In this document: piece after piece, positions 1-64,000 of the stretch
Layout: each line of letters begins with the position of its first letter
How positions within the stretch are numbered: position 1 is the stretch's first letter
Virus record (IMG/VR): IMGVR_UViG_3300048999_000173
Span: 19,577-83,576 of that record
Reading direction: 5' to 3' (one strand)
Origin: a virus
Length of the DNA: 64,000 nt
The notes under the pieces: model-generated
What the model was told of the DNA's origin: nothing
The model's input: only the letters and a program-made list of their open reading frames with translations
The model's database searches: none
Translations under genes and position numbers: made by a program

Positions 1-2
1 CC

Positions 3-164
3 GGCCGCACCGTCCTGGAGCGTTTCCCCGCCGGTGCCCCGCGCGGCTCCTGGCCGGCAGAGAAGTTCGCCGCCGACCGGCGCGCCGCCGGACAGCCCGC
101 GACCGTCGTCATGGACCTTCGCACCGACAGCTTCCTCGTCGTCGTGAACGGCGGTGCCCGCTGA
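3..164 (+). CDS. hypothetical protein, 5'-truncated by window edge
   Basis: Open frame ...GRTVLERFPAG...VVVNGGAR* with GC3-rich codons; TGA overlaps the ATG of the next gene. Confidence 0.6.
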   Translation, partial: GRTVLERFPAGAPRGSWPAEKFAADRRAAGQPATVVMDLRTDSFLVVVNGGAR

Positions 165-400
165 TGGCCCGCATGTCTCGCCGCGAGATGAACGAACTCG
201 CCGAAGACCGCGACAAGTGCGCGGCCCGCTCCACCCGCAACGCCGCCTCCGCCAAGGCCGCGGCCGCTGACCCGAACCTCTCCGACAGCCTCCGCAAGCA
301 GGCCTCCGCCACCATCCCGATCGCCCTCCGCCACGCGCAGGAGTACCGGGAGGAAGCCGCAGCGCTCCGCGAGGGCCGCATCCCCGGAGAGGACTGGTGA
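164..400 (+). CDS. hypothetical protein
   Basis: 78 aa, coupled on both sides by overlapping stop/start. Confidence 0.75.
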   Translation: MARMSRREMNELAEDRDKCAARSTRNAASAKAAAADPNLSDSLRKQASATIPIALRHAQEYREEAAALREGRIPGEDW

Positions 401-759
401 CCATGTTCGACGAGACCCCACAGACGCCGCAGGAACCGCAGGAGTTGGCCGCGCTGGAGCTGTACCACCAGCTCGTCAACCTGTCCCCGGACAACGGCGA
501 CCGCGCCCTCATGGTCACCCTCCGCCTCCCGAACGGCCGTTACGTCGGCGACGTGTGGCTGTCCGCCTCGGACGTGGAGCAGTTGATCGACGGTGCGCTG
601 ACGGTTGCCCAGCACCGCGTCGCGTTCGGCGCCCCCGAGGAGGCTGCCGGGCCGCTACCGAAGGACGACGACGACATCAGCGACGAGGTCGCGGACGTCA
701 TGGCCGGCTTCGACACCGACCTCGCGGCGCTCCTCGACTCCGAGGGTGGGCAGGCGTGA
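397..759 (+). CDS. hypothetical protein
   Basis: 120 aa, GTGA overlap, typical codon bias. Confidence 0.75.
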   Translation: MTMFDETPQTPQEPQELAALELYHQLVNLSPDNGDRALMVTLRLPNGRYVGDVWLSASDVEQLIDGALTVAQHRVAFGAPEEAAGPLPKDDDDISDEVADVMAGFDTDLAALLDSEGGQA

Positions 760-1160
760 TGAACGGCCCGCACGACGTGCACACCGACGGCAACGCCATC
801 CCCCCGCTGGACCGTGAACTCGCCGGCCTCCTCGAGGACCTCGCCGACGTCCACGACCCCGGCGTCGACCAGATCATCGCCGGACTCCGCCTGATCGCCC
901 TGTCCCGCCACAGCATCGACCGCACCCAAACCCTCGTCGCTGTCCTCGCGGGCGGTGATGACGGCACCCACCTCGTCGCCGCGATCGGGCAGGTCATCGC
1001 CCGACTCGCCACCCCCGACACCAACCCCGCCCTCCGCACCCTGCCCTTCGAGCAGCAGAAACGCGCCCAACTCAACGGCGAAACCACCGCGTTCGTCCTC
1101 GCCCACCCCGAACTCGCCCAATTCGCAGCCGACACCAGCGCCGCCATCGACGGCCTCTGA
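759..1160 (+). CDS. hypothetical protein
   Basis: MNGPHDVH..., TGATG overlap with the upstream gene. Confidence 0.75.
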   Translation: MNGPHDVHTDGNAIPPLDRELAGLLEDLADVHDPGVDQIIAGLRLIALSRHSIDRTQTLVAVLAGGDDGTHLVAAIGQVIARLATPDTNPALRTLPFEQQKRAQLNGETTAFVLAHPELAQFAADTSAAIDGL

Positions 1161-1179
1161 CCCGGAAAGGACCGACCGC

Positions 1180-1443
1180 ATGCCGCTCCCCGCCTGGATG
1201 GCCGGACACCGCCCCAAGACCAGCAAGCCCGACATGTGGAACGGCAAGCCGCTCCCCGTCCGCAACATCACCTACACCGACCTCAACTACCGGCTCTACG
1301 ACGGCCGAACCGGTGCCCTCCTCTCCTTCAACTCCACCAACAGCATCGGATCTCTCGTCGCCGACGTCCTCCGCACCCGCGACGAGAACCCCACTGCCCA
1401 CATCGTCGCCGTCGAATACGACGGCCCCGCCTACCCCAACTGA
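1180..1443 (+). CDS. hypothetical protein
   Basis: MPLPAWMAGH..., RBS AAAGGA upstream. Confidence 0.7.
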   Translation: MPLPAWMAGHRPKTSKPDMWNGKPLPVRNITYTDLNYRLYDGRTGALLSFNSTNSIGSLVADVLRTRDENPTAHIVAVEYDGPAYPN

Positions 1444-1452
1444 CCACCACCC

Positions 1453-1546
1453 GGGGCCTGGCCGCCGAGCCGACAGACGGCCAGGCCCCACACCGCCGGC
1501 CTTCCCGAAGGCTGCACCGCCTCACATCCCCCACGGGCGGTGCAGC
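1453..1546 (+). terminator. two tandem GC-rich hairpins
   Basis: GGGGCCTGGCCG/CGGCCAGGCCCC and GGCTGCACCGCC/GGCGGTGCAGCC inverted repeats. Confidence 0.55.
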
Positions 1547-1598
1547 CCTCAGCAAGACCGGAATCCACCCGACGACCCCCATGCCGAAAGGACACCAG

Positions 1599-1778
1599 AT
1601 GCCGAAGGCGAAGAAGCAGAGCCTGTGGGCCGAAGTCCGCAGCGAGATGAAGAAGTCCAGGCAGGCCAGCAGTGCCCCGTCCGGCTGGGACTGTGCCCGC
1701 TGTGGCACCGGCAACGCCGCAAACGCCAGCCAGTGCGGATGCGGCGCCGACGCCCGACTGGCAGCCATCCGCTACTGA
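1599..1778 (+). CDS. small zinc-ribbon protein (RanBP2-like)
   Basis: WDCARCGTGNAANASQCGCG; RBS AAGGA. Confidence 0.65.
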   Translation: MPKAKKQSLWAEVRSEMKKSRQASSAPSGWDCARCGTGNAANASQCGCGADARLAAIRY

Positions 1779-1823
1779 CCACCCACCCGCACACCCGCAC
1801 ACCCGGACCGGAAGGAGCCCGCC

Positions 1824-2000
1824 GTGGCCACCACACCGAAGACGTTCACCACCGCTCACACCCAGCCCCTCACCAGCGAGGACTACGAGGCCTACTACGT
1901 CCTCACCGAAACCACCCGTCGCCACCGCTACGGCCTCCGCCTGCAGCACCCGATCCGCGCCATCCGCCACCTCACCCACCGACCCCGCACCGCAGCCTGA
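1824..2000 (+). CDS. hypothetical protein (58 aa, not in ORF track)
   Basis: GAAGGAG RBS, GTG start, MATTPKTFTT...RPRTAA*. Confidence 0.6.
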   Translation: MATTPKTFTTAHTQPLTSEDYEAYYVLTETTRRHRYGLRLQHPIRAIRHLTHRPRTAA

Positions 2001-2046
2001 CTAGCAACAGCCCTGCCGCCACCTGAACCCGGAAGGACCACCCGTC

Positions 2047-2319
2047 ATGGACACCACGACCGACACCACCCAGGCCGCCTGGCCGGAGAACGTCACCGCC
2101 CGCATCCTCACCCGCCTCGGCATGTGCGCCCGCGACTTCCACGACGCCACCGTCGACATCATCGACGTCTCCAGCCCCGGCACCAACGGCACCACCACCG
2201 CCCTGTGCCGGCCCTGCGGCTGGACCCGCCACCACGGCCTCCCCTACCGCGACAAGGCCCTCGAGATGGCCCGCGAGCACGCCGCCGAATGCACCGCCCT
2301 CCCGCAGCCCACCACCTGA
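2047..2319 (+). CDS. hypothetical protein with CxxC/HxxxC motif
   Basis: GAAGGA RBS; CRPCG...HAAEC. Confidence 0.7.
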   Translation: MDTTTDTTQAAWPENVTARILTRLGMCARDFHDATVDIIDVSSPGTNGTTTALCRPCGWTRHHGLPYRDKALEMAREHAAECTALPQPTT

Positions 2320-2363
2320 CCACCAGCCCCCGATCCCGCCCCACACCCAGGAAGGACCCGCCC

Positions 2364-3557
2364 ATGCTCTCCACAGTGCAGAACGCGGTCGAGCAACTGC
2401 CCGTACAGGCATGGGCCGTCCTGCTCGCCACCCTCACCCTCGTCTTCGGCTACCGCATCGCCCGCAAGACGACGCCGAACACCAAAACCGAGCCCGGCCG
2501 GGACAAGATCGAGCGGCGCACCCTCATCGGCTTCACCGGCATGGGCCTCGTCGCCCTCCTCGGCTTCGGCCTCTCCGCCAACACCAGCATCCGCTTCGCC
2601 GAAAAACGCCTCCACATGGAGGCCCCCTGGACCCTCACCATCGGCCTCGCCCTCGAAGGCATCGTCCTCGGACTCACGCTCTACTCCTGGGCCTTCGACG
2701 ACAAGGGCACCGCCCGCGCCGCCTACCTCCTCGTCCTCGCCCAGGCAGTCGGCGCCATCGAAGTCGTCCGCCAGGAACACGAAGACGCCGGCACCGCCCT
2801 CGTCCGCATCGTCGGCCCCGTCATGCTCGCCTACGGCCTCCACAAGCTCCTCGGGCTGGAAGCCAAGCTGGGGAAGCTGAAGATCACATCGGACGGCATG
2901 ATCGCCCGACTGTGGCGGGACCGCCTGAAGCGGCTCGAGAGCAAGCTCGGCATCGGATCCCGCGGCGCCGACGCCGAAGCCATCTCCCGCAGCAACGCCG
3001 CCGACAAGTTCGTCAACCTCAACTCCGTTGGGAAGCCCGCGCTCATGACCGACCGCATGTACCGGCGCGCGCTCGTGAAGGCCGGCCGGGCCGCCCTCCA
3101 CGGCCTCGACGGCTTCGAGCGGCAGATGGCCGAAGCCGTCCTCGTCGACCGGATCGCCTACGAGAAGGGCATGCAGAAGGGCGGTGACCACTTCGAGGTG
3201 GCCCTCATGCGGGGCGTGCGGTCGAACACCGGATCGCTGGAACTGGACGCGTCCTCTCCGGCTGCACTCGGCTTCCTGACCAGCGCGGCTATCGAAGCCG
3301 CACCCGCGAGCCGAGCCGAAGACGCACCCCAGCCGCACGACGACAAGCCGCAGCCGCGTTCGAACCCCGCCGCGACCGAAGCCGAGCGGAAGGCCCGCGC
3401 GTTCCGCGTCTACGCCGACCTTGGACAGCCCTCCCAGCGCGCCTTCATCAAGGTGTGGCGGGAGCGCGGATTCGGCGAGTCCGACCAGACCGTCCGCGAG
3501 CTCTACAACGAGATGCACGAGGCCTTCGAGAACGCCCGCAAGGGAGACACGGCCTGA
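2364..3557 (+). CDS. multi-pass membrane protein, SpdB/DUF2637-like plasmid spread protein
   Basis: About 5 hydrophobic segments then a soluble tail with C-terminal HTH-like end; upstream of the traB-like gene. Confidence 0.6.
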   Translation: MLSTVQNAVEQLPVQAWAVLLATLTLVFGYRIARKTTPNTKTEPGRDKIERRTLIGFTGMGLVALLGFGLSANTSIRFAEKRLHMEAPWTLTIGLALEGIVLGLTLYSWAFDDKGTARAAYLLVLAQAVGAIEVVRQEHEDAGTALVRIVGPVMLAYGLHKLLGLEAKLGKLKITSDGMIARLWRDRLKRLESKLGIGSRGADAEAISRSNAADKFVNLNSVGKPALMTDRMYRRALVKAGRAALHGLDGFERQMAEAVLVDRIAYEKGMQKGGDHFEVALMRGVRSNTGSLELDASSPAALGFLTSAAIEAAPASRAEDAPQPHDDKPQPRSNPAATEAERKARAFRVYADLGQPSQRAFIKVWRERGFGESDQTVRELYNEMHEAFENARKGDTA

Positions 3558-4069
3558 TGCGCCAGCCGACTACCGAACAGCGTCCGCAGGCCGCCCCCCG
3601 GCCTGCGGTGCCCCTGCACGTTCCCGCACCGCCGCGATCGGCCCCGGCCCCCCTCCCGGTACCGCCCGCCGCACCCGACTGGCCTTCGCGCTGGCACCTT
3701 CTCCTCCCCGCCGGCGTCCGCAACCAGATGGCCGCGCTCGGGCTGTGGCAGAACCCGGTACCCCTGTGCCCCTCCCTGCACCTCGAGCAGACCCTCGCCG
3801 TCCTCGAACGCTACGGCTGGGCCCGCAGCCTCGACTTTTCCCCCACCGGCCGCATGTGCATCCGCGGCTCCCAAACCCTCCTCGAGCGCACCGGGCACGT
3901 CACCCCCGCCGCGCGCGCGAGGGCCGTCGACTTCATGCAGCAAACCCTCCAGGAACACGGCTACCACCAGCCGTTCTTCGCCTGGAACGACCACCAGGAA
4001 CGCACCCTCACCCACGTCCGCAACCTGATCCTCACCTCCGCCCATGCCGCCCGATCCAACGGAGAATGA
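3557..4069 (+). CDS. hypothetical protein (DUF6197-like)
   Basis: LERYGWAR...MCIRG...AWND motif; TGATG coupling. Confidence 0.6.
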   Translation: MRQPTTEQRPQAAPRPAVPLHVPAPPRSAPAPLPVPPAAPDWPSRWHLLLPAGVRNQMAALGLWQNPVPLCPSLHLEQTLAVLERYGWARSLDFSPTGRMCIRGSQTLLERTGHVTPAARARAVDFMQQTLQEHGYHQPFFAWNDHQERTLTHVRNLILTSAHAARSNGE

Positions 4070-4782
4070 CCATGAACGAGTACAACGACCCCAACGCCGA
4101 CTTCAACGGCATCATCAACAACGCGTTCACCCCCAACCCGGCCACAAACCCGCAGGTCACACCCGGGCAGACCTACACCAGCCCGGCCGGCTTCTACACC
4201 GACACCCACACCGGCACGCACGGCCCCTACGGCCCGCCGCCCGCCCACCAGGCCCGCCCCGTCAAGACCGGCCTCACCCCCCGCGGGAAGGCCGCCCTCG
4301 CTATCGCCGCGACCATCTGCGCCGGCGGCGGCCTCCTCGGGTGGCAGCACTACGCCGCCGCCCAGGCGGCCAACCAGGTCAAGGCCCAGGAACTGCGGAT
4401 CGAGCAGCAGAAGCTCGCCATCGAGCAGCAGAAAGCCCTCGACAAGGCCACGCAGACCGCGCAGAAGACCCAGAGTGCGGCCGACGCGAACCGGCAGAAG
4501 AAGATCGACGCCTGTGTGCAGGCCAACCGCGGCCTGGTCGGCAAGCAGCTCGGCGCGACCCTCTCCTCCGTCATCCAGGACTGCCAGACCCAGTACCCGG
4601 CCACCGCCGGGACCGGCGACATGCAGGAGGCGGCGACGTCCAGCACCACCGGCGGCAGCGGAAACGCCACCGACATCCTCCTCGTCGGAGGTGCCGCCCT
4701 CGCCCTCGGTGTCGGATTCGCCGTCAGGCGCGCCACCCGCCCCGCACCGGCCCCCGTCTACACCGGATACCCCACCCACTGA
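4066..4782 (+). CDS. membrane protein, two TM segments flanking a coiled coil with a Cys pair (transfer module)
   Basis: TM AALAIAATICAGGGLLGW, Q/K coiled coil, C-terminal TM. Confidence 0.7.
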   Translation: MTMNEYNDPNADFNGIINNAFTPNPATNPQVTPGQTYTSPAGFYTDTHTGTHGPYGPPPAHQARPVKTGLTPRGKAALAIAATICAGGGLLGWQHYAAAQAANQVKAQELRIEQQKLAIEQQKALDKATQTAQKTQSAADANRQKKIDACVQANRGLVGKQLGATLSSVIQDCQTQYPATAGTGDMQEAATSSTTGGSGNATDILLVGGAALALGVGFAVRRATRPAPAPVYTGYPTH

Positions 4783-4913
4783 CCTACTTCCCACTCACTT
4801 CCCGGCCAGGAAAACCCCAGCTCACACCCCCACAACCGGCGAAGATCCTGGATCTTCGCCCTGGCCGGGAGGTGGGAAGTAAACGACCTTCACCCACGGG
4901 AGGAACCCGACTC

Positions 4914-7079
4914 ATGGCGAGCGACACCGCCCCCGCCGCACCCGGCCCGGACGCCCCCGACATGCCCGCCCACGCCCCCCACCCGGCGACCGGAGCACCG
5001 GACGCCCCGACCCGCGGAGGCCTGGGCTGGCTCGCATCCGCCCTCCAGCCCGTCGACCCCGCCCGCCCCACCTTCGACCTCACCCCCACCCTGGGCGACA
5101 CCACCGCCGACCTGAACGGCATCGACCTCACCGCCCTCACCGGCGGGCCCGGCGGCGGCCCGTCCAGCGCCGCCTACCACGACGGCACCACCCCCCCCAC
5201 CGACACCACCGGCACGAACAGCGCCGGCGGCCAGGAGAAGAGCATCGTCCGCGCCTGGCTCCTCGCCGGCGCCGAACGCTGGCGCAAGGGCGCCGACGCC
5301 CGCAACAAGGCGTTGGACATCCAAAAGGCCAAGGCCACCGCCCTGCAGGTCAAGGAGTCCCGCACCGTCAACCGCTCCGAGAAGATCGTCGGAGGGGGAA
5401 CCAGCTCCGCCACCAGCGGCAAGACCGACGCCGGGAAGTCGAACACCAGCAAGACCAGCAACTCCGGCCCGGGCGGGGCGAAGAACGGCTCCGCCGGCGG
5501 TAAGAGCACAGGGTCCGGCGCTGGCTCGGGGGCCGGTGGCCGCGGTGGAGGATCCGGCACCGGACGAGGAAACGGGGCGGGTACGGGCGGCGGCCGCGGC
5601 GGCACCAGGGGCAGCGACGCCGGCACCAGCAAGGACCCGAAGACCAATCACGCCAAGGGCGCCGACCACACCAAGTCCCCCAGCCCCTCCAACAGCGGCG
5701 GGAAGCCCGGCAAGGACGGCCCGTCCGGCAGCCACGGCTCCTCCGGGAAGCTCGGCAAGGACACCGCCTCCCACAACGGCAGCGGGAAGAGCCCCAAGCA
5801 GCAGACCACCAGCACCTGCGGCGACGCGTCCGGCATCAGCATGACCAAGGACAAGAAGCCCAAGGCGCCCAAGGACACCAGCGGCGACACCACGGCGGCC
5901 GCCCCGAAGACGCCCAAGCCGTCACCCACGAAGAACCCGCCCCAACCGGGAAGCGGCACGCCGGGCCCCAAGGGCGGCCCGGGCGCGGGCGGGGGAGCGG
6001 GCGGCACCACTACACCCGGCGCGGGGACCGGCAAGCCCGTCGACATGAAGAAGAACCCCGACCTCAAGGGCGGCGACAAGACCAAGCCCAGCACCGACAC
6101 CACCGGCCGCACCGACCTCACGAAGAAGCCCAAGACCGACCCCAAGATGCCGAGGGCCGGCGAGCAGCAGACCACCGGGCCGACCGTCCGCACCCAGGCC
6201 ACCCGCGAAGCCGGATACCGCGACGGCACCCGCCTCGGCACCGCCGTCGCCCACGCCGGCGCCTACAAGGACGGGGTCAAGGACGGCTACCGCGACACCT
6301 CCGAGGCTGCCGCCCGCGAGAAGGACCGCCTCGACAAGGCCCACCAGAAGCACAAGCCGGGCGCCGCACCGCAGCCCGCCCCGGCACCCATACCGCCCAA
6401 GCCGACCGTTCCGCCGAAGCCCACCACACCACCCCCCACCCCCACAGCCACCCCCCGCCCGGGCCCCGCAGCAGCGCCCAAGCCGACCAAGCCCACCACC
6501 GTCCCCGACCCGCGTACCGCCCTGATGAAGCCCAAACCCAAGCCGAAGCCTGACCCCAAGGAGGCACCCGTGGCCGCCCCCAGCAGCGCCGACTACCACC
6601 CCCCGCAGCGACCAGCCGACACCCCGATCGGCGTCTCCCGCGTGGGCCAGACCCACGTCGTCCTGGACAGCGGACAGGTCATCTCCCGCGGCGAAGTCCG
6701 CAACCTCAAGGACTACGAACGGCGCTTGGACGAGAAGACCATCGCGATGCACAAACTCGCCGACCTGGCCAAAGCCCTCCAGGCGCACGCCCAGGACCAG
6801 AACAAGGAAGTCACCACCCTCCTCGAGCAGGCCCGCACCAAGTCCGTCGGCGCCACCCTCATCGGAAACCTGACCAGGCTCCAGGAACGCACGGCCCTCC
6901 AAGCCCACCAGGCAACCGAACTCCTCAAGCGGGCCGTTCGGGCAGCCGAGTCCACCACCGTCCTGCTCGCCAACGTGACCACCCGCTACGGCGGCATCTA
7001 CAAGGCCGTCTGCGACTCCCCACTCGAGATCCCCGGCGAACTCGACTTCTACGACGACAGGACGGCCACCAGTGTCTGA
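4914..7079 (+). CDS. large low-complexity Tra-like protein with helical C-terminal domain
   Basis: GGGAGG RBS then MASDTAP; G/K/P/T-rich middle; helical last ~170 aa. Confidence 0.7.
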   Translation: MASDTAPAAPGPDAPDMPAHAPHPATGAPDAPTRGGLGWLASALQPVDPARPTFDLTPTLGDTTADLNGIDLTALTGGPGGGPSSAAYHDGTTPPTDTTGTNSAGGQEKSIVRAWLLAGAERWRKGADARNKALDIQKAKATALQVKESRTVNRSEKIVGGGTSSATSGKTDAGKSNTSKTSNSGPGGAKNGSAGGKSTGSGAGSGAGGRGGGSGTGRGNGAGTGGGRGGTRGSDAGTSKDPKTNHAKGADHTKSPSPSNSGGKPGKDGPSGSHGSSGKLGKDTASHNGSGKSPKQQTTSTCGDASGISMTKDKKPKAPKDTSGDTTAAAPKTPKPSPTKNPPQPGSGTPGPKGGPGAGGGAGGTTTPGAGTGKPVDMKKNPDLKGGDKTKPSTDTTGRTDLTKKPKTDPKMPRAGEQQTTGPTVRTQATREAGYRDGTRLGTAVAHAGAYKDGVKDGYRDTSEAAAREKDRLDKAHQKHKPGAAPQPAPAPIPPKPTVPPKPTTPPPTPTATPRPGPAAAPKPTKPTTVPDPRTALMKPKPKPKPDPKEAPVAAPSSADYHPPQRPADTPIGVSRVGQTHVVLDSGQVISRGEVRNLKDYERRLDEKTIAMHKLADLAKALQAHAQDQNKEVTTLLEQARTKSVGATLIGNLTRLQERTALQAHQATELLKRAVRAAESTTVLLANVTTRYGGIYKAVCDSPLEIPGELDFYDDRTATSV

Positions 7080-7452
7080 CCTGACCAACAAGCAGCTCCA
7101 GGCCCGAACCATCGCGATTGCCAAGCAGGCCGCCCGCAGCAGCCAAGAGATCAACCAGGTGGCCTCGCTGTTCGCTGAGGAAGCCCGCGACACCCGCCGC
7201 ATCGTCAACATGATCGGCTCGAAGAAGGTCGACCCCGACACGGTGGCGGAGACGGAAGAACTCGCAAAGATCATCGACGGGCTGTCGGACGCCGCCCTCA
7301 CCTACGCCACCACCACCGAGGACACCTCCCGCAGCGCCGACTGGACCGCACAAACGGCCCGCACCGTCCACGACAACATCGGCGAACAGGTCAACCGCTC
7401 GCCGGCCCGCAACATCCACGACGTCCAACGCGAATGGCTCCAGCAGCAGTAA
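7072..7452 (+). CDS. small helical conjugal-transfer-associated protein
   Basis: 126 aa amphipathic helices, directly upstream of the FtsK ATPase. Confidence 0.7.
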   Translation: MSDLTNKQLQARTIAIAKQAARSSQEINQVASLFAEEARDTRRIVNMIGSKKVDPDTVAETEELAKIIDGLSDAALTYATTTEDTSRSADWTAQTARTVHDNIGEQVNRSPARNIHDVQREWLQQQ

Positions 7453-7504
7453 CCCCCGCCCACACCGTCACCACCCGCCAACCCGACAGGAGAACCCGCC
7501 CCTC

Positions 7505-9832
7505 ATGACCACGGCCACCACCACCCAGCACCGGCCCGGCACCGAGCGCGCCATCGCCGCCGTCACCGCCGCCGCCCCCGTGGCCGTCGGCATCCTCACC
7601 CCCTTCCTGGACGGCGACGCCACCACCGTCCTCGCAGGCACCTACGTTGCAGCCAGCGCCCTCACCATCAGCAACGCCATGAACTTGATCCCAGCCGACC
7701 TCGCCGAACAACTCCCCGCCTCCGACGTCCTGAAGGCACACAAGGCCACCCTGTTCGGATCCACCCTCACCACCGGCCTCGCCCTCGCCATGGGCTCCTT
7801 CGCAGGCGGGCCCGGCGCCGACGCGCTGATGCTCGGCTGGCTCCACACAGCCTCCAACCCGATCCCCGGGATCGTCTCCCTCGGCTGGTGGGCCGCCACC
7901 CTCCTCGTCCCCTACAAACTGCGCCGCATCCTCTGGCCCACCCGCGCCCGCAAGACCGCCCAGCCCGCCCGCCCGCAGCGTCCGGCCCAGCACCCGGCCA
8001 TGCCCGCCCTTCCCCCCGACGTCCACGACATCCTCGCCAAGTGGGGCCAGCACATCTCCCCGGACACCGGCACCCACAAGGGACAAGTCCTCCACGTCAC
8101 CCACTTCGTCCCCGGCCGGTACTGGAAGGGAACCATCACCGCCACCACCCCCGGCGCCCCCGTCACCGTCACCCCCGAAACCGTCTCCGGCGTCTACCGC
8201 AAGCCCGCCGAATGGATCCACATCAACACCGGTGCACACGCAGGGGAACGCCACATCACCGTCAACCTGACCGCCCCACCGGAACTCGACACCAGCACTC
8301 TCCAAGGCGCCTGGCGCAAGTGGGCCGCCCGCTCCGGCGGCATCATGGCCGACACCCACCTCGAGAACGTGCAGGACGACCCCAACACCGGCGGCCAAGT
8401 CGCCGTCGTCGTCGCCGGAGAGAACCTCGACAAGCTGCCAGTCCCCGACCGGGCCTCCCTCGCCGGAGCCCTCCGCACCAAGCCTCTCCTCATCTCCTAC
8501 GAGCTGCGCCAGGACCCCCGCCAGGCCGTCATCCGCAAGATGGACCGCAACCCCCTCCAAGACGGCGCCGAATTCCCCGGCCTCCACGTCCTCAAGCCCA
8601 ACGCCAACGGCTACATCCAGATCGGCCCCGGCATCAGCGGCTTCCCCGCCCGCATCCAACTCCACGACCCGAAACTGGGCGGCCAGCACGTCATCGTCGC
8701 CGGCGTCACCGGATCCGGGAAAGGCGGAACCCTCCAACTCATCGCCCTCGCCCACCACACCAGCGGATCAGCGATCATCTACGCCGACCCCAAGGGCTCC
8801 AGCAACCCCGCCATCACCAAGATGGCCGCCTACTCCGGCCTCGGCGAAGACGCCGCAATGGGCGCCCTCCGCATCTGGTACCACGGCCTGATGCGCCGCA
8901 TCGAAGCGTCAGCGCGCGCGGAGATGAAGAACTTCAAGCCCGCCAAGGACCGCCCCTGGGCCCCCCTCATCTTCGACGAGGCCAGCACCTTGCTGACCTC
9001 CGCCACCTACAAGAAGGAAGCCGTCCACATCATCAAGGACGGAGCAAAAAAGGGCCGCTCCCTCGGCATGCCGATCGTCCTCGCCAACCAGATCCTCCAA
9101 CTGGCTGAACTGGGCGGCGAATCAGCCATCCGCGACAACATGTTCTACGGCGGCTCCCTCATCCTCCTGCGCTCCGACAGCTCCCAGAAGCACCTCGTCG
9201 ACCTCCCCGACACGTTCGCCGGCTGCAACCCCGCCGACATCCCCCCCGCCTGGGCCGAAGACCGCGCCCTCGTCTTCGACCCCAACACCCCCCAGAACGA
9301 CCCCATCCGCACCTTCGGCCTCAACTTCTGCGCAGCCCCCGGCGCGCACGCCGAAATGTCCCGCACCTGGATCCTCGAGGACGCCACCCCCTACATCGAA
9401 CAGGACAACGTCGGCATCCCTCACGACTGGCCCTTCTGGGAAGACCGCCACGAACTCGCCCAGATCTCCGTCCTCCCCGACGGCGAAGGCAACGAGGACG
9501 ACGACTACGAAGGCGGATCAGCCGGCACCTTCCTCACCGGACTCGACATCGGCCCGAAGAAGCCCGCCAGCGCCGACGACAAGATCCTCACCGCGCTCAA
9601 GGACGTCGCCGACCCCATGGGCCTCGAGTCCATCTACCTCGACAAGCCCACCATCACGCGGATCACCAGCGTCGAAGGCTCCACCCTCGACAACGCCCTC
9701 TCCCGCCTCGCCACCAACGGCAAAATCCACCGCCAGATCAAGGACGGCAAGGAGATCCGCGGCATGTACGCCCACGGCCCCCGCCCCATCACCCCCACCG
9801 ACGAGACCGACAACGGAGACGCGACAACCTGA
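7505..9832 (+). CDS. traB: FtsK/SpoIIIE-family DNA translocase (Streptomyces TraB type)
   Basis: N-terminal TMs, Walker A GVTGSGKG, Walker B LIFDEAS, Q-motif VLANQ, C-terminal winged-helix-like domain. Confidence 0.85.
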   Translation: MTTATTTQHRPGTERAIAAVTAAAPVAVGILTPFLDGDATTVLAGTYVAASALTISNAMNLIPADLAEQLPASDVLKAHKATLFGSTLTTGLALAMGSFAGGPGADALMLGWLHTASNPIPGIVSLGWWAATLLVPYKLRRILWPTRARKTAQPARPQRPAQHPAMPALPPDVHDILAKWGQHISPDTGTHKGQVLHVTHFVPGRYWKGTITATTPGAPVTVTPETVSGVYRKPAEWIHINTGAHAGERHITVNLTAPPELDTSTLQGAWRKWAARSGGIMADTHLENVQDDPNTGGQVAVVVAGENLDKLPVPDRASLAGALRTKPLLISYELRQDPRQAVIRKMDRNPLQDGAEFPGLHVLKPNANGYIQIGPGISGFPARIQLHDPKLGGQHVIVAGVTGSGKGGTLQLIALAHHTSGSAIIYADPKGSSNPAITKMAAYSGLGEDAAMGALRIWYHGLMRRIEASARAEMKNFKPAKDRPWAPLIFDEASTLLTSATYKKEAVHIIKDGAKKGRSLGMPIVLANQILQLAELGGESAIRDNMFYGGSLILLRSDSSQKHLVDLPDTFAGCNPADIPPAWAEDRALVFDPNTPQNDPIRTFGLNFCAAPGAHAEMSRTWILEDATPYIEQDNVGIPHDWPFWEDRHELAQISVLPDGEGNEDDDYEGGSAGTFLTGLDIGPKKPASADDKILTALKDVADPMGLESIYLDKPTITRITSVEGSTLDNALSRLATNGKIHRQIKDGKEIRGMYAHGPRPITPTDETDNGDATT

Positions 9833-9954
9833 CCGCCCGCCCAGCGACCCAAGCGACTGAGCCCCCGACCACACCCGGCCGGGGGCCCAGTCGCGTCCGA
9901 TGGGGAGGGGGAAGGCGGCTCAGACAAACACCGAAACGTACGGCAGCATCAGAA

Positions 9955-10033
9955 GTGCGCGGCCCGGGAGCTGCTTATTCCTTGAGAGACGTCCCCGCGC
10001 CCCTCGCAGGAGAACATGGCCCGGGCCGCGCAC
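9955..10033. other. long stem-loop between convergent traB and lipoprotein genes
   Basis: Perfect 14-bp IR GTGCGCGGCCCGGG/CCCGGGCCGCGCAC. Confidence 0.6.
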
Positions 10034-10154
10034 CCCCTGCATATATGCGCCCCTCGCCGGGCAGCAGTACCCGCATACCCCCCCGGCATCCGAGCCCCGC
10101 AGCCCCGACCCAGTACCCCCAGTACCAGGTTGGGGCTGCGGCACACCCCCAACC

Positions 10155-10592
10155 TCACGCACCCGGATGCGACCGGAACCACGCCACCATCCGCTGCAAC
10201 GGCAACCCCACCGCCAGCATGTTCCCCCTCCCCGCCAGGTTGTCCCGACCGTAGTGATCGGCCTGCGCATCCGCCTGGCCCACGTACCCGATGGGCTCCG
10301 CATACACCGTGGCGTCCGCCGCCTTCATCGCATCCCGCACCCGGTCGGCCGCCGCCAGCTTCCGCGTCATGAACGCCTGACAGTCCGCCGCGTCCGTACA
10401 CCCCGGCGCCACCACCTCCTGATACGCCGCCAACGCCTCACGCGGCGACAACGCGGCCGCAGACGAGGCCGCGGCCGACACGGACGCAGACGACCCAGCG
10501 CCCGCCGTCTCGTCCCCGCCACTGCTCGAGCAGCCCGCCACCAACACCCCCACGACCACCGCACACACGGCCGCCGCCCCCCTCACACCCAT
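10155..10592 (-). CDS. lipoprotein
   Basis: Signal peptide with lipobox LVAG-C, S/A linker, Cys pair. Confidence 0.7.
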   Translation of the reverse strand: MGVRGAAAVCAVVVGVLVAGCSSSGGDETAGAGSSASVSAAASSAAALSPREALAAYQEVVAPGCTDAADCQAFMTRKLAAADRVRDAMKAADATVYAEPIGYVGQADAQADHYGRDNLAGRGNMLAVGLPLQRMVAWFRSHPGA

Positions 10593-10630
10593 ACGTCTCA
10601 TCCGCGCAGGATGACCCCACACCCCGGCCA

Positions 10631-10680
10631 GGGGGAACACACAGGCGGAAATCGGCGATCATTCGACACAGGCGCGGGGC
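10631..10680 (+). promoter_or_regulatory. late promoter-like motif upstream of terS
   Basis: GGGGGAACAC...CAGGCGCGGGGC, same spacing as the copy at 14851. Confidence 0.55.
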
Positions 10681-10714
10681 CGACAACCACACACCGAGCG
10701 GGAGCCCCACCGCC

Positions 10715-11272
10715 ATGGCCTGGTCGAAATACAAGCTGGACGAAGTCATCGTCCGCCGCACCAAACTCCTCGAGCTGCGCCGCCAAGGCGTCCGATACGA
10801 CGACGAGCGCATCGAGAAGCTCGGCTACAGCAGCCCCGGCGCCGCCCGCAAAGACCTCGCACGCGCCCTCGAAGCCCACCGCGACGAGGAAGCCGCCGAG
10901 GTCGGCATCTACCGGCAGCAGGAGAACGAACGCCTCGACGCCCTTCTCGAGGCCGTATGGTCGCGCGCCACCACCCTCTCACCCGTCCTCGATAAGGAAG
11001 GCGAGGTCATAGACCACGTCCTGGACGTGAAGGCCGTCGACACCGTGCTGCGCCTCATGGACCGCCGCGCCAAACTCAACGGCCTTGACATGCCCGTCAA
11101 GGCGGAACTGTCCGGGCCCAACGGAGGCGCCCTGAGGATCGGGCCGGCCGGAATCGATGAACTGAACAAGCTGATCAACATGGCTGGCGACCCCGACGCC
11201 GAAGACGACGCCCCGGTCGAAGACGAAGAACTGGAAGACGGCGACGTGGATGACGACGGCGACCACACCTGA
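10715..11272 (+). CDS. terminase small subunit
   Basis: N-terminal HTH (LELRRQGVRYDD..IEKLGYSS), RRAKLNGLDMPVKAELSGPNGG; overlaps terL. Confidence 0.8.
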   Translation: MAWSKYKLDEVIVRRTKLLELRRQGVRYDDERIEKLGYSSPGAARKDLARALEAHRDEEAAEVGIYRQQENERLDALLEAVWSRATTLSPVLDKEGEVIDHVLDVKAVDTVLRLMDRRAKLNGLDMPVKAELSGPNGGALRIGPAGIDELNKLINMAGDPDAEDDAPVEDEELEDGDVDDDGDHT

Positions 11273-12866
11273 CCAGTGGGACGGCCTCGAAGAACACGAA
11301 GTCGTCCAAGAGGCCGAAGCCCTCCTCCAACTCGTCGCCCGCTACCGGCGCCTCAACCGCGCCCAACGCCGCCGCATCGCCTTCCAGGCCAGCCCCGAAG
11401 TCCGCAGCGTCCTGGCCCAGGTCGAGTGCGACATGGCGCTCGAGCGATCCCCCGGCTCGATGGCCGCAGTCCTCACCGACGGACGCGAAAAGCAGGCCCG
11501 CCACCTCGACCTGATCGACCGAGTGTTCCGCGACATCGCCCGCGGCCACTCCCGCAAGGTCCTCATCACCATGCCCCCACGGCACGGCAAGTCCCGCCGC
11601 GCCGCCCGCTGGGCCCCCCTGTGGTTCCTGTCCCGGCACCCCGACCGCCGCGTAATGATCGCCTCCTACAGTGCCGACCTCGCCGACGACCACGGCCGGT
11701 GGATCCGCGACGCGATCGTCTCCTACGGCCCCCAACTCGGCCTCGCCCTCCACGCCGGATCCAAGGCCGCCAACCGCTTCGACCTCGCCGACCCCGAGAC
11801 CGGAGAACGCCTCGAAGGCGGCCTCGTCACCGCAGGCGTCGGCGGAGGCCTCACCGGCAAGGGCGCCCACCTCGCGATCGTCGACGACCCCATCAAGGAC
11901 GCCGCAGACGCCGAATCACCCACCATGCGCAAACGGCTGTGGGAGTGGTGGACATCCGTCCTCAACACCCGCGTCGAACCCGGCGGATCCATCATCGTCA
12001 TCCAGACCAGATGGCACGAAAAGGACCTCGCCGGCCGCATCCTCGAAGGCGAAGACGCCTCCGACTGGACCGTCATCGACCTGCCCGCGATCTGCGACAG
12101 CGAAGACGACCCCCTGGGCCGGGAGATCGGACAGCCGCTGTGGCCCATCCGATACGGCCTCAAAGCCCTCGAGAAGATCCGGCGCGCGGTCGGGGAACGC
12201 GTCTGGTGGTCCCTCTTCCAGCAGAAGCCACGCCCCCTCGAAGGCGGCGTGTGGAAGTGGCCATGGATCACCGACAACCGGATCAGTGCCGAGCGCTACC
12301 GGGCTGTCGACCTTTCGCGCACCGTCGTCGCCGTCGACCAGGCCGGAGGCGAGGGCGACACCCACGACGAGACCGGCATCATCGGCGCCGGCCGGACCAC
12401 CGACGGCAACATGTACGTCCTCGCCGACCGGTCGGCGAACATGGGCGCGGACACGTGGGGGCACGTAGCGTGCCGCCTGGCCATCGAGCTGAAGGCCGAC
12501 GCGTTCGTCGTCGAAGACAACTTCGGCGGCGACCAGTCCTCCCAGATCATCCGTCAGGCTTGGCGTGACCTGCAACGATCCGGGGAGACGGAGGGCCTCA
12601 TCATGCCCCTGATCATCCCCGTGCACGCCAAGCAGGGTAAGAAGCTTCGCGCCGAACCCATCGGCCAACTCGCTGCGCAGGCCCTCATCCACCACGTCGG
12701 CGAGTTCCCCCGCCTCGAAGGCCAGTTGGTCACCTGGATACCCGGCATGGATTCCCCGGACCGTATGGACGCCTACGTTCACGCCCTCACCGAACTTGCC
12801 GACCCTGCGCAAGAGGGCATCGGCGCTCAGCAGTATTCCGACCAGCGCCTCCGAGGCCGCCGCTGA
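11250..12866 (+). CDS. terL: terminase large subunit
   Basis: MPPRHGKS Walker A, IVDDPIKD Walker B, TRWH, nuclease VAVDQA...DETGII...SPDRMDA. Confidence 0.95.
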   Translation: MTTATTPDQWDGLEEHEVVQEAEALLQLVARYRRLNRAQRRRIAFQASPEVRSVLAQVECDMALERSPGSMAAVLTDGREKQARHLDLIDRVFRDIARGHSRKVLITMPPRHGKSRRAARWAPLWFLSRHPDRRVMIASYSADLADDHGRWIRDAIVSYGPQLGLALHAGSKAANRFDLADPETGERLEGGLVTAGVGGGLTGKGAHLAIVDDPIKDAADAESPTMRKRLWEWWTSVLNTRVEPGGSIIVIQTRWHEKDLAGRILEGEDASDWTVIDLPAICDSEDDPLGREIGQPLWPIRYGLKALEKIRRAVGERVWWSLFQQKPRPLEGGVWKWPWITDNRISAERYRAVDLSRTVVAVDQAGGEGDTHDETGIIGAGRTTDGNMYVLADRSANMGADTWGHVACRLAIELKADAFVVEDNFGGDQSSQIIRQAWRDLQRSGETEGLIMPLIIPVHAKQGKKLRAEPIGQLAAQALIHHVGEFPRLEGQLVTWIPGMDSPDRMDAYVHALTELADPAQEGIGAQQYSDQRLRGRR

Positions 12867-12883
12867 CGGCCACCGATCCAGCA

Positions 12884-12935
12884 GGGGGAAGCACATCGCC
12901 CCGCGCCCGTACTCTGATCACAGGCGCGGGGCCTG
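12884..12935 (+). promoter_or_regulatory. late promoter-like motif upstream of portal
   Basis: GGGGGAAGCAC...CGTACTCTGATCA CAGGCGCGGGGCCTG. Confidence 0.55.
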
Positions 12936-12956
12936 CACACGGTGAGGGAGCACGTA

Positions 12957-14867
12957 GTGGGCCTGCGCGAGGTCGTCATTCACGCCTGGTCGTGGCTGAA
13001 CTACAAGCCCGTCTACTCCGGCCACGACGGCGACGGCATGCCCAACCGGCGGGCCTTCCCCGAGTCCACCGCCATGTGGGTCCCCGAAGAGGACCAGAAA
13101 CGCCTCGCCGCCTACAAGCTCCTCGCCGCCTACGACAACAACCAGTCCGCGGAACTCTCCGAGGTGTCCGGCGACCTGCACGCCCGTGAGCGGCGCGAGT
13201 TCGGCGACCCCTCCATGTACGTGGAGACCGTCATGTCCCACGTCCTTGGCCGCGAGCAGACCATCACCGTGCCCGGCGCCGACCACGAGGGTGACACCCC
13301 CACCCCCGACGAGGCGATGGCCGCCCGCATTGAGGAACTCCTGCGGGAGTGGGCGGAGGACGAGCAGCTGGCCATGCGGGTCCAGCAGTGCGAACGCAAG
13401 GCTGTCAGCCTCGGCGACGGCGTCTACCGGGTCGCGTGGGAGCCCGGCCGTATGCGGCCCACCGTCCGCGTCCACGACCCCGGCTTCTACTTCCCCGTGC
13501 TGCCCGAAGACGGCGACGCCGGCGACTACCCCACCCGCGTCCACTTCGCGTGGGAACTCCCCGCCGACGAACGCCGCGGCCTGAAGGCGCGGCTGCGGCG
13601 CATCACCTACGAACTGGACTGGATCGGCCCCGCGACCGGCTCCGGCGTCGACGAGCAAGGCCGCGCCGTGCGCGCCCCGCTCCCGCCCGACGAACCCGCC
13701 CTGGACATGCCGGACAACGAGGTGCCGCCGCCCCCGATCACCCCCGGCGACGTGTACTACCCGGCCACCGGCGCCATCGCCCGCCAGTACCCGTGGAACG
13801 ACACCCCCTCCTACGTCACCTGCTACCTCACCGACGCCACCTGGCAGTTGGAGGACCTGAAGGGCGCCCCCGACGTCGATTCCCTCCCGCTGTCGTCGGC
13901 GACGTTCGCGACCCGCGCGGACGGAGAGGTCCTCGACCACCTCGACCTGATGATCGACTTCGTTCCGGTGGTCCACCTCCCCAACACCGTCCCCCCGGCA
14001 GAAGAGCACTGGGGGCAGAGCAGCCTCGCCAAGGTCCTGCAGATCTTCGACGAACTCACCTCGTCCGACACCGACTCCGCGAAAGCCTCCGCCACCACCG
14101 GTGCCCCCATGATCGGGCTGTGGGGCAAGGCCGCCGGCTCCAGCATGGAAGCCCACCAGGTCACACCGGGCATGCTCCTGAAACTCGGCGAGAACGGCGG
14201 TATGACCGCCCTCGACACCAGCAAGAACCTCGCCGAACTCCGCAACCACATCCACGACCTGTCCGACCGCGCCGCGAAGGTTGCCCGCCTGCCCGCCGTC
14301 GCGCTCGGCACCGTCGACCCCTCTCTCGTACCGTCCGGGTACGCCCTGGAGATCTCCCTCGGCCCGCTGGACGCCCTCATCGCCTCCATGCGGCTGGCCC
14401 GTGACCACAAGTACGCGCTGCTCCTGAAGATGGTGCAGCGCCTCTACCTGGCCGGACAGCACCCCGACTGGGCGGGCATCACGCCGATGCCCGCGCGCCT
14501 CGCGTTCGGCTCCTACAAGCCGACCGACAAGGCTGCCGTCCTCGAGCAGGTCACCACCGGCGTCGACAAGGGCGTCATCTCCCTGGAGACCGGCCTGAAA
14601 ATGCTCGAGGAGGCCGGCTTCCCCATCGACGACATCCCGGCGGAGATCGAACGCATCCAGTCCCGCCAGTTCGAAAAGGCCCGCACCCTCGCCGACGCCA
14701 CTGGAGACACCCAACTGGTCGGCGACTTCCTCGGGGTGAAGGTCAACGAACCCGACCCGGCGCCCGCACCACAACTCCCCGCCACACCCGGCGACCGGAA
14801 CTCGGCCGCGCCCGCTACAGCGGCAGCCGGACAGGCAGGGCAACAGGACGGGGGGAACACTCCGTGA
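12957..14867 (+). CDS. portal protein
   Basis: Follows terL; SLGDGVY, HWGQSSL, PSGYAL motifs typical of portals. Confidence 0.85.
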   Translation: MGLREVVIHAWSWLNYKPVYSGHDGDGMPNRRAFPESTAMWVPEEDQKRLAAYKLLAAYDNNQSAELSEVSGDLHARERREFGDPSMYVETVMSHVLGREQTITVPGADHEGDTPTPDEAMAARIEELLREWAEDEQLAMRVQQCERKAVSLGDGVYRVAWEPGRMRPTVRVHDPGFYFPVLPEDGDAGDYPTRVHFAWELPADERRGLKARLRRITYELDWIGPATGSGVDEQGRAVRAPLPPDEPALDMPDNEVPPPPITPGDVYYPATGAIARQYPWNDTPSYVTCYLTDATWQLEDLKGAPDVDSLPLSSATFATRADGEVLDHLDLMIDFVPVVHLPNTVPPAEEHWGQSSLAKVLQIFDELTSSDTDSAKASATTGAPMIGLWGKAAGSSMEAHQVTPGMLLKLGENGGMTALDTSKNLAELRNHIHDLSDRAAKVARLPAVALGTVDPSLVPSGYALEISLGPLDALIASMRLARDHKYALLLKMVQRLYLAGQHPDWAGITPMPARLAFGSYKPTDKAAVLEQVTTGVDKGVISLETGLKMLEEAGFPIDDIPAEIERIQSRQFEKARTLADATGDTQLVGDFLGVKVNEPDPAPAPQLPATPGDRNSAAPATAAAGQAGQQDGGNTP

Positions 14868-14904
14868 GATCTGTGCTGGACTTGATCTCAGGCGCGGGGC
14901 CTGA
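14851..14904 (+). promoter_or_regulatory. late promoter-like motif upstream of scaffold
   Basis: GGGGGAACAC...GATCTCAGGCGCGGGGCCTGA. Confidence 0.55.
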
Positions 14905-14929
14905 ACTGTCCTTGGGAGGACTGTCCCCG

Positions 14930-15721
14930 ATGCGTCGCCCCGCGCAGCACCACCTCGGCCCCATCGCTCGCACCTGGGCCCACCCCTACCACGGGGTGGC
15001 AGGCCTCGCCGTGTTCTACAACGACGGCGGCCAGAACCCGGCGGTGCCCCCGGTGGTACCCCCGGCTACTGACCCGGCCGCCGGAGACCCCCCCAAGCCG
15101 GGACCGCCCGCCGCCCGCACCTTCACCCAGGCCGAAGTCGAAGCACTCGCCGCCCGGGAGAAGGCTCAGGGCAAGCGGTCGGCCGCCAAGGAGTTCGCCG
15201 AGAAGCACGGCTTCAGCACCATCGAGGACGCTGAGGCGTTCATCGCCACCGCCCGCAAGGCGCAAGAGGACGCCCTGTCTGAGCAGGAGCGCGCCCAGAA
15301 GCAGCTCGAGGACGACCGTGCCCGCGTGGAGTCCGAACGGACCACGCTGGCCGCTGAACGCCGCACCCTGCGACGTGAGCAGGCCCTTGCCCGCCTTGGG
15401 GCCGTCGACATCACCGACGAGCAGGGGCAGGTCGTCCCCAACCTGGCGGACGCGCTCGCCATGCTGGACCGGGACCTCAGCGCAACCCCCGACGCCGACG
15501 AACAGACGGTCACAGAAGCCGCCACCAGGCTGAAAGCCCGCCGCCCCGAACTCTTCGGCGCACCTGCCACCGTTCCGGCCGCCGGGCAGATGCCGCCCGC
15601 GCCGGGCGGGGCCCCAGCCGGCGGCCCGCCCCCGCGGCAGACGCCCGCAGGGAAGCCCGGAGACCGCGGACGGGAGATGGCACGCCTGCGCGGCCACGTC
15701 CGCGACAGCAAAGCCGCATAG
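14930..15721 (+). CDS. capsid scaffolding protein
   Basis: RTFTQAEVE motif, coiled coil, RPELF, Pro-rich ends; GGGAGGA RBS. Confidence 0.8.
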   Translation: MRRPAQHHLGPIARTWAHPYHGVAGLAVFYNDGGQNPAVPPVVPPATDPAAGDPPKPGPPAARTFTQAEVEALAAREKAQGKRSAAKEFAEKHGFSTIEDAEAFIATARKAQEDALSEQERAQKQLEDDRARVESERTTLAAERRTLRREQALARLGAVDITDEQGQVVPNLADALAMLDRDLSATPDADEQTVTEAATRLKARRPELFGAPATVPAAGQMPPAPGGAPAGGPPPRQTPAGKPGDRGREMARLRGHVRDSKAA

Positions 15722-15833
15722 ACCACCCCGGCCCACCCCGGGCCGGGTTAATGGGACCACGCCCTCTCCACGTGGACGCGCACCCCCGGGGTGCCGCTGT
15801 CACCGCACCCCCGCAGTTCACCAGGAGAAGGCC

Positions 15834-16583
15834 GTGAACGACTTCCAGCCCTACTCCTACACGGACAGCGTCACCGCCGACCGGCCGTGGCTCGCGTCCC
15901 TGGTAGGAGTCCAGGACACCAACAGCATCACCCTCGACCTGACCAAGTTCACGCAGGGCACCCACTACGTGACCTCCGCGAACCCGGCCCTGCAGGGCCG
16001 CAACGTCATGAAGTCCGGCATCCCGCTGGGCAAACTCAACTCCTCCGGCCTCTACGCCCCGTACTCGGGGCCCCGGTCCGAGGTCCAGACCGTCACCATC
16101 ACCGGCGGCCCCACCGGCGGGACCTACACCCTGACCTTCTCGGGTCAGACCACCGCCGCGATCCCGTACAACGCGACCGCCGCCCAGGTGAAGACCGCGC
16201 TGGAGGCCCTGTCCAACGTGGCGGTCGGGGAGGTCGCCGTTTCCGGTGGCCCGCACCCCGGCACGGCGATCGTCGTCACGTTCGGCGGCCAGTACATGGG
16301 CGACGACGTTCCCCAGATGACCGCCACCAGTTCCCTCACCGGCGGCACCAGCCCGGCCGTCGCCGTGGCCACCACCACCGCGGGCGGCGGCGCCTCTGCG
16401 TCCGACGGCAGCGAGGTCCTCGCCGGATTCCTCGTCTCGGAGATCAGCTTCAACCCGACCTCCGTCAAGGCGGCCGGCGCACTGCTGTGGCGCGGCGAGG
16501 TCTTCGCCGACCAGTGCCCCATCCCGTTCGACCCCACCGACGTCGCGTCCACCGCGCCCGGCGTCAACATCCACTACCGGTAA
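15834..16583 (+). CDS. head decoration protein with ~100-aa inserted beta-rich domain
   Basis: KSGIPLGK..SGLYAPY [insert] SDGSEVLAGFL; precedes major capsid gene. Confidence 0.8.
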   Translation: MNDFQPYSYTDSVTADRPWLASLVGVQDTNSITLDLTKFTQGTHYVTSANPALQGRNVMKSGIPLGKLNSSGLYAPYSGPRSEVQTVTITGGPTGGTYTLTFSGQTTAAIPYNATAAQVKTALEALSNVAVGEVAVSGGPHPGTAIVVTFGGQYMGDDVPQMTATSSLTGGTSPAVAVATTTAGGGASASDGSEVLAGFLVSEISFNPTSVKAAGALLWRGEVFADQCPIPFDPTDVASTAPGVNIHYR

Positions 16584-16602
16584 GTAGAAGGAGCCGACCA
16601 CC

Positions 16603-17649
16603 ATGGAAGCTCTCGAGCTCCTCCTGCGGGACACCAACGACACCGACCTGACGGTGTTCGCCCGGGCCATGTACACCCCGGCGAACTACCGCCTCACCCG
16701 GGAGATCCTTCCGGAGTTCCCCATCCAGGGCGTCAAGTTCCGCACCACGTCCGCGAAGCGGCGCGTCAACGCGGCCAAGTTCCGCGCCTACGACGCACCG
16801 ACCGCGCTCGCCAAGCGCCAGGCGGAACGAGTCGTCAACGAGGGCATGCTGCCCGCCCTCGGCCAGACCCTCCCCATCACCGAGATGGACCAGATCCTGC
16901 TGGACGTCGGCCGCGGGGCCGACACCCAGCAGTACATCGACCTGCTCTACTCGGACGTCGAACGGCACGTCGAGTCCATCAAGACCGCGCAGGAGATCGC
17001 TGCCGGCCAGCTCCTGGCCACCGGCAGGGTCGACCTGCCCGGCATCGGCCTGGACGTCAACTGGAACGTCCCCTCGGCGAACATGCCCACCGCCGGAGTG
17101 CTTTGGGACCAGCCGACCGCCACCCCGCTGTCTGACGAGCGCGCGTGGATCGACTACCTCGTCGACTCCGGCGCCCCCGCGCCGAAGGAGGTCCTCACCT
17201 CCCGGCGCGCCCGCTCCATGCTGGCCTCCAACGCTGAGTATCAGATGGCCTTCTACGGGCAGAACTCCGCCAACAACCCGGGCACCACGCTGTCGCCGCT
17301 CGAGGTCGACGCCGTGCGCGCCCGCTTCGGCCTCCCGCCGATCGTCATCTACGACGTCCAGGTGTGGAACGACGACGTCTACCAGCGGGTCATCCCGGAC
17401 AACAAGTGGATCCTCATCCCCGACGTCCCGGCGTCGGAGTGGGCGCAGACGCAGTACGGCGTCACCCGCGAGGCCGCGAAGTTCACCTCCGGCACCAACC
17501 CGGCCCTCACCCGCGAAGAGGCCCCCGGCATCGTCGTCGTCACCAAGGTCGAGGACGACCCGGTGCAGATCTACACCCGAGGCGCCGCGATCGGCATGCC
17601 GGTCCTCTACGTCCCGGACATTCACATCTCCGCCACCGTCCTGGGGTGA
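16603..17649 (+). CDS. major capsid protein (lambda gpE-like)
   Basis: 348 aa, AAKFRAYDAPT, EIAAGQLLATG, DDPVQIYTRGAAIGMPV. Confidence 0.9.
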   Translation: MEALELLLRDTNDTDLTVFARAMYTPANYRLTREILPEFPIQGVKFRTTSAKRRVNAAKFRAYDAPTALAKRQAERVVNEGMLPALGQTLPITEMDQILLDVGRGADTQQYIDLLYSDVERHVESIKTAQEIAAGQLLATGRVDLPGIGLDVNWNVPSANMPTAGVLWDQPTATPLSDERAWIDYLVDSGAPAPKEVLTSRRARSMLASNAEYQMAFYGQNSANNPGTTLSPLEVDAVRARFGLPPIVIYDVQVWNDDVYQRVIPDNKWILIPDVPASEWAQTQYGVTREAAKFTSGTNPALTREEAPGIVVVTKVEDDPVQIYTRGAAIGMPVLYVPDIHISATVLG

Positions 17650-17655
17650 CGCGCC

Positions 17656-17985
17656 ATGCCCAAGCTGATCACGGCCGTGTTCGTACGGGACCCTGACCGG
17701 CACCGCACGGTCCTCCTGCAGCCCGGCGAGGAACCGGAGCCGCGTCTCGCAGCCCTGGTGACCAACCCGGACTGCTGGGAGGACGGGAAGCTGCCCGAGC
17801 CCGTGGAAGCACCCGACGGCGACAACACCGACGGTGACTCCGCGGACGACAGCAGCAAGCCCGAAGCCGATCCGGAGACCGACAAGGCCGCCCCTGCGGC
17901 CAAGAAACCGGCCGCGCGCAAGCCAGCGGCCCCCAAGCCGGCCCGGAGCCGGACCGCCGCTGCGGAGGGTGTCAGCGGCGAGTAG
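17656..17985 (+). CDS. post-capsid virion-associated protein
   Basis: LQPGEEPEPRLAALVTNPDCW plus acidic/K-A tail, typical of the gene after actinophage MCP. Confidence 0.7.
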   Translation: MPKLITAVFVRDPDRHRTVLLQPGEEPEPRLAALVTNPDCWEDGKLPEPVEAPDGDNTDGDSADDSSKPEADPETDKAAPAAKKPAARKPAAPKPARSRTAAAEGVSGE

Positions 17986-17986
17986 T

Positions 17987-18039
17987 CGGATGCGGGCCCG
18001 CCCCTGTGGTGGGGGCGCCAACCGGCGGGCCCGCATCCG
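17987..18039 (+). terminator. 16-bp stem hairpin after the capsid genes
   Basis: CGGATGCGGGCCCGCC / GGCGGGCCCGCATCCG. Confidence 0.65.
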
Positions 18040-18071
18040 CTATCCCCTCATCCGCCCCTGAGGAGGACCAG

Positions 18072-18398
18072 ATGGACGCTGCCGTCATGCCGTGGCTGCT
18101 CGCCCAACTCGGCACAGACACCGACCAGACCGACCTGACGGTCCGGTACCTGCGCCTCGGCACCGCGCGCGCCGTCGCCCTCGAAGTCCTGCGGGAGCGC
18201 CTTGCCGAACTACGGGCCAACCCCACTGCGATCTCCGTGTCCAGCGTCGTCCTGGTCAACTACACCGCGAACCTTGCCGCCTACGAGCGGCAGATCGCCC
18301 TGCTGGAAGACGGCGACCCGACCGCACCCGACGACCCGCCGGGTAGCGGCCGTTACGCCATCGGCTACCTCCAGCTCGTCGAACGCCGCCGCCGATGA
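18072..18398 (+). CDS. head-tail adaptor
   Basis: GAGGAGG RBS, helical ~108 aa, synteny. Confidence 0.65.
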   Translation: MDAAVMPWLLAQLGTDTDQTDLTVRYLRLGTARAVALEVLRERLAELRANPTAISVSSVVLVNYTANLAAYERQIALLEDGDPTAPDDPPGSGRYAIGYLQLVERRRR

Positions 18399-19243
18399 CG
18401 ACCCCGACCCGGCAGGCCACCGGCGACCGGTTGGAACTTCTCGCCCTCATCACCGCCACGACCGCCGAACTCGTACTGCAGTGGCATCGCCTTACCACCG
18501 CCCAGGACGCCCTGCTGCGCGCCCTGGAACGGCTCCGCCCCGGCCTCGGCTCCACCACCCGCATCCGCGGCATCGTCGCCGACTTCAACACCCAGGTAGG
18601 CGAGTTCGACCGCCTCGCCCGCGCGGTCGCCGTGCGCTGGGCCGGCCAGGACCTGCCCGTCGCCTACCGCGACGGAGCCCTGCGCGCCCTGCGGCAGGCG
18701 TCCGCCGACATCACCCTGTTCCAGTGGACCGCCGACCACCAAGCCGCGCTCACCGCGCTGACCGCCACCTTCTACACCGACCTCATCAGTCGCATCCAGG
18801 AGACCGTGCGGCGCGCCCAAGCCTTCGCCCGCGCCGCCCAGGAAGCCGCCCGCGAGGTCACCCTGGGCCGCAACCACTCCGGGATGGACTCCGCCCGCCT
18901 GGCTGCCGAGCATCCACTGGGCACCATCATCTACGCCGACCAGGCCCGCCACCCGATCAAGTCGTGGGCCGCGTCGGCGCTCACCTACCAGGGAGCGGTG
19001 ACGGCCAACCACGGAGCCATCAACACCGGCCGCCTCGAGCTGGACGCCAGCTGGTTCGAATGCACTGACGGACCGGAGTGCGGGTTCGTATCCCATCAGG
19101 ACACCGATCACGCCAGTGGCACCATCCGGTCAGCCGACGATGCAGCCGCCTACCCGGTCGCGCACCACGGATGCATCCGCTCCTGGACACCCCGCCCCGA
19201 CCTCAACGGCCGAAACGACCTCGTCTCCGGAGACTCCGCATGA
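18395..19243 (+). CDS. minor head / head-morphogenesis (MuF-like) protein
   Basis: C-terminal CTDGPECG...YPVAHHGCIRSW resembling the HPNCRC motif. Confidence 0.6.
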   Translation: MTTPTRQATGDRLELLALITATTAELVLQWHRLTTAQDALLRALERLRPGLGSTTRIRGIVADFNTQVGEFDRLARAVAVRWAGQDLPVAYRDGALRALRQASADITLFQWTADHQAALTALTATFYTDLISRIQETVRRAQAFARAAQEAAREVTLGRNHSGMDSARLAAEHPLGTIIYADQARHPIKSWAASALTYQGAVTANHGAINTGRLELDASWFECTDGPECGFVSHQDTDHASGTIRSADDAAAYPVAHHGCIRSWTPRPDLNGRNDLVSGDSA

Positions 19244-19476
19244 GCGACCAGCCGGTAGGGCCCATCCTCGATGGCCTCGGCAACACCCTCGAACTCGAAG
19301 ACGGCGACTTCGTCGTCTCAGCCCTCATCATCGCCAAGGTCGTCGATAAGAACGGCGAGGTCTCCCTCACCCTGAGCACCAGCGAGGGACTGTCCTGGAT
19401 CGATCAGCACGGCCTCCTTGCGTCCGCCCAACTGGTCGCCAACCAGTCGGAGATCGGAAGGAAGGGCGACGAATGA
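19240..19476 (+). CDS. hypothetical protein
   Basis: ATGA coupling on both sides. Confidence 0.65.
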   Translation: MSDQPVGPILDGLGNTLELEDGDFVVSALIIAKVVDKNGEVSLTLSTSEGLSWIDQHGLLASAQLVANQSEIGRKGDE

Positions 19477-19862
19477 CGACCCCACCAGAGCCGGCCGCCC
19501 ACGGCGTACGGATCGACGCGCAGCCCGGCGACGCCACCGTCACCATCGACGGCACCCCGCTGCCGCGCGGTCAGCTCACCGGATATGTCCTGCAGCACGA
19601 CATCCATCAGGCCCTGCCGTCGCTGATCCTGCACACCCGCCAGCCCGAATCCGTGCTGTTCGAAGGCCTCGCCACGGTCGCCGTAGCCGTCGACCAGAGC
19701 GACGCCACGGAGATGATGGTGCAGTTCCTGCAGGGCATCGACCCGGCGGCGCTCCAGCGGGTCGCTATGGACCGGGACGACCTGGACGACGGCAAGACCG
19801 GCGTCACGGAGGCCATCCTGCGGCAGTTGGTCGACTGGGTGCAGGGACAGGGTGGTTCCTGA
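19473..19862 (+). CDS. hypothetical protein
   Basis: 129 aa, coupled. Confidence 0.7.
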   Translation: MTTPPEPAAHGVRIDAQPGDATVTIDGTPLPRGQLTGYVLQHDIHQALPSLILHTRQPESVLFEGLATVAVAVDQSDATEMMVQFLQGIDPAALQRVAMDRDDLDDGKTGVTEAILRQLVDWVQGQGGS

Positions 19863-20311
19863 TGCCGGGCCTGGACCGCGCTCTCGCCAGCGTCACCAAG
19901 TGGATCGGCACCAACCTCCTCGTCGACACCGTGCGCGTCGAACTCCCCGCCGTCGGCAAGCCCGTCCTCAACGAGCAGACCGGTGTCCTCGAGCGCCCGC
20001 AGCGTGAGGTGCTCTATGAAGGCCCGGGCGCCGTCCAGGGCGGCACCGCGCAGTCGGAGATCTCCGCCACCCCGGGCGCGCTGCAGCCGTGGACGCAGGA
20101 GACAAAGTCCCGCTACCGCCTGTTCACCCCCCTCACCGCCCCTGTGTCGCCGAAGGACGCCATCGTCACCGTGGTCCAAGTCCACGACCCGGCTAACACC
20201 GCTCTCATCGGCCGCTCCTGGACGTGCCAAGATCCCGGCCGCGCGGCCACAGTGGAAGTCGTCCGCATCACCCCACTTGACCAGGACCAGGACCAGGGGG
20301 TGACGGGGTGA
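19862..20311 (+). CDS. head closure/stopper protein (DUF6093-like)
   Basis: LVDTVRV...VLYEGPGAVQ motif. Confidence 0.7.
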   Translation: MPGLDRALASVTKWIGTNLLVDTVRVELPAVGKPVLNEQTGVLERPQREVLYEGPGAVQGGTAQSEISATPGALQPWTQETKSRYRLFTPLTAPVSPKDAIVTVVQVHDPANTALIGRSWTCQDPGRAATVEVVRITPLDQDQDQGVTG

Positions 20312-20697
20312 CACCCGACGAACTTGCCGACCGGCTCGAGCACGCCGCCATGAAGGTTGGCCCGGCAATCCAGAGGGGCGTGAAGCACACGGCCACGCTC
20401 GGCGCCGCACGGATCCGAGGGAACGCGTCCGGACGCCCGGGCCCGAATGTCATCAGCGGCGCCTACCGCAATTCCTGGCAGCCCGCTCCGCTCCGCGCGA
20501 TGCCGTATGGCGCGTCGTGCACCATCGGCACTGAACTGCCGTACGGGCGGCGCCTGGAATTCGGGTTCACCGGTACCGACAGCCTGGGCCGGAACTACAA
20601 CCAACCGCCATTTCCGCACGTAGAACCCGCCATCGACTTCATCGGAACCCTTCTGCTGGGGCAGATGAAGATGGCCGTGGCGGAGGTCCTGCTGTGA
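20308..20697 (+). CDS. HK97 gp10-family neck protein
   Basis: GPNVISGAYRNSW, YGRRLEFG, QPPFPHVEPA. Confidence 0.85.
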   Translation: MTPDELADRLEHAAMKVGPAIQRGVKHTATLGAARIRGNASGRPGPNVISGAYRNSWQPAPLRAMPYGASCTIGTELPYGRRLEFGFTGTDSLGRNYNQPPFPHVEPAIDFIGTLLLGQMKMAVAEVLL

Positions 20698-21149
20698 TCG
20701 ACACACTCGCCGTGACCAAAGCCCTGGTCTCCCTCCTGGAATCCGCCACCGGGAAACCCGTGGGGGAGGGACGCCGCCCCGACGACGCAGACGACCTGTC
20801 GCACTACTACATCCTGTACTTCATCACCCGCAGCACAGACGGGGCCGCCTTCTCCGACCTCAACGAGGACGCCGACATCACCTACCAGGTGACCTCCGTG
20901 TCCGGTCCCGACCCGACCGAGCCGGACAGCTACGGCACGCAGTCCCAGATCCAGTGGATGGACGACAAAGCCCGCCAAGCGATCCTCGGACGCGACCCCA
21001 ACACCCGCAGGTGGCTGTACGACTTGACCGTGCCCGGCTGCCGCGTCACCGCACGCCGGTCGGCCGGGGAAGCAGGGGAAACACCCGACGCAACCGATGC
21101 AATCATGAGCAGTGCACCGAGGTTCACTTTCTGCGTGACCTCACCCTGA
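20694..21149 (+). CDS. tail terminator
   Basis: Position before the tail tube; YYILY, YQVTSV. Confidence 0.7.
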   Translation: MIDTLAVTKALVSLLESATGKPVGEGRRPDDADDLSHYYILYFITRSTDGAAFSDLNEDADITYQVTSVSGPDPTEPDSYGTQSQIQWMDDKARQAILGRDPNTRRWLYDLTVPGCRVTARRSAGEAGETPDATDAIMSSAPRFTFCVTSP

Positions 21150-21286
21150 CTAGCTCAGGACGTTAGACCGCACCGCGGCGGGACCCCACGCGGACGCCAC
21201 CACCACAGGTGGCCGCCACCCATACACCACGTGTAAGGGGCCGGGTCCCGAAAGGATCGCACTGGCCCCGGGACCAAGGGGCCCCC

Positions 21287-22093
21287 ATGCTGCTCGCCAG
21301 GCCGAAGAAGTACATGCGGCGCGGCACTTCCAGGTTCTACCTGGTGCCGACGATCGCCGCCGACTCGATGATCCCCACCCGCGCCGAACTCTCCGCCGGC
21401 ACGGAGTTCTCCGCCTACATCGCCGCGATGGACGGATGGACGGTCGCCAACCAGGAGATCGACACCCCGGACATGGCGGACACGTACGACTCCACCATCC
21501 CGGGCTCGGACAAGGCCGACACGTCCACGTTCACGTTCTACGAGGACGAAGAGGACGCCGACCTCGAGGAGCTGTTCGCGAAGGGCACCAACGCCCACAT
21601 CGTGATCCTCCGCAAGGGCGACGTCCCCGGCAACAAGTCCATGGACGTGTTCCCGATCCGGGTCGCCTCCCAGTCCCCGCAGTACACGGTGGACAACCAG
21701 GCCGCCCAGTTCATGGCGACCTGCTCCATCACCAGCCGCCCCCTGCAGGGCGCCGCGGTGCCGCTCGCGGGCACCGACGAGGTCCAGACCGTCACCATCA
21801 CCGGCACCCCGACCGGCGGCACGTTCACCCTGACGTTCTCCGGCCAGACCACCAGCGCGATCCCGTACAACGCGAATGCTGCGGCCGTGCAGTCCGCGCT
21901 GGAAGCGCTGTCGAACATCTCCTCCGGCGACATCGTCGTCGCGGGCGGCCCGCTGCCCGGCACCCCCGTCACCGTCACGTTCAGCGGCGGCTCCTACGAC
22001 GGAGCGGACGTCCCGCAGATGACGGCGACGGCCTCCTTCACCGGCGGCACCAGCCCGGCCGTCGCGGTCACCACGACCACCCCCGGCGGCTGA
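21287..22093 (+). CDS. major tail tube protein with C-terminal accessory domain
   Basis: PTRAELSAGTEFS...DVFPIRV tube fold; C-terminal domain similar to the decoration insert. Confidence 0.85.
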   Translation: MLLARPKKYMRRGTSRFYLVPTIAADSMIPTRAELSAGTEFSAYIAAMDGWTVANQEIDTPDMADTYDSTIPGSDKADTSTFTFYEDEEDADLEELFAKGTNAHIVILRKGDVPGNKSMDVFPIRVASQSPQYTVDNQAAQFMATCSITSRPLQGAAVPLAGTDEVQTVTITGTPTGGTFTLTFSGQTTSAIPYNANAAAVQSALEALSNISSGDIVVAGGPLPGTPVTVTFSGGSYDGADVPQMTATASFTGGTSPAVAVTTTTPGG

Positions 22094-22196
22094 CCCAGCC
22101 GACGTCCCCTCAGTTCCTGGCCGGGCGCCCGCGCCTTGGGAAGGGCCCTCGTCGCCCGGCCAGGTCCCGCCCCCCTGACAAAGGACACCACCGAGC

Positions 22197-22754
22197 ATGC
22201 CCACCACCCCGAGCACCCTGCCGGAGCCGCCCGCCAGCGCGGTCGCCGCCGACCCGCACTGGACCGCCACCCGCGAGAAGCTCCGCAACCGGCAGCGGCC
22301 CACCGCCTCCCTGGTCATCTGCGACGACCCGACCGTCCGCAAGGCCCTGGAGGAGGCCAAGTTCATCGTCCGCAGTGTCACCGCCTCCCTGGACGCCAGT
22401 CCCGACGACGCCAGCCTGAAGAAGGACCTGACGGCCGCACAGAAGACTCTGGACGCGGCGCAGGAAGCGTTCGACGCCATCGCGGTCACGCTGCGGTTCC
22501 AGGCGATGCGCCGGCCCGACTTCGAGGACCTGAAGAAGAACCACCCGCCGACCGAGGAACAGGCTGAAGACGGCCTATCCGTCAACGTCGACTCCATCGG
22601 GCCCGCGCTGATCGCCGCCTGCTCCCTGGACGGCATCACCGCCGACGACGCCTCCTACTACCTCGACGAATGGGCCGAAGGCGAAGCCGCCGCCATGTTC
22701 TCCACCGCCTGGAACGTGCAGTCCGGGGTGCGCATGGACGTGGGAAAAGGCTGA
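22197..22754 (+). CDS. tail assembly chaperone G
   Basis: Between tube and tape measure; ends in slippery G GGA AAA. Confidence 0.8.
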   Translation: MPTTPSTLPEPPASAVAADPHWTATREKLRNRQRPTASLVICDDPTVRKALEEAKFIVRSVTASLDASPDDASLKKDLTAAQKTLDAAQEAFDAIAVTLRFQAMRRPDFEDLKKNHPPTEEQAEDGLSVNVDSIGPALIAACSLDGITADDASYYLDEWAEGEAAAMFSTAWNVQSGVRMDVGKG

Positions 22755-23122
22755 CCTCCGATGACCGCTTCCGCAGCGACATGGCCTTGTGCCGGGAGTA
22801 CGGCATCCCGCACAGCCAGTTCCTCGGCGCCGGAGACGGCACCTGGACGCCCCGCGACCGGGCCAAGGCCCGCGCCTACGAGGAGTTCCTGCGGACCGTG
22901 TGCCCCCAGTGCGGCACCCGGGAGTCGGAGTGGGTCACCGAGGACGGCGAGTACGAGGACGCCTACATCGCCGTCACCCACCGCTGCTTCGGCTGCGAGG
23001 AGATCGCGAACAAGCAGGACGAAGTCCCTGAGGGCAAGGCCGGGGCCGGGGTGAAGGTCCTGCTGCTGCCCGCGTCGATCCGCGCGGCACAGGAGGTCCT
23101 GGAGGAACTGACAGCCCGGTAG
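22742..23122 (+). CDS. tail assembly chaperone T segment (-1 frameshift, GT fusion)
   Basis: GGGAAAA at 22742-22748; -1 frame continues GKRLTSDDRF...CPQCG...HRCFGC. Confidence 0.8.
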   Translation, partial: GKRLTSDDRFRSDMALCREYGIPHSQFLGAGDGTWTPRDRAKARAYEEFLRTVCPQCGTRESEWVTEDGEYEDAYIAVTHRCFGCEEIANKQDEVPEGKAGAGVKVLLLPASIRAAQEVLEELTAR

Positions 23123-23161
23123 CGGGCGCCGCAGCGACAACACGGAAGGGAGGGCAGGGGA

Positions 23162-26100
23162 GTGGCCAACTGGAACCTGTCGGTAGACCTGCGCGGGCAC
23201 GGCAACGACCTCGCCCAGTCCCTGAAGTCGTCCGCGAAGAACGCCCGCACCCTCGCCAACGCCGCCCGAACGGCGAAGACCGAGGTGAAGGAGCTCGGTC
23301 AGGCGTCGCTCACCGCGTCCCGGCACGTACGCACCCTCGGCAGCGAAGCCCGCACCACCGCGCGCCGCCTCAACTCCCTGGGTGACGGCGCCCAGACCGC
23401 GGCCCGCCGCCTCACTCGCTACGGAGATGCAGCACAGACCGCGAACCGGCACGTTAACTCCCTGGGCGACAACTCCCGCACCAGTGCCCGGCAGCTGGCC
23501 CGCATGTCCGGGCAGATCGACACCGCCGTCCGCGACCTGCTGCGCCTGGCCGACGCCGCCCGGCGCGCCGACGCCCGCCTGACCCGGGTGGGCGGCGCGG
23601 GCGTTACCGGGGTGCGCCGCTACAGCGAGGAGACCGGCCGGCTGCGCAGCCACCTCGTGTCGGTGGCCGCTCTGCTGTCCGGCGGCGCCCTGGTCATGGG
23701 TGCCGGGGAACTGATCAAGCAGGGCAACGAGTACCAGCAGGCGATGAACGCGTTCGGTGCGACCACCGGCGCCACGCAGATGCAGATGAAGCGGGCCGGA
23801 GCGACCGCCAACCAGCTCGGCGGCGACCTGAAACTCCCCGGGGCGACCGCCGCGGACGCTGCCGACGCCATGGTGGAACTCGCCAAGGCGGGATTCCGGA
23901 CCGACCAGGCGATCTCCGCCACCCGGGCCAGCCTCACGCTCGCGTCCGCCGCGCAGGTCAACGCCGCCGACAGCGCGAAGTACTTGGGCGACATGATGGA
24001 CCAGTTCGGCCTCGGCGCCGACCAGGCGTCCGTCGCCGCCGACACCCTGGCCGCCACCGCCAACGCCGCCAGCGGCGACATCACTGACATCTACTACGCG
24101 ATGAAGTACGCCGGCCCGGTGGCGCACGGGCTCGGGATCTCCCTGCAGGAGACCGCGGCCGGCGTCGGCATGCTCGGCAAGGCGGGCATCCTCGGCCAGA
24201 CCGCGGGTACCACGCTGCGCGGCATGTTTGCCAACCTGGCGGCCCCCACCAAGCAGATGACCGAGGGCCTGGACTCCCTGGGCATCAAGGCGTGGGACGC
24301 GCAGGGCAACTTCAAGGGCCTCCGCAACATCATCGACGGCCTGTCCAAGGCCCAGCACACGATGAACCAGCAGGACTTCGCGGCCGCCGTGAAGAAGGCG
24401 TTCGGCAAGCCCGCGATGTCCGGTGCCATCGCCATGGCCCACCAGGGCACCGCCTCGTTCGACTCGCTGATGCAGTCCGTCTCCCAGACCGGGGCCGCAT
24501 CGGAGATCGCCGCCGCCAAGGGCAAGGGCCTGGCCGGTGCGATGCTGCAGCTCAAGACGCAGGCCAAGCAGACCGGCCTGACGATCTACCAGGGGACGGC
24601 GCCCGGCCTCGAGCGCCTCACCCGCGCCGCCACCGACGGCCTGTCCAAGGCCACCCCGCACATCAAGGAGTTCTTCGACTACCTCAACTCCGCATCTGCC
24701 CTCCTGGGCCCCGACATCGGGAACGCCCTGAAGAAGGAGTTCTCCGGGATCGGCGACGCGGCCGGCGACATGATGGCCCCGCTGAAGGACCTGGCCGGCA
24801 CCGCAGCCGCCGACGGCCTCCACCTCCTGATCACCGCCGGGCAACTGGTCATCGAGGTCCTCAAGAACGCCGCCGACGCGATCCAGCCCATCGTGTCCGC
24901 CCTGGACGGCCTGTCCGGCGAGTCAGGGACCGTCGCCTCCACCATGGACCTCGTCGTCACCGCCCTCGACCTGGCCGCCACCGCCGCAGGCGCCCTCTCC
25001 GGTGTACTCGTCCCGATCGGGCACGTCGTCGGCACCCTTGTCTCCGGGTTCGCCGCCCTGCCCGGCCCCATCCAGCAGTTCGTCCTCGCCGCGCTGCTGG
25101 TGCGCCGCATCCAGCCCGGCATGACCGGCCTGGCCACCACCGTCCGCACCCGCGTCGGCGGCGCCTTCCAGGCCCTCAACCAGCAGATGGCCGTCCAGCG
25201 CGGCCTGGCCGCCTCCGCCGGGGTCTCCCTCACCCGCTACGGCGCCGCGATGGCCGTCCTCCAGACGCGGGTCCCGGTCATCGGGCAGATGGGCAACGCG
25301 TTCCGTACCGCCGCCACACAGGGCGAAGGCTTCCGCGGCACGCTGCGCGGCATCACGGCCGCCGCCGGGACCGGGCTGCGCGGCGCGATGGGTGGCCTGA
25401 TGGGTGCGATGGGCGGCCCGTGGGGGCTCGCCCTGACCGGGCTCACCGTGGGCCTCGGGCTCCTCGCGGACTCCCAGCAGAAGGCGGCCGCGCGCGCTGC
25501 CGAGCACAAGGCCACCATCGACGGCCTCACCTCCGCGATGCGCCAGTCCAACGGGGTCATCGACGAGAACGTCCGCCAGCAGGCCGCCCAGACCATCCAG
25601 AACACGAAGCTGGCCGGCAGCAACCAGACGCTGTCCACGTTCATGGGGAAGATGGGCTACAGCCTGTCCGACCTGACGGACGCCTACCTGGGCCAGGGCA
25701 CCAGCGTCGACAAGCTCGCCGACAAAATGCTCAACCTGGCGCGGGCGAAGGGCGCGGAGGCCCTCAAGGACGGACCCCACAACGTGGACAAGTCCGTCAT
25801 GGCGCAGGCCAACGCGTACGCCGCCGCCGGGAAGGCACTGAAGGGCATGTCGGGGGACGCCTCGACCGCGGCGAAGAACGCCAAGGACCTGGACGCGGCG
25901 ACCAAGGGCACCGGCGACGGGGTCAGCGCCTACAGCAGGCTCAAGGACGCCGTCACGGCGCTCGGCGACAAGACCGCGGACGCCGACCAGCGCACCCGGG
26001 CCCTGCGGGACGCCCTCGACCTGCTGTCCGGCGGGTCCGTGTCACTCCAGGCCGCGCAGGCCCGCGTGAACGAGGCCATCACCAACGCCAACGAGGCGAT

Positions 26101-28405
26101 GCAGGAAGGCATCGACCACGCCGACGGCTGGGGCAAGGCCCTCATCAAGGCCAACGGGTCCCTGGACACCACCACGAAGAACGGGCAGGGCCTGTTCAAC
26201 ACGTTCAACACGATCGCCGACGGCGCGTCCAACGCCGCGGTGGCCGCCTACGACTTCGCCCAGTCCCAGGGCAAGGACCTGCCTTCCTCGCTGGCCGCCG
26301 CGCGCCGGGAGATGCAGTCCGCCCGGGACTCCGCGGTCAAGCTGGGCACCCAGTACGGGCTGAGCAAGACGCAGGCCGAAGGCGTCGCTGACTCCCTGGG
26401 CCTGATCCCCGGACAGGTTTCGATCCTCCTCCAGACCGAGGGCGTCGACTCCACCCTGTCCGAACTGGTCGCCGTACAGGCCGCGTTCCAGCAGGTCCCG
26501 AACTCGAAGACGGTGACGGTCGATTCGATCAGCACCCAGGCGAAGGCGGACCTGGAGGACCTGGGCTACAAGATCGAGCTGATCCCCGGCACGCGCGAAT
26601 ACAAGATCACGGCGCCGACGAAGCAAGCCCGCGACGACCTCGACCTCCTCATCGGCGAGATGTCCAAGGTCCCGCCCGCCAAGGGCGTCCAGGTCGACGC
26701 GAAGACCGCAGTCGCCATCGGTGAACTCGAAGCCGTCCAGGCCAAGATCGAGACGACGCACGGCAAGACCATCACCATGAAGGCGCCGACCGCGGCGGCT
26801 CAGACCCAGCTCGAAGCCCTCGGCTTCAAGATTCATCAGGTGCCGGGGTCGAAGAACGTCACCATCAGCGTCCCCACCGGCGGCCCGAAGAGCGCGGTCA
26901 GCTCCATCCAGAGCGCCATCAACAGCCTCCACGGCAAGACGGTCACCAACTACGTCAACTCGATCGTCACGACCACGAAGAAGTCCGTTCACGAGGTCGT
27001 CGGCAACGCGGACGGCGGCGTGTGGGACTACTTCGCCGACGGCGGCGTCCGCGCGCCCCGCGTCACCAAGTTCGCCGGTGGCAGCGAGAACCACGTCGCA
27101 CAGATCGCCCGCGGTGGCGACTGGCGCATGTGGGCGGAACCCGAGACTCACGGCGAGGGCTACGTCCCCTTCGCCCGCTCCAAGCGACCCCGCTCCCGGA
27201 AGATCACCGAAGAGATCGTGCGGCGCCTGGGTGGCGACCCGTCCGCCATCCAGTGGAACGCCGACGGCAACGTCACCGACTGGCGCTACGACCCCGCCAC
27301 CGGCTCCCTCTACTCCGCCTCCGACGCCGGACAGGCAGGCCACAAGACCAAGAAGGTGAAGGTCAAGGTCAAGGGAAAGGTCACGACGAAGGACGTCGAC
27401 TACTTCGACATCGGGGCTGTCGAAGCGAAGCTGAAGTCGGCGGCCAAGGCGACCACGGCCTGGAACAAGGACCTCGAGAAGGTCGCGGACCGGGCCGGCG
27501 GAGACGTCGCCGACGCCCTCGCGGGCATGGGCGAGGACGGCATGAAGCTCGCCCACAAGATGGCCACCGGCAGCACCAAGTACATCAACGACATGGCGGC
27601 CGCCCTCCGCAACCTGCAGAAGACCGCGAAGGCTTCCCTGACGGACTACACCCGCCAGCTCGGGCAGTCCAACACCCTGACCAAGGCGTTCTCCGACAAC
27701 CTGGCCAAGCTGGCCGCTGAGGGATTTGGCGACCTCGCCTCCCAGCTGGCCGCGCAGAACGACCAGGCAGCGCAGGAACTGGCCGCCGCCGCGGTGAAGG
27801 ACAAGGGCAAGGCGTCGAAGGCGAACGCCGCGGCGAAGACCGCGAACAACGCGCTGACCGCCGACCAGGTCTCCGAGCTCGTGCAGATCATCGCAGCGAT
27901 CGGCACATCGAAGACCGGCATCCACGACGTGGCCGCGAAAACGCTCCTGGGCGAGGACGAGATCATCACCGTCGGGAACAAGGCGAAGGCGCAGATCTCC
28001 AAGGCGCTCGGCACCCGCGCCACCAAGTTCCTCGCCGACCTCGGGCGCGCCAACAACCACCTGTCGTACGCCGACGGCGGCATCCGCTCCGGGATCTACG
28101 CCACCCGGGGCGGCGCCGTCACGTTCGCGGAGCCGGAGACCGGCGGCGAAGGCTTCATCCCCCTCAGCCCGAGCAAGCGGCGCAGCGCCCTGCCTGTCCT
28201 CGGGGACATCGCACACCGCTTCGGCCTGGGCCTGACCGACGTGGCCGCCTCCCGCGCGGTAGTCGTCATCCGGGAGGGCGGCGACACCCACGTCAGCGTC
28301 ACCGCGGTCCGCACCGGCGCCACCGCGTCCGACATCGGATCGCAGGTCGGGCGCTCCGTCCGCCGCGCGCGCAGGGGAGGGGTGAACGCCCGTGCCGGAT
28401 CTTGA
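23162..28405 (+). CDS. tape measure protein (TP901-like core)
   Basis: 1747 aa Ala-rich helical; YAGPVAHGLG...AGTTLRGM; central hydrophobic segments; FADGG motifs. Confidence 0.95.
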   Translation: MANWNLSVDLRGHGNDLAQSLKSSAKNARTLANAARTAKTEVKELGQASLTASRHVRTLGSEARTTARRLNSLGDGAQTAARRLTRYGDAAQTANRHVNSLGDNSRTSARQLARMSGQIDTAVRDLLRLADAARRADARLTRVGGAGVTGVRRYSEETGRLRSHLVSVAALLSGGALVMGAGELIKQGNEYQQAMNAFGATTGATQMQMKRAGATANQLGGDLKLPGATAADAADAMVELAKAGFRTDQAISATRASLTLASAAQVNAADSAKYLGDMMDQFGLGADQASVAADTLAATANAASGDITDIYYAMKYAGPVAHGLGISLQETAAGVGMLGKAGILGQTAGTTLRGMFANLAAPTKQMTEGLDSLGIKAWDAQGNFKGLRNIIDGLSKAQHTMNQQDFAAAVKKAFGKPAMSGAIAMAHQGTASFDSLMQSVSQTGAASEIAAAKGKGLAGAMLQLKTQAKQTGLTIYQGTAPGLERLTRAATDGLSKATPHIKEFFDYLNSASALLGPDIGNALKKEFSGIGDAAGDMMAPLKDLAGTAAADGLHLLITAGQLVIEVLKNAADAIQPIVSALDGLSGESGTVASTMDLVVTALDLAATAAGALSGVLVPIGHVVGTLVSGFAALPGPIQQFVLAALLVRRIQPGMTGLATTVRTRVGGAFQALNQQMAVQRGLAASAGVSLTRYGAAMAVLQTRVPVIGQMGNAFRTAATQGEGFRGTLRGITAAAGTGLRGAMGGLMGAMGGPWGLALTGLTVGLGLLADSQQKAAARAAEHKATIDGLTSAMRQSNGVIDENVRQQAAQTIQNTKLAGSNQTLSTFMGKMGYSLSDLTDAYLGQGTSVDKLADKMLNLARAKGAEALKDGPHNVDKSVMAQANAYAAAGKALKGMSGDASTAAKNAKDLDAATKGTGDGVSAYSRLKDAVTALGDKTADADQRTRALRDALDLLSGGSVSLQAAQARVNEAITNANEAMQEGIDHADGWGKALIKANGSLDTTTKNGQGLFNTFNTIADGASNAAVAAYDFAQSQGKDLPSSLAAARREMQSARDSAVKLGTQYGLSKTQAEGVADSLGLIPGQVSILLQTEGVDSTLSELVAVQAAFQQVPNSKTVTVDSISTQAKADLEDLGYKIELIPGTREYKITAPTKQARDDLDLLIGEMSKVPPAKGVQVDAKTAVAIGELEAVQAKIETTHGKTITMKAPTAAAQTQLEALGFKIHQVPGSKNVTISVPTGGPKSAVSSIQSAINSLHGKTVTNYVNSIVTTTKKSVHEVVGNADGGVWDYFADGGVRAPRVTKFAGGSENHVAQIARGGDWRMWAEPETHGEGYVPFARSKRPRSRKITEEIVRRLGGDPSAIQWNADGNVTDWRYDPATGSLYSASDAGQAGHKTKKVKVKVKGKVTTKDVDYFDIGAVEAKLKSAAKATTAWNKDLEKVADRAGGDVADALAGMGEDGMKLAHKMATGSTKYINDMAAALRNLQKTAKASLTDYTRQLGQSNTLTKAFSDNLAKLAAEGFGDLASQLAAQNDQAAQELAAAAVKDKGKASKANAAAKTANNALTADQVSELVQIIAAIGTSKTGIHDVAAKTLLGEDEIITVGNKAKAQISKALGTRATKFLADLGRANNHLSYADGGIRSGIYATRGGAVTFAEPETGGEGFIPLSPSKRRSALPVLGDIAHRFGLGLTDVAASRAVVVIREGGDTHVSVTAVRTGATASDIGSQVGRSVRRARRGGVNARAGS

Positions 28406-29294
28406 CCTCGTCGACTGGCAGTACGACCTCGGTGGTGTCCTCATCGGCAAGGGCACCGCCGTCAACATCATCGAGACCACAGGCCTGGGACGGCCGCCCG
28501 TACGCGACAACGACGTGGACCAGCCGTCCATGGACGGGCAGTGGGCGGGCCCCGACTACTGGGCCGGACGGCAGATCCAGATCGACGCCGCCATCAAGAT
28601 CCCCGGGGATGCGGACGCCTGCCACGACATGATCGCCACGCTTCAGGCCGCGTCCGACCCGGCCGCCGTCCGCCTCGTCGGCGGCGCCGGCATGACGGTG
28701 CGCATCAAACGCCCCGGGCGCCCGGTGAAACGCCTCACGGCCCGCATGCGCAAGCTGGACCCGGAGTTCAAGGACGTCCTGCACGGCTACGTCCCCCTCG
28801 ACATCGAACTCCTCGCGCACGATCCGACGTTCTACGCCGACACCGAGTCCGTCACCGAGATCCCTCTGGGATGGCTCACCGGGGGAGGATTCGCCGCCCC
28901 CGTCGCCGCCCCGATCTACGTGCAGGACGGCACCGTCGCCGCCGACCGGCCCGGCTGGGTCACCAACCAGGGCGACACCGACGCCTGGCCCGTCATCCGC
29001 ATCACCGGCCCGTGCTCCAACGTGTCGATCATCCACGCCGACTCCGGGCGCACCCTCGCCCTGCCCACCCTGAACCTGACGGCCGGCCAGTGGGTGGACA
29101 TCGACACCCGGCCCGGATACCGCACCGTCACCCGGGAGAACGGCGGCAACGCCTCCACCACCCTCTCCCCGAGCAGCCGCATCGACCTGTTCTCCCTGCC
29201 GCCCGGCCAGTCCGAGATGCGGTGGACCGCCTTCGACAACACCAACACCGCCCGCATGCGCCTCACCTGGCGCGACGCCTACATCGCCCTGTGA
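28392..29294 (+). CDS. distal tail protein
   Basis: Follows TMP; DPTFY, NQGDTDAWPVIRITGP, LPPGQS, WRDAY. Confidence 0.85.
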   Translation: MPDLDLVDWQYDLGGVLIGKGTAVNIIETTGLGRPPVRDNDVDQPSMDGQWAGPDYWAGRQIQIDAAIKIPGDADACHDMIATLQAASDPAAVRLVGGAGMTVRIKRPGRPVKRLTARMRKLDPEFKDVLHGYVPLDIELLAHDPTFYADTESVTEIPLGWLTGGGFAAPVAAPIYVQDGTVAADRPGWVTNQGDTDAWPVIRITGPCSNVSIIHADSGRTLALPTLNLTAGQWVDIDTRPGYRTVTRENGGNASTTLSPSSRIDLFSLPPGQSEMRWTAFDNTNTARMRLTWRDAYIAL

Positions 29295-29304
29295 GGACCT
29301 GACC

Positions 29305-30237
29305 ATGAGCCTGTTCCCCCGGCCCATCCTGACCAACGGGGCCACTCACTCCGCGCAGCAGTTCCGCCTCCTGGTCCGCGACCTGGCGCGCGGCGCCGAA
29401 GGAGTCACCGAAGGCGACGACCTGAAAGTGACCCAGCGCTCCACCCCCGGCGCCGGAGTGACCGTCAGTGACGGATCCGGCGTCATCCAAGGACGCGTGA
29501 ACGCCTATCAAGGCCACTACGCGATCTGCAACACCGGGTCCTTCGACGTGGACATCGCCTCCACGTCGGCGACCCCGCGATCGGACATGCTGATCGTGCG
29601 TGTCGAAGACCCCGAGTACGAGGGCTCCCTCAACCCCGCCACCCAGGACGTCTGCTACTTCCAGGTCCTCTCCGGAGTTTCCAGCGGCGCCACCGCCATT
29701 CCCGACGGACGTACCGGCATCCCGCTGGCCCGGATCGACATCCCGTCCAGCACCAGCACCATCACCAACGCAATGATCACCGACCTCCGGAAGGTCGCCA
29801 ACCCGCGCCGCGAACGCACCCGCTACCTGTACTCCCCGCCCTCCCTGACCGAGTTCTCCGGGGACGGCGTCTACCGCACTCTCGGCGGCGCCGGCGCACC
29901 CTGGACCATCCCCGTACCCTCCTGGGCCACCAAGGCGATCATCTCCGTCGACGGGTCCAGCATCCGCCTGTCCACCAACCCGATCTTCGGCCAGTTCCGG
30001 TTCCTCTTCGGTGCCTCCCTGACCGGGCAGTCCGTCAACCTGGACGACAACCAGACCGGCGTCCGGCGCATCACCGCGATGACCGCCGACACTCTCACGC
30101 TGCCCTCCGCCTACCGCGGCACCAATCAGGTCCTCACCCCGCAGTTCACCGGCCAGACCGGCTACGGCGGAAAGATCGGATACGACGGCGCCACCACCAT
30201 TTTGGCCGACGTCGAATTCATCGAGGCCCCCCGGTGA
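29305..30237 (+). CDS. minor tail / baseplate protein
   Basis: PRSDMLIVRVEDP, IPLARIDIP...ITDLR. Confidence 0.75.
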   Translation: MSLFPRPILTNGATHSAQQFRLLVRDLARGAEGVTEGDDLKVTQRSTPGAGVTVSDGSGVIQGRVNAYQGHYAICNTGSFDVDIASTSATPRSDMLIVRVEDPEYEGSLNPATQDVCYFQVLSGVSSGATAIPDGRTGIPLARIDIPSSTSTITNAMITDLRKVANPRRERTRYLYSPPSLTEFSGDGVYRTLGGAGAPWTIPVPSWATKAIISVDGSSIRLSTNPIFGQFRFLFGASLTGQSVNLDDNQTGVRRITAMTADTLTLPSAYRGTNQVLTPQFTGQTGYGGKIGYDGATTILADVEFIEAPR

Positions 30238-31343
30238 CCGCGACCGTCCCCGACCGGGTCCTCACCCAGAACGCTCTCACCGGAGCGTGGCTCGCCCTCG
30301 CCCTGCCCGTCACCGACCTCGAGTACGGGGATGAGCTGTCCGGCCCCGGCTCCCTCAGCGGGAAACTCTCCCCCCGCCTCCTGGCCTCCGACCCCCTCGT
30401 CGTCGACCCCGGCAACACCCTCATCTACGTGGAGTCCGCCGGCCAGCTGCAGTGGGGCGGCATCGTCTGGGACGTCCGCGCCCAGGGCAACGACTACGCG
30501 ATCGAAGCCGCCTCCTGGTCGTCGTACCTGCAGCACCGCTACGACTTCGACGGCGAGCACGGCGGCCGCGGCCCCTACACGTACGCCGACCGCTGCCAGG
30601 TCATCCGCAACATCTGGACCTACGCCCAGTCCATCGCCGACGGCGGCCTGGGCGTCATCGTCGATTCGACGACCTCCACCTCCACCATCGGCACCCCGGA
30701 CGACGTCTACCGCTCCAACTGGTGGGAGAACCCGTGCCTGGGGGACCAGGTCGACGACCTCGTCTCCGGGGACGCCGTCCCTGACTACACGTGCGCCACC
30801 GCCTGGAACACCGCGCGCACTGGCACGGTGAAACGGATCCGGCTGGGCTGGCCCCGCCTGGGCGCGCGCCGCACCGACATCGAGTTCTCCTCCGGCGTCA
30901 ACATCATCGAAGACCCCGAGGACGCCCTCGCCGGCGACGACTACGCCCAGGTCGTCCAGGCCGCGGGTGCGGGGGAGGGCCGGTCCCGGCTGCGGCAGAT
31001 CTCCGCCGTCCGCAACGGACGGCTGCGCCTGGAGTCCGTCCTTGACCTGCCCGACGTCAACGGCAACGACATCCTGAAGGCCCGCGCGGACGAGGAACGC
31101 ACCTGGCGGCAGACCACGGTGAAGGGCTCCGTCGACGAGGTCACCATCCGCGACACCCCGGCCGCACCGTTCGGCTCCTACCAGATCGGCGACGACGTCT
31201 ACACCCGCGTCCACAACCCGTGGACCTCCTACACCGGCTGGTCCCGCATCACCGGCTTCACCCGCAAACCGCAGGCGCAGGGCGGCCCCCAGACCGTCAT
31301 CAGCCTCAAGCCCGCCGACTCCTTCCAGTACGGGGGCGTGTGA
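30234..31343 (+). CDS. tail tip hub (Tal-like) minor tail protein
   Basis: ELSGPGSLSG, WGGIVW, AGAGEG, YQIGDDV. Confidence 0.75.
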   Translation: MTATVPDRVLTQNALTGAWLALALPVTDLEYGDELSGPGSLSGKLSPRLLASDPLVVDPGNTLIYVESAGQLQWGGIVWDVRAQGNDYAIEAASWSSYLQHRYDFDGEHGGRGPYTYADRCQVIRNIWTYAQSIADGGLGVIVDSTTSTSTIGTPDDVYRSNWWENPCLGDQVDDLVSGDAVPDYTCATAWNTARTGTVKRIRLGWPRLGARRTDIEFSSGVNIIEDPEDALAGDDYAQVVQAAGAGEGRSRLRQISAVRNGRLRLESVLDLPDVNGNDILKARADEERTWRQTTVKGSVDEVTIRDTPAAPFGSYQIGDDVYTRVHNPWTSYTGWSRITGFTRKPQAQGGPQTVISLKPADSFQYGGV

Positions 31344-31344
31344 C

Positions 31345-33444
31345 GTGGACATCGGCAAGGAACTCGTCCGCCTCCAGAAGCAGGTCACCACCCTGCAGCG
31401 CTCCCCGCGCCTTAACCACGCCTCCATCGAGGACACGGCCATCCTGGTCAACGACGGCACGGGGAGCCTGCGCGGCATCATCGGCGTCCAGGCGGACGGC
31501 ACCACCGCGGTGAACGTCGTCAACGGACCGCCCCCGCCCCAGACGTCCGCGCCGATCGTCGCCTCCGTCCTCGGCGGCGTCACCGTCTCCTGGGACGGCC
31601 TCTTCGCCGGCGGCGCCGTCATCCCCCTGGACTGGGCCCGCGTCGAAGTCCACGCCTCCATCACCCCCGTCTACGACCCAATCGCCGCCACCCTGCAGGG
31701 CACCATCGAGACCGCGCAGGGCGCCACCGTCGTCGTCCCCTGCGACACACCCGTATACGTCCGCCTGGTGGCCCGCAACACCTCCGGCACCGCATCCACG
31801 CCCTCGGACACCGTGGGACCGCTCGGGCCGATCGCTGTGGTCGCCGACGACATCCTGGACGGCATCGTCACCACGGCGAAGCTCGCCGACGACGCGGTCA
31901 CCGCAGCGAAGGTCGCCACCGGCGCCATCGACGTGGACGCCCTCGCCGCCGCCGCCGTGACAGCGGCGGCCATCGCCGCGGACGCCGTCACGGCGACCGC
32001 GATCGCCGCCGGAGCGGTCGGCAGCACGGAACTCACCGCGGCCGCCGTCACCGCCGCGAAGATCGCCGCCGGAGCCGTCATCGCGGGCAAGTTGGACGCG
32101 GCCAGTGTCGTCGCCGGGAACATCGCCGCCGCCGCCGTCCAGGCCGGGAACCTGGCCGCGAACAGCGTCCAGGCGGGGAACATCGCCGCCAACGCCGTCC
32201 AGGCCGGCACCGTCGACGCGAACGCCATCACCGCCCGAGAAATCGCCGCACTCGCCGTCACCGCCGGGAAGATCGCCGCGAACGCGGTCACCGCGGGCAC
32301 CATCAACGCGGGCGCCGTCACCACCGCCAGCCTCGCCGCCGGATCCGTCGACGCCACCGCCCTGTCCGCAACCGCCATCACCGGCAAGACCATCACCGGC
32401 GGCACCGTCACCGGCGCCCTCATCCAGACCGCCGCGTCCGGCCAGCGCATCACCCTCAACGAGTCCTCCGCCAACAAGATCCTCGTCTACAACGCCTCCG
32501 GCACCGCCATCGGGGAACTGTCCGCCAGCGGACTCCTCGTCAAGGGCACCAACGGGTCGGTGCTCCAACTGGACCCGAACGCCACGTACCCGAACTTCAA
32601 ACTGACCAACGCAGCCGGCACCAATGCAGCCGTCATCAACGTCGTCGGCACCAACGCCTTCATGGGCCTGAACTCCGGTCTCTTCACCTCCGGCGCAGTC
32701 ACGGACTGGAAATGGCGGACCCTCTTCGGCAGCGACGGCACCAACGAGATATGGGTAGCAGAACGCGTCCGGGACTCCAGCACCAGCACCTACCTCGGCG
32801 GCCGCGTCCTTCTAGACGCCAGCCACGCCGTCATCGGCTTCGGCGACAGCAGCGGCGCCAGCCCGGACAACTACCTCCGGCTGTACTCCGGACTCTCCCA
32901 GTTCCTGTCGAGCCGTCTCGAGGTATTCGCCCCGGCCTCCAGTAGCAGCACCTTCTACCTCCAGGCCGACTCCGGCCAGACCGGGAACCTGCTGCGCATC
33001 AACGTCGGCGCGACCTCGGACAAGTTCACCGTCGACAAGGACGGCAACGTCACCGCCGCCGGGGACGTCACCTCAACCCCCATCAAGACCACCACCGGGC
33101 TCACCGCGGGCAGCGGCTTCACCATCAACACCGGCGGCTTCACCGGCTACAAGGTCGGCAAACAGGTCGTCATCGACATGTACCTCCACCGCTCGGGCAC
33201 CACCATCACCTCCAGCAGCGGCAACATCACCGACACGACGGTCGCGACCCTTCCCGCCGGATGGCGGCCCACCAGCGGCACCATCAACGCCGCCTGGGAC
33301 GACGGCACCACCTCCGGCGGCTGGGTCGTCGGCACCGACGGCATCTGCACCCTGCGCACCAGCATCAGCGACATCGTCGGCGACGCCACCACCGCCGGAT
33401 CCGGGCGCAACCTGCGCTTCCACATCGCCTTCATCCAGGACTAG
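31345..33444 (+). CDS. tail fibre / receptor-binding protein
   Basis: FnIII-like N-terminal part, 10-aa AVTAAKIAAG repeats, C-terminal LPAGWRP domain. Confidence 0.8.
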   Translation: MDIGKELVRLQKQVTTLQRSPRLNHASIEDTAILVNDGTGSLRGIIGVQADGTTAVNVVNGPPPPQTSAPIVASVLGGVTVSWDGLFAGGAVIPLDWARVEVHASITPVYDPIAATLQGTIETAQGATVVVPCDTPVYVRLVARNTSGTASTPSDTVGPLGPIAVVADDILDGIVTTAKLADDAVTAAKVATGAIDVDALAAAAVTAAAIAADAVTATAIAAGAVGSTELTAAAVTAAKIAAGAVIAGKLDAASVVAGNIAAAAVQAGNLAANSVQAGNIAANAVQAGTVDANAITAREIAALAVTAGKIAANAVTAGTINAGAVTTASLAAGSVDATALSATAITGKTITGGTVTGALIQTAASGQRITLNESSANKILVYNASGTAIGELSASGLLVKGTNGSVLQLDPNATYPNFKLTNAAGTNAAVINVVGTNAFMGLNSGLFTSGAVTDWKWRTLFGSDGTNEIWVAERVRDSSTSTYLGGRVLLDASHAVIGFGDSSGASPDNYLRLYSGLSQFLSSRLEVFAPASSSSTFYLQADSGQTGNLLRINVGATSDKFTVDKDGNVTAAGDVTSTPIKTTTGLTAGSGFTINTGGFTGYKVGKQVVIDMYLHRSGTTITSSSGNITDTTVATLPAGWRPTSGTINAAWDDGTTSGGWVVGTDGICTLRTSISDIVGDATTAGSGRNLRFHIAFIQD
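31861..32420 (+). repeat. 30-bp/10-aa coding tandem repeats in the fibre
   Basis: AVTAAKIAAG / AVQAGNIAAN units, roughly 17 copies. Confidence 0.75.
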
Positions 33445-33455
33445 GGAGACCATCC

Positions 33456-33746
33456 GTGCTGACCAAACCGACCGACGGCACCTTCAACAGACTCACCGTG
33501 AAGGTCAACGGCGGACCCGACGAAGACGCCATGGACTCCTTCCCGATCCCGCTCGCCTTCGACAGCTTCTCCGTCGACAACCTCACCGACGACGACCTCA
33601 ACGCCATCATCGACATCATCGTGAACCGGATCCGTACCGCCCGACCCGACTACACCGTGACCGTCTCGAGGGCCTGGACCGGAGCCCGCAGCGAGCCCTT
33701 CCAGACCGTGTACACACCGCCTCCCGCCGATCAGCCCACCGAGTAG
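33456..33746 (+). CDS. hypothetical protein (possible fibre chaperone)
   Basis: GGGAG RBS, GTG start. Confidence 0.6.
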   Translation: MLTKPTDGTFNRLTVKVNGGPDEDAMDSFPIPLAFDSFSVDNLTDDDLNAIIDIIVNRIRTARPDYTVTVSRAWTGARSEPFQTVYTPPPADQPTE

Positions 33747-33898
33747 AACGAGGCTGGGGCAACACCGGCCACACCAGGCCGTAGCCTGATCAAAGGGTGA
33801 CCCTCCACCCCCCTGGCACCGCCCCCCGAGGGACGGCCGCACCATAGCGGCCCGCCACCAATTCACCTGGGCGCGGGGAGATCCAGGAGTACGGGCGC

Positions 33899-34726
33899 GT
33901 GCCCGACCTCAAGATCAAGCGGTATGACGTAGGGCCGCGGCTCGGCCGCCACATGGTCCTCGACCCCCGCAGCCTCGCCTACCGCCGCCCCTACTCGGGT
34001 GAAGTCCTCAAGCCGGTCGAGTGGGCGCCCAAGGTGCCCGTCCTGGACCAGGAAGACCTCCTCGCCCAGGGCATCAGCGTCGCCGCGATGTTCCCCGGCA
34101 TGGAGGACGTTGACGCCCTCGGCTCGTGCACCGGGAACGCGGGCACCGAGCTCGCCTCGATCCTCCACGACGCCCGCGCCCTCAAGGACGCGGGCCTGGA
34201 CGTCGCCGACCCGGTGAACGCCGAGAAGTGGGCGATCGGCCTGTACTCCGACGGCAGCCAGCGCGACCAGTGGCTGGACGTGTCCTTCCCCACCACCGAC
34301 TGCGGCTCATCCGGCCTCGGCATCGCCAAGGCTCTGCGCGGCCGCGGCCTCGCCGACCAGTACGGGCCCGCCACCACCGGCCTCGAGCTGTGCCGCGACC
34401 TCGCCAACGGCGGCGTCCTCGCCGGACTGCCCTGGTACCAGGCGTGGTTCGAGCCCGTCGGCGCCTCCGCGCTCCTGGACGACATCCCGAACTGGGAGAG
34501 GTCGCCGATCGCCGGGGGCCACGAACTGTGCATCACCGCCCTCGAGTCGGTCCGGCAGACCGCCAGCGGTCGCCTCGACTACAAGCGCACGATCATCCGC
34601 CTGCGCAACCACTGGTCTCGATCTTGGGGCGACGAGGGCGAGTTCCGCATGTCGCTGGCCATCTACCAGCGCCTCCGTAAGCAGATCGACCTCATCCAGC
34701 CCCGTCTCGACAGCTCTCGCAGCTGA
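33899..34726 (+). CDS. papain-like (C1-family) cysteine protease
   Basis: VLDQ...LGSCTGNA (Cys), GGHELC (His), RNHWSRSWGDEG (Asn). Confidence 0.8.
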   Translation: MPDLKIKRYDVGPRLGRHMVLDPRSLAYRRPYSGEVLKPVEWAPKVPVLDQEDLLAQGISVAAMFPGMEDVDALGSCTGNAGTELASILHDARALKDAGLDVADPVNAEKWAIGLYSDGSQRDQWLDVSFPTTDCGSSGLGIAKALRGRGLADQYGPATTGLELCRDLANGGVLAGLPWYQAWFEPVGASALLDDIPNWERSPIAGGHELCITALESVRQTASGRLDYKRTIIRLRNHWSRSWGDEGEFRMSLAIYQRLRKQIDLIQPRLDSSRS

Positions 34727-34762
34727 CCTCCGTCTTCCCCCGCCCTGACCTAGGAGACCGAC

Positions 34763-36022
34763 ATGGGCGAGCTCCGCCCCATCGAGGACGACATCACCCA
34801 GGATCGCCAAGCAGCGCTCCTCACCAGCAGCGGCAACGGTCCGACCGTCGACAACGAGGAAGCCCTCCTCGCAGCCGAGTTCGGGCCCGCCGACGCCCGC
34901 GGCGTCTACGGTGCCCCCACCGAACCGCCGCCCGCAGCGCCCGAACCGGCGACGGACGACGGACCGCGCACCCTCGGCGGGAACACCGGCGGCCTCGAGG
35001 CCATGATCTCCGCCTACGAGGCGTGGCTCGGCACCGGTGAACCCAACGCCATCCAGGTGTGGTACCGCGAACGCAACGGCAACGCCTACTCCGGGAACTT
35101 CGCCTGGTGCGACGCCACCACCACCATCAGCGCGTACGCCAGCGACAACTACGAAGCGGTCTGCTTCGGCACCGACTACGCCTACACCGTCGCCCACGCC
35201 GCCCGCTTCAACGCCGCCAAGCAGTGGACGCCGATGAAGAACGGCATCCTCAAGTCCGGCATCCGCCGCGGCGACATCATCTTCTTCGACTGGGACGGCT
35301 CCAGCGAGATCGGCGCCATCGACCACGTCGGCATCGTCACCAGCGTCTCCACCGACGGCCAGTACGTGTACACGATCGAGGGCAACACCGCGAACGTGTG
35401 CGCCCGACGGGTCCGCGTGGTCCACGACATCGCCGGCTTCGGCCGCCCCAAGTACGCCACCCCCGGCGGCGTCACCGCCTCCACCCCGGCCCGATACCAG
35501 GTCACCATCAACGGCCTGGCCTACGGCTACGGCGCCTCCGGCGCCCACATCACGGCCGTCCGTGCCGCGCTCGCCAAGGACGGCTTCGGGAAGACCACCA
35601 GCAGTTCCTCCACCACCTGGTCGGACGCGGACACCAAGAACTACAGCGCCTTCCAGAAATCCCTGGGCCTCAAGGGCACCGCGCCGGGGCAGGACGCCGA
35701 CGGCGTCCCGGGCGCCTCCTCTCTGACCAAGCTCCTCGGGAAGCTGCCCGCCAAGCCCGCACCGAACGTCGTCTACGCGCCGTTCCCCGGCGAAGGCTTC
35801 TTCCACGCCGGCCGCCACAGTCCGCTCATCACCGCCATGGGCCGCCGCCTGGTGGCCCTCGGCTTCGGCAGGCACTACACCAGCGGGCCCGGCCCGAACT
35901 GGACCAACGCCGACCGCGCGAACGTCCGCGACTTCCAGCTGTCCCGCGACGACCTGAAGGGCGACGCCGACGGCTACCCGGGCCCGAAGACGTGGGCCGC
36001 CCTCAAGGTCCCCAAGATCTGA
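34763..36022 (+). CDS. endolysin: CHAP domain plus two peptidoglycan-binding-like domains
   Basis: AWCDAT, GDIIFFDWDG, DHVGIV, TIEGNT; FQ..LGL...ADGVPG and FQ...ADGYPGPKTW. Confidence 0.9.
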   Translation: MGELRPIEDDITQDRQAALLTSSGNGPTVDNEEALLAAEFGPADARGVYGAPTEPPPAAPEPATDDGPRTLGGNTGGLEAMISAYEAWLGTGEPNAIQVWYRERNGNAYSGNFAWCDATTTISAYASDNYEAVCFGTDYAYTVAHAARFNAAKQWTPMKNGILKSGIRRGDIIFFDWDGSSEIGAIDHVGIVTSVSTDGQYVYTIEGNTANVCARRVRVVHDIAGFGRPKYATPGGVTASTPARYQVTINGLAYGYGASGAHITAVRAALAKDGFGKTTSSSSTTWSDADTKNYSAFQKSLGLKGTAPGQDADGVPGASSLTKLLGKLPAKPAPNVVYAPFPGEGFFHAGRHSPLITAMGRRLVALGFGRHYTSGPGPNWTNADRANVRDFQLSRDDLKGDADGYPGPKTWAALKVPKI

Positions 36023-36062
36023 CCACCCCCTCCACCCCCACCAACCACCAAGGAGGCCCGTC

Positions 36063-36434
36063 GTGGCCGCATCACCCGTCAAGATCTTCGGCAGAGAGCC
36101 GTCCGTCATCCTCGGCGCGTTCGCGATCGTCGTGCAGTTCGTGTCCGCGTTCGTCATCAACGTCTCCCAGGACACCCAGACCGCCATCAACGCGGCCGCG
36201 GCCGCGGTCATCGGCTTCGCGGTGGCCTACATGGTCAAGGACGAGGGCACCTTCGCCGCGTTCACCGGCCTCGGGCAGGCCGCGCTCGCGCTCGCGATGA
36301 ACATGGGCCTGCACTGGTCGGGCGACAAGCAGACCGCGTTCATGGCGCTGTTCACCATCGTCGGCCAGTTCTGGCTGGTCAGGGACCGGGTCACCGCACC
36401 CGTCTCGAAGGAACAGCTCCGGCTCGCTGCCTGA
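36063..36434 (+). CDS. holin
   Basis: KIFGREP start, 4 TMs, VRDRVTAP end; directly after the lysin. Confidence 0.8.
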   Translation: MAASPVKIFGREPSVILGAFAIVVQFVSAFVINVSQDTQTAINAAAAAVIGFAVAYMVKDEGTFAAFTGLGQAALALAMNMGLHWSGDKQTAFMALFTIVGQFWLVRDRVTAPVSKEQLRLAA

Positions 36435-36507
36435 CATGAGAATCCGACTCGCTGGCGTCTGTCTGGCAGCAGCCGCCAGCGAGCCCCCACCCACAAGGAG
36501 CGGCACC

Positions 36508-36840
36508 GTGAACGAGCTCCTGGGCATCGACGTCGCGCAAGGCGGCGCCGTAGCCCTCGTCACGCTGGTCGTGCTGCTCATCTTCTTCGGCAAACTCGTC
36601 CCCCGCCGCATCGTCGACGACGTCCGCGCCGATCGCAACGACCGCATCGCCGAACTGGCGGCGGAGCGCGATACGTGGCGCAACGCCTACGTGGAGAGCG
36701 AGAAGGCGCACAGGCAGTCGCAGAACCAGGTCGACGAGCTGCTGGAACTGTCCCGAGCAGCCGACCACGTGCTGCGTTCGCTACGAGGGGAGGTGCCCGG
36801 GGATGCGATGGATAAGCCGGTTGCTGCACCGCCGTCCTAA
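36508..36840 (+). CDS. lysis-cassette membrane protein (1 TM plus coiled coil)
   Basis: AAGGAG RBS; TM then GKLVPRR, coiled coil. Confidence 0.7.
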   Translation: MNELLGIDVAQGGAVALVTLVVLLIFFGKLVPRRIVDDVRADRNDRIAELAAERDTWRNAYVESEKAHRQSQNQVDELLELSRAADHVLRSLRGEVPGDAMDKPVAAPPS

Positions 36841-37042
36841 GCCCACCCCCACGCGCCCGGAGAACGCCACGCCAGGGCAACAGGCCGCCGAGAAGGCCCT
36901 GTTCCGCGCCCAGAATGCCCGCCGGGAAGCCGAGTCGCGCGGGCCCGCCGTCACCGAGGTCGCCAGACGCCTCGCGCGTGAGCGACAGCAAAACCACTTC
37001 GCGGAGATGTTCCGCAACGCCCTGGAGGGAGGCCACCACTGA
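36803..37042 (+). CDS. small basic lysis-cassette protein
   Basis: GGAGGT RBS; RQQNHFAEMF. Confidence 0.65.
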   Translation: MRWISRLLHRRPKPTPTRPENATPGQQAAEKALFRAQNARREAESRGPAVTEVARRLARERQQNHFAEMFRNALEGGHH

Positions 37043-37389
37043 TGGACTGCGCACAAGTCGCCAACACAGCCGCATCAAGCCTGGTCGCCCTATGCAGCCT
37101 GGTCTTCGCTGCGGTGTACCACCGGAGAGCCCCCTGGAGATCGACTCCGGTGGGACGCCACCTCATGATCTTCACCCTGGCCATAGGCGCGCTAGGCGCC
37201 TACACCGTCATCGTCACGGCCTGGCCCGACGGCCCCGTCGCCACCGTGCTGCGCTTCGCCCGCACCCTGCTCCTCCTGCTGATCGCCGTCCTGGTCATGC
37301 AACGCACTCGCATGGTCGTCATCGCACAGCACCCCCACCCGGAACAGGGAACCCAACCTGACCGAACCGGTCCGCAAGAACTGGAGTGA
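37042..37389 (+). CDS. putative holin-like 3-TM protein
   Basis: PWRSTPVGRHLM motif, 3 TMs. Confidence 0.7.
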   Translation: MDCAQVANTAASSLVALCSLVFAAVYHRRAPWRSTPVGRHLMIFTLAIGALGAYTVIVTAWPDGPVATVLRFARTLLLLLIAVLVMQRTRMVVIAQHPHPEQGTQPDRTGPQELE

Positions 37390-37395
37390 CACACC

Positions 37396-37833
37396 ATGGC
37401 CACCATCACCTTCAACGTAGCCCTCGGGCGGGCCTCCGCGCTGGCCGCACTGCCCGCCGCGAGCGACGCACTCATCCTGATCCCGCTGGAGTCCAGCGGG
37501 CTGGAGAGCGACGCGGTCCTGAAGGACAAGGACACCTTCGCCGACGTTGTCTCGGGCACCACCAACGAGCAGACCAGCGTCGGCCGCAAGACCCTGTCGG
37601 GCATCACGGTCACGGTCAACGACACCCTCGACCGCGTAGAAGTCGACGCCGCGGACGTGTCCTGGACGTCGCCGACCGGGAACCCCGTCGGAGCGGCGGT
37701 GATCGTCTACGACCCGGACGCCACCACCGGCACGGACGCCGATCTGATCCCCGTTACCAAGGCCGATGTGGTGTGGTCGCCGGACGGCACCACCTTCACC
37801 CTGGCCATCGCCGACTTCTTCCGGGCCAGCTAG
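37396..37833 (+). CDS. virion fibre-module structural protein
   Basis: Beta-rich; DAADVSWTS..GAAVIVYD. Confidence 0.65.
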   Translation: MATITFNVALGRASALAALPAASDALILIPLESSGLESDAVLKDKDTFADVVSGTTNEQTSVGRKTLSGITVTVNDTLDRVEVDAADVSWTSPTGNPVGAAVIVYDPDATTGTDADLIPVTKADVVWSPDGTTFTLAIADFFRAS

Positions 37834-37844
37834 GCCCAACCGCC

Positions 37845-39089
37845 GTGACGACCTTCACCGACGACTTCAACAGGGCCAACTCCACCGACCTGGGGGCCAA
37901 CTGGGTTGAGGTGTCCGGCGACTGGTCGATCGTCTCGAACCAACTCTCCCCGGGCGCGGCGGGCGGCACGATCATCCTGCGTGCCACCGGTGCGATGGCC
38001 AGCAGCGACCACTTCGCGCAGGTCACGATCGCCGCAACAACGTCGGCGTCCCAAGGTGTGTGGTGCCGCGGCAACAGCAACATCAGCCAGGGCTACCTGC
38101 TGCGCAACAACGGCACCTCGTGGGACCTGTTCTCCGTCGTCGGCGCATCCTTCGTCGTCATCGGCACCTACACGGCAGCAGCAGCACCAGGCGACGTGGC
38201 GAAGATCCAGGCCGTCGGAAGCCTCATCAAGGGGTTCATCAACGGGATCGAACGGATCAGCGTCACGAACACTGCCGTCACGGCAGGCACCAGCGTCGGG
38301 ATTCGCTCCGACTCGGCCGGCGCCGTCAAGTACGACAACTTCTCCGCCGGAGACGTCACCGCAGGAGCGACCCTCGGCACCGCCAGCAGCACCGAGACCG
38401 CCCAACCGCTTACCGGCGCGAAGGCGGACACGCTCAACACTGCCACGGAAACTGACGCCGCGCAGGGCCTCACCGGATCCAAGGCAAGCACCCTCGGCAC
38501 CGCCAGCGCCTCCGAATCTGCCCAGCCGCTCACAGGCTCCAAGGCGGCCACGCTCGCCGCCGCCGGAGAAACGGAGGCTGCGCAGCCCCTCACCGGCGCC
38601 AAGTCCGCAGCCCTCGCCCCGGCTGTCGAGCACGACGCGGCGCAGGACGTCGCCGGGGGCAAGACGGCCACCCTCGACGTCGCCGGTACCACCGAAACCG
38701 CTCAGCCCCTCACCGGAACCAAGACGACCGGTCTCGCGCCAGCCGGCGAACAGGACACCGCCCAGGGCCCCGTTGGGGCGAAGACGGCCACGCTCGACGT
38801 TGCGACCTCCGTCGAAGCCGCGCAACCTCTCACCGGGTTCGTCCCTGAGGTGCTCGGGACGGCCACTGATGTTGAGACGGCCCTGCCGCTCACCGGCTCC
38901 AAGACCGCCGCACTCGGGACCGCAGTCGAAGCCGACACAGCGCACCCCCTCACCACACCGTCCACCACCATCCCCAGCCCGGAACGCACGTACAAGATCC
39001 CGGCCGAGCCCCGGCGTCTCGCCGTGGCCGCCGAGAACCGGCGATACGCCGTGCCTGCCGAGCACCGCACCCTGATCGTTCGGAGGTAG
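37845..39089 (+). CDS. fibre-like protein: lectin-like head, ten 20-aa repeats, 9-aa repeat tail
   Basis: FTDDFNRANS...YDNFSAG; repeats xTLxxAxxxExAQPLTGxKx; tail RxYxVPAE. Confidence 0.7.
   Translation: MTTFTDDFNRANSTDLGANWVEVSGDWSIVSNQLSPGAAGGTIILRATGAMASSDHFAQVTIAATTSASQGVWCRGNSNISQGYLLRNNGTSWDLFSVVGASFVVIGTYTAAAAPGDVAKIQAVGSLIKGFINGIERISVTNTAVTAGTSVGIRSDSAGAVKYDNFSAGDVTAGATLGTASSTETAQPLTGAKADTLNTATETDAAQGLTGSKASTLGTASASESAQPLTGSKAATLAAAGETEAAQPLTGAKSAALAPAVEHDAAQDVAGGKTATLDVAGTTETAQPLTGTKTTGLAPAGEQDTAQGPVGAKTATLDVATSVEAAQPLTGFVPEVLGTATDVETALPLTGSKTAALGTAVEADTAHPLTTPSTTIPSPERTYKIPAEPRRLAVAAENRRYAVPAEHRTLIVRR
38368..38955 (+). repeat. 60-bp degenerate coding tandem repeat x10
   Basis: CAGCCCCTCACCGG-like core recurring every 60 nt. 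Confidence 0.8.
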
Positions 39090-39094
39090 TCCGC

Positions 39095-39409
39095 GTGTCC
39101 GACTTCGTCGTGGTCCGCGTGGCCAACAACTACGTCAAGAGCTACATCAAGGACCCCACAGCACGGCTGGACTACACCTGGGACTGGGCGAAGTGGCTGG
39201 ACGATATCGACGACACCATCGGCACCGCGACCGTCGCGCTGCCCGAGGGCCTCACGGCCGTTGGGGACCCCGTCGTGAACGGCGCTTTCGTCACCCAGGT
39301 GGTTGAGGACGGGGACCTCGGAAGCGTCTACAGGATGATCTGCCACATCACCACGGAGGGCGGACGTGTCGACCAGCGGTCGATCTACCTGACGATCGGC
39401 GACCGCTGA
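39095..39409 (+). CDS. fibre adaptor protein (KDP...LDY.WDW type)
   Basis: KDPTARLDYTWDW...ITTEGGRVDQRSI. Confidence 0.7.
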   Translation: MSDFVVVRVANNYVKSYIKDPTARLDYTWDWAKWLDDIDDTIGTATVALPEGLTAVGDPVVNGAFVTQVVEDGDLGSVYRMICHITTEGGRVDQRSIYLTIGDR

Positions 39410-39444
39410 CCGGCAGCGGGCCCGGGCGTACGTACGATGGCCGC

Positions 39445-39609
39445 ATGACCAGCACTTCACCGATGCCCGTCCCGCCCGCGCCGGTGTGCTCGCCCGCCCA
39501 GGTCGGCCCGTGCACGGGCTGCGGGTACCCCACCCACCGCTACGGGCCCGGCGGCTGCCCGCTCTGTGTGGTGTGCCTCTCCGCCCTGGAGACGGCGCGC
39601 GGCAAGTAG
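39445..39609 (+). CDS. small zinc-finger protein (54 aa, not in ORF track)
   Basis: GPCTGCGYPTHRYGPGGCPLCVVC; TACGAT -10-like hexamer just upstream. Confidence 0.6.
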   Translation: MTSTSPMPVPPAPVCSPAQVGPCTGCGYPTHRYGPGGCPLCVVCLSALETARGK

Positions 39610-39645
39610 GCGGCGGAGTGCCGTTGTAAGTGCGGCGGCGTAGCG

Positions 39646-39885
39646 CTACTTCTTGGTGGCCGCCCGGGTGCTGCGGATGATGGCCAGGCAGTCCGGGCAC
39701 CACCGTTCGCCCGGCTTGTCCAGACTCAACGGCACATCCTGCTTCGGCGGCGGGAAAACGATGCCGTCAGTGGTGGAGCAGGCGATGCCCTGGAACTCCT
39801 CCGAGACTCGGCCGACGGGCTTGTGCCAGACGATCGACTCCTCCCAGACGGTTGCTCCTTGGGCGCGTTCGCGTGTTGCCAGCAT
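39646..39885 (-). CDS. small protein with WH...C...CxxC motif
   Basis: AAGGA RBS; WHKP, IACS, WCPDC. Confidence 0.6.
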   Translation of the reverse strand: MLATRERAQGATVWEESIVWHKPVGRVSEEFQGIACSTTDGIVFPPPKQDVPLSLDKPGERWCPDCLAIIRSTRAATKK

Positions 39886-39896
39886 GGTCGGTGTCC

Positions 39897-40418
39897 TTAC
39901 TTCTTGGGAGCCCGCCTCTTTGGACGCGGGGTGCTCAGCAAGTCGGCCAGGTGGTGTGCAGAGTCGGAGGCGTCGTTGATTCCCTGCGGGTCGACAGGAC
40001 CGGTTTTCTCCGTACGGTCGATGGCGGTGAAGAACGTCTGAACGAGGTCGTCAGGCATCCGGTACCCAACCACCTTGCCGAACCCCGGCCCCTGCGCCTC
40101 GATGGGGGCGGGCATGTTCTCCGGCCACAGGCCGCGCATGAACCCGCGCTGGAGTGCCCGGCTCAACGCTGCACTGTGGCCGCGAAGGCTGGAGTTCTCG
40201 TCGTTGCGCAGTTCCTCAGCAGGAACGTAGCCGTCGCGGATCACGGCCTCCCTGACGATGCGGCGCGCACGGGCAGGGAGGGATCGGTAGTAGTCCTCGG
40301 CTCGCTCCACGGTCCACGCGGTGTCCATCTCGACGTCGGCCGTGTGTTCGGCCAGGAGGGCGAGCAGCTTGGCCTGGAAGTCTCCGGTGGGTTGGTCGAT
40401 GGTGACGGTGATTCGCAT
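39897..40418 (-). CDS. hypothetical protein, possible winged-helix DNA binder
   Basis: GGAG RBS, 173 aa, AT-richer upstream region. Confidence 0.65.
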   Translation of the reverse strand: MRITVTIDQPTGDFQAKLLALLAEHTADVEMDTAWTVERAEDYYRSLPARARRIVREAVIRDGYVPAEELRNDENSSLRGHSAALSRALQRGFMRGLWPENMPAPIEAQGPGFGKVVGYRMPDDLVQTFFTAIDRTEKTGPVDPQGINDASDSAHHLADLLSTPRPKRRAPKK

Positions 40419-40589
40419 ACGGCTCTCCGTAGCAACAGACGTGAATAGATGTGTAACTTACGAGTAGAGCGTCCTGTAGTCCGTCTCGTTAGTCAACCGT
40501 CTATCCACTTCTATCGCATGACGGGGGATCACCTGCTCTGGTTTTGGATAAGCTCACATATGGCTTGTGATCACCGGTAGAATTTGACC

Positions 40590-40997
40590 ATGACTCAGAC
40601 CGCCGACGACCTGGTGCAGTTTCTGCATGTCCGACTCGAAGAAGAAGAGCAACTCGCGCAGGCGGCAACGCCGGGCCCGTGGAAGCAGAACGGCATCGGC
40701 GAATACGGATGGACGGTCAGCTTCAGTCGACCGGGCTCCGGGGTAGAGACCGAGGACAGCGGCCAGGGGCGCGCCGACGCCGACTACATCGCCGCGCACG
40801 CCCCCGAGCGCGCCCTGCGGGAGATCGCCTTCAAGATGAGCCTCCTGACCGAGTACACCAAGGAGGAGTGGGTGATGAAGCAGGGGCACCGCAGCGGATG
40901 GACTGAGGGCGGCCAGTCCGTACGCGACCTCCTCATCAAGGAGTGGGCCTCCGCCTACGACGCCCACCCCGAGTACCGCCAGGAGTGGCGGCCGTGA
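40590..40997 (+). CDS. DUF6221-like protein
   Basis: LVQFLHVRLEEEE, ATPGPW, YIAAHAPERALRE, YDAHPEYRQEWRP. Confidence 0.8.
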   Translation: MTQTADDLVQFLHVRLEEEEQLAQAATPGPWKQNGIGEYGWTVSFSRPGSGVETEDSGQGRADADYIAAHAPERALREIAFKMSLLTEYTKEEWVMKQGHRSGWTEGGQSVRDLLIKEWASAYDAHPEYRQEWRP

Positions 40998-42025
40998 GCG
41001 CTGACAACCTGCCCGCCAGACCCGCCGAACGCCCGCTCCTGCCCGCAGAGTTCGACGACGAGCTGCGCGCGCGCCTCGCCGCCCTCGACTCCGCCTCCGA
41101 CGAACACGCCGCCGACCAACGCCCCGACAACACCACCCGCGCCTACGCCGGAGACTGGAAGACCTGGGAAGCCTTCTGCACCCAACTCCAGATCCCCCCA
41201 ACGGCTGCCACCCGCGGCACGCTGCGCGCGTTCGTCGACTACCTGTGGAACCGGGAGAAGCGCGCCTACACCACCATCGACCGCAAACTCGCCGGGCTCG
41301 TCGTCACCCTCCGGCGGCCGCCGTACAACGTCCTCGTCGACCCCGACGCCACCCGCGCCGCCCGGGAACTGCTGAAGGACTACCGCAAGAAGGCCGACGC
41401 GGCAGAGGAGCCCGCGCGCGGCCGCGGCAAAGCCCCCGCCATGCGCCTGGTCGACCTGAGGCTCATCGTCTCCAAGTGCGACACCGACATCTTCGGCCTC
41501 CGCGACCGCGCGATGATCCTGCTCGGGTTCTCCATCGCCGCACGCCGCGCCGAGTTGGCCGGGCTCCGGCTGCGGAACATCCGCGACGACGACAACGGCC
41601 TCCTGGTCGACGTCCGCGTCTCCAAGACCGAACCCCGCACGGTGGCTGTGCCGTACGGGCAGCATGCGGCCACCTGCCCCGTGAAGGCGTGGCAGGCCTG
41701 GCGAGACGCCGCGCAGATCGCCGACCCGGACCGGCACGCCTTCCGCCGTATCCACCACACCGGCTCCGTACAGCCCCAGGGTCTCACCCCGCAGCGCGCC
41801 GGCGACCTCATCACCGCCGCCGGGCTGCGCGCAGGGTTCGAGGAACTCTTCACAGGGCACTCCGTGCGCTCCGGCATGGCCACCGAGGCACGCCGTGCAG
41901 GGAAGGACCGCAAGGCCATCGCCGCGGTCACCGGGCACGCGGACGGCTCCAAGGTCCTGGACGGCTACATGCGGATCGTCGACCAGTGGAGCGAGCAGGA
42001 CAACGCCCTCATCGGTCTCATGTAG
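40994..42025 (+). CDS. tyrosine recombinase (Cre-like resolvase)
   Basis: NTTRAY, RDRAMILLGFSIAARRAEL, SKT, GHSVRSG, TGH, GYMR: intact R-K-H-R-H-Y. Confidence 0.9.
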   Translation: MSADNLPARPAERPLLPAEFDDELRARLAALDSASDEHAADQRPDNTTRAYAGDWKTWEAFCTQLQIPPTAATRGTLRAFVDYLWNREKRAYTTIDRKLAGLVVTLRRPPYNVLVDPDATRAARELLKDYRKKADAAEEPARGRGKAPAMRLVDLRLIVSKCDTDIFGLRDRAMILLGFSIAARRAELAGLRLRNIRDDDNGLLVDVRVSKTEPRTVAVPYGQHAATCPVKAWQAWRDAAQIADPDRHAFRRIHHTGSVQPQGLTPQRAGDLITAAGLRAGFEELFTGHSVRSGMATEARRAGKDRKAIAAVTGHADGSKVLDGYMRIVDQWSEQDNALIGLM

Positions 42026-42974
42026 CAGGCGCTGCCTCACCGTTGGCGGCTTGCCTGGCCCGGCGCTGCGCCCGCACCCCGGTACCCGGCTTGTCCTGGG
42101 CGTCCCAGTCCGGCTCCGGTCCTGGGTCCTTCGTCGCGACCTTCGTGACGGTCAGGCCGACCGCGCAGCCGCGGGTGTGCTGGCTGGTGTCGCACGTCAG
42201 CAGCCGCACCCGACTCCCGGAAAGGGCCTGGATCGCGACGGCCCGGTCAATGACCTCGTCGTCGGCAAGGGGGAGGCGGATGTGGCCGGGCTGGTCCAGG
42301 ACGATCTCCATGCTGAGCTGGCCCCGCCACAGGGCAGGCTCGCCGTCCATGTCCGCGTACCGCAGGACCCCAGACGTCTTCCCGTTGAGAGTGCCGTCCA
42401 GAAGACCCAGCGTGTGGCCCGCACGCCAGCGGGACCGCTGCTTACCCGCCTCCTTCATCCCGTCAAGCTCGTCGACGACCACGATGGGGAACACCAGACG
42501 GATGTGCTCGGCCGGCGGCAGGCTGAGGATCTGGTGCAGGTCGGCGTCGGCCAGCATGGCGGGGTTCTGAACGTAGAAGCTGGAGTCCGCTACGACCAGC
42601 CACTCCCTCCCGTCCCACCGCGTCGACTGCTCCCTCAGGAAAGTGACCGCCGCGGACAGGGCACCGACCCGGTCCTCCAGTTCCTGGCTGACGAGCAGGT
42701 TCACCAGCCGCTGCTGCGAGGAGCCGGCCAGATGCCCGACGCCGTCCAGGAGTGTGTCATGACGCCTGGTCAGCACCAGGGTGGTCAGATCCTCCTGGCT
42801 GACCATGTTCCGCAACCGCCTCGTGGACAGCTGCGCCCACTCCAGGTAGTTCAGCAGACGGTCGTACGCAGTCCCAGAGCCGCCGCCCTGAGCGTTCATC
42901 GCTTCCGAGTGCACGGTCTGAAGAACCTGGAGGAGGTCGTCCCTGTTGATCCCTGGACGGGGCGTGATGAGCAT
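42018..42974 (-). CDS. PIN-domain protein
   Basis: VVADSS, PIVVVDELD, DDEVID, LLTCDT acidic tetrad. Confidence 0.8.
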   Translation of the reverse strand: MLITPRPGINRDDLLQVLQTVHSEAMNAQGGGSGTAYDRLLNYLEWAQLSTRRLRNMVSQEDLTTLVLTRRHDTLLDGVGHLAGSSQQRLVNLLVSQELEDRVGALSAAVTFLREQSTRWDGREWLVVADSSFYVQNPAMLADADLHQILSLPPAEHIRLVFPIVVVDELDGMKEAGKQRSRWRAGHTLGLLDGTLNGKTSGVLRYADMDGEPALWRGQLSMEIVLDQPGHIRLPLADDEVIDRAVAIQALSGSRVRLLTCDTSQHTRGCAVGLTVTKVATKDPGPEPDWDAQDKPGTGVRAQRRARQAANGEAAPAT

Positions 42975-43018
42975 GGGCTGATCCTGCCAGGCAGCGCTGA
43001 CAGAGGAACCCGACTTAC

Positions 43019-43867
43019 TCAGCTCATCCCGACCGGCGGGGTGTCCCAGAACCCGGTGTGAGCGACGGCGTCGGCCGTGACGTGGCCGAGCATGGGGTCG
43101 GCGGAACAGATGGACCCGATCAGCTTGTTCGGGTACTCCGCGGTGATGGGCCGCCCGCCCTGGCCCAGGACCAGCGCGTGGACCCCCTCCGCAGGGCGGA
43201 CCCGGTGGGGAAGGTAGGCGTTGACCGCGCTGGCAGTGACCCTGTTCAGGACGTGCTTCGGGCCTACCGACTCGAATGCGTAGTCGGGCGCCCGGACTTC
43301 GTAGCCGCCGTTGTCCAGCGGGTACAGGTGGCGGATGTCGACGCGGGTGACTTCCGCCGGTCGCAGGCCTTCGAGGAGGAGGAAGGCGACGACCCGGTCG
43401 CGCAGGTAGTGGCGGGCGGGCGGCCCCCACTGGCCGATGCACACCAGCAGCGCGGAGCGTTCCTCCGGGGTGAGGCGGCGCGGGTTGCCGGCGGCCCGGT
43501 CCAGGCCGGAGCGCAGCATCGTCAGGTCGGGGATGAGGCGGATCTGCCCGCGGTCGCGGCATGCCTTGTTGAACTGGTTGACGGCGGTGACCCGGCGGTC
43601 GTGGGTGAGGGCGGCGTCGGGGTGGTGTTCGGCGACGTGCGCGAGCGCGGCGGGGTCGTTGAAGAGGCGGCCCTCGAGCTGCTCGGTGAGGAAGGTGCCG
43701 CACCAGGCGGCGACGTGCTCAATTCCGCAGTCGTAGGGGTCGACGGGGGGATGCTGCCGGGTGCACCAGGACAGCCACCGGCTGATCTCACGCCGGTACT
43801 CGACCTGGCTGGAGGGGCGCAGGGTGCCGTCGGTGAGCCAGTCGTCCAGGAGCGCGTGGGGGTCCAT
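43019..43867 (-). CDS. XerD-like tyrosine recombinase homologue, apparently catalytically incomplete
   Basis: LRPSSQVEY core-binding domain, RDRVVAFLLLEGLRPAEV; HxxR replaced by DAVA; ends before the Tyr. Confidence 0.7.
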   Translation of the reverse strand: MDPHALLDDWLTDGTLRPSSQVEYRREISRWLSWCTRQHPPVDPYDCGIEHVAAWCGTFLTEQLEGRLFNDPAALAHVAEHHPDAALTHDRRVTAVNQFNKACRDRGQIRLIPDLTMLRSGLDRAAGNPRRLTPEERSALLVCIGQWGPPARHYLRDRVVAFLLLEGLRPAEVTRVDIRHLYPLDNGGYEVRAPDYAFESVGPKHVLNRVTASAVNAYLPHRVRPAEGVHALVLGQGGRPITAEYPNKLIGSICSADPMLGHVTADAVAHTGFWDTPPVGMS

Positions 43868-43906
43868 GGGCCCTCAGTATGCCGCCACTCCACACAAGAT
43901 CAAGGA

Positions 43907-44027
43907 TTTACGTAAAACTTCGGAGCCCCCACCCACTAGGAGAGGGGCGCGGGGGCGAGACGCGGGGTTCCGGCGTCGTGCACCACAAACAGCTCCTGGG
44001 CTGAGGCGTCCCGAAGTTTTACGCAAA
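43907..44027. promoter_or_regulatory. 17-bp inverted repeat pair, candidate recombinase binding/resolution site
   Basis: TTTACGTAAAACTTCGG (43907-43923) and CCGAAGTTTTACGCAAA (44011-44027). Confidence 0.6.
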
Positions 44028-44143
44028 GATCATGACGATGCGGGGGACGGCCCTCTCGGGCCCCTCCCTCAGGTCGTGCGATCACGCTATGACGGAACCG
44101 GCGGTTTGTCTGAGCCGCCTTCCCCCTGCATCCCTCCGCCGGG

Positions 44144-44485
44144 TCAGTCCATCCCCGGGTAGCACATCGCGTGGTCCTCGCCCGGCTGCTTCTCCCGGCC
44201 GCACCAGCAGATGTCCCGCTCCGGCCGTGCGCTCCCCTGACGGGCGCGGGCCTCCTGAACGGCATCCTCGACACCGTTCTCGTAGAAGCGGTTGAAGACC
44301 CCGCCGGCCAGGCCCTCGTAGAGGGCGCCGACGAGCACACTGCCGCCCGCGAGGATCTTCTCCTCCTGATTGCCCTTCATCCGACCCAGCAGTGCGGCCA
44401 GGAACACGGACTCGTCATGGGACAGCTCCACCGTAATGCTCTCGGGCATCGCCTCGTCATCAAGGTCGATCCGCTTCACCTTCAC
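44144..44485 (-). CDS. hypothetical protein
   Basis: AGGAGG RBS; C-terminal CWCG...HAMC. Confidence 0.7.
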   Translation of the reverse strand: MKVKRIDLDDEAMPESITVELSHDESVFLAALLGRMKGNQEEKILAGGSVLVGALYEGLAGGVFNRFYENGVEDAVQEARARQGSARPERDICWCGREKQPGEDHAMCYPGMD

Positions 44486-44618
44486 GTACTACCTCCTGAG
44501 CTGGGATGTTGAACTGGCCTTGATCAGTGGCGTCTCGGTCGGCTACGCTGCGCGTGCGCGTTCAGTATGTGAGGCCACCAACTCCGTTTCGGAGTGGTGG
44601 CCTTCGACGTTCCCCGGG

Positions 44619-44894
44619 TCAGACGGCGCGGTGCTCGACAGCGGCCACGCGGACCTGTTCCACGGTCGGGATGGTACTGAGGTACCCGTTCGGGGCGATC
44701 GCGGCGACGATCTGCTTGGACAGGGCAGGGCAACTGGTTGGCCTCCATGCGGATGCGCCGGGCCCGTCCAGGACTCGGCTGATAAGGCCGGACAGGGTTA
44801 CGAAGCTGATTCTGGTCGGGTGCTGTTCCATCTGGTCAGCAAGCTCGTCCAGGGCGTCGGCCAGGGTCGCGGGAGGTGTGTGGGAGGTCTGCAT
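44619..44894 (-). CDS. hypothetical protein
   Basis: MQTSHT..., AAGGA RBS. Confidence 0.55.
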   Translation of the reverse strand: MQTSHTPPATLADALDELADQMEQHPTRISFVTLSGLISRVLDGPGASAWRPTSCPALSKQIVAAIAPNGYLSTIPTVEQVRVAAVEHRAV

Positions 44895-44902
44895 CGGCTT
44901 CC

Positions 44903-45349
44903 TTACGCGGCGAGGCCGGTGTTGGTCTGGGTGAGGCGTACGCGGGGACGGTAGTCGGCGTCGTCCTTGTCGCGGGCCAACTCGTAGCGGATGAGGGCCT
45001 GTGCGTCGTCGGCGGGGGCGGGCTCGGGGGTCTCGTAGGTGGTGTTCTCCGGCATGGTGAGCACGTAGGCGGTGCGGTGGACGGTGTAGGCGAGGACGCC
45101 GGACAGCAGGAATTCGCGGCGTTCGCCGCGGAGTCGGCACATGGCGGTGATGACGATGCCGCCGCCGCTGATGCCCTTCTTGGTGACCTTGAGGCTGGCG
45201 GTGCGCAGGCTGTCGATTTCGATGGTCCGCACGGTGGGTTCGGTCTCGCCGGGCTTGAGGTAGGTGATGGTGACGGCCCGGCGGTGGTCGGTGGCGCGGT
45301 AGAGGTCGGCCAGCGTGCGGGTCTGCGTCTGGTTCTTGGTGATCCGCAT
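44903..45349 (-). CDS. stand-alone WYL-domain protein
   Basis: AVTITY...VRTIE...AMCRLRGERREFLLSGV. Confidence 0.8.
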   Translation of the reverse strand: MRITKNQTQTRTLADLYRATDHRRAVTITYLKPGETEPTVRTIEIDSLRTASLKVTKKGISGGGIVITAMCRLRGERREFLLSGVLAYTVHRTAYVLTMPENTTYETPEPAPADDAQALIRYELARDKDDADYRPRVRLTQTNTGLAA

Positions 45350-45369
45350 CTGGGGTTCCCCTCGCTGTG

Positions 45370-45490
45370 GTGTTGCCACCACATTACCCATACTCCATTG
45401 CGCAGACAAGGGGTTTGTGCGTACTGTTGTGGCAACACACCGCACGCCACCCCCATGGCGGGCGCAATGAGATAGGGAGGACACTGGGTT
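45370..45490. promoter_or_regulatory. divergent promoter region with operator-like sites
   Basis: IR GTGTTGCCAC/GTGGCAACAC; two ATTGCG-N2-CGCAAT-like sites. Confidence 0.55.
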
Positions 45491-45557
45491 GGTTAACGCC
45501 CCCACGCACCCGCCGAACCGGTCCAACCCCGGCGGGAGCCCGCCGAAAGGACCGCGC

Positions 45558-46142
45558 ATGCCGCGCAGCCGCCGACTGACCCCCGACGTGATCCGTGCCC
45601 GCCTGACCGTGGCCGCCGACCGCCTGCGTGACGGCGGTGACAAGGACCTCGCCGAGGCCGTCGACGCTGTCCTCGCCCCCCGCGGCTGGGAGCTGCTGAA
45701 GAAGCCGGCCTCCCGTGCGAACACCGAGCCGAACATGGCCCTGTTCATGAACAAGGCCATCAAGACCGTCCTGGAGGCGAAGGCGCGTGCGGAGGCCGCC
45801 GAGGAGGCGGAGCGTACGGGCGGGAAGCCGAAGGCCGCTGCGACCGTGCTCGCGGCGGTCGTGAACCAGGGCTTCGAGGCGTTCCTCGCCGGGGAGTTCG
45901 TGCCGGCGAAGCCGGTGCGGTCCGTGCGGGGGACGTCGGTGGAGAAGTCCAACCTGAACATCGGCCCGTCCAAGGCCCTCCGCGACAAGGTGGAGAAGCT
46001 GTGCCCGGCCCTGTCCGCGGAGCTGGACTGGGAGGTGACGCCGGGCCGGGTCGCGATGGCGTGGCTGTACTCGGAGTACGGCATCACGGATGACGACCAG
46101 CGTGGTGTGACCGTGCCGGTCGTCGACGACCTGGCGGAGTAG
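45558..46142 (+). CDS. hypothetical protein, possible RHH-type regulator
   Basis: GAAAGGA RBS; two beta-helix-helix-like segments (NMALFMNKAIK, NLNIGPSKALR). Confidence 0.65.
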   Translation: MPRSRRLTPDVIRARLTVAADRLRDGGDKDLAEAVDAVLAPRGWELLKKPASRANTEPNMALFMNKAIKTVLEAKARAEAAEEAERTGGKPKAAATVLAAVVNQGFEAFLAGEFVPAKPVRSVRGTSVEKSNLNIGPSKALRDKVEKLCPALSAELDWEVTPGRVAMAWLYSEYGITDDDQRGVTVPVVDDLAE

Positions 46143-46233
46143 CCGCCCGGGCGCCGGGTGTGGTCTGGACGCCGACAACCAGACCGCACCCGGCCCCCCA
46201 CCCGTACGACGTAACAACCTCACAGGAGACCTC

Positions 46234-47100
46234 ATGGCATCCGCCATCGAGGCCCCCGCCAGCAACACGGCGGAGGGCCCCACTCAGCACACCCAAAACC
46301 AGGCCGCCCGGCCCGCGAATACTTTCGGATACACGCGCCAGGAGCAGATCGAGGCGCTGCACAAGCTGCGGGAGCCGTTCGCTCCGGCGGAGATCCGGCA
46401 CCTGCCGCGCGTGTGGTGCGGAGCGTGCAAGGGCTCCCGCGGTGACGGCTGCCCGCGGCACCCGATGACGAAGTGCGGGAAGTGCAAGCAGCGGATGCCG
46501 AACGGCGGTCACATCGATCTGGCCTACGTCGGGCATGCGGAGGCGACGAACCGGCTGCTGAACGTGGATCCGTTCTGGGGTTGGGAGCCAGTCACCATGG
46601 ACGAGCGGGGTCTTCCGCAGGTCGATGGTTACCGCGGTCTGTGGATCCGGCTGACGGTGTGCGGGATGGATCGGCTCGGGTACGGGCATGCGGGCGACAA
46701 GACCGGCGGAGACGCCGTCAAAGAGCTGATCGGCGACGCGATCCGCAACGCGGGTATGCGGTTCGGGATGGCGCTGGACCTGTGGACCACGTCCGATCTG
46801 GAGATCATCGAGTCTGGCGGCGCCTCGCTGGAGCAGGACCGCCAGGAGGACAGGCAGCCTCCCGCTCCGGACCAGGGTGCGCAGCCCGACGAGGACGCCT
46901 TCCAGGAGCGCGTGCGCAACGGCTGGAACCACCTGGGTGCTACGGAGATGGCGCTCGCTGAGGCGAAGCAGAAGGGCATCAACACCGTCGTTCCCTTCGA
47001 GGGCGACCATCTGAACATCCAGGACGTGCTGGAGATCCGCATCAAGGCGTTGAAGGAGAAGGCCGCACAGGGTGGCGTCGCGGAAGGGCAGGCTGCCTGA
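46234..47100 (+). CDS. Rad52/Sak-family single-strand annealing protein with Cys-rich insert
   Basis: LAYVGHAEATNRL, RLTVCGMDRLGYG, KELIGDAIRNAGMRFGMALDLW. Confidence 0.8.
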   Translation: MASAIEAPASNTAEGPTQHTQNQAARPANTFGYTRQEQIEALHKLREPFAPAEIRHLPRVWCGACKGSRGDGCPRHPMTKCGKCKQRMPNGGHIDLAYVGHAEATNRLLNVDPFWGWEPVTMDERGLPQVDGYRGLWIRLTVCGMDRLGYGHAGDKTGGDAVKELIGDAIRNAGMRFGMALDLWTTSDLEIIESGGASLEQDRQEDRQPPAPDQGAQPDEDAFQERVRNGWNHLGATEMALAEAKQKGINTVVPFEGDHLNIQDVLEIRIKALKEKAAQGGVAEGQAA

Positions 47101-47288
47101 TGGCCGCCACCGACCGAGAGAAGGCGATACGGGCCCACGCCCACCGCCTGGCCGCCGAAGCCATTCGGGCGGCCCTGAACATGTGGGAGCTGGACCGCTA
47201 CTACCCCGACCAGGCAGATCAGGACGACCTGGAGATGGAGCTGGTGGCCATCGCCGGGCGCCTGGAGAAGCAGGCAGGTGCGCGGTGA
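47100..47288 (+). CDS. hypothetical protein
   Basis: Coupled on both sides. Confidence 0.65.
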   Translation: MAATDREKAIRAHAHRLAAEAIRAALNMWELDRYYPDQADQDDLEMELVAIAGRLEKQAGAR

Positions 47289-48481
47289 GCTACGCACTCA
47301 CGTGGGCCGGCCCGCAGAAGGGCATCGTGCTGGACCTGTTCGCGGGCCCGGGTGGATGGTCGGAGGGCATACGCCGGTTCCTGGGCCTGCGCGATGTTGG
47401 TCTGGAGTGGGACGAGGCGGCGACGCTGACCCGGGCTGCTGCCAAGCACGCGACGGTCCGCGTGGACGTCTCCTGCTTCGTACTGGGCCCGGTCGTCGGG
47501 AAGGTGTGGGGGCTGATCGCCTCGCCGCCGTGCACGAAGCTGTCTGCCGCCGGCAGCGGGATCGGGAGGAAGTACATCGGCCTCTTGGCGGACGGCATCC
47601 GGCGGATGTTCCGCGGCGATGACTGCCGTGAGGAGATCCGGGCGGCCGTCTTTCCCGGGGCTTTGGCGGAGCAGCGGAGGAAGAACGCGAAGCGTGCTGT
47701 GACGAAGCGCTGGACTGAGGAGAAGCTGGTCCAGGCGGCGCATGACGATGCGTTTGTGACGTCGCTGATGCTGGAGCCAGCCAGGTTCCTGTACGCGCTG
47801 CTGAATGCCGGTGATCCGGCGGTGCGGTTCGAGTGGGTGGCGTTCGAGCAGGTTCCGGCGGCTGAGCCGCTGTGGCAGGTGTACGCCCTCGAATTGCGTC
47901 GCCTGGGCTGGTCGGTGGCCGTTGGTGTGCTGGATCTGGCGGACTACGGCGGCGGTCAGGAGCGTCCGCGGGCGGTGCTGATCGGGTCGTCGGTGCGCCA
48001 GATCCGAATGCCGGAGAAGACCCACGGCAAGGTGTGGGGCGATGACTTGTTCGGTGGCAGCGTGCTGCCGCGGGTGACGATGGCGCAGGCGCTGGGCTGG
48101 GGGTACACGCAGCGTCCGGCGCCTACGGTCACCGGTGGCGGTACGGCCACCGGTGGCGCAGAGCCGTTCGGGAACGGGTCGCGGAAGGCGATGCGGGCGG
48201 CGATGGCTGATCCGCGGCACTGGGCGCATCACCGTCCCGCGCACACGGTGTCCGGCACAGTCGGGCATGTGGGGGGCAAGCAGGCTGGTGGTCATCTGAA
48301 CCTGGAGCCGGAGGAGGGTGCCGTTCTCCAGACCTTCCCTGCGGACCATCCGTTCCAGGGGAACAAGAACCAGAGGGCGCGGCAGATCGGCGACGCGATG
48401 CCGCCGCTTCTGGCTGCGCATGTGGTGTCCGCCGCTTCAGGGGTGCCGTTTCTGCAGGATGCCCTGACCTGGGCCGCCTGA
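47285..48481 (+). CDS. DNA (cytosine-5) methyltransferase
   Basis: LDLFAGPGG, ASPPC, EQV (ENV variant), QERPR, LQTFP, QIGDAMPP. Confidence 0.9.
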   Translation: MSYALTWAGPQKGIVLDLFAGPGGWSEGIRRFLGLRDVGLEWDEAATLTRAAAKHATVRVDVSCFVLGPVVGKVWGLIASPPCTKLSAAGSGIGRKYIGLLADGIRRMFRGDDCREEIRAAVFPGALAEQRRKNAKRAVTKRWTEEKLVQAAHDDAFVTSLMLEPARFLYALLNAGDPAVRFEWVAFEQVPAAEPLWQVYALELRRLGWSVAVGVLDLADYGGGQERPRAVLIGSSVRQIRMPEKTHGKVWGDDLFGGSVLPRVTMAQALGWGYTQRPAPTVTGGGTATGGAEPFGNGSRKAMRAAMADPRHWAHHRPAHTVSGTVGHVGGKQAGGHLNLEPEEGAVLQTFPADHPFQGNKNQRARQIGDAMPPLLAAHVVSAASGVPFLQDALTWAA

Positions 48482-48579
48482 GTTCGTCCAAGGCCGACGC
48501 TGGACTGGCCTGCAAGTCCCCGTCCCGGGGCGCCTTCACCACCATCCACATCCCGGCTGTCGCCGATCGGAGCTCCGTC

Positions 48580-48882
48580 ATGCCTGAACTGGTCCACTGG
48601 CTGTTCGCCCACCCTGTCCGCTGGCTGGTGCCGGCCGTTCTGCTCCTGTCCGTCGCTGGTACTGCGCTGGCGTTGTGGTGGGAGCAGCGCCGCCCGAGCG
48701 TCCCGGAGGGCGTCGTCCGTGCGCGGGCCGCGCGGCGCCTGTCGGTGGCGGAGCGGGAGGCCGTCGACACCGCGGTCCTGGACGTGGGTGGGCAGGCCGT
48801 GTTGGACGCGGAGGCGGATGCCGAGGATGCCGCCCGGGATCTCGTGCACCGAGCCCAGATCAACGCCTCGTACCACCCCTGA
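48580..48882 (+). CDS. small membrane protein
   Basis: N-terminal TM, GGAG RBS. Confidence 0.6.
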   Translation: MPELVHWLFAHPVRWLVPAVLLLSVAGTALALWWEQRRPSVPEGVVRARAARRLSVAEREAVDTAVLDVGGQAVLDAEADAEDAARDLVHRAQINASYHP

Positions 48883-48918
48883 CAACCCGTACGCCGTCTG
48901 GCACACCCCCGTTGGGAG

Positions 48919-49203
48919 GTGAGTGTCGTGCCAGCCCACACCGTTCTTGCCCTTGCCGCGCTCACCATCCCCGTCGTCCTGGCGGTGGTGGGGGTTGCGG
49001 CGTATCGACTACATCGTCTGCGGCGCGCTCTGGATGCGGAGCGCGCCGCGCGGCGTCTCACCGCGGGCATGCGCCTGCGCGATATCGACGCCCTGCACCA
49101 GCGCGTTGAGGGCCTCCTCCGGGACCGGGCGGTCCTTGCGGAGGCCGAACGCATTCTCGACACCGAACTTGCCGCACACCGTACGGAAGGGGGACCTCAG
49201 TGA
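48919..49203 (+). CDS. small membrane protein with coiled coil
   Basis: TM plus heptads; overlaps the whiB-like start. Confidence 0.6.
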   Translation: MSVVPAHTVLALAALTIPVVLAVVGVAAYRLHRLRRALDAERAARRLTAGMRLRDIDALHQRVEGLLRDRAVLAEAERILDTELAAHRTEGGPQ

Positions 49204-49961
49204 CCCAGAAGCGTCTGGACCCGAAGACCGCCCAGCAGGAACTGACTGATCACCCCTACTACAAGTACCGGGGCTGTGGCCCGGATCCGGATGACCCGCG
49301 TCGTGCGGCCGGTGACAGCAGGCTGCTGGTGGATGCGTGGCAGGCCCCGGATGTGGATGGTGGTGAGGATCAGGAGGAGCGGTCGGCGCGGGTTCGTGCG
49401 GCGAAGGCGGTGTGCGGTCGGTGTCCGGTGTTGGCGGCGTGCGCGGTGTACGGGGCGTCGGTGACGTCGGACGGGAAGTTGGCGGAGCGGCACTCGATCC
49501 TTGGGGCTCGTACGGCGTTGGAGCGGACGAAGGCTTTGGTGGAGGAGCGGCAGGTGGTTCCGGTGGTGGTGGAGCCGGCGCCGGATGAGCAGTTGAGGAC
49601 GGAGCAGAAGCTGGCGATTGTGCGGGCGTTGGCGCGGTTTGAGTCGGCGGAGGATGTTGCGCGGGCGGCGGGGCTGGATTTGCGGACGGCGAATTGGCAG
49701 CGGGCCCGCCTGGTGACGCAGTTGGGGTTGCCGAAGTCGGCGTCCCGGGCGCAGGTGTTGGCGGCCGCGGCGGCGCGCGGCCTCCTCGCGGACGTGGACG
49801 TGGACGTCGACGAGGGCGGGGGCGGGGGCGGGGAGAGTGCGGCGGCCCGGATGGCGGCCGCACCCGTGCGTCCGGTGCAGCTCACCTTCGACGACGTGCT
49901 GTCGTCGGCGTCCGTACGCGATCTGTTCCCGGCCGGGCCCGAGCTGGGGGTGGCGGCATGA
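49200..49961 (+). CDS. WhiB-family regulator with C-terminal LuxR-like HTH
   Basis: C...AKAVCGRCPVLAAC...SILGARTALER; EDVARAAGLDLRTA...LGL...SRAQVL. Confidence 0.8.
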   Translation: MTQKRLDPKTAQQELTDHPYYKYRGCGPDPDDPRRAAGDSRLLVDAWQAPDVDGGEDQEERSARVRAAKAVCGRCPVLAACAVYGASVTSDGKLAERHSILGARTALERTKALVEERQVVPVVVEPAPDEQLRTEQKLAIVRALARFESAEDVARAAGLDLRTANWQRARLVTQLGLPKSASRAQVLAAAAARGLLADVDVDVDEGGGGGGESAAARMAAAPVRPVQLTFDDVLSSASVRDLFPAGPELGVAA

Positions 49962-50413
49962 CGATGACTCCGCAGTCCCCGGCGGTTGTTGACGGCGCGT
50001 CGGAGGCGTGGGAGACGGCGCGCGCGGATGCGGCGCTGGTGGGGCGGGCGTCGTCGGCGGCCGTGTTCCTGACGGGCCTGTTGGTGAACTCGGAGTTGGC
50101 GACGGTGGGCCGTCCGGACCGGCTGCCTGCCGATCTGTTCCCGGATGTCGACCCGGTGGTGGTGGAGGCGATCTGGCAGCGGGCGCTCGCTGTTGGGCTG
50201 CATGCGGGGCGGGTGTCGGCGGCGCCGCGTCTGTTCCGGGATCAGATGGCGCGTGTGCAGGGCCTGTTCGAGGCGGCGGGGTTTGCGGCGATGGGGCGGG
50301 CGGTGTCGCGGTCGCGGCGGTTGGTGGCGCCGCATCCTGCGGATGGTGAGGTGGCGCGTGTGGGTGATTCGGGTGTGATGAACGGACCAGACGACACAGG
50401 GGAAGGCGGCTGA
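49958..50413 (+). CDS. hypothetical protein
   Basis: ATGA coupling. Confidence 0.65.
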   Translation: MTMTPQSPAVVDGASEAWETARADAALVGRASSAAVFLTGLLVNSELATVGRPDRLPADLFPDVDPVVVEAIWQRALAVGLHAGRVSAAPRLFRDQMARVQGLFEAAGFAAMGRAVSRSRRLVAPHPADGEVARVGDSGVMNGPDDTGEGG

Positions 50414-50601
50414 GACAGATGGGCACGTCAACGGGTAGGCTGAGCCGTGCGTTTGAAGTCCAGTCAGTTGCGAGGCTGGGCGGAGATCGCTCCAGAACGT
50501 TGGAAGCCCCCGCTGCCACCTTGGTGGCAGTCCCGGTTTGCGAAGCCAGGACGCGAGGGCTGACGACACCACACAGTTTCCCAACATATGAAGGTGCCGA
50601 C

Positions 50602-50718
50602 ATGGCGAAGCGTACCCGGCTATCCGGGAGATCAGGCAGCGAGACCCAGCCTTCCGGCGTGAAGATCACACCGCCGCAGTGCCCGGTCCCTGTCGCCACT
50701 ACCCCCACCGTCGCATGA
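50602..50718 (+). CDS. possible leader peptide (38 aa)
   Basis: GAAGGT RBS; stop overlaps the next ATG. Confidence 0.35.
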   Translation: MAKRTRLSGRSGSETQPSGVKITPPQCPVPVATTPTVA

Positions 50719-51200
50719 CCGCCCAGGGCGAGGGCATCCTCGCCTGGCTGGACGGTGCCGTCACCCGGCGCGAGCGGGTCGCCCAGGCTGCCGCCGCATT
50801 GCAGGCTGATCCGGAGAACGGTTGGGGCATCGTCGACGACTCCGGCTACGCCGTACCCAGCAAGCGGCGCACGATCTCGCCGCACATCGGCATCACTCAC
50901 GAGCCGGAGTCTGCGGAGCACATCGTCCTGAACAATCCGGCCGACGTCCTGCGCCGCTGCGCTGCCGACCGGAAGACCCTGGCTCTCTACGCCGAGACAG
51001 TGGCGATCCGCGACAGGAGTGCCGCTTCCCTTCAGACCGCGCAGGACCGTGGCGACATGCCCGACCCGTGTGTGCTGGACGATTGGAGCCGAGCCAACCG
51101 CGAAACGGCCTTCATGCTGCCCCTGATCCAGATCCTCGCTGACGGCTACGGCTGGACGGCAGGCCAGACCCCACCCAGTGAGGGAGATCAGGTGACTTAG
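50715..51200 (+). CDS. DUF6221-like protein (second copy)
   Basis: ILAWLD, HIVLNNPADVLRRCAADRK, LADGYG. Confidence 0.7.
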   Translation: MTAQGEGILAWLDGAVTRRERVAQAAAALQADPENGWGIVDDSGYAVPSKRRTISPHIGITHEPESAEHIVLNNPADVLRRCAADRKTLALYAETVAIRDRSAASLQTAQDRGDMPDPCVLDDWSRANRETAFMLPLIQILADGYGWTAGQTPPSEGDQVT

Positions 51201-51414
51201 CCAGTTTCGGCGGGAGATTCCTCGACCGCCTGGCCGCTTCCCCGTTCGGTGCGCCAACACCGTCCGGGCCTCTGCGGCCCTCATGCAACGGCTCAGCCTG
51301 CCAGCTGAGCTAAGGCCCGCTGGGCGCCAACCCAAGCGAGCGACCTACAGGTTCGCCAGAACCACCTTCACCACCGAGCGGGCTTTTTCATGTCCGCAGG
51401 ACGGCAGGTACATA

Positions 51415-52815
51415 GTGCAGTACGCGACACCCTCTTGTCAGCTTGACGCATCCGATTCGCGGCATTCGGTAGGCAAATCACCCTCCACCGATGTCGATGT
51501 ATCGACTCCCAGCACCCTCCGGATCGCCGCCGCACGGCAGTGGCTGCACGCCACCACGGGCCGGATCGCGACCTGCGCCCACTCCTGGATGACCGCCGTC
51601 CACTGGATCACCACCTCCGGCCTCTACACCCCCTCCCGCGCCCACGGCCCGAAGTGGGGCACCACCACCATCGCGGTCGCGCAGGAGATCGCCGCCCTCA
51701 AGGAGTGCCGACCCGGAATCGCCTACCTCGCCCGCAAGTTGCGGCTGTCCGAGCGGACGGTGCAGTACCACCTGGACATGCTCCGCGAGGCCGGGCTCCT
51801 CGTGTACCGGTCCAAGGGCACCCGCCTCTCCGGTGTCGGCGGCCGGGCGTCCGTGTACGAGCGGACCATCCCCAGCCGGTTCGACGAGGAGCTCGGGATC
51901 CGCACCGTCGGGGAGGGTGCAACGCGCCGCCCGGTCGGGATCGCCGAACGCGGACGGAAGTTGATCGGGAAGCTGGCGAAGAAGGCCGCCCGGAAGACCC
52001 GCCGCCGCCCGTCCCGCACCCGGGCCTCGCAGCGGGGGCGTTGCACCCCAATGCAGGTGGGTACCTCAACTGTTTCCTCTACCGCTCTCACCTGCTTTCC
52101 CTCTGAGAGCAAGCTCGCAAGCGGGGCAGCAGAAGCCAGCCCGGGGAAGAAGACCAAGCGCGGGCCGCGAACCCTCAACCGTGTCGGCCGCCGACACCAG
52201 CTGGCCCGCGAACTGATCACGCTGGTGCCGTGGTTGAAGGGCGCCTCCGTCCCCCGCATCGCGTGGATCATCCGGCATGTCGCTGACGCCGGGTGGACAG
52301 CCCTCGAGGTGCAGGCCATCGCGGAGAACGAGCGCCCCATCGGCGCCGACCAGGTCCACCGGCCGTCCGGGCTTCTCGCCAACCGCCTCGGCAGCCTCCA
52401 CTTGCTGTACACCACCCCCGAACGCCGGAAGACGGCCGTGCTGGCGTGGCAGGAGTCCCGCATCCAGGAGAAGGCCCGGCACGCCGACACTGCGGGCTAC
52501 AGCAGCTTCGACGGCGGCCCCAAGAGCCTTGCAGCCCGGCGGGCCATGGGCGAAGCCTTCGCCGCGATCACCAACCGTCTCCACGGCGACGCCGTACTCG
52601 TCGACTGCACCCCGATCGCGTTTGAGGACCTGAGCCGTGACGAAGTCGCCGCCATGCGCCGCGACGCCATGCAGGACCCGGGCCTGGTCCTCGCCGCTAT
52701 CGACCTCATTGGCGAGCAGCAGACCCGCCGCCTGTACACCCACCGCCTCGTCGACCAGACCCTCACCCTCGAGCGGATCGCCGCCCGCAACACCACCTAC
52801 GACCCCGCCTTCTGA
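51415..52815 (+). CDS. replication initiator-like protein with N-terminal winged HTH
   Basis: CRPGIAYLARKLRLSERTVQYHLDMLREAGLL, ASVY; start uncertain; near DciA-like and par genes. Confidence 0.65.
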   Translation: MQYATPSCQLDASDSRHSVGKSPSTDVDVSTPSTLRIAAARQWLHATTGRIATCAHSWMTAVHWITTSGLYTPSRAHGPKWGTTTIAVAQEIAALKECRPGIAYLARKLRLSERTVQYHLDMLREAGLLVYRSKGTRLSGVGGRASVYERTIPSRFDEELGIRTVGEGATRRPVGIAERGRKLIGKLAKKAARKTRRRPSRTRASQRGRCTPMQVGTSTVSSTALTCFPSESKLASGAAEASPGKKTKRGPRTLNRVGRRHQLARELITLVPWLKGASVPRIAWIIRHVADAGWTALEVQAIAENERPIGADQVHRPSGLLANRLGSLHLLYTTPERRKTAVLAWQESRIQEKARHADTAGYSSFDGGPKSLAARRAMGEAFAAITNRLHGDAVLVDCTPIAFEDLSRDEVAAMRRDAMQDPGLVLAAIDLIGEQQTRRLYTHRLVDQTLTLERIAARNTTYDPAF

Positions 52816-52829
52816 CAGGAGATCCGCTG

Positions 52830-53282
52830 ATGACCAACCCGACCGAACCTCACTCCTGCACGAACTGCGACGGCATCGATCCAGACACCTGCCTGACGAA
52901 CCCCAACAGGCCGCCGGAGCAGTGCCCCCGATCCGAAGCAGACGGATACGGCCACCAGTGCCAGAAGCCAGCCGGGCACAACCTGTGCACCTTCGAGGAA
53001 GAGCAGCGCGCCGCCCAAGAACCGCCTGCCGTCACCCATGCGCGAGCCGTACAGGAGATCCGCGCCGCCGCCCACCACCTCTACGCCGACGCAGGCATTC
53101 GTGTCCTGTCCGCCCTCGATGACGCACAGGTCTGCGACGACCCACACCCCGAAAACGGCGACCTGTGCAACCGCCGCCACGGGCACTTCGGGTTCCACCG
53201 CCACGTCATGGCTAACGGCGTCTACACATCGTGGGTTGGCAACGTCCCCGGTTTTCCGGGTGAGGAGGACGGACGTGGCTGA
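52830..53282 (+). CDS. Cys/His-rich hypothetical protein
   Basis: CTNCDGIDPDTC, HQCQKPAGH, CNRRHGHFGFH. Confidence 0.7.
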   Translation: MTNPTEPHSCTNCDGIDPDTCLTNPNRPPEQCPRSEADGYGHQCQKPAGHNLCTFEEEQRAAQEPPAVTHARAVQEIRAAAHHLYADAGIRVLSALDDAQVCDDPHPENGDLCNRRHGHFGFHRHVMANGVYTSWVGNVPGFPGEEDGRG

Positions 53283-54066
53283 CACCCCGCAGCTGTCCGG
53301 CCGCGACCTCGCCCGGCAAGCCCTCGCCGCCTACAAGGCCACCGCCCGCACCGCCCCCACCAACACCCCGGCCAAGACCCGACGGAAGAAAACCCTGCGC
53401 GCTGGCTCCGGCCGGGACCCCATCACCTTCGGCGCCGCCATCGCCGGACTCACCGGAGACCTCCCCCTCGAAGCCGGACTCGCCGGCGGCGACATCATCA
53501 ACCAGTGGCCCACCCTCTGCCCGCAGTACGCCGGCCGCGTGCAGCCCGTCTCCTACGACGAACGCACCGGGCGCCTCGACCTGCGGCCCGGATCCCACTC
53601 CTACGCCGGGCAACTCCGCCTCCTGGGCGGCCAGCTCGCCAAGCAGATCAACGACAAGCTGGGCCGCCCCGTCGTCCGTACGATCCGTGTCCTTCCCGTC
53701 GGCAACATCGCCCCGGCCGGGCCCGCAGAGCCCATAGCCCAGCAGCCGCAGCCTGAGACGCCCGTACGAACCCGCGCGGACGGATGCCCCGGCTACCAAG
53801 ACGCACTGGCCGTCGTCCTCGAGCACCAGCCCGAACGAAAGGCCGTAGACCCGTACGTGGAGCACGCCATGCGCCGCCAGGAGGCCGCCCTCCGCGCCGG
53901 ACGGCCGCCCGAGACCGAGCACCGCGACGCCATCTGGGCCCAGGACGACGCCGAACGGAAAGCGGGCCCGGCGCCGGGCAGCATGGCCGCATCCGAAGCC
54001 GCCGCCCGCGCGGTCGCCCGCCAGAACCGCGCCGCCCGGGCCCCGCGCCGCGCCTTCGATGTGTGA
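53275..54066 (+). CDS. DciA (DUF721)-family helicase-loader-like protein
   Basis: SGRDLARQAL, GRDP, IINQWP...VQPVSY..GRLDL...SYAGQLRLL...LAKQINDKLG..VVRTIRV. Confidence 0.75.
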   Translation: MADTPQLSGRDLARQALAAYKATARTAPTNTPAKTRRKKTLRAGSGRDPITFGAAIAGLTGDLPLEAGLAGGDIINQWPTLCPQYAGRVQPVSYDERTGRLDLRPGSHSYAGQLRLLGGQLAKQINDKLGRPVVRTIRVLPVGNIAPAGPAEPIAQQPQPETPVRTRADGCPGYQDALAVVLEHQPERKAVDPYVEHAMRRQEAALRAGRPPETEHRDAIWAQDDAERKAGPAPGSMAASEAAARAVARQNRAARAPRRAFDV

Positions 54067-54098
54067 GTGGGGCAACGGCCACCCAGGATCTGCGAGAC

Positions 54099-54116
54099 GG
54101 TTTACCGCGGTAAACC
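54099..54116. promoter_or_regulatory. perfect 18-bp palindrome, operator candidate
   Basis: GGTTTACCGCGGTAAACC. Confidence 0.55.
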
Positions 54117-54140
54117 ACCCCACGACCAAGGAGACCCTGC

Positions 54141-54632
54141 ATGCCCCAGCAGCCTCGCCGCTTCCACCTCCAACGCGATCACGACGTAACCGGCGTATCC
54201 GGCACCGGCCGCGTCGCCGACGGCATCGCGTGGTCCGACGGAACCGTCTCCGTCCGCTGGCTCGGAGACCGCCCCAGCACTGTCTTCTGGGACGACCTGG
54301 CTCACGCCGTCCACGTCCACGGACACGGCGGCCACACACGCATCGTGTGGGACGACCCCGAGCTGCCCACCCAGGACATGAACTGCCCTCACTGCCCCGA
54401 CGGTCATACCCTGCCCGACAGCGGCTCCCAGCCGTGGTCCGTATACGTCAGCAGCGAGCGAGACGGCGACGGACAACCCACCACGATCATCGTCGCCCGA
54501 TCAGCTGGAGCACACGTCGCAGAGTCCGATGTCGAGTGGATCCGAAGGCGCCTCAACGGACCCGACCACAACCGACCCGCCCCTGCTATGCCCACGCAGG
54601 GACCGCGCACGCTCCTCAACCGCGGCGGCTGA
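54141..54632 (+). CDS. conserved actinophage hypothetical protein
   Basis: RFHLQRDHDVTGVSGTGRVADG...HGHGGHTRIVW. Confidence 0.75.
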   Translation: MPQQPRRFHLQRDHDVTGVSGTGRVADGIAWSDGTVSVRWLGDRPSTVFWDDLAHAVHVHGHGGHTRIVWDDPELPTQDMNCPHCPDGHTLPDSGSQPWSVYVSSERDGDGQPTTIIVARSAGAHVAESDVEWIRRRLNGPDHNRPAPAMPTQGPRTLLNRGG

Positions 54633-54716
54633 CACTCGCCACCGAGCGGGGGCAACATCATCCGGGATTTGCGGCACCGTGGACGCGATCACCCCGCACG
54701 AACGGAGCCTGCACCC

Positions 54717-54917
54717 ATGCCCGACGTCGCCACGGCCACCCAACCCACCATGTGCCTCCTCCACGGCGACTTCCACGTCATGGAGCAAGCCTGCTGGAGC
54801 ACCGCCCTCGACTGGCAGTTCGCCCACACCCACCTCGAAGGCGCCGCCGCCCGCGACGCCTACCTCACCGAAGTGGAACGGCAGATGCTCAACAACCTGA
54901 TCCGGAGCAGCCGATGA
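54717..54917 (+). CDS. hypothetical protein
   Basis: GGAG RBS; coupled to the next gene. Confidence 0.5.
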   Translation: MPDVATATQPTMCLLHGDFHVMEQACWSTALDWQFAHTHLEGAAARDAYLTEVERQMLNNLIRSSR

Positions 54918-55075
54918 CGACCACAACGCCGTCGGCCCGCCCGCGCACCCAGACCCCCGCGCTGCCGGTCCGGCCCCGGCCACTGTGGGAGCGAGACCGG
55001 CTGTTCCTGGAGCCCGACTTGCCCGAGAGGCTGGACGTCACGGAGGACGAAGAGGATGCCGAGGACGGGTGGTGA
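54914..55075 (+). CDS. hypothetical protein
   Basis: ATGA overlap; acidic C-terminus. Confidence 0.45.
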   Translation: MTTTTPSARPRTQTPALPVRPRPLWERDRLFLEPDLPERLDVTEDEEDAEDGW

Positions 55076-55136
55076 CCAATGGTCACCACCTTCGGGTCAG
55101 ATAGACGACAAGGTGGTGACCATTGGTCACCACCTT
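55068..55136. repeat. two palindromes, candidate centromere (parS)
   Basis: GGTGGTGACCA-A-TGGTCACCACC and AAGGTGGTGACCA-T-TGGTCACCACCTT, downstream of the par operon. Confidence 0.7.
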
Positions 55137-55166
55137 GAGGCATCGGGCCGCGAGGGCAGGTGGGAG

Positions 55167-56045
55167 TTACCCCAGGCCGCCTGCCAGCTCCTCGATCAGC
55201 TCACGCACAGCGCTCTCCAGCTGCTCAGCCTCCCGTCGCGCCCGGGCTGGATCCCGCTCCGCCAGCTCACGGATCCGCGCGACCGCCCGCAGTGACTCAC
55301 TGACCGACACTGCCGTCTTTCGTGTCGGCTTTGCCTCGGACGGCCCGGACACCTCCTTTGGAGGGGCGTAACCGAGGAAGTTCGCCGCCTGCATCAGCGC
55401 CGTGTCCGTGACGTTGCCGTGCCGGGCCGCTTCCAGCCACGTCTCACGGACCGGGTCCACGCCGTGGGTGTCGAGTATCGGGACCAGGACCCGCAGGGGA
55501 CGTTCCTTCAGCTCCTGGGTGGTGATGTCCTCGAGGACCTGAGCGACCGGAGTCACCCGGATGATGTTGTTCGCCTGGTGCTTTTTGATGCCGAACCGGG
55601 CTTCGGCGAGATCCCCGAACGTGTCGTGCCCTGCGACCTTGTGGAGTTCCTCTTCCTTCATCGCCCGCAGCCGCAGACCCAGGCCGATCAGCCTCTGCTG
55701 GTCGGCACGTTCGTGGTTGGCGCGGGCCGCGTACTGAACGGCGAGAATGCCGCGGGAGTAGAACTCCAGCCGCTCGGACGGATCTGCACTGTCCGGCTCG
55801 GTGAATTCCGGCATCGGCAGGTAGCCGGCCGCCGCGCGCGCAGGCGCCACGGGCGCATCGTCGGCCGCCCGTTCAGCCTGCACCGGGAGCGGCGCTGCCA
55901 CCGGCTGAACGGGGGGTGCCGATGCAGCGGCCTGCTGCTCTCGCCGGGCGCGCTCCGCCTCTTCCCACTTCCGCAGTTCGTCCTCGCGGGATGTGTCCCC
56001 GCCCTGGCCGACCACCGGGATGACGGGTGGTTCCTTCCTGCTCAC
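55167..56045 (-). CDS. partition partner protein (non-canonical ParB)
   Basis: Coupled to parA; GLRLRAMKEEELHKVAGHDTFGDLAEARFGIKKHQANNII. Confidence 0.7.
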   Translation of the reverse strand: MSRKEPPVIPVVGQGGDTSREDELRKWEEAERARREQQAAASAPPVQPVAAPLPVQAERAADDAPVAPARAAAGYLPMPEFTEPDSADPSERLEFYSRGILAVQYAARANHERADQQRLIGLGLRLRAMKEEELHKVAGHDTFGDLAEARFGIKKHQANNIIRVTPVAQVLEDITTQELKERPLRVLVPILDTHGVDPVRETWLEAARHGNVTDTALMQAANFLGYAPPKEVSGPSEAKPTRKTAVSVSESLRAVARIRELAERDPARARREAEQLESAVRELIEELAGGLG

Positions 56046-57199
56046 GCCGCCAGCTCCTTCGCCAGGGACCGCATCACCTGCGCCTGACCAGAGTCAGGAG
56101 CGTGCTCAAGGAGAGGGATCTGGTAGTCGGACGACTCCCGCCCCTCCACCGCGTCCTTCAGCGTGGCCAGCACGCCCGGAGTAGTGAGACCGTTCCAGCC
56201 GTCGTAGAAGCTGCGGGTACCGACACCCTTGCGCGCGTCGTAGGCGTTGACGACGAACCCGAGCTGGTCGACCACCGCTCCGGTCAGCCGGGAGTGCGTA
56301 CCGATCTGCTCGTTCAGCATCTCGTACGCGTCGAACGAGGACCGGTCGGACCAGACAGGGATGAGGATCCCGGAGTGGTCGATCAGCTCGCCGGGACGGC
56401 GCTGCACGTAGTTGATGGCGAGGTCTATGGCCAGACCCAGGTTCGGCGGCCCGTCCAGGACGATGACGTCGTAGCCCTCCTCGAGCGGGGCGATCGCACG
56501 CGCCAGGCAGGTGTCCCGGCCGACCTGGAGCAGGGCAAGCTTGGCGTCCATGAGGAAGGCGTCCTTGGACGCGGGCAGGATGTGCAGGCGGCCCCCGAAC
56601 CGTTCCTGGGGGAGCGCAACCAGGGAGCGGGCCAGGTGCTTGTCCGCCTCACCCAGCATGTGCTCGAGGAGACTGTTGGCGCCCTTGGGCAGGCCTGGGA
56701 TCTGGAGGCGGCTGGTGAGGTGGCCCTGCGGGTCGTAGTCGACGAGGAGGACACGCTGGCCGGCTTCCGCCATCGCCTGGGCGAGCCCGGCCGCGACGAA
56801 CGTCTTGCCGACGCCGCCCTTCTGATTGCCCACCAGGATCCGCTTCACCGGCTGCGACACCAGCCGCTGGGAGGGCGAGGGGTGCAACTGCAGCCAGTGG
56901 ACGATGGCCTGCGCCATGCCCTGCACCTTGGTGATCCCGCGGAGTTCGCAGTCCTGCGTGAACCGTCCGGGCAGCCCGGGGGCGAGGAACACCCCCCACG
57001 ACTTCGAACCCCTGGTGTCGATTGCCTCGAAGACCGTGTCGCCGGTGTCGGTCTCGAGCCACAGGGCAACTGCGTTGGATGCGGCGTCCTGCATGTTCAG
57101 TCCGTGCTCGGCAGCCCGGATGCGGAGGTCTCTGCGTAGCTCCGGGGTCAGATTGACGAGCAGTTTTTCGCGCGCATCGTCGGCGCTCGGGTTGGTCAT
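56042..57199 (-). CDS. parA: ParA ATPase with N-terminal tandem RHH-like extension
   Basis: NQKGGVGKT, LLVDYDPQG, VIVLDGPPNLG. Confidence 0.9.
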   Translation of the reverse strand: MTNPSADDAREKLLVNLTPELRRDLRIRAAEHGLNMQDAASNAVALWLETDTGDTVFEAIDTRGSKSWGVFLAPGLPGRFTQDCELRGITKVQGMAQAIVHWLQLHPSPSQRLVSQPVKRILVGNQKGGVGKTFVAAGLAQAMAEAGQRVLLVDYDPQGHLTSRLQIPGLPKGANSLLEHMLGEADKHLARSLVALPQERFGGRLHILPASKDAFLMDAKLALLQVGRDTCLARAIAPLEEGYDVIVLDGPPNLGLAIDLAINYVQRRPGELIDHSGILIPVWSDRSSFDAYEMLNEQIGTHSRLTGAVVDQLGFVVNAYDARKGVGTRSFYDGWNGLTTPGVLATLKDAVEGRESSDYQIPLLEHAPDSGQAQVMRSLAKELAA

Positions 57200-57404
57200 A
57201 GCGAGCAAATTACCAGGCGATCTCCGTGGAGAGGGGAAGGCGGGCACCGAACTGCTCACGGCTCCGCCCCAAAGCGGCTGAACACCCCTTGTGAACTGCG
57301 GGTTTAGACCTGTGGCACCGCATGGTCAACTTCTGCCGGTAACGGGCGGGTTGCCGGGGTTTCTGCGTCACCCACCCGAGTGATCTATCACCGCATCCCC
57401 TTCC

Positions 57405-57760
57405 GCACCCCACCTGTCTGTGGGTTGGCTGAGAGTCGCCGCCTCCCCCTGGGGAACGGCGGCCGTACGGCCGGGACCGGCGCGTGCGTGGATCGCAGCC
57501 CATCACGGGCCCTCCCGGCCCACGCGCCACCGCCCGAATCCGCACAGGGGACTCCCCCGTGGTGAGTTCCCGGACTACAATCACCGTCATCTGGCGGGCA
57601 TGCCCGTGAGGTCTCGAGGAGCCCCTTCCGGCCCCGGGGCGGCGTGTTGTCGGCAAGCTCCGCGCCCCTCTGGTCGTCCGGTGAGGGGCTGCCTTCATTC
57701 CGGGCCCCGGCACACCATCCGGAACGCGTGCAACTTCCTGGCCTGATACTCACGGGGTTC
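57405..57760 (-). ncRNA. candidate structured RNA with two pseudoknots
   Basis: Multiple 6-8 bp stems, two interleaved (ABAB) stem sets, one G-U pair favouring the minus strand; no credible ORF. Confidence 0.45.
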
Positions 57761-57862
57761 TTACGGATAGCGTGTACTTCGGCCACAACCAGTGACGCTT
57801 TGGCCATATGCATATCGAATGCGCGTCAGTAGGGCGTGAATACATGGCCTTGCCTTACCCAC

Positions 57863-57880
57863 TGACACTCAGGAGTGTCA
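57863..57880. promoter_or_regulatory. palindrome, operator candidate
   Basis: TGACACTC-AG-GAGTGTCA. Confidence 0.5.
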
Positions 57881-58008
57881 CAGTGGCTTTCCCGCACCCA
57901 CGGACTGGCAGCCGGAGGGCGCGGGGGGAGACCCAGGACCGGCCCCAACCGCCCCCGGGTCATACGAGGCCCCTTCCCACTTTCTGCCGGAGGAGCGGAG
58001 ACGCCCCT

Positions 58009-58386
58009 ATGTCCGCAGAGCCTGCCCACCCCGGGCCCGACGACCGGCCACCCGGGACGGTCATCCTGTTTCGCAACCCGGCGACCCATCCCCCACGCCG
58101 GACAGGCCGCAGGGGGATCCCGAACGTGTCCGCACAGCCCGGCCCCGGCCCCGCGCCGGAGATGACACCGCAGCAGCGGATGGCCGTCGCCCTGGAGAAG
58201 CGGTTCGTCGGCCAGGGACAGTCCCTGACCGACTCCGAGACCGCGCAGGCGTTCCTCTGCACCCTCAGAGAGGTCCGGACGATGCTGCACGGCGCGCTCG
58301 CCGAGGGACGGCTGGGCGAAGGTGAACACCAGACGCTGGACGCGATGGTCGAGGGGATGATGGCGGCCCCGGACCTGCTGGCCTGA
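58009..58386 (+). CDS. hypothetical protein
   Basis: GGAG RBS; helical C-terminal half. Confidence 0.6.
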   Translation: MSAEPAHPGPDDRPPGTVILFRNPATHPPRRTGRRGIPNVSAQPGPGPAPEMTPQQRMAVALEKRFVGQGQSLTDSETAQAFLCTLREVRTMLHGALAEGRLGEGEHQTLDAMVEGMMAAPDLLA

Positions 58387-58651
58387 ACTCCCCTGGTAGA
58401 ACGTGTTCCTGAACAACGGTCAAGTTGTCTGAATATGCCGGGGAATTAGACATCTTCACATACGTGTCGAAACGGTAACAGTGCCCACAGAGCGCTGATC
58501 GTTTGCCACAGTCCGTTCAACAACCGCCCCCTGCGTGGCACGATGGGGCGTCCGGAGACACCCGGAGCAACAACTTCCGGCCACCGGCGCGCGCCCCACC
58601 CTGCACCAACGGACCCCCCGCGCCCCGGCCGGTGAGGGGACGGGGACACGA

Positions 58652-59191
58652 ATGGGCAAAAACACCGCCGTACAAGCAGCCAGAGCACTCCGCCTGCTCA
58701 ACTCGGAAGACCTGCGGCACCATCCCCGCACCGCGCCCGCCGAACGCTCCACCCCCGCCACCACCCCGGCCGCGCCGCTCAACCTCGGCATCGTCGACTA
58801 CCTCGTCCAGACCCGCCGCGACGTCGTCGACCACGTCCGCTCCGTCGTCCCCGACCCCACACCGGTCCCGGCCCAGGTCGACGGCATCTACGACTGGTAC
58901 GTGGAACAGACCGCCGGCGCCGACGAAGCCGAACAGACCTACCGCGACACGCTGATCGCCCGCCAGGCCCTCGAGCACGCCGTACGCCTCGGCAACGACA
59001 CCGTCGTCTGCGAGCATCCCTGCCCGCGCTGCGGGACCTGGGGGCTCATGTGGGACGACAACACCAGCCGCGCGTTCTGCTCCAGCCGCAAGTGCCGCAC
59101 CCCGAGCGGCATGGCCTCCACCTGGACTCTTGCCCGCCTGGCCGCACAGCAAGTACACGCCACAGAAATCTGGCGCCGTAGCGCAACCTGA
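58652..59191 (+). CDS. zinc-ribbon protein, candidate late regulator
   Basis: APLNLGIVD, HPCPRCGTWGL...CSSRKC. Confidence 0.7.
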   Translation: MGKNTAVQAARALRLLNSEDLRHHPRTAPAERSTPATTPAAPLNLGIVDYLVQTRRDVVDHVRSVVPDPTPVPAQVDGIYDWYVEQTAGADEAEQTYRDTLIARQALEHAVRLGNDTVVCEHPCPRCGTWGLMWDDNTSRAFCSSRKCRTPSGMASTWTLARLAAQQVHATEIWRRSAT

Positions 59192-59337
59192 CCCGCATGC
59201 GGGTGGTCTAACCACCACCAGCCACTGCACACACGCCACACCAAGCAGACCCGCCGGGCCTGCTGCCCTTCACAACCGACCCACCCGAATCGGCCGCCGG
59301 AGCTGCGAACGACGGCCACGCCGATCTGGGAGGCCTC

Positions 59338-59586
59338 ATGGCCGTCACCTACCCGAGCCCGATCCCTGAGCGGATCGAGGACCCGGTCACCTACGAGGAG
59401 GCCTCCGCCCTGCTCGCCCGCACCGGGCATCCCGCGCCGGTGTCGACGCTGCGCCGCTGGGTGCGCGAGGACCGGCTGGACACCATCCGGCTGGGACGCG
59501 CGGTCCACGTCTCATGGACCGACATCCTGGACGCGCACGGCCGGCGCACCGCAGCCAAGCTGAGAGCGTCCAGCAACTGGCCCTGA
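59338..59586 (+). CDS. helix-turn-helix (MerR/Xis-like) DNA-binding protein
   Basis: VTYEEASALL...VSTLRRWVREDRL...VSWTDIL. Confidence 0.75.
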   Translation: MAVTYPSPIPERIEDPVTYEEASALLARTGHPAPVSTLRRWVREDRLDTIRLGRAVHVSWTDILDAHGRRTAAKLRASSNWP

Positions 59587-59609
59587 ACGGCCACCAACCC
59601 CCCACACCA

Positions 59610-59645
59610 AGCCCCGCCGCCCAGACCCGCGGACGGGGCTTTCTC
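59610..59645 (+). terminator. intrinsic terminator
   Basis: AGCCCCGCCGC...GCGGACGGGGCT followed by TTCT. Confidence 0.6.
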
Positions 59646-59764
59646 ATGCCCATCCGTAGCATCTATTGCGGACGCAATGGGATAGGGGTTACTGTGGTTA
59701 CGCCGACAACGACAGAAGCCACACCAGGCCTGTCGGAGTAACCAATTCGCACCCGGAGCCACCC

Positions 59765-60121
59765 ATGGCCGTGATGACGCACGCCCAGACGCTGCCGACC
59801 ACCGCGCACTACGACGCCCTCACCCGCCGACAGCAGGACGACTTCGACCGCGTCATGGAAGCCGCCGACACCGAGGCCACCAACGCACACGAGTACCTGG
59901 CCATGATGGCCGTCATCAGCGTGTACGCCGGAATCGATCTCCCCGCGTCCAAGGACATCGCCCGCTGCGACTGCTACCTCAACGGCTGCGGATGCGACCT
60001 CATCTTCGACTCCAACCTCCCCGGCGCCGTCATCACTTCGGGCCCGGGCCCGAAGTGCAACCTCAGCAGCATCCAGTGCCCCGACTGCGGCCACGACCGC
60101 CCCCGGCCCGTCACGGACTGA
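59765..60121 (+). CDS. Cys-rich hypothetical protein
   Basis: CDCYLNGCGC...CPDCG. Confidence 0.7.
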   Translation: MAVMTHAQTLPTTAHYDALTRRQQDDFDRVMEAADTEATNAHEYLAMMAVISVYAGIDLPASKDIARCDCYLNGCGCDLIFDSNLPGAVITSGPGPKCNLSSIQCPDCGHDRPRPVTD

Positions 60122-60198
60122 CCCACCCACACACTTCCCGGCCGCGGACGCCACGCGCTGCGCGGACCGGGAGCCCAACCACCCCGGGGGAGACCCAC

Positions 60199-60507
60199 GT
60201 GAACGCCACCCGCCACCTCGGACCCGCCGTCAAAACCGAAGTCACCGCCGACTACCAGGGCCTGCACCACGCCCGCATCACCGAACACGGCGACGAAGCC
60301 CGCGTCTTCACGGCCGGCCTCGACGACCTCACCGACTGGTACCTGGCCCTCGGCGGCCACCTCACCTTCGAAGGCGCCCCCACCGGCTCCGGCGTCCGCC
60401 TCTGGACCCTCCACACCACCATCCCCGACGGCGTCACCGTCCGCGTCCAGTGCCTCGCCCTCGACAGCGACCCACTCGACCCCGGCCTCGCCGACGCCAT
60501 CGCCTGA
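60199..60507 (+). CDS. hypothetical protein
   Basis: GGGAG RBS, GTG start. Confidence 0.65.
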   Translation: MNATRHLGPAVKTEVTADYQGLHHARITEHGDEARVFTAGLDDLTDWYLALGGHLTFEGAPTGSGVRLWTLHTTIPDGVTVRVQCLALDSDPLDPGLADAIA

Positions 60508-60526
60508 AACCCCCAGGAGCTCCGCC

Positions 60527-60838
60527 ATGACGACCATGACCCTCGCGCCCGCCACCGGCGGATTCGCCCACCACCCCGACTACTACCGCGGCCGCGCCGA
60601 CGCCTACGACGACTCCCACACCCGCACCCTCGACCAGCTCGTCGTCCTCGCCGGCGCCGCCATCGACTACGCGACCGTCCCCTACGCCCAGGGCTACACC
60701 GACCGCGTCACCGAACTCCGCCTCGAGCTGGACGCCGTCGCCCCCATGGAGATGGAACTCGCCCACGCCCTGCAGGACCGCAAGCACCACCGCACCCACA
60801 CCACCGCCGCCCGCGCACAGAAGAAGGAACGCCGATGA
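60527..60838 (+). CDS. hypothetical protein
   Basis: AGGAG RBS; HPDYYRGRADAYD. Confidence 0.7.
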   Translation: MTTMTLAPATGGFAHHPDYYRGRADAYDDSHTRTLDQLVVLAGAAIDYATVPYAQGYTDRVTELRLELDAVAPMEMELAHALQDRKHHRTHTTAARAQKKERR

Positions 60839-61515
60839 GAAACCGCGCCGCCAGCACCGCGTTCGCCGTCACCCTCGCCGCCGCAGCCGTCATCGGCGCC
60901 CCCACCCGCGCCCACGCCGCCACCGGGCCCGTGTACGCCGGACCCGGCTGGAAGATCAACTCTGGGTGGATCACCCACATCGACACCAAGCCCTGGGTGA
61001 TCGCCTTCAACGACCCGGCCTCCCGCGCCAAGTTGACCCCGTACCTGAAGAACACGGCCGCCGAACTCACCTCCTACCTCGGCGTCAAGTTCACCGTGTC
61101 GACGCGGATCGTCCCGGTCACCCAAGGCAAATGCGTCACAGGCCACGTCATCAGCTACCGGTACATGAGCAAGCCCAACCCCGCCGCCCCCAACCAGTCC
61201 TTCACCGGATCCTGCGGCAACGCGCAGCATGCCGCCGACGGCGCCTACGTGTTCATCAACAGCGACTACTGGATCAAGTCCCACAACGTCAGCGAACCCG
61301 AGCGGATGAACATCATCTGGCACGAAAGCGGCCACGCCGTCGGACTCGGACACCCCGCCACGTGCCCCAAGGACAAGACCGGCAAGCAGCCCCTGATGTG
61401 CGCCAACACCTACAACGACCTCCGCACCCGCCGCTACTCGTCCTTCGAGGCCACCGCGTTCCGCCACCTCATCGCCAACCGCGTCTACACGGTCCTCCCG
61501 GCCAGCAAGCCGTGA
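60835..61515 (+). CDS. secreted metzincin zinc metalloprotease
   Basis: Signal peptide ending AHA; HESGHAVGLGH; Met-turn PLM. Confidence 0.8.
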   Translation: MRNRAASTAFAVTLAAAAVIGAPTRAHAATGPVYAGPGWKINSGWITHIDTKPWVIAFNDPASRAKLTPYLKNTAAELTSYLGVKFTVSTRIVPVTQGKCVTGHVISYRYMSKPNPAAPNQSFTGSCGNAQHAADGAYVFINSDYWIKSHNVSEPERMNIIWHESGHAVGLGHPATCPKDKTGKQPLMCANTYNDLRTRRYSSFEATAFRHLIANRVYTVLPASKP

Positions 61516-61629
61516 CCTGGCCGGACGGCATAGCCGCCGCCACCGGCATCCTCACCGCCTACCTCATCACCCGCCACCAGCACCGGAGCACCACCCCACC
61601 ACAGAACACCCGCAGGACGGAGAACGGCC

Positions 61630-62355
61630 ATGGCCGCACGAACCGCACGGAAAACCACCCCGGCACAACGCGACACGGCAAAGACCGCCGCGAAGAAGAC
61701 CACCACGGCGAAGAAGACCCCCAGCCGCCCCCCTCGTAGGGCGGCCGCCAAGAAGACAACACCCCGCCTGGCCCTGGTCACCCCCGAACCGTCCACCACC
61801 GAAATCGACCGCCGAACCCGCGACTTCATCACCGACGCCCAGATCTACGCCACCCACGCCGCGAAACAAGCCGGCATCCCCGTCCACCGCATCCGCGAAT
61901 GGACCGACCACCAAGACGGAACCGCCACCCGCGCCCTCCGCGACGGAACCCTCCACTACACCCACGAAACACGCACCCTCACCTGGCAAACCACCTGCCG
62001 CATGGGAGCCGTCCACACCTACACCCTCGACAGCCGCGCCGCCGCCGCAGCCGCCCGCGTCCAAGCCGCCACCTGCGAGGAACTCCACGCCGACCTCAGC
62101 AACCAGAAACCCCTGACCGCCAACGAACTCGAAGCCGCCGGACTCCTCCAGACCCCCACCTGGGCACGCCCCGACATCCTCGGCGACGACTTCACCGACA
62201 CCAAGGTCATCCCCGACGAGCCCATCAACCGGGCCACCGCATCCGCCGCCGACACCCAGCCCCTCTCCCGCCAGGAGATCGCCGAAGGCATCGCAGCCCG
62301 CACTGCAGCCCGCGCCGCCGATAGCGACACCGCGAAGGAGCACCCCCAGACGTGA
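61630..62355 (+). CDS. hypothetical protein with histone-like K/A/T-rich N-terminus
   Basis: AAKKTT repeats; GGAG RBS. Confidence 0.7.
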   Translation: MAARTARKTTPAQRDTAKTAAKKTTTAKKTPSRPPRRAAAKKTTPRLALVTPEPSTTEIDRRTRDFITDAQIYATHAAKQAGIPVHRIREWTDHQDGTATRALRDGTLHYTHETRTLTWQTTCRMGAVHTYTLDSRAAAAAARVQAATCEELHADLSNQKPLTANELEAAGLLQTPTWARPDILGDDFTDTKVIPDEPINRATASAADTQPLSRQEIAEGIAARTAARAADSDTAKEHPQT

Positions 62356-62945
62356 CCACCGAACTCACCCAGGAACAACGCGACAAGCGGCAGAAGCAAG
62401 CCCACACCGCCATCGCCAACGCGCTCGCCGCCTCCTGGACCGACTGGCGCCGAACCGGCCGCAAGCCCGACTTCACCAAGGCCGCCGACCACGCCATGGA
62501 CGCACTCGGGGAACTGGCCGCCCAGATCCTCGTCGACGGCACCATGCTCAAGGCGCTCACCGTGAAAGACGGCGTCGTCACCGTCGAACTGGCCGAAGCC
62601 CACTGGTACCTCAAGCTGTACGTCGCCTCCATGCGCGCCGTCCTGGAAGACACCGGGGCCGACAACTACGCAGAGATCTACTACGAGACCGCGCCCTCCG
62701 TCTCCCTGGACCTCCGCGACGGAGAGAACCCCACCGACAACTACACCCTCACCCTGCAGCGTCGCACCAAGCCCACGCCGCACCAGTTCCGGCTGCAAGC
62801 CGAAGCGCGCCTCACCCGCGCACTCGCCGAGTGCGACGCCATCGAGGAAGAGACGCACCGGCGGCACGACGGCTCTGACGGCGCCGACATACGCGAAGCC
62901 GTACGCCGCATCCGAACCGTCGCCGGAGAGGTGGCCCACGCATGA
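62352..62945 (+). CDS. hypothetical protein
   Basis: GADNYAE...YTLTLQR..KPTPHQ. Confidence 0.7.
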   Translation: MTTELTQEQRDKRQKQAHTAIANALAASWTDWRRTGRKPDFTKAADHAMDALGELAAQILVDGTMLKALTVKDGVVTVELAEAHWYLKLYVASMRAVLEDTGADNYAEIYYETAPSVSLDLRDGENPTDNYTLTLQRRTKPTPHQFRLQAEARLTRALAECDAIEEETHRRHDGSDGADIREAVRRIRTVAGEVAHA

Positions 62946-63766
62946 GCAACATCGAGTGGACGGGAGAGACGCTCAACCCCACGACGGGATGTGACCGCAT
63001 CAGTCCCGGATGCGACAACTGCTACGCCCTCACCATGGCCAAGCGCCTGAAGGCCATGGGCCAGGCCAAGTACCAGAACGACGGAGACCCCCGCACCTCC
63101 GGCCCCGGCTTCGGCCTCACCATCCACCCCGACACGCTGGACGTCCCCCTGCGCTGGAAGAAGCCCCGCACGGTCTTCGTCAACAGCATGAGCGACCTCT
63201 TCCACGCCCGCGTACCGGTCGCGTTCATCATGCAGGTGTGGCAGATGATGCAGGCCACCCCGCAGCACACCTACCAGATCCTTACGAAGCGCCCCGAGCG
63301 CCTGGTGCGCGTCCTGGACCGCGTCTACGACGCCCTCGAGCTGGACGGGCCGCTGGACAACGTGTGGCTGGGCACGAGTGTCGAGTCCGACGAATACGTA
63401 CGCCGCATCGACGCCCTCGCCCAGGTCCGCGCCGCCGTCCTGTTCGTATCCGCTGAGCCCCTACTTGGCCCGCTGCCGTCTGCCGACTTCACCGGCATCA
63501 ACTGGGTCATCATCGGCGGCGAGTCCGGCCCCGGCGCCCGCCCCTTCGCCCCACAGTGGGCCACCGACCTCATCGACAAATCACGGCAGGCCGGCGCCGC
63601 CCCCTTCGTCAAGCAACTCGGCTCCGTATGGGCCCGCGACACCGCGTACGCCGGAAAGACCGTCGCCGCGATCGGCGACACCAAGGGCGGCAACCCCAAG
63701 TACTGGCCCGCCGACCTCCGCGTCCGCGAATACCCGGCCGCCGTCCCGGAGGCCCCCCGTGGTTGA
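62942..63766 (+). CDS. DUF5131 (phage Gp37/Gp68) family protein
   Basis: IEWT...NPTTGCDRISPGCDNCYA, FVNSMSDLFH, LTKRPER, EPLLG, GGESG. Confidence 0.9.
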   Translation: MSNIEWTGETLNPTTGCDRISPGCDNCYALTMAKRLKAMGQAKYQNDGDPRTSGPGFGLTIHPDTLDVPLRWKKPRTVFVNSMSDLFHARVPVAFIMQVWQMMQATPQHTYQILTKRPERLVRVLDRVYDALELDGPLDNVWLGTSVESDEYVRRIDALAQVRAAVLFVSAEPLLGPLPSADFTGINWVIIGGESGPGARPFAPQWATDLIDKSRQAGAAPFVKQLGSVWARDTAYAGKTVAAIGDTKGGNPKYWPADLRVREYPAAVPEAPRG

Positions 63767-63968
63767 GCCCCCTCCCAGCTACGTCGCGACACTCGCCAAC
63801 CAACTCGCCCACCCCCCCGAAACCCTCGACGCAGCCGAAGACGACCTCGCCATCCTCCGCGGACGCCTCGCCATCGTCACCCGCTTCATCCACAACCCCA
63901 CCTACGACGCCACCGCCCGACAAGCCCTCGCGCAAGCCCTCCAACTCCCCGCCCCCGCCCACCACTAA
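63759..63968 (+). CDS. hypothetical protein
   Basis: GGAGG RBS, overlaps the upstream stop. Confidence 0.5.
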   Translation: MVEPPPSYVATLANQLAHPPETLDAAEDDLAILRGRLAIVTRFIHNPTYDATARQALAQALQLPAPAHH

Positions 63969-64000
63969 CCCCAATCCCCACGCCGAGCACCCACCACCAG

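Follow-up and report, generated by a model that had tools for sequence, protein, structure and literature searches.

Plasmid-phages are described as elements that both conjugate and make particles (PMC4170104). pZL12, or phage ZL12 (GQ919031), is circular and 90.4 kb long; a lytic phage cycle is named in the title of the pZL12 paper (Zhong et al. 2010, J Bacteriol 192:3747), and its conjugal transfer is attributed in the literature to its tra locus. pSLE1 is described as a circular, 86-kb pZL12-like plasmid that carries ParAB together with phage genes (PMC4487206).

The stretch analyzed here (the window, 64 kb) was the final part of a single IMG/VR virus contig from a soil metagenome, 83,576 bp in length. 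Collinear pZL12 matches were found for 43 of the 118 genes called (GC3 heuristic made in this analysis), the whole virion block included. DNA-level matches occurred in 35 Streptomyces plasmids, and the capsid gene was present in 34 Streptomyces/Kitasatospora plasmids (33 of 84.8–94.1 kb, one of 152 kb). The capsid family linked the element to pCQ3, pCQ4, pSLE1 and approximately 30 other 85–94 kb plasmids of these genera (44–90% identity), and in pCQ3/pCQ4/pSLE1-type plasmids a translocase gene likewise preceded those for terminase, portal and capsid. The contig has a complete set of virion and lysis genes, a plasmid maintenance set and a five-gene translocase cassette (Table 1). Very probably, it is the near-complete genome of a temperate siphovirus of Streptomyces that belongs with the pZL12 family of plasmid-phages, lives as a plasmid and carries a mating cassette.

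Table 1. Features located in the window (positions are those of the window;., no strand assigned)
Feature	Position	Strand	Basis
g043, multi-pass membrane protein, pZL12.73c homologue, backbone gene flanking tra cassette	2289..3557	+	70–73% aa identity
g044 (DUF6197) and g045 (membrane protein), cassette genes 1–2	3608..4782	+	DUF6197 5.7e-16
g046, 721 aa, Gly/Ala/Thr/Pro-rich, conserved C-terminal domain	4914..7079	+	
g047, 126-aa helical protein, positional counterpart of SCP2 TraB (137 aa)	7072..7452	+	
g048, 775-aa FtsK-fold dsDNA translocase, Streptomyces Tra/TraB kind	7505..9832	+	Motifs, AF2, Foldseek
Spacer between translocase and putative terS; weak minus-strand ORF g049, hairpins	9833..10714	.	
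g050, putative small terminase (position only), and g051, large terminase	10715..12866	+	g051 Terminase_6N 4.9e-12
Portal g052, scaffold g053, head decoration g054, major capsid g055	12942..17649	+	PHROGs
Head-tail connectors g056–g063, major tail g064, tail chaperone-position g065–g066	17656..23122	+	PHROG, synteny
Tape measure g067 (1747 aa), Dit g068, minor tail g069–g070, fibre g071	23162..33444	+	PHROGs
Lysis cassette: peptidase g073, endolysin g074, holin g075	33899..36434	+	PHROGs
Cre-like tyrosine recombinase g086	40985..42025	+	Phage_integrase 1.4e-12
Conserved non-coding stretch upstream of initiator gene	51162..51444	.	78.7% identity with pZL12
g100, wHTH initiator-like protein	51589..52815	+	PHROG 'replication initiation protein' 1.8e-6
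g102, DciA-family (helicase-loader family) protein	53236..54066	+	DciA 1e-7, above cut-off
Two perfect 23-bp palindromes, candidate parS centromere	55068-55090, 55112-55134	.	
parA g107 (388 aa, 56042-57208) and downstream g106 (292 aa)	55167..57208	-	4-bp overlap

Translocase cassette upstream of the terminase genes

As in pZL12, an FtsK-like translocase gene was located directly upstream of the terminase genes, with 883 bp between the end of g048 and the putative terS; the proximity of such a gene to the virion set had been proposed from the sequence. The g048 protein comprised an N-terminal helical membrane region, an ATPase and a C-terminal winged helix, with the Walker A motif GVTGSGKG (residue 400) and the Walker B motif LIFDE (residue 488). 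Its AF2 model (pLDDT 86.6) had an H-H-H-strand-strand C-terminus, and Foldseek gave as best folds the motor domain of FtsK and TcpA, a coupling protein that is FtsK-like (E ~1e-10). G400, G405 and K406 (Walker A) and E492 (Walker B) were invariant in all 68 aligned relatives; FtsK_SpoIIIE was matched by 32 of these, FtsK_gamma by six and wHTH families by several. g048 itself fell under the Pfam FtsK_SpoIIIE cut-off (15.7 vs. 24 bits) and far beneath every NCBIfam cut-off.

g048 gave no BLAST match to the pZL12 translocase, but its family profile matched pZL12.71c end to end (E = 1.4e-15). The profile also matched the 'plasmid transfer protein TraB' of pCQ3/pCQ4 (E ~5e-62), a 760-aa protein of NZ_CP107756.1 (E = 8e-95) and, collinearly, TraA (E = 1.6e-89) and TraX (E = 8e-7) of SCP2; in pairwise comparison, g048 and SCP2 TraA shared 29% identity over 246 aa (E = 1.3e-14). 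With 25 of 34 plasmids resolved, the locus was occupied by at least four translocase lineages, all divergent from one another. pSLE1 carried a g048-type translocase (46% identity), NZ_CP107756.1 and NZ_CP032230.1 shared an SCP2-TraA-like lineage, and the TraB (676 aa) of pCQ3 and pCQ4, which have genes annotated traA and traB at the locus, formed a further lineage detected by family profile only. pZL12 differed as well, with another translocase lineage and genes 72c–70c as opposed to the five genes g044–g048. A translocase gene was kept at the same site by every family member examined, and the interval from the g043-type gene to terS is read as a replaceable slot for cassettes. Because the translocase tested in pZL12 belongs to another lineage, function reaches g048 only through family and position.

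Homologues of g044–g048 were found with order and orientation kept (31–51% identity; four genes in the pSCL2 comparison, five otherwise) on pSCL2 of S. clavuligerus, a linear plasmid described with terminal inverted repeats and tap-tpg (PMC8743545), and on NZ_CP109248.1 of S. albidoflavus. In contrast to the circular form proposed for the present element, both are linear, and no phage genes were annotated in the 20-kb stretches inspected. Among these linear-plasmid homologues (L006 and L007), identity was 31–51% for g044 and g045 and 37–39% for g047, and the C-terminal 127 aa of g046 had 46% identity with the L006 homologue. Relatives of g048 were present on 143 plasmids and in none of the other phage records. 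The layout was also that of the SCP2 transfer region (S. coelicolor; traA, traX, traB and SCP2.23c; AL645771), with a Gly-rich protein of approximately 710 aa, a small protein and a translocase. g046 resembled SCP2.23c (710 aa) and pZL12.72c (766 aa) in size, composition and position, and g048 corresponded to TraX plus TraA in length (775 vs. 291 + 478) and profile order, whereas the SCP2 translocase is annotated as two ORFs. In contrast to this element, SCP2 has a size of 31 kb and carries no phage genes, and neither g046 and SCP2.23c nor g047 and SCP2 TraB had detectable sequence similarity. The genes g044–g048, common to phage-free Streptomyces plasmids and laid out like the SCP2 region, are read as a portable cassette of plasmid origin.

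Hydrophobic segments were predicted in g043 (up to five), g045 (two) and g049 (one). The 'Spd-like membrane proteins' proposed from the sequence were thus recovered as membrane proteins but not as Spd homologues: family searches returned no match for them, g043 had none in Pfam, NCBIfam or PHROG, and the one lead was a sub-threshold language-model link from g043 to SpdB families (scores 0.87–0.89). The spacer downstream of g048 contained inverted repeats (9955-10033 and 10097-10141), and the stretch 10530-11130 was 73% identical to pZL12; clt, pac or a late promoter might lie in this spacer. A search for a clt-like repeat cluster found none, and neither a relaxase nor VirB4 was found in six frames. 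The papers searched did not contain a transfer experiment for the pSCL2 and NZ_CP109248.1 cassettes, nor experiments on this element or any g048-type cassette.

The translocase cassette might chiefly maintain the low-copy prophage-plasmid vertically or within a mycelium, by pumping it through hyphal cross-walls and into the compartments of spores, and not transfer it between mycelia. Such a role would suit an FtsK-fold motor with a membrane region that every examined member retains at one site, and proteins of this kind are held to drive spread inside the recipient mycelium during Streptomyces conjugation. We consider this explanation unlikely, however, given the literature statement that pZL12 transfers through its tra locus and the sharing of the cassette with SCP2-like and linear plasmids; moreover, maintenance and mating roles can coexist.

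Virion, lysis and plasmid maintenance genes

All virion and lysis genes (10715-36434) were on the plus strand, without broken frames in the gene call, and collinear with those of pZL12 (43–80% aa identity). Identity was 66% between g050 and pZL12.68c, 60% between g051 and 67c, and 43–79% between g056–g066 and 62c–52c, with order kept. PHROG E-values were 3.6e-17 (portal), 5e-17 (scaffold), 4e-24 (decoration), 6e-48 (major head) and 3.7e-33 (major tail g064), followed by 5e-113, 5e-33, 4e-78, 4e-61 and 5e-20 for g067–g071 in order, and by 1.7e-16 (peptidase), 6.8e-34 (endolysin) and 3.6e-27 (holin).

A plasmid with a decaying or domesticated prophage, whose virions are no longer infectious and in which only plasmid functions matter, would be in keeping with the filing of the family's public records as plasmids and with the gene inventory of the contig, which is 92% complete (CheckV). 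Relatives carry 3.9–5.7 kb of additional genes precisely where the contig breaks, and genes of this part (e.g., SSB and RusA) were not found; their absence is most simply due to an assembly gap. The uninterrupted frames, a size order as in pZL12 and the lytic phage cycle named in the title of the pZL12 paper make decay improbable.

The recombinase g086 was 83% identical to pZL12.36c, and 17 of its 18 PDB sequence matches were Cre or its derivative Tre (end-to-end alignment, best E = 1.2e-8), the best relative being P1 Cre over its full length. No lox-like site was found near g086. The conserved stretch upstream of g100 (79% identity) matched pZL12 13243-12957 over 291 nt, 244 nt of which were non-coding in the gene call, and the proteins adjoining it had only 29% identity with those of pZL12; it is a candidate origin or replication-control region. 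g100 (29% identity with pZL12.20c) adjoined the DciA-family gene g102 (46% identity with pZL12.18c).

The palindromes (both copies GGTGGTGACCA-N-TGGTCACCACC) were inside a 91-bp gap after g106, the gene coupled to parA; their pattern matched twice in the sequence and in none of 100 shuffles. g107 matched AAA_31 (E = 1.6e-24) and PHROG ParA-like (E = 2e-32). Neither a family nor a ParB signature was found for g106 in family searches, so its role as centromere-binding partner is presumed from position. Unlike that of pZL12, which has a 219-aa ParA and a 380-aa ParB, the partition locus was inverted and of another type.

Of seven gene or site items in the preliminary description, five proved solid (the uninterrupted virion/lysis set, the FtsK/TraB-like translocase, the Cre-like recombinase, the parS-like palindromes and parA) and two soft. 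Besides the Spd-like proteins, the soft item was the initiator, whose matches are weak, those to wHTH families being sub-threshold.

The same extrachromosomal prophage logic, with a long ParA, a partner gene and a centromere, is seen in E. coli P1, the source of the closest solved relative of g086. P1, in contrast, is an enterobacterial myovirus, and the relation at the sequence level is limited to the recombinase and ParA superfamilies. P1 is not known to carry conjugation genes.

Contig state and proposed life cycle

Unlike pZL12, the contig was 83.6 kb and incomplete. It was linear without end repeats and lacked genes that relatives carry at the break, so circularity and completeness are unproven. 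The junction near 10 kb is not a misassembly. An artefact or chromosomal mosaic (a prophage beside a separate AICE, or a chimeric assembly) might be suspected of a soil-metagenome contig without end repeats but is scarcely credible, as the order across this junction was the same in pZL12, pCQ3, pCQ4 and NZ_CP107756.1, gene order wrapped from one end of the contig to the other in the way of circular relatives, single megablast places (H4, H10 and H12) spanned translocase, terminase and major capsid genes in complete plasmids of cultured isolates, circular ones among them, the right-hand 12 kb was recovered in the source run as identical contig pieces at even depth (~17), and neither tRNA, att-type context and chromosomal flanks on the contig nor chromosomal genes among approximately 80 scanned were found.

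As a prophage, the element would replicate as a low-copy circular plasmid, partitioned by ParA/g106 at the palindromes, with the Cre-like enzyme resolving multimers or cyclizing packaged DNA. The translocase would form a membrane-anchored ring, use its C-terminal winged helix to recognize a site in cis and pump plasmid DNA, double-stranded and unprocessed, into a contacting hypha; neither a relaxase nor a type IV secretion apparatus would take part. On induction, a T4-type terminase would package the DNA, and virions would lyse the host.

The proposal that the element spreads by virions and by mating and is kept as an episome is supported by three apparently intact gene sets syntenic with pZL12, from which we infer virion, mating and episomal functions in this particular element. 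The idea of combined virion, mating and plasmid spread is already in print. Since the combination has been demonstrated for its relative pZL12, the contig represents a known kind of element and not a new lifestyle; what is new is the tra cassette g044–g048, which differs from that of pZL12.

pZL12-type gene content and probable circularity

The contig is a metagenomic, slightly incomplete plasmid-phage of the pZL12 type. In megablast searches, phage ZL12/pZL12 was its sole phage relative, accompanied by 35 Streptomyces plasmids, and 43 of its 118 proteins matched pZL12 collinearly, the entire virion block included. Genes were called with our own heuristic GC3/GC2 scoring because mechanical ORF lists are meaningless at the 69% G+C of the contig (such a list gave 258 ORFs ≥ 100 aa). 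Identity to the pZL12 counterparts was 70-73% for the membrane protein g043 (pZL12.73c), 83% for the Cre-like recombinase and 46% for the DciA-family gene, whereas the tra cassette (g044-g048) and the par genes had no match in pZL12. In the work of Zhong (2010), pZL12 reportedly has a tra locus of three genes, forms plaques and carries P1-like random ends.

The virion and lysis genes formed an unbroken plus-strand array from terminase to holin, in pZL12 order and with 43-80% amino acid identity, and the intact siphovirus set proposed in the preliminary description was borne out by Terminase_6N and PHROG matches across the block (see table). A long tape measure together with a tail-tube protein, and no true sheath, is consistent with a siphovirus; PHROG matches to "sheath" sat on a C-terminal domain common to the decoration and tail proteins. 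This domain is carried by g054 (head decoration) and g064 (major tail), which matched the same PHROGs, and is probably Ig-like, although no Ig family was matched. At the DNA level, the 3' part of g064 matched the pZL12 decoration gene.

Features of the contig with their supporting matches; positions refer to the window unless marked as left arm
Feature	Position	Strand	Match or remark
g048, FtsK-fold translocase	7505-9832	+	
Virion and lysis block	10715-36434	+	Terminase to holin
Large terminase		+	Terminase_6N 4.9e-12
Portal, scaffold, head decoration, major head protein		+	PHROGs; major head 6e-48
g054, head decoration	15834-16583	+	Same PHROGs as g064
Major tail, tape measure (1747 aa), Dit, minor tail proteins, fibre		+	PHROGs; tape measure 5e-113
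g064, major tail	21287-22093	+	Same PHROGs as g054
Peptidase, endolysin, holin		+	PHROGs
PIN-domain protein gene	42018-42974	-	
Two DNA methyltransferases (C5, N6/N4)	47285-48481; left arm 13439-14185	+; -	
Segment upstream of g100	51162-51444		79% identical to pZL12
g102, DciA family	53236-54066		
IrrE/ImmA-type M78 peptidase gene	left arm 14791-15300		
HTH_31 + TPR regulator (400 aa)	left arm 17641-18843		

The source is a single record of 83,576 bp with zero N, of which the window is bases 19577-83576. IMG/VR classes it as linear without end repeats, CheckV gave a completeness of 92%, and neither an exact terminal overlap nor a terminal inverted repeat was found on the contig. Gene order left the right end of the contig and resumed at the left end, as on circular pZL12 and circular NZ_CP107756.1, and the same wrap was seen in one related viral contig. 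At the point corresponding to the contig break, the relatives carried 3.9-5.7 kb of extra genes, for example RusA and SSB; genes of this type were not found among the contig-end and left-arm genes scanned. Given the wrap in gene order, the extra genes of the relatives and the 92% completeness, the contig is most simply read as a circle of about 90 kb whose assembly has a gap at the break. The episomal state proposed earlier would fit this reading of the contig, which itself is linear and without a terminal repeat.

A public soil-metagenome run contained 98% of the words sampled from the right-hand 8 kb of the contig, and identical contig pieces from it (Logan) covered window positions 52001-64000 at a uniform depth near 17; three further runs held diverged relatives of this segment. 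The pieces over 52001-64000 yielded nothing usable on the contig end. The many joints among them had short sides and came from other strains or organisms; neither these joints nor the runs holding a small share of the contig were taken as evidence.

The alternative of a chromosomally integrated prophage separated by att sites from an independent AICE found no support: no tRNA genes or att context were seen on the contig, none of the roughly 80 genes scanned was chromosomal, and the whole contig was collinear with circular plasmids.

The translocase g048 and the origin of its cassette

The 775-aa product of g048 gave only weak P-loop matches in Pfam, NCBIfam and PHROGs; its score against Pfam FtsK_SpoIIIE was 15.7 bits (cut-off 24), with no match at E 0.01, and pZL12.71c was likewise without a Pfam match. 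A sequence search of the PDB returned nothing significant (best E 0.071). Nevertheless, Walker A (residue 400) and Walker B (residue 488) were both intact, and a Foldseek search with the AlphaFold (AF2) model (mean pLDDT 86.6) ranked first the motor domain of FtsK and TcpA, an FtsK-like coupling protein of conjugation (E about 1e-10). Together with homology to TraA of plasmid SCP2, described below, these results upheld the FtsK/TraB translocase of the preliminary description. Helices spanned residues 11-143 of the model at the N-terminus, a candidate membrane anchor, but just one segment exceeded a strict hydropathy threshold. At the other end, residues 690-757 formed an H-H-H-strand-strand unit (pLDDT above 88), and winged-helix families were matched among the relatives of g048 (FtsK_gamma, MarR_2 and HTH_IclR); the model and these matches argue for the presence of a C-terminal winged-helix DNA-recognition domain.

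An exhaustive search yielded 268 representatives of the g048 family at E ≤ 1e-3. When 68 of them were aligned, the Walker residues proved invariant; among these 68, FtsK_SpoIIIE was matched by 32 (E < 0.001), FtsK_gamma by 6, TrwB_AAD_bind by 5 and winged-helix families by several. An added FtsK-gamma domain occurred in 6 of the 120 close homologues listed. A six-frame search of the 92%-complete contig gave zero matches to relaxase, TrwC and VirB4 families at E ≤ 1, which is what the relaxase-free Streptomyces mode of transfer requires. Repeats were scanned in four non-coding regions and k-mers over the whole contig (for clt sites and iterons); these scans returned the par palindromes only, with no convincing clt-type cluster at or near g048. 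An 8-mer present in 4 copies within 300 bp inside g048 was rejected as a chance occurrence because it has 29 copies contig-wide. Promoter and terminator predictions over positions 1-12000 were no better than those in shuffled sequences, and Rfam gave no match.

Relatives of g048 were found on 143 Streptomyces/Kitasatospora plasmids (62 at full length; 60 of the 143 records and 60 of the 62 full-length ones were among the matches listed) and in no other phage record. Homologues of four genes of g044-g048 on the linear plasmid pSCL2, and of all five on a 62-kb linear plasmid of S. albidoflavus, occurred in the same order with 31-51% identity, and no phage genes were annotated in the stretches fetched from either plasmid. 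The transfer region of SCP2 resembled the cassette in layout, with a Gly-rich 710-aa protein, TraB (137 aa), TraX (291 aa) and TraA (478 aa). The g048 family profile spanned TraX and then TraA collinearly (E 8e-7 and 1.6e-89), and g048 itself was 29% identical to TraA over 246 aa (E 1.3e-14). This similarity ties g048 to the annotated "major plasmid transfer protein" (TraA) of a classical conjugative plasmid. The same profile matched pZL12.71c, an FtsK-like gene at the same place as g048, from end to end (E 1.4e-15, 13-sequence set); therefore, g048 and pZL12.71c are distant homologues in one slot.

Maintenance and replication genes

The partition genes of the preliminary description were confirmed. 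ParA (g107) was clear in Pfam, NCBIfam and PHROG searches, and the parS-like sites were recovered as two perfect 23-bp palindromes in the 91-bp gap behind g106, the gene coupled to parA (0 of 100 shuffles gave a match). Profile searches gave no support for g106 as ParB beyond its position. The Cre-like recombinase (g086) also held, since its alignment with P1 Cre covered the full length and Cre or Tre made up 17 of the 18 PDB matches; a lox-like inverted-repeat site was sought at 39400-45600, and none was convincing. A PIN-domain protein gene adjoins the recombinase gene.

The initiator was a softer assignment. The product of g100 had a PHROG replication initiation match (1.8e-6) and 29% identity to pZL12.20c, and it adjoins g102, of the DciA family (a helicase-loader family), but its wHTH matches were sub-threshold. 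The pZL12 homologue of g102, pZL12.18c, is annotated "Tra3-like", which looks a misnomer. Upstream of g100, a mostly non-coding segment of 291 nt was 79% identical to pZL12, compared with 29% for the adjacent proteins, and this contrast points to either a conserved origin or an RNA element that controls replication. Of the Spd-like membrane proteins described earlier, the membrane proteins were present, but membership of the Spd family was found by no profile search (Pfam, NCBIfam and PHROGs; zero matches to DUF2637 in a Pfam set without SpdB models). A language-model lead only (scores 0.87-0.89) pointed from g043 to SpdB.

The two DNA methyltransferases probably serve anti-restriction or stability. 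In the left arm of the contig, outside the window, several HTH genes occur together with an M78 peptidase gene and an HTH_31 + TPR regulator, which are candidates for a protease-controlled lysis-lysogeny switch.

Exchange at the translocase slot across the family

The capsid gene marked 34 Streptomyces/Kitasatospora plasmids; one measured 152 kb and the others 84.8-94.1 kb. The translocase was typed in 25 of them, among the matches listed. The g048 type, which is carried for example by pSLE1 of S. leeuwenhoekii and by the 89.7-kb plasmid of S. ambofaciens ATCC 23877, was the most frequent (at least 18 plasmids), followed by the pZL12.71c type (at least 3), the SCP2-TraA type (at least 2; profile E 8e-95, 49% identical to SCP2 traX/traA) and the type of pCQ3 and pCQ4 (at least 2; annotated "plasmid transfer protein TraB", profile E about 5e-62). 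The pCQ3/pCQ4-type translocase had no pairwise BLAST match to the other lineages. NZ_CP054917.1, a capsid-bearing plasmid outside the 25 typed, showed a weak FtsK-like match only. On the present contig the FtsK-like tra locus lies directly upstream of the terminase genes, and it occupied the same position in pCQ3, pCQ4 and NZ_CP107756.1. Between translocase and terminase, NZ_CP107756.1 carries a restriction endonuclease gene (5452-6111 of the fetched stretch) and pCQ3 an HNH endonuclease gene (10792-11679 of the fetched stretch); therefore, the spacer is also a gene insertion site.

The partition module is swapped among relatives like the translocase cassette: here, a 388-aa ParA and g106 are encoded on the minus strand, whereas in pZL12 and NZ_CP107756.1 a short ParA is paired with a protein of the ParB/Spo0J type. 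Six further plasmids of 88-102 kb bore a translocase of the pZL12 type (NZ_CP109332.1, NZ_CP108705.1 and NZ_CP109440.1) or of the g048 type (NZ_CP109578.1, NZ_CP046906.1 and NZ_CP108209.1) and were absent from the capsid search at E ≤ 1e-10. Possibly, these are related plasmid-phages whose head module differs.

The preliminary description had the element spreading by virions and by mating and kept as an episome. The gene sets for all three were present and support this lifestyle, but not its novelty: it is already documented for pZL12-type plasmid-phages, and our result is a confirmation, not a discovery. In the literature consulted, Streptomyces plasmid-phages are described as propagating and conjugating as episomes and also forming infective particles (PMC4170104), and the plasmid pSLE1 has been annotated as circular and pZL12-like, bearing ParAB and phage genes (PMC4487206). 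No treatment of pSCL2-type cassettes, or of a translocase slot across the family, was found there. What is added here is evidence that the tra cassette is plasmid-derived and differs from that of pZL12, and that the slot is exchangeable. In size, the family of at least 34 capsid-bearing plasmids in public records contrasts with a 2020 paper that treats pZL12 as a singleton without close relatives (PMC7157519). Hundreds of homologues of the translocase are also found on contigs about 90 kb long.

Transfer of the Streptomyces TraB type is invisible to MOB-suite typing: all 35 DNA-level relatives, and SCP2, were typed as non-mobilizable (PLSDB records). The main text of a large phage-plasmid survey screened conjugation with CONJscan and leaves Streptomyces unmentioned, though its supplementary tables may list some (PMC7969092). 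Given CONJscan-based screening and the "non-mobilizable" label of MOB-suite, counts of phage-plasmids that have a second route of horizontal transfer may be too low.

Differing translocase cassettes at one fixed locus constitute a natural experiment in module exchange between plasmids and phages. A broader interpretation, which we regard as possible but rather doubtful, is that the slot is a selected and integral part of the strategy that this phage family follows in mycelial hosts. In that case, virions would serve long-range spread, and the TraB-type pump would silently move the prophage-plasmid within mycelia and from one to another; by repeated capture from conjugative plasmids, both SCP2-like circular and pSCL2-like linear ones, the cassette would have been replaced with its function kept, and regulation or a clt/pac site might be common to it and the terminase genes. 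If this were true, the family would form a lasting bridge across which genes pass between plasmids and phages of Streptomyces, and one that is invisible to standard mobility typing.

Follow-up and report, generated by a model that had tools for sequence, protein, structure and literature searches.

What does the gap upstream of parA encode in a pZL12/pCQ3-like Streptomyces phage-plasmid? The window, the whole 64,000-nt stretch of viral DNA analyzed here, is such a phage-plasmid. The initial annotation placed a ~350-nt RNA in this gap, read from the minus strand and built from two pseudoknots.

The gap and its neighbors

The gap lies between parA (56042 to 57199, minus strand) and gene X (58012 to 58386, plus strand). 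parA has a Pfam AAA_31/CbiA match and serves as context only. Gene X encodes a 124-aa protein for which no Pfam or PHROG family was found. Third-position GC periodicity is absent from 57200 to ~58000, which indicates that the gap around 57405-57760 is non-coding. The window shares a ~100-nt block with 22 Streptomyces plasmids of ~85-270 kb, and all except one of the listed plasmids with this block are 85-102 kb. No blastn match was found in phage records, and ARAGORN found no tRNA or tmRNA. Iterons are absent; only short repeats, in two copies each, were found. The DNA at 51283-54066 encodes an initiator-like HTH protein, which matches PHROG replication-initiation families weakly (best E, 2.7e-6), and also a DciA-like protein, with a DciA domain at an E of 1.6e-7. 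Two 151-nt contigs with 98-99% identity cover 57335-57485 and 57504-57654 and nothing else of 57200-58400. They come from one run whose type was guessed, as contigs only, and bear on neither transcription, strand, nor ends.

Stems of the proposed pseudoknots

The five stem pairs of the initial annotation are present letter for letter on the minus strand, exactly where it had placed them. The closing stem joins CCCGTGAG (57756-49) to CTCACGGG (57610-03). Pseudoknot 1 consists of GGTGTG (57716-11) with CACGCC (57646-41), crossed by CCGGGGC (57710-04) with GCCCCGG (57640-34). Pseudoknot 2 consists of GGCGCGTG (57528-21) with CACGCGCC (57486-79) and GGCCGGGA (57520-13) with TCCCGGCC (57476-69).

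At this GC content, such a double pseudoknot is what chance pairing gives. Dinucleotide shuffles of the 356-nt region fold as well as the region itself. At 57405-57760, the minus strand reaches -176.9 kcal/mol against -176.2 ± 5.8 for shuffled sequences (z, -0.11) and is matched by 40 of 100 shuffles; the plus strand has a z of -0.50. The closing-stem partner is perfect in 1 of 34 related loci, which is the window itself, and has at most one mismatch in 4 of 34. At one mismatch, this stem is attained by 18% of shuffles. The best pairing run of pseudoknot 1 in the window is 7, equalled by 111 of 300 shuffles, and its pairing in relatives is at chance level. The crossing stem of pseudoknot 2 has 8 bp in the window (equalled by 13 of 300 shuffles). 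It is confined to the window: the runs in 13 relatives are 3-7 bp and are equalled by 49-300 of 300 shuffles. The crossing stems are neither conserved nor covarying in relatives, and the H-type pseudoknot scaffold is not retained.

A conserved structured RNA element

A conserved structured RNA element lies at 57583 to 57712 on the plus strand. It matches covariance model R1 with 66.9 bits (E, 1.9e-16) and is the second weakest of 36 strong matches. These were retrieved by pattern scans and model R1 from plasmids, IMG/VR records, and soil metagenomes, with E values from 4e-14 to 5e-32. Strong R1 matches were found in 3 of 151 sampled genomes. Eight further metagenome loci contain the DNA pattern but do not fit the model: six have E values of 0.3-4.9, and two do not match at all. 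They were discarded as chance matches. The element represents an RNA family absent from Rfam. The initial annotation had recognized no Rfam family, and none was found here. The whole window has no match at gathering thresholds, and at E values up to 10 the region 57150-58050 matches only four irrelevant eukaryotic families (best E, 0.099).

The predicted RNA is ~115 nt long. It would start at ~57587-57589 and end at ~57701, in the UUCCUCAU tail. The predicted promoter contains the -10 box TACAAT (57576 to 57581, plus strand). The box stands at a fixed distance from hairpin P1 in 36 of 36 loci, which suggests a promoter role. It reads TACAAT in 32 loci, TAGACT in 3, and TATCCT in 1, with TAnnnT throughout. 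A consensus promoter and terminator scan of both strands at 57150-58100 found nothing, and the window shows neither a canonical -35 box nor a U-run terminator here.

The minimum free energy fold of 57586-57704 again gives P1, P2, and P3 (z, -1.56). P1 (57589 to 57612) is a nearly invariant 5′ hairpin, AUCU-G-GCGGG and CCCGU-G-AGGU with the loop CAUG. Its core includes a 12-14-bp palindrome. In locus L028, the P1 loop contains a 13-nt insertion and the stem is retained. P2 joins the 5′ arm AGCCCCUUCCGG (57620 to 57631) to the 3′ arm CCGGUGAGGGGCU (57678 to 57690). Among 36 distinct rows, 10 of its 11 pairs change on both sides. P3 (57641 to 57666) has the stem GGCGUG/CGCGCC and the loop UUGUCGGCAAGCUC (57647-57660), and 5 of its 6 pairs change on both sides. 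Its cap is the invariant loop UUGUCGGCAA. The invariant stretch GUUGUCGGCAA spans 57646-57656, and the loop core is kept in 20 of 20 aligned sequences. The pyrimidine/U-rich 3′ tail GCCUUCAUUCC (57691 to 57701) is terminator-like, with the family consensus UUCCUCAUGCCC and the form UUUUUUAC in locus L034. This tail recurs behind a plain hairpin that comes after gene 3 (window positions 59611-59651) and in two weak model matches elsewhere in relatives. The RNA probably terminates at this tail.

Covariation and strand

The helices are backed by covariation beyond controls, as expected of a structured RNA. Without fitting to the model, the MAFFT alignment has 86.6% paired cells, and sliding the partners lowers this to 36-56%. 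Its covariation score was attained by 0 of 500 shuffles, a figure that overstates independence because the sequences are related. A second alignment was fitted to the model, a caveat on its figures. It has 93.7% paired cells, and its slid controls have 34-54%. Changes on both sides are seen in 19 of its 26 pairs; none of the measures was attained by any shuffle (0 of 500), again among related sequences.

The plus strand is preferred on several counts. It has 89 G-U cells; the C.A cells, the ones that would form G-U if the minus strand were read, number 13. The sole varying pair of P1, R-U, fits only the plus strand; it is A-U in 20 sequences, G-U in 13, and G-C in 2, and the minus strand would have an A.C mismatch. 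The TAnnnT box at its fixed distance and the tail shared with the gene 3 terminator hairpin point the same way. From these we infer that the RNA is read from the plus strand. Conservation, covarying structure, and strand preference are all computed from the sequences. The proposal of an unannotated structured RNA candidate in the gap holds; its stems and strand are not supported. The conserved P1, P2, and P3 are different helices and read best on the plus strand.

A minus-strand small ORF starting from the conserved CATG was also considered and rejected. In the window and in locus L004, the invariant core falls in different frames of this ORF. The indels are not multiples of three, and invariant 29-nt runs lack third-position wobble.

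Context in related loci

Of the 36 loci, 27 have a gene X homologue 3′ of the RNA and co-oriented with it (tblastn, E ≤ 1e-5). The other 9 loci gave no tblastn match, and some of them have little flanking sequence. Three loci alone, the window, L002, and L013, have parA divergent from the RNA and adjacent to it. In the remaining loci with detected par genes, parA and/or parB are upstream on the same strand as the RNA. The RNA tracks gene X and not parA, and par orientation varies between loci. This arrangement does not fit the parA leader switch that had been suggested.

Two further conserved blocks are found on the parA side. M2 (57455 to 57545) is a long imperfect hairpin with the apical motif GGAUCGCAGCC (TCGCAGC, 57493-57499). 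The motif is present in 14 of 36 loci, which have long hairpins in single-sequence folds. MAFFT-based consensus folds are partial; the one from 8 sequences contains 23 pairs, and compensatory changes are seen at 4 of these. G-U counts favor neither strand decisively. One stem of the initial annotation, GGCCGGGA/UCCCGGCC, falls in this hairpin, but it is nested there and not pseudoknotted. M3 (57340 to 57440) contains GCCGGGGUUUUU, GUCACCCGACCGAGUGAU, and CCCUUCC and is conserved in the M2 subfamily. The pCQ3 subgroup keeps the RNA and lacks M2 and M3.

Candidate targets

Target site A, GCCGACAAC (59702 to 59710, plus strand), is complementary to the P3 loop and is the predicted 5′ end of the gene 4 transcript. 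It lies 6 nt after the -10-like TACTGT (59690-59695), behind the palindrome ATTGCGGACGCAAT (59665-59678). Gene 4 (59765 to 60121, plus strand) is the first gene behind it. It encodes a 118-aa Cys-rich protein of no known family, with only a sub-threshold DUF6422 match (E, 0.016). The corresponding operon of pCQ3 contains RusA, WhiB, HTH, and SSB genes. A homologous site was found in 19 of 23 sources. The predicted 5′ ends of early transcripts are mostly unpaired in folds.

The loop and the 5′ arm of P3 are complementary to this motif over 9-17 nt. Most plasmids with sufficient downstream sequence have a same-strand, loop-complementary site at +1780 to +2140. Some have a second such promoter with the motif 6.5-8.8 kb downstream. 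The cassette of TAnnnT, palindromic operator, and motif is present once or twice per complete plasmid. Perfect complementarity extends over 17 nt in L013, 16 nt in G154 and L031, and 14 nt in pCQ3, L017, and L033. In the window, it is only 9 nt plus one G-U at site A, among the weakest in the family. The flanks of RNA and target co-vary (UCG with CGA, UUG with CAA, and GUG with CAC). Own RNA-target pairs have a mean of 11.33 nt, against 10.02 nt for cross pairs. The own-pair sum was attained by 11 of 20,000 permutations, which overstates independence among related sequences. The co-varying complementarity is likewise a computed property.

Some loci depart from this pattern. No site near a predicted transcription start was found in L016, L020, and L046 (2.4-2.7 kb of downstream sequence each) or in L006, which has too little downstream sequence. 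The W02 site has a 1-nt deletion, and in G155 and L002 the match is broken after 8 nt by a mismatch. The 9-mer is common in coding DNA because GCC-GAC-AAC are preferred codons. When duplexes were ranked by energy across five whole plasmids, generic matches to GC-rich codons filled the top of the list, and the sites did not stand out. An antisense-strand control attained 10 nt in two plasmids. In the host chromosomes of 5 genomes, an exact 11-mer complementary to the loop was found at no shared place. Pairing of the loop, tail, or P1 with the gene X leader reached only 5-7 bp by eye and was dropped.

A 16-bp hairpin at 46153 to 46194 (plus strand) carries ACGCCGACAA (46169-46178) in its loop. 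It follows the stop codon of the gene at 45489-46142. Its fold has a z of -5.89, and 0 of 200 shuffles equal it. The same hairpin and loop motif follow a stop codon in 4 of 5 complete plasmids; in pCQ3 they are in a different place. The hairpin loop may kiss the loop of the small RNA.

Proposed mechanism

On balance, we favor the reading that the element encodes a new antisense RNA that acts in trans and targets early transcripts at their 5′ ends. A plus-strand small RNA gene of ~115 nt would be transcribed away from parA by its own promoter (-10 TACAAT). The RNA would end at a GC-rich stem followed by a pyrimidine/U-rich tail. It would fold into the 5′ hairpin P1 and a long interrupted hairpin in which P2 encloses P3. 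The apical loop of P3 would display the invariant UUGUCGGC. This loop and the P3 5′ arm would pair with GCCGACAAC(NNN), the first 9-17 nt of predicted early transcripts. The first targeted operator-controlled promoter would be the one ~1.8-2.1 kb downstream that heads gene 4, and several plasmids have a second one, 6.5-8.8 kb downstream. A terminator hairpin ~11 kb upstream also has this motif in its loop. The RNA may act in trans as an antisense regulator of early (lytic-type) operons. Its transcription, its 5′ and 3′ ends, its pairing in vivo, and the sign of regulation are predicted from sequence.

Most likely, the RNA would serve as a fail-safe in the plasmid-prophage state and silence early transcripts that leak through, in the way that c4 silences ant in P1. 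Repression is a guess, and stabilization of the mRNA by 5′-end pairing, as with FasX and ska, is equally possible. A broader version is tentative, and we rate it as somewhat doubtful. All repressor-controlled early transcripts might share the 5′-terminal tag GCCGACAAC..., read by the apical loop of one constitutive small RNA, which might also kiss the terminator loop of the regulator-region mRNA.

Alternative explanations

The element may instead be a cis-acting 5′ leader. The promoter at 57576 would then drive the gene X operon, and P1-P3 would be an attenuator or a put/nut-like processive antitermination signal. The element is always upstream of gene X and co-oriented with it. It is promoter-proximal with a terminator-like stem at its end, and several leaders contain a second terminator-like hairpin (A-run, stem, U-run). 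A near-invariant P1 and loop beside proteins that are only 35-45% identical would fit contact with the host RNA polymerase. However, gene X has a candidate promoter of its own at 57855 to 57884 (plus strand; TTACCC, 18 nt, TGT-CACAGT). Its fixed spacing and strong conservation in 25 aligned leaders suggest that it serves as the gene X promoter. A leader would also leave the co-varying complementarity to distant transcript starts unexplained. We consider this explanation unlikely.

A DNA-level element is also improbable. Here GTTGTCGGC/GCCGACAAC would bind a plasmid regulator that acts both on the early promoters and on this locus; the hairpins would be incidental or formed by DNA. The motif is fixed at +1 to +9 relative to the -10 box of the early promoters, beside a palindromic operator, and the palindrome in the P1 core would suit such a protein. 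DNA binding does not account for the covariation of P2 and P3 with many G-U pairs on one strand. The motif is in an apical loop in two unrelated contexts, P3 and the 46153-46194 hairpin, and the flanks of both copies are complementary and co-varying rather than identical. The P1 loop tolerates the 13-nt insertion, which an operator of fixed spacing would not.

A role in replication is very unlikely. The RNA would be a primer or origin RNA beside parABS, as in the prophages of cluster A mycobacteriophages that lack RepA. Alternatively, it would resemble RNA I of ColE1 and oppose a longer preprimer from the minus strand. Wetzel et al. 2020 (PMC7157519) describe non-RepA parABS prophages with a non-coding ori RNA locus and no initiator protein. 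As described there for the Alma/LadyBird ori RNA, the window RNA is directly upstream of parA, in the reverse direction, on an actinobacterial plasmid-prophage. The adjacent M2 and M3 are conserved non-coding DNA as well. However, the window encodes initiator-like and DciA-like proteins, so an RNA-only origin is not needed and the lack of an initiator that marks those prophages is not found here; this comparison is by description. Iterons are lacking, the RNA persists in the pCQ3 subgroup without M2 and M3, its position relative to par and the par orientation are not conserved, and nothing points to a minus-strand promoter.

The initial model of a ~350-nt minus-strand RNA with two pseudoknots is already largely refuted by the comparative data and scarcely credible: its stems exist, one sits in M2, and for 12 of 14 M2 sequences folded singly the G-rich minus strand is slightly the more stable, but the fold is at shuffle level, the closing stem and both pseudoknots are lost in relatives or at chance, parA is adjacent and divergent in just 3 loci, and core G-U pairs favor the opposite strand.

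Comparison with known systems

ColE1 RNA I and R1 CopA are cis-antisense RNAs that are transcribed opposite their targets and control replication. The antisense RNA proposed here would resemble them in size, in its two hairpins ending in a terminator, and in apical-loop recognition followed by stem invasion. Unlike them, it is encoded apart from its candidate targets. The c4 RNA, which confers immunity and represses an antirepressor, is processed by RNase P, and Rfam contains a C4 family. Rfam gave no match to C4 at E values up to 10, and our RNA has no sequence or structure homology to c4.

One report (PMC12197685) describes c4 of P1/P7 as a small structured RNA of a plasmid-prophage. Its loops are complementary to operon sites on the same replicon and strand, and it keeps a lytic-type function off. 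As with c4 in the immI region, a loop holds the complementary bases, and relatives show co-variation of RNA and target, which is the logic of P1/P7 heteroimmunity. The loop is complementary to operon sites of the same replicon over 9-17 nt with co-variation (11 of 20,000 permutations of related sequences). The target of c4 is part of the c4 transcript itself, and c4 acts there around the ribosome-binding site. The present RNA has two or more candidate sites, at predicted transcript 5′ ends 1.8-8.8 kb away that have separate promoters.

The FasX small RNA of Streptococcus pyogenes is described (PMC4691137) as pairing over a short 9 nt with the 5′ end of ska mRNA. This pairing geometry matches site A. 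In contrast, FasX is a chromosomal virulence regulator that stabilizes its target, and homology is absent.

Significance

A full-text literature search, with the primary pZL12 paper outside its reach, found no prior description of the RNA. pZL12/pCQ3-like phage-plasmids are common in Streptomyces, with 22 plasmid records matched here. For Streptomyces engineering, the family could be a source of promoters and of orthogonal RNA-target pairs. A conserved RNA whose predicted targets head early operons and co-vary with it is a mutation-testable hypothesis for the plasmid/lytic switch. If the tag reading is true, no riboregulator would have been described for an actinobacterial phage-plasmid before this one, with an unusual small RNA regulon defined by transcript 5′ ends. 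It would then form an RNA layer of immunity whose specificity co-evolves in each plasmid and could set heteroimmunity or incompatibility groups.

Source and neighboring genes

An 83.6-kb IMG/VR virus record, estimated to be 92% complete, supplied the window (bases 19577-83576), whose G+C content is 69%. The predicted RNA described here is located in a noncoding gap of about 810 nt between the start of parA (56042-57199, minus strand; Pfam AAA_31/CbiA) and gene X (58012-58386, plus strand), which starts behind a GGAGCGGAG ribosome-binding site. Third-position GC periodicity ends at the parA start and is back near 58010.

A blastn search of plasmid records matched 22 Streptomyces plasmids, including pCQ3 of strain W9. 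All listed but one were 85 to 102 kb. The plasmids are members of the pZL12-like plasmid-phage group. The relevant passage of one report describes pSLE1 as syntenic with pZL12 (PMC4487206).

Left of the par genes (51283-54066), the window encodes a 510-aa HTH protein with weak matches to phage replication initiators (O-like), followed by a DciA-domain protein. To our knowledge, it is unusual for a phage that the element itself encodes a DciA-type helicase loader. The window and loci L002 and L013 have an atypical par cassette in common (55167-57199), inverted relative to the usual parA-parB order. It encodes a 385-aa ParA with an N-terminal extension and a 292-aa partner with no Pfam match. 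Most relatives encode a ParB/Spo0J-type partner instead.

A predicted conserved structured RNA

A block of about 100 nt (approximately 57564-57670) is common to the plasmid matches and is conserved far above its surroundings. The family was collected among 45 sources with two pattern scans and a covariance model, R1. Strong R1 matches numbered 36 (E values of 4e-14 to 5e-32) and came from plasmids, IMG/VR records, and ten soil metagenome contigs. Eight more metagenome loci matched only the DNA pattern and were rejected as chance matches. Among 151 Streptomyces genomes sampled, three had a strong match and one had a weak match.

The putative -10 box (57576-57581, plus strand) is TACAAT in 32 loci, TAGACT in three, and TATCCT in one, with no indel before P1. 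The remaining features are also given on the plus strand. P1 (57589-57612) is an almost invariant 9-bp hairpin whose sole varying pair is A-U (20), G-U (13), or G-C (2). P2 (57620-57631 with 57678-57690) is GC-rich, has 8 to 13 bp, and shows changes on both sides in 10 of 11 pairs. P3 (57641-57666) has 6 bp, with both-side changes in five of the six. Its loop of 13 to 15 nt contains an invariant UUGUCGGC. The tail, UUCCUCAUGCCC, extends to about 57701; in one locus, L034, it is UUUUUUAC.

In a MAFFT alignment, which was fitted to no structure, 86.6% of cells pair, versus 36 to 56% with slid partners. The model-fitted alignment gave 93.7% versus 34 to 54%, and 0 of 500 shuffles equaled any measure, a figure that is generous, like all those based on shuffles, because the sequences are related. 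The window's own sequence folds exactly to P1, P2, and P3, with a z score of only -1.56.

The initial annotation placed a double-pseudoknot RNA of about 350 nt on the minus strand at 57405-57760. All ten of its stem halves are present at the coordinates given there. The 356-nt region has no special fold: the minus strand gave -176.9 kcal/mol versus -176.2 ± 5.8 for shuffles (z = -0.11), and the plus strand gave a z score of -0.50. Of 34 loci, the window alone has a perfect partner for the closing stem, and four have one with at most one mismatch; a partner within one mismatch occurs in 18% of shuffles. The window's best run for the first pseudoknot is 7, a value that 111 of 300 shuffles attain; the remaining 34 distinct rows were at chance. 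The crossing stem of the second has 8 bp in the window, equaled by 13 of 300 shuffles; runs in 13 relatives were 3 to 7 bp, each equaled by 49 to 300 of 300. Because the homologues show no covariation and shuffles are equally good, the proposed fold fails on the initial annotation's own terms. Its stems are pairing expected by chance at 70% G+C. That annotation offered a new ncRNA class or a parA leader switch. The plus-strand RNA is not a parA leader: parA is divergent from it in just three loci (the window, L002, and L013). The initial annotation was partly right, in that a new RNA is predicted in this gap, and wrong about strand, fold, and function.

Strand and terminator

Four observations in the sequences favor the plus strand for the RNA. 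G-U cells number 89 on this strand, 33 of them supplied by one invariant pair, versus 13 C.A cells, which the other strand would read as G-U. An insertion of 13 nt sits in the P1 loop of one locus, L028, and leaves the stem whole. The -10 box is on the plus-strand side of the element. Finally, gene 3 is immediately followed by a plain hairpin (59611-59651) that has the same tail as the RNA, so stem plus tail looks like the element's usual terminator.

Putative terminators of this family (59611-59651 and 57678-57701) have a GC-rich stem and then a tail of UU(U/C)CUCAUGCCC. The motif CAUGCCC is present, too, in the loop and 3' arm of P1 and at the start codon of gene X (CCAUGCCC).

Gene X and the transcription unit

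By tblastn, 27 of 36 loci have a gene X homologue downstream of the RNA and co-oriented with it. The other nine, some with little flanking sequence, had no gene X match at an E value of ≤1e-5. Where par genes were seen outside the three atypical cassettes, parA and/or parB was upstream and shared the RNA's orientation. The RNA promoter of pCQ3 begins a few tens of bases past parB.

A strongly conserved candidate promoter for gene X (57855-57884, plus strand; TTACCC, 18 nt, TGT-CACAGT) sits between the RNA tail and the gene X start codon. Since gene X appears to have its own promoter, the RNA is taken to be a separate transcription unit.

The gene X leader (57960-58011) and aligned leaders show nucleotide-level conservation of GGACUGGCAGCC, CCCUUCCC, and CUGCCGGAGGAGCGGAGACGCCCC-AUG, despite only 35 to 45% identity of the protein between plasmids. 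The leader CUUCC could pair with the ribosome-binding-site GGAGG in a possible translational control hairpin.

Conserved blocks M2 and M3

In 14 of 36 loci, the window among them, the stretch from the RNA promoter to the par genes holds two conserved noncoding blocks. M2 (57455-57545) is an imperfect hairpin of about 30 bp with a conserved apical motif, GGAUCGCAGCC. It holds the single conserved stem of the initial annotation, which is nested, not knotted. M3 (57340-57440) has several invariant motifs. It contains GCCGGGGUUUUU, an imperfect 18-bp palindrome (ATCACTCGG/TCGGGTGAC), and CCCUUCC. Both blocks are kept whichever type of par cassette adjoins, which makes a parS role improbable.

One public run contained two 151-nt contigs with 98 to 99% identity to 57335-57485 and 57504-57654 and nothing else of the 1.2-kb stretch at 57200-58400. 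If the run were RNA, the contigs would hint at transcripts across M3, M2, and the 5' half of the RNA.

Candidate targets at early promoters

Exact complements of the P3 5' arm and loop were searched downstream of the RNA on its own strand. Where enough sequence was available, most plasmids have a complementary site at +1780 to +2140. It is outside genes. A palindrome (ATTGCG-N2-CGCAAT and variants) precedes it, as does a TAnnnT box 6 nt away, so the site is predicted to form the start of a transcript. One or more of these sites occurred in 19 of 23 sources searched (18 distinct). None was found on the downstream strand of L016, L020, or L046, and L006 has too little downstream sequence. The site in W02 has a 1-nt deletion. 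The first 8 to 10 nt are unpaired in MFE folds of three predicted transcripts.

The promoter cassette occurs once or twice per complete plasmid: at +1799 and +6507 in pCQ3, +1827 and +8644 in G154, and +1931 and +7740 in G155. It is at +2035 in the window. In pCQ3, the operon behind the first cassette includes RusA, WhiB, HTH regulator, and SSB genes; the following gene block is headed by the second cassette.

The window cassette (59665-59701) has homologues at 2170-2212 and 6878-6920 of pCQ3. Its order is palindromic operator, TAnnnT box, 6 nt, and then GCCGACAAC. The operator is ATTGCGGACGCAAT in the window and GTTGCGCACGCAAC or TATTGCGCTGCGCCATA in relatives; it differs between plasmids, as an immunity determinant would.

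Complementarity between RNA and target is 17 nt in L013; 16 in G154 and L031; 14 in pCQ3, L017, and L033; 12 in L014 and L009; and only 9 in the window. The 9-mer target motif is made up of favored codons. The flanks vary in step (RNA UCG with target CGA, UUG with CAA, and GUG with CAC), and L013 has an extra U-A match on the other side. Own-plasmid pairs averaged 11.33 nt versus 10.02 nt for foreign sites, and the observed sum was equaled in 11 of 20000 permutations of these related sequences.

The third type of site consists of a long hairpin immediately past a stop codon with GCCGACAA in its loop (46153-46194 in the window; z = -5.9), present at the corresponding place in four of five complete plasmids. 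The window copy, a perfect hairpin of 16 bp, follows the gene at 45489-46142, which adjoins an opposite-strand WYL-domain gene. The 10 loop nucleotides of this copy, ACGCCGACAA, are complementary to the loop of the sRNA.

Proposed mechanism

We propose that the RNA is a trans-acting antisense RNA. Its loop would first contact the 5'-terminal tag of early transcripts, and pairing would then spread to the P3 5' arm. Lying upstream of gene X, the RNA might instead be a cis leader or antiterminator for that gene, but this is unlikely, as it leaves the co-varying complementarity unexplained. The conserved element could also be a DNA-binding site, which we find rather improbable; protein recognition of DNA would not account for that co-variation either. 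A replication RNA like that of non-RepA mycobacteriophages, as outlined in part of PMC7157519, is very doubtful on the same ground.

For a trans-acting antisense RNA, the closest functional precedent appears to be c4 of P1/P7. As summarized in the pertinent section of PMC12197685, c4 blocks antirepressor synthesis via loop-borne complementary sequences and underlies heteroimmunity. Our guess is that the RNA represses leaky early transcripts in the plasmid state. In the FasX-ska pair, an excerpt of PMC4691137 indicates, pairing at the mRNA 5' end stabilizes the message, so the sign of regulation may go either way. We regard the element as a new RNA family that would act like a regulator of a known kind and lends itself well to direct experimental test.
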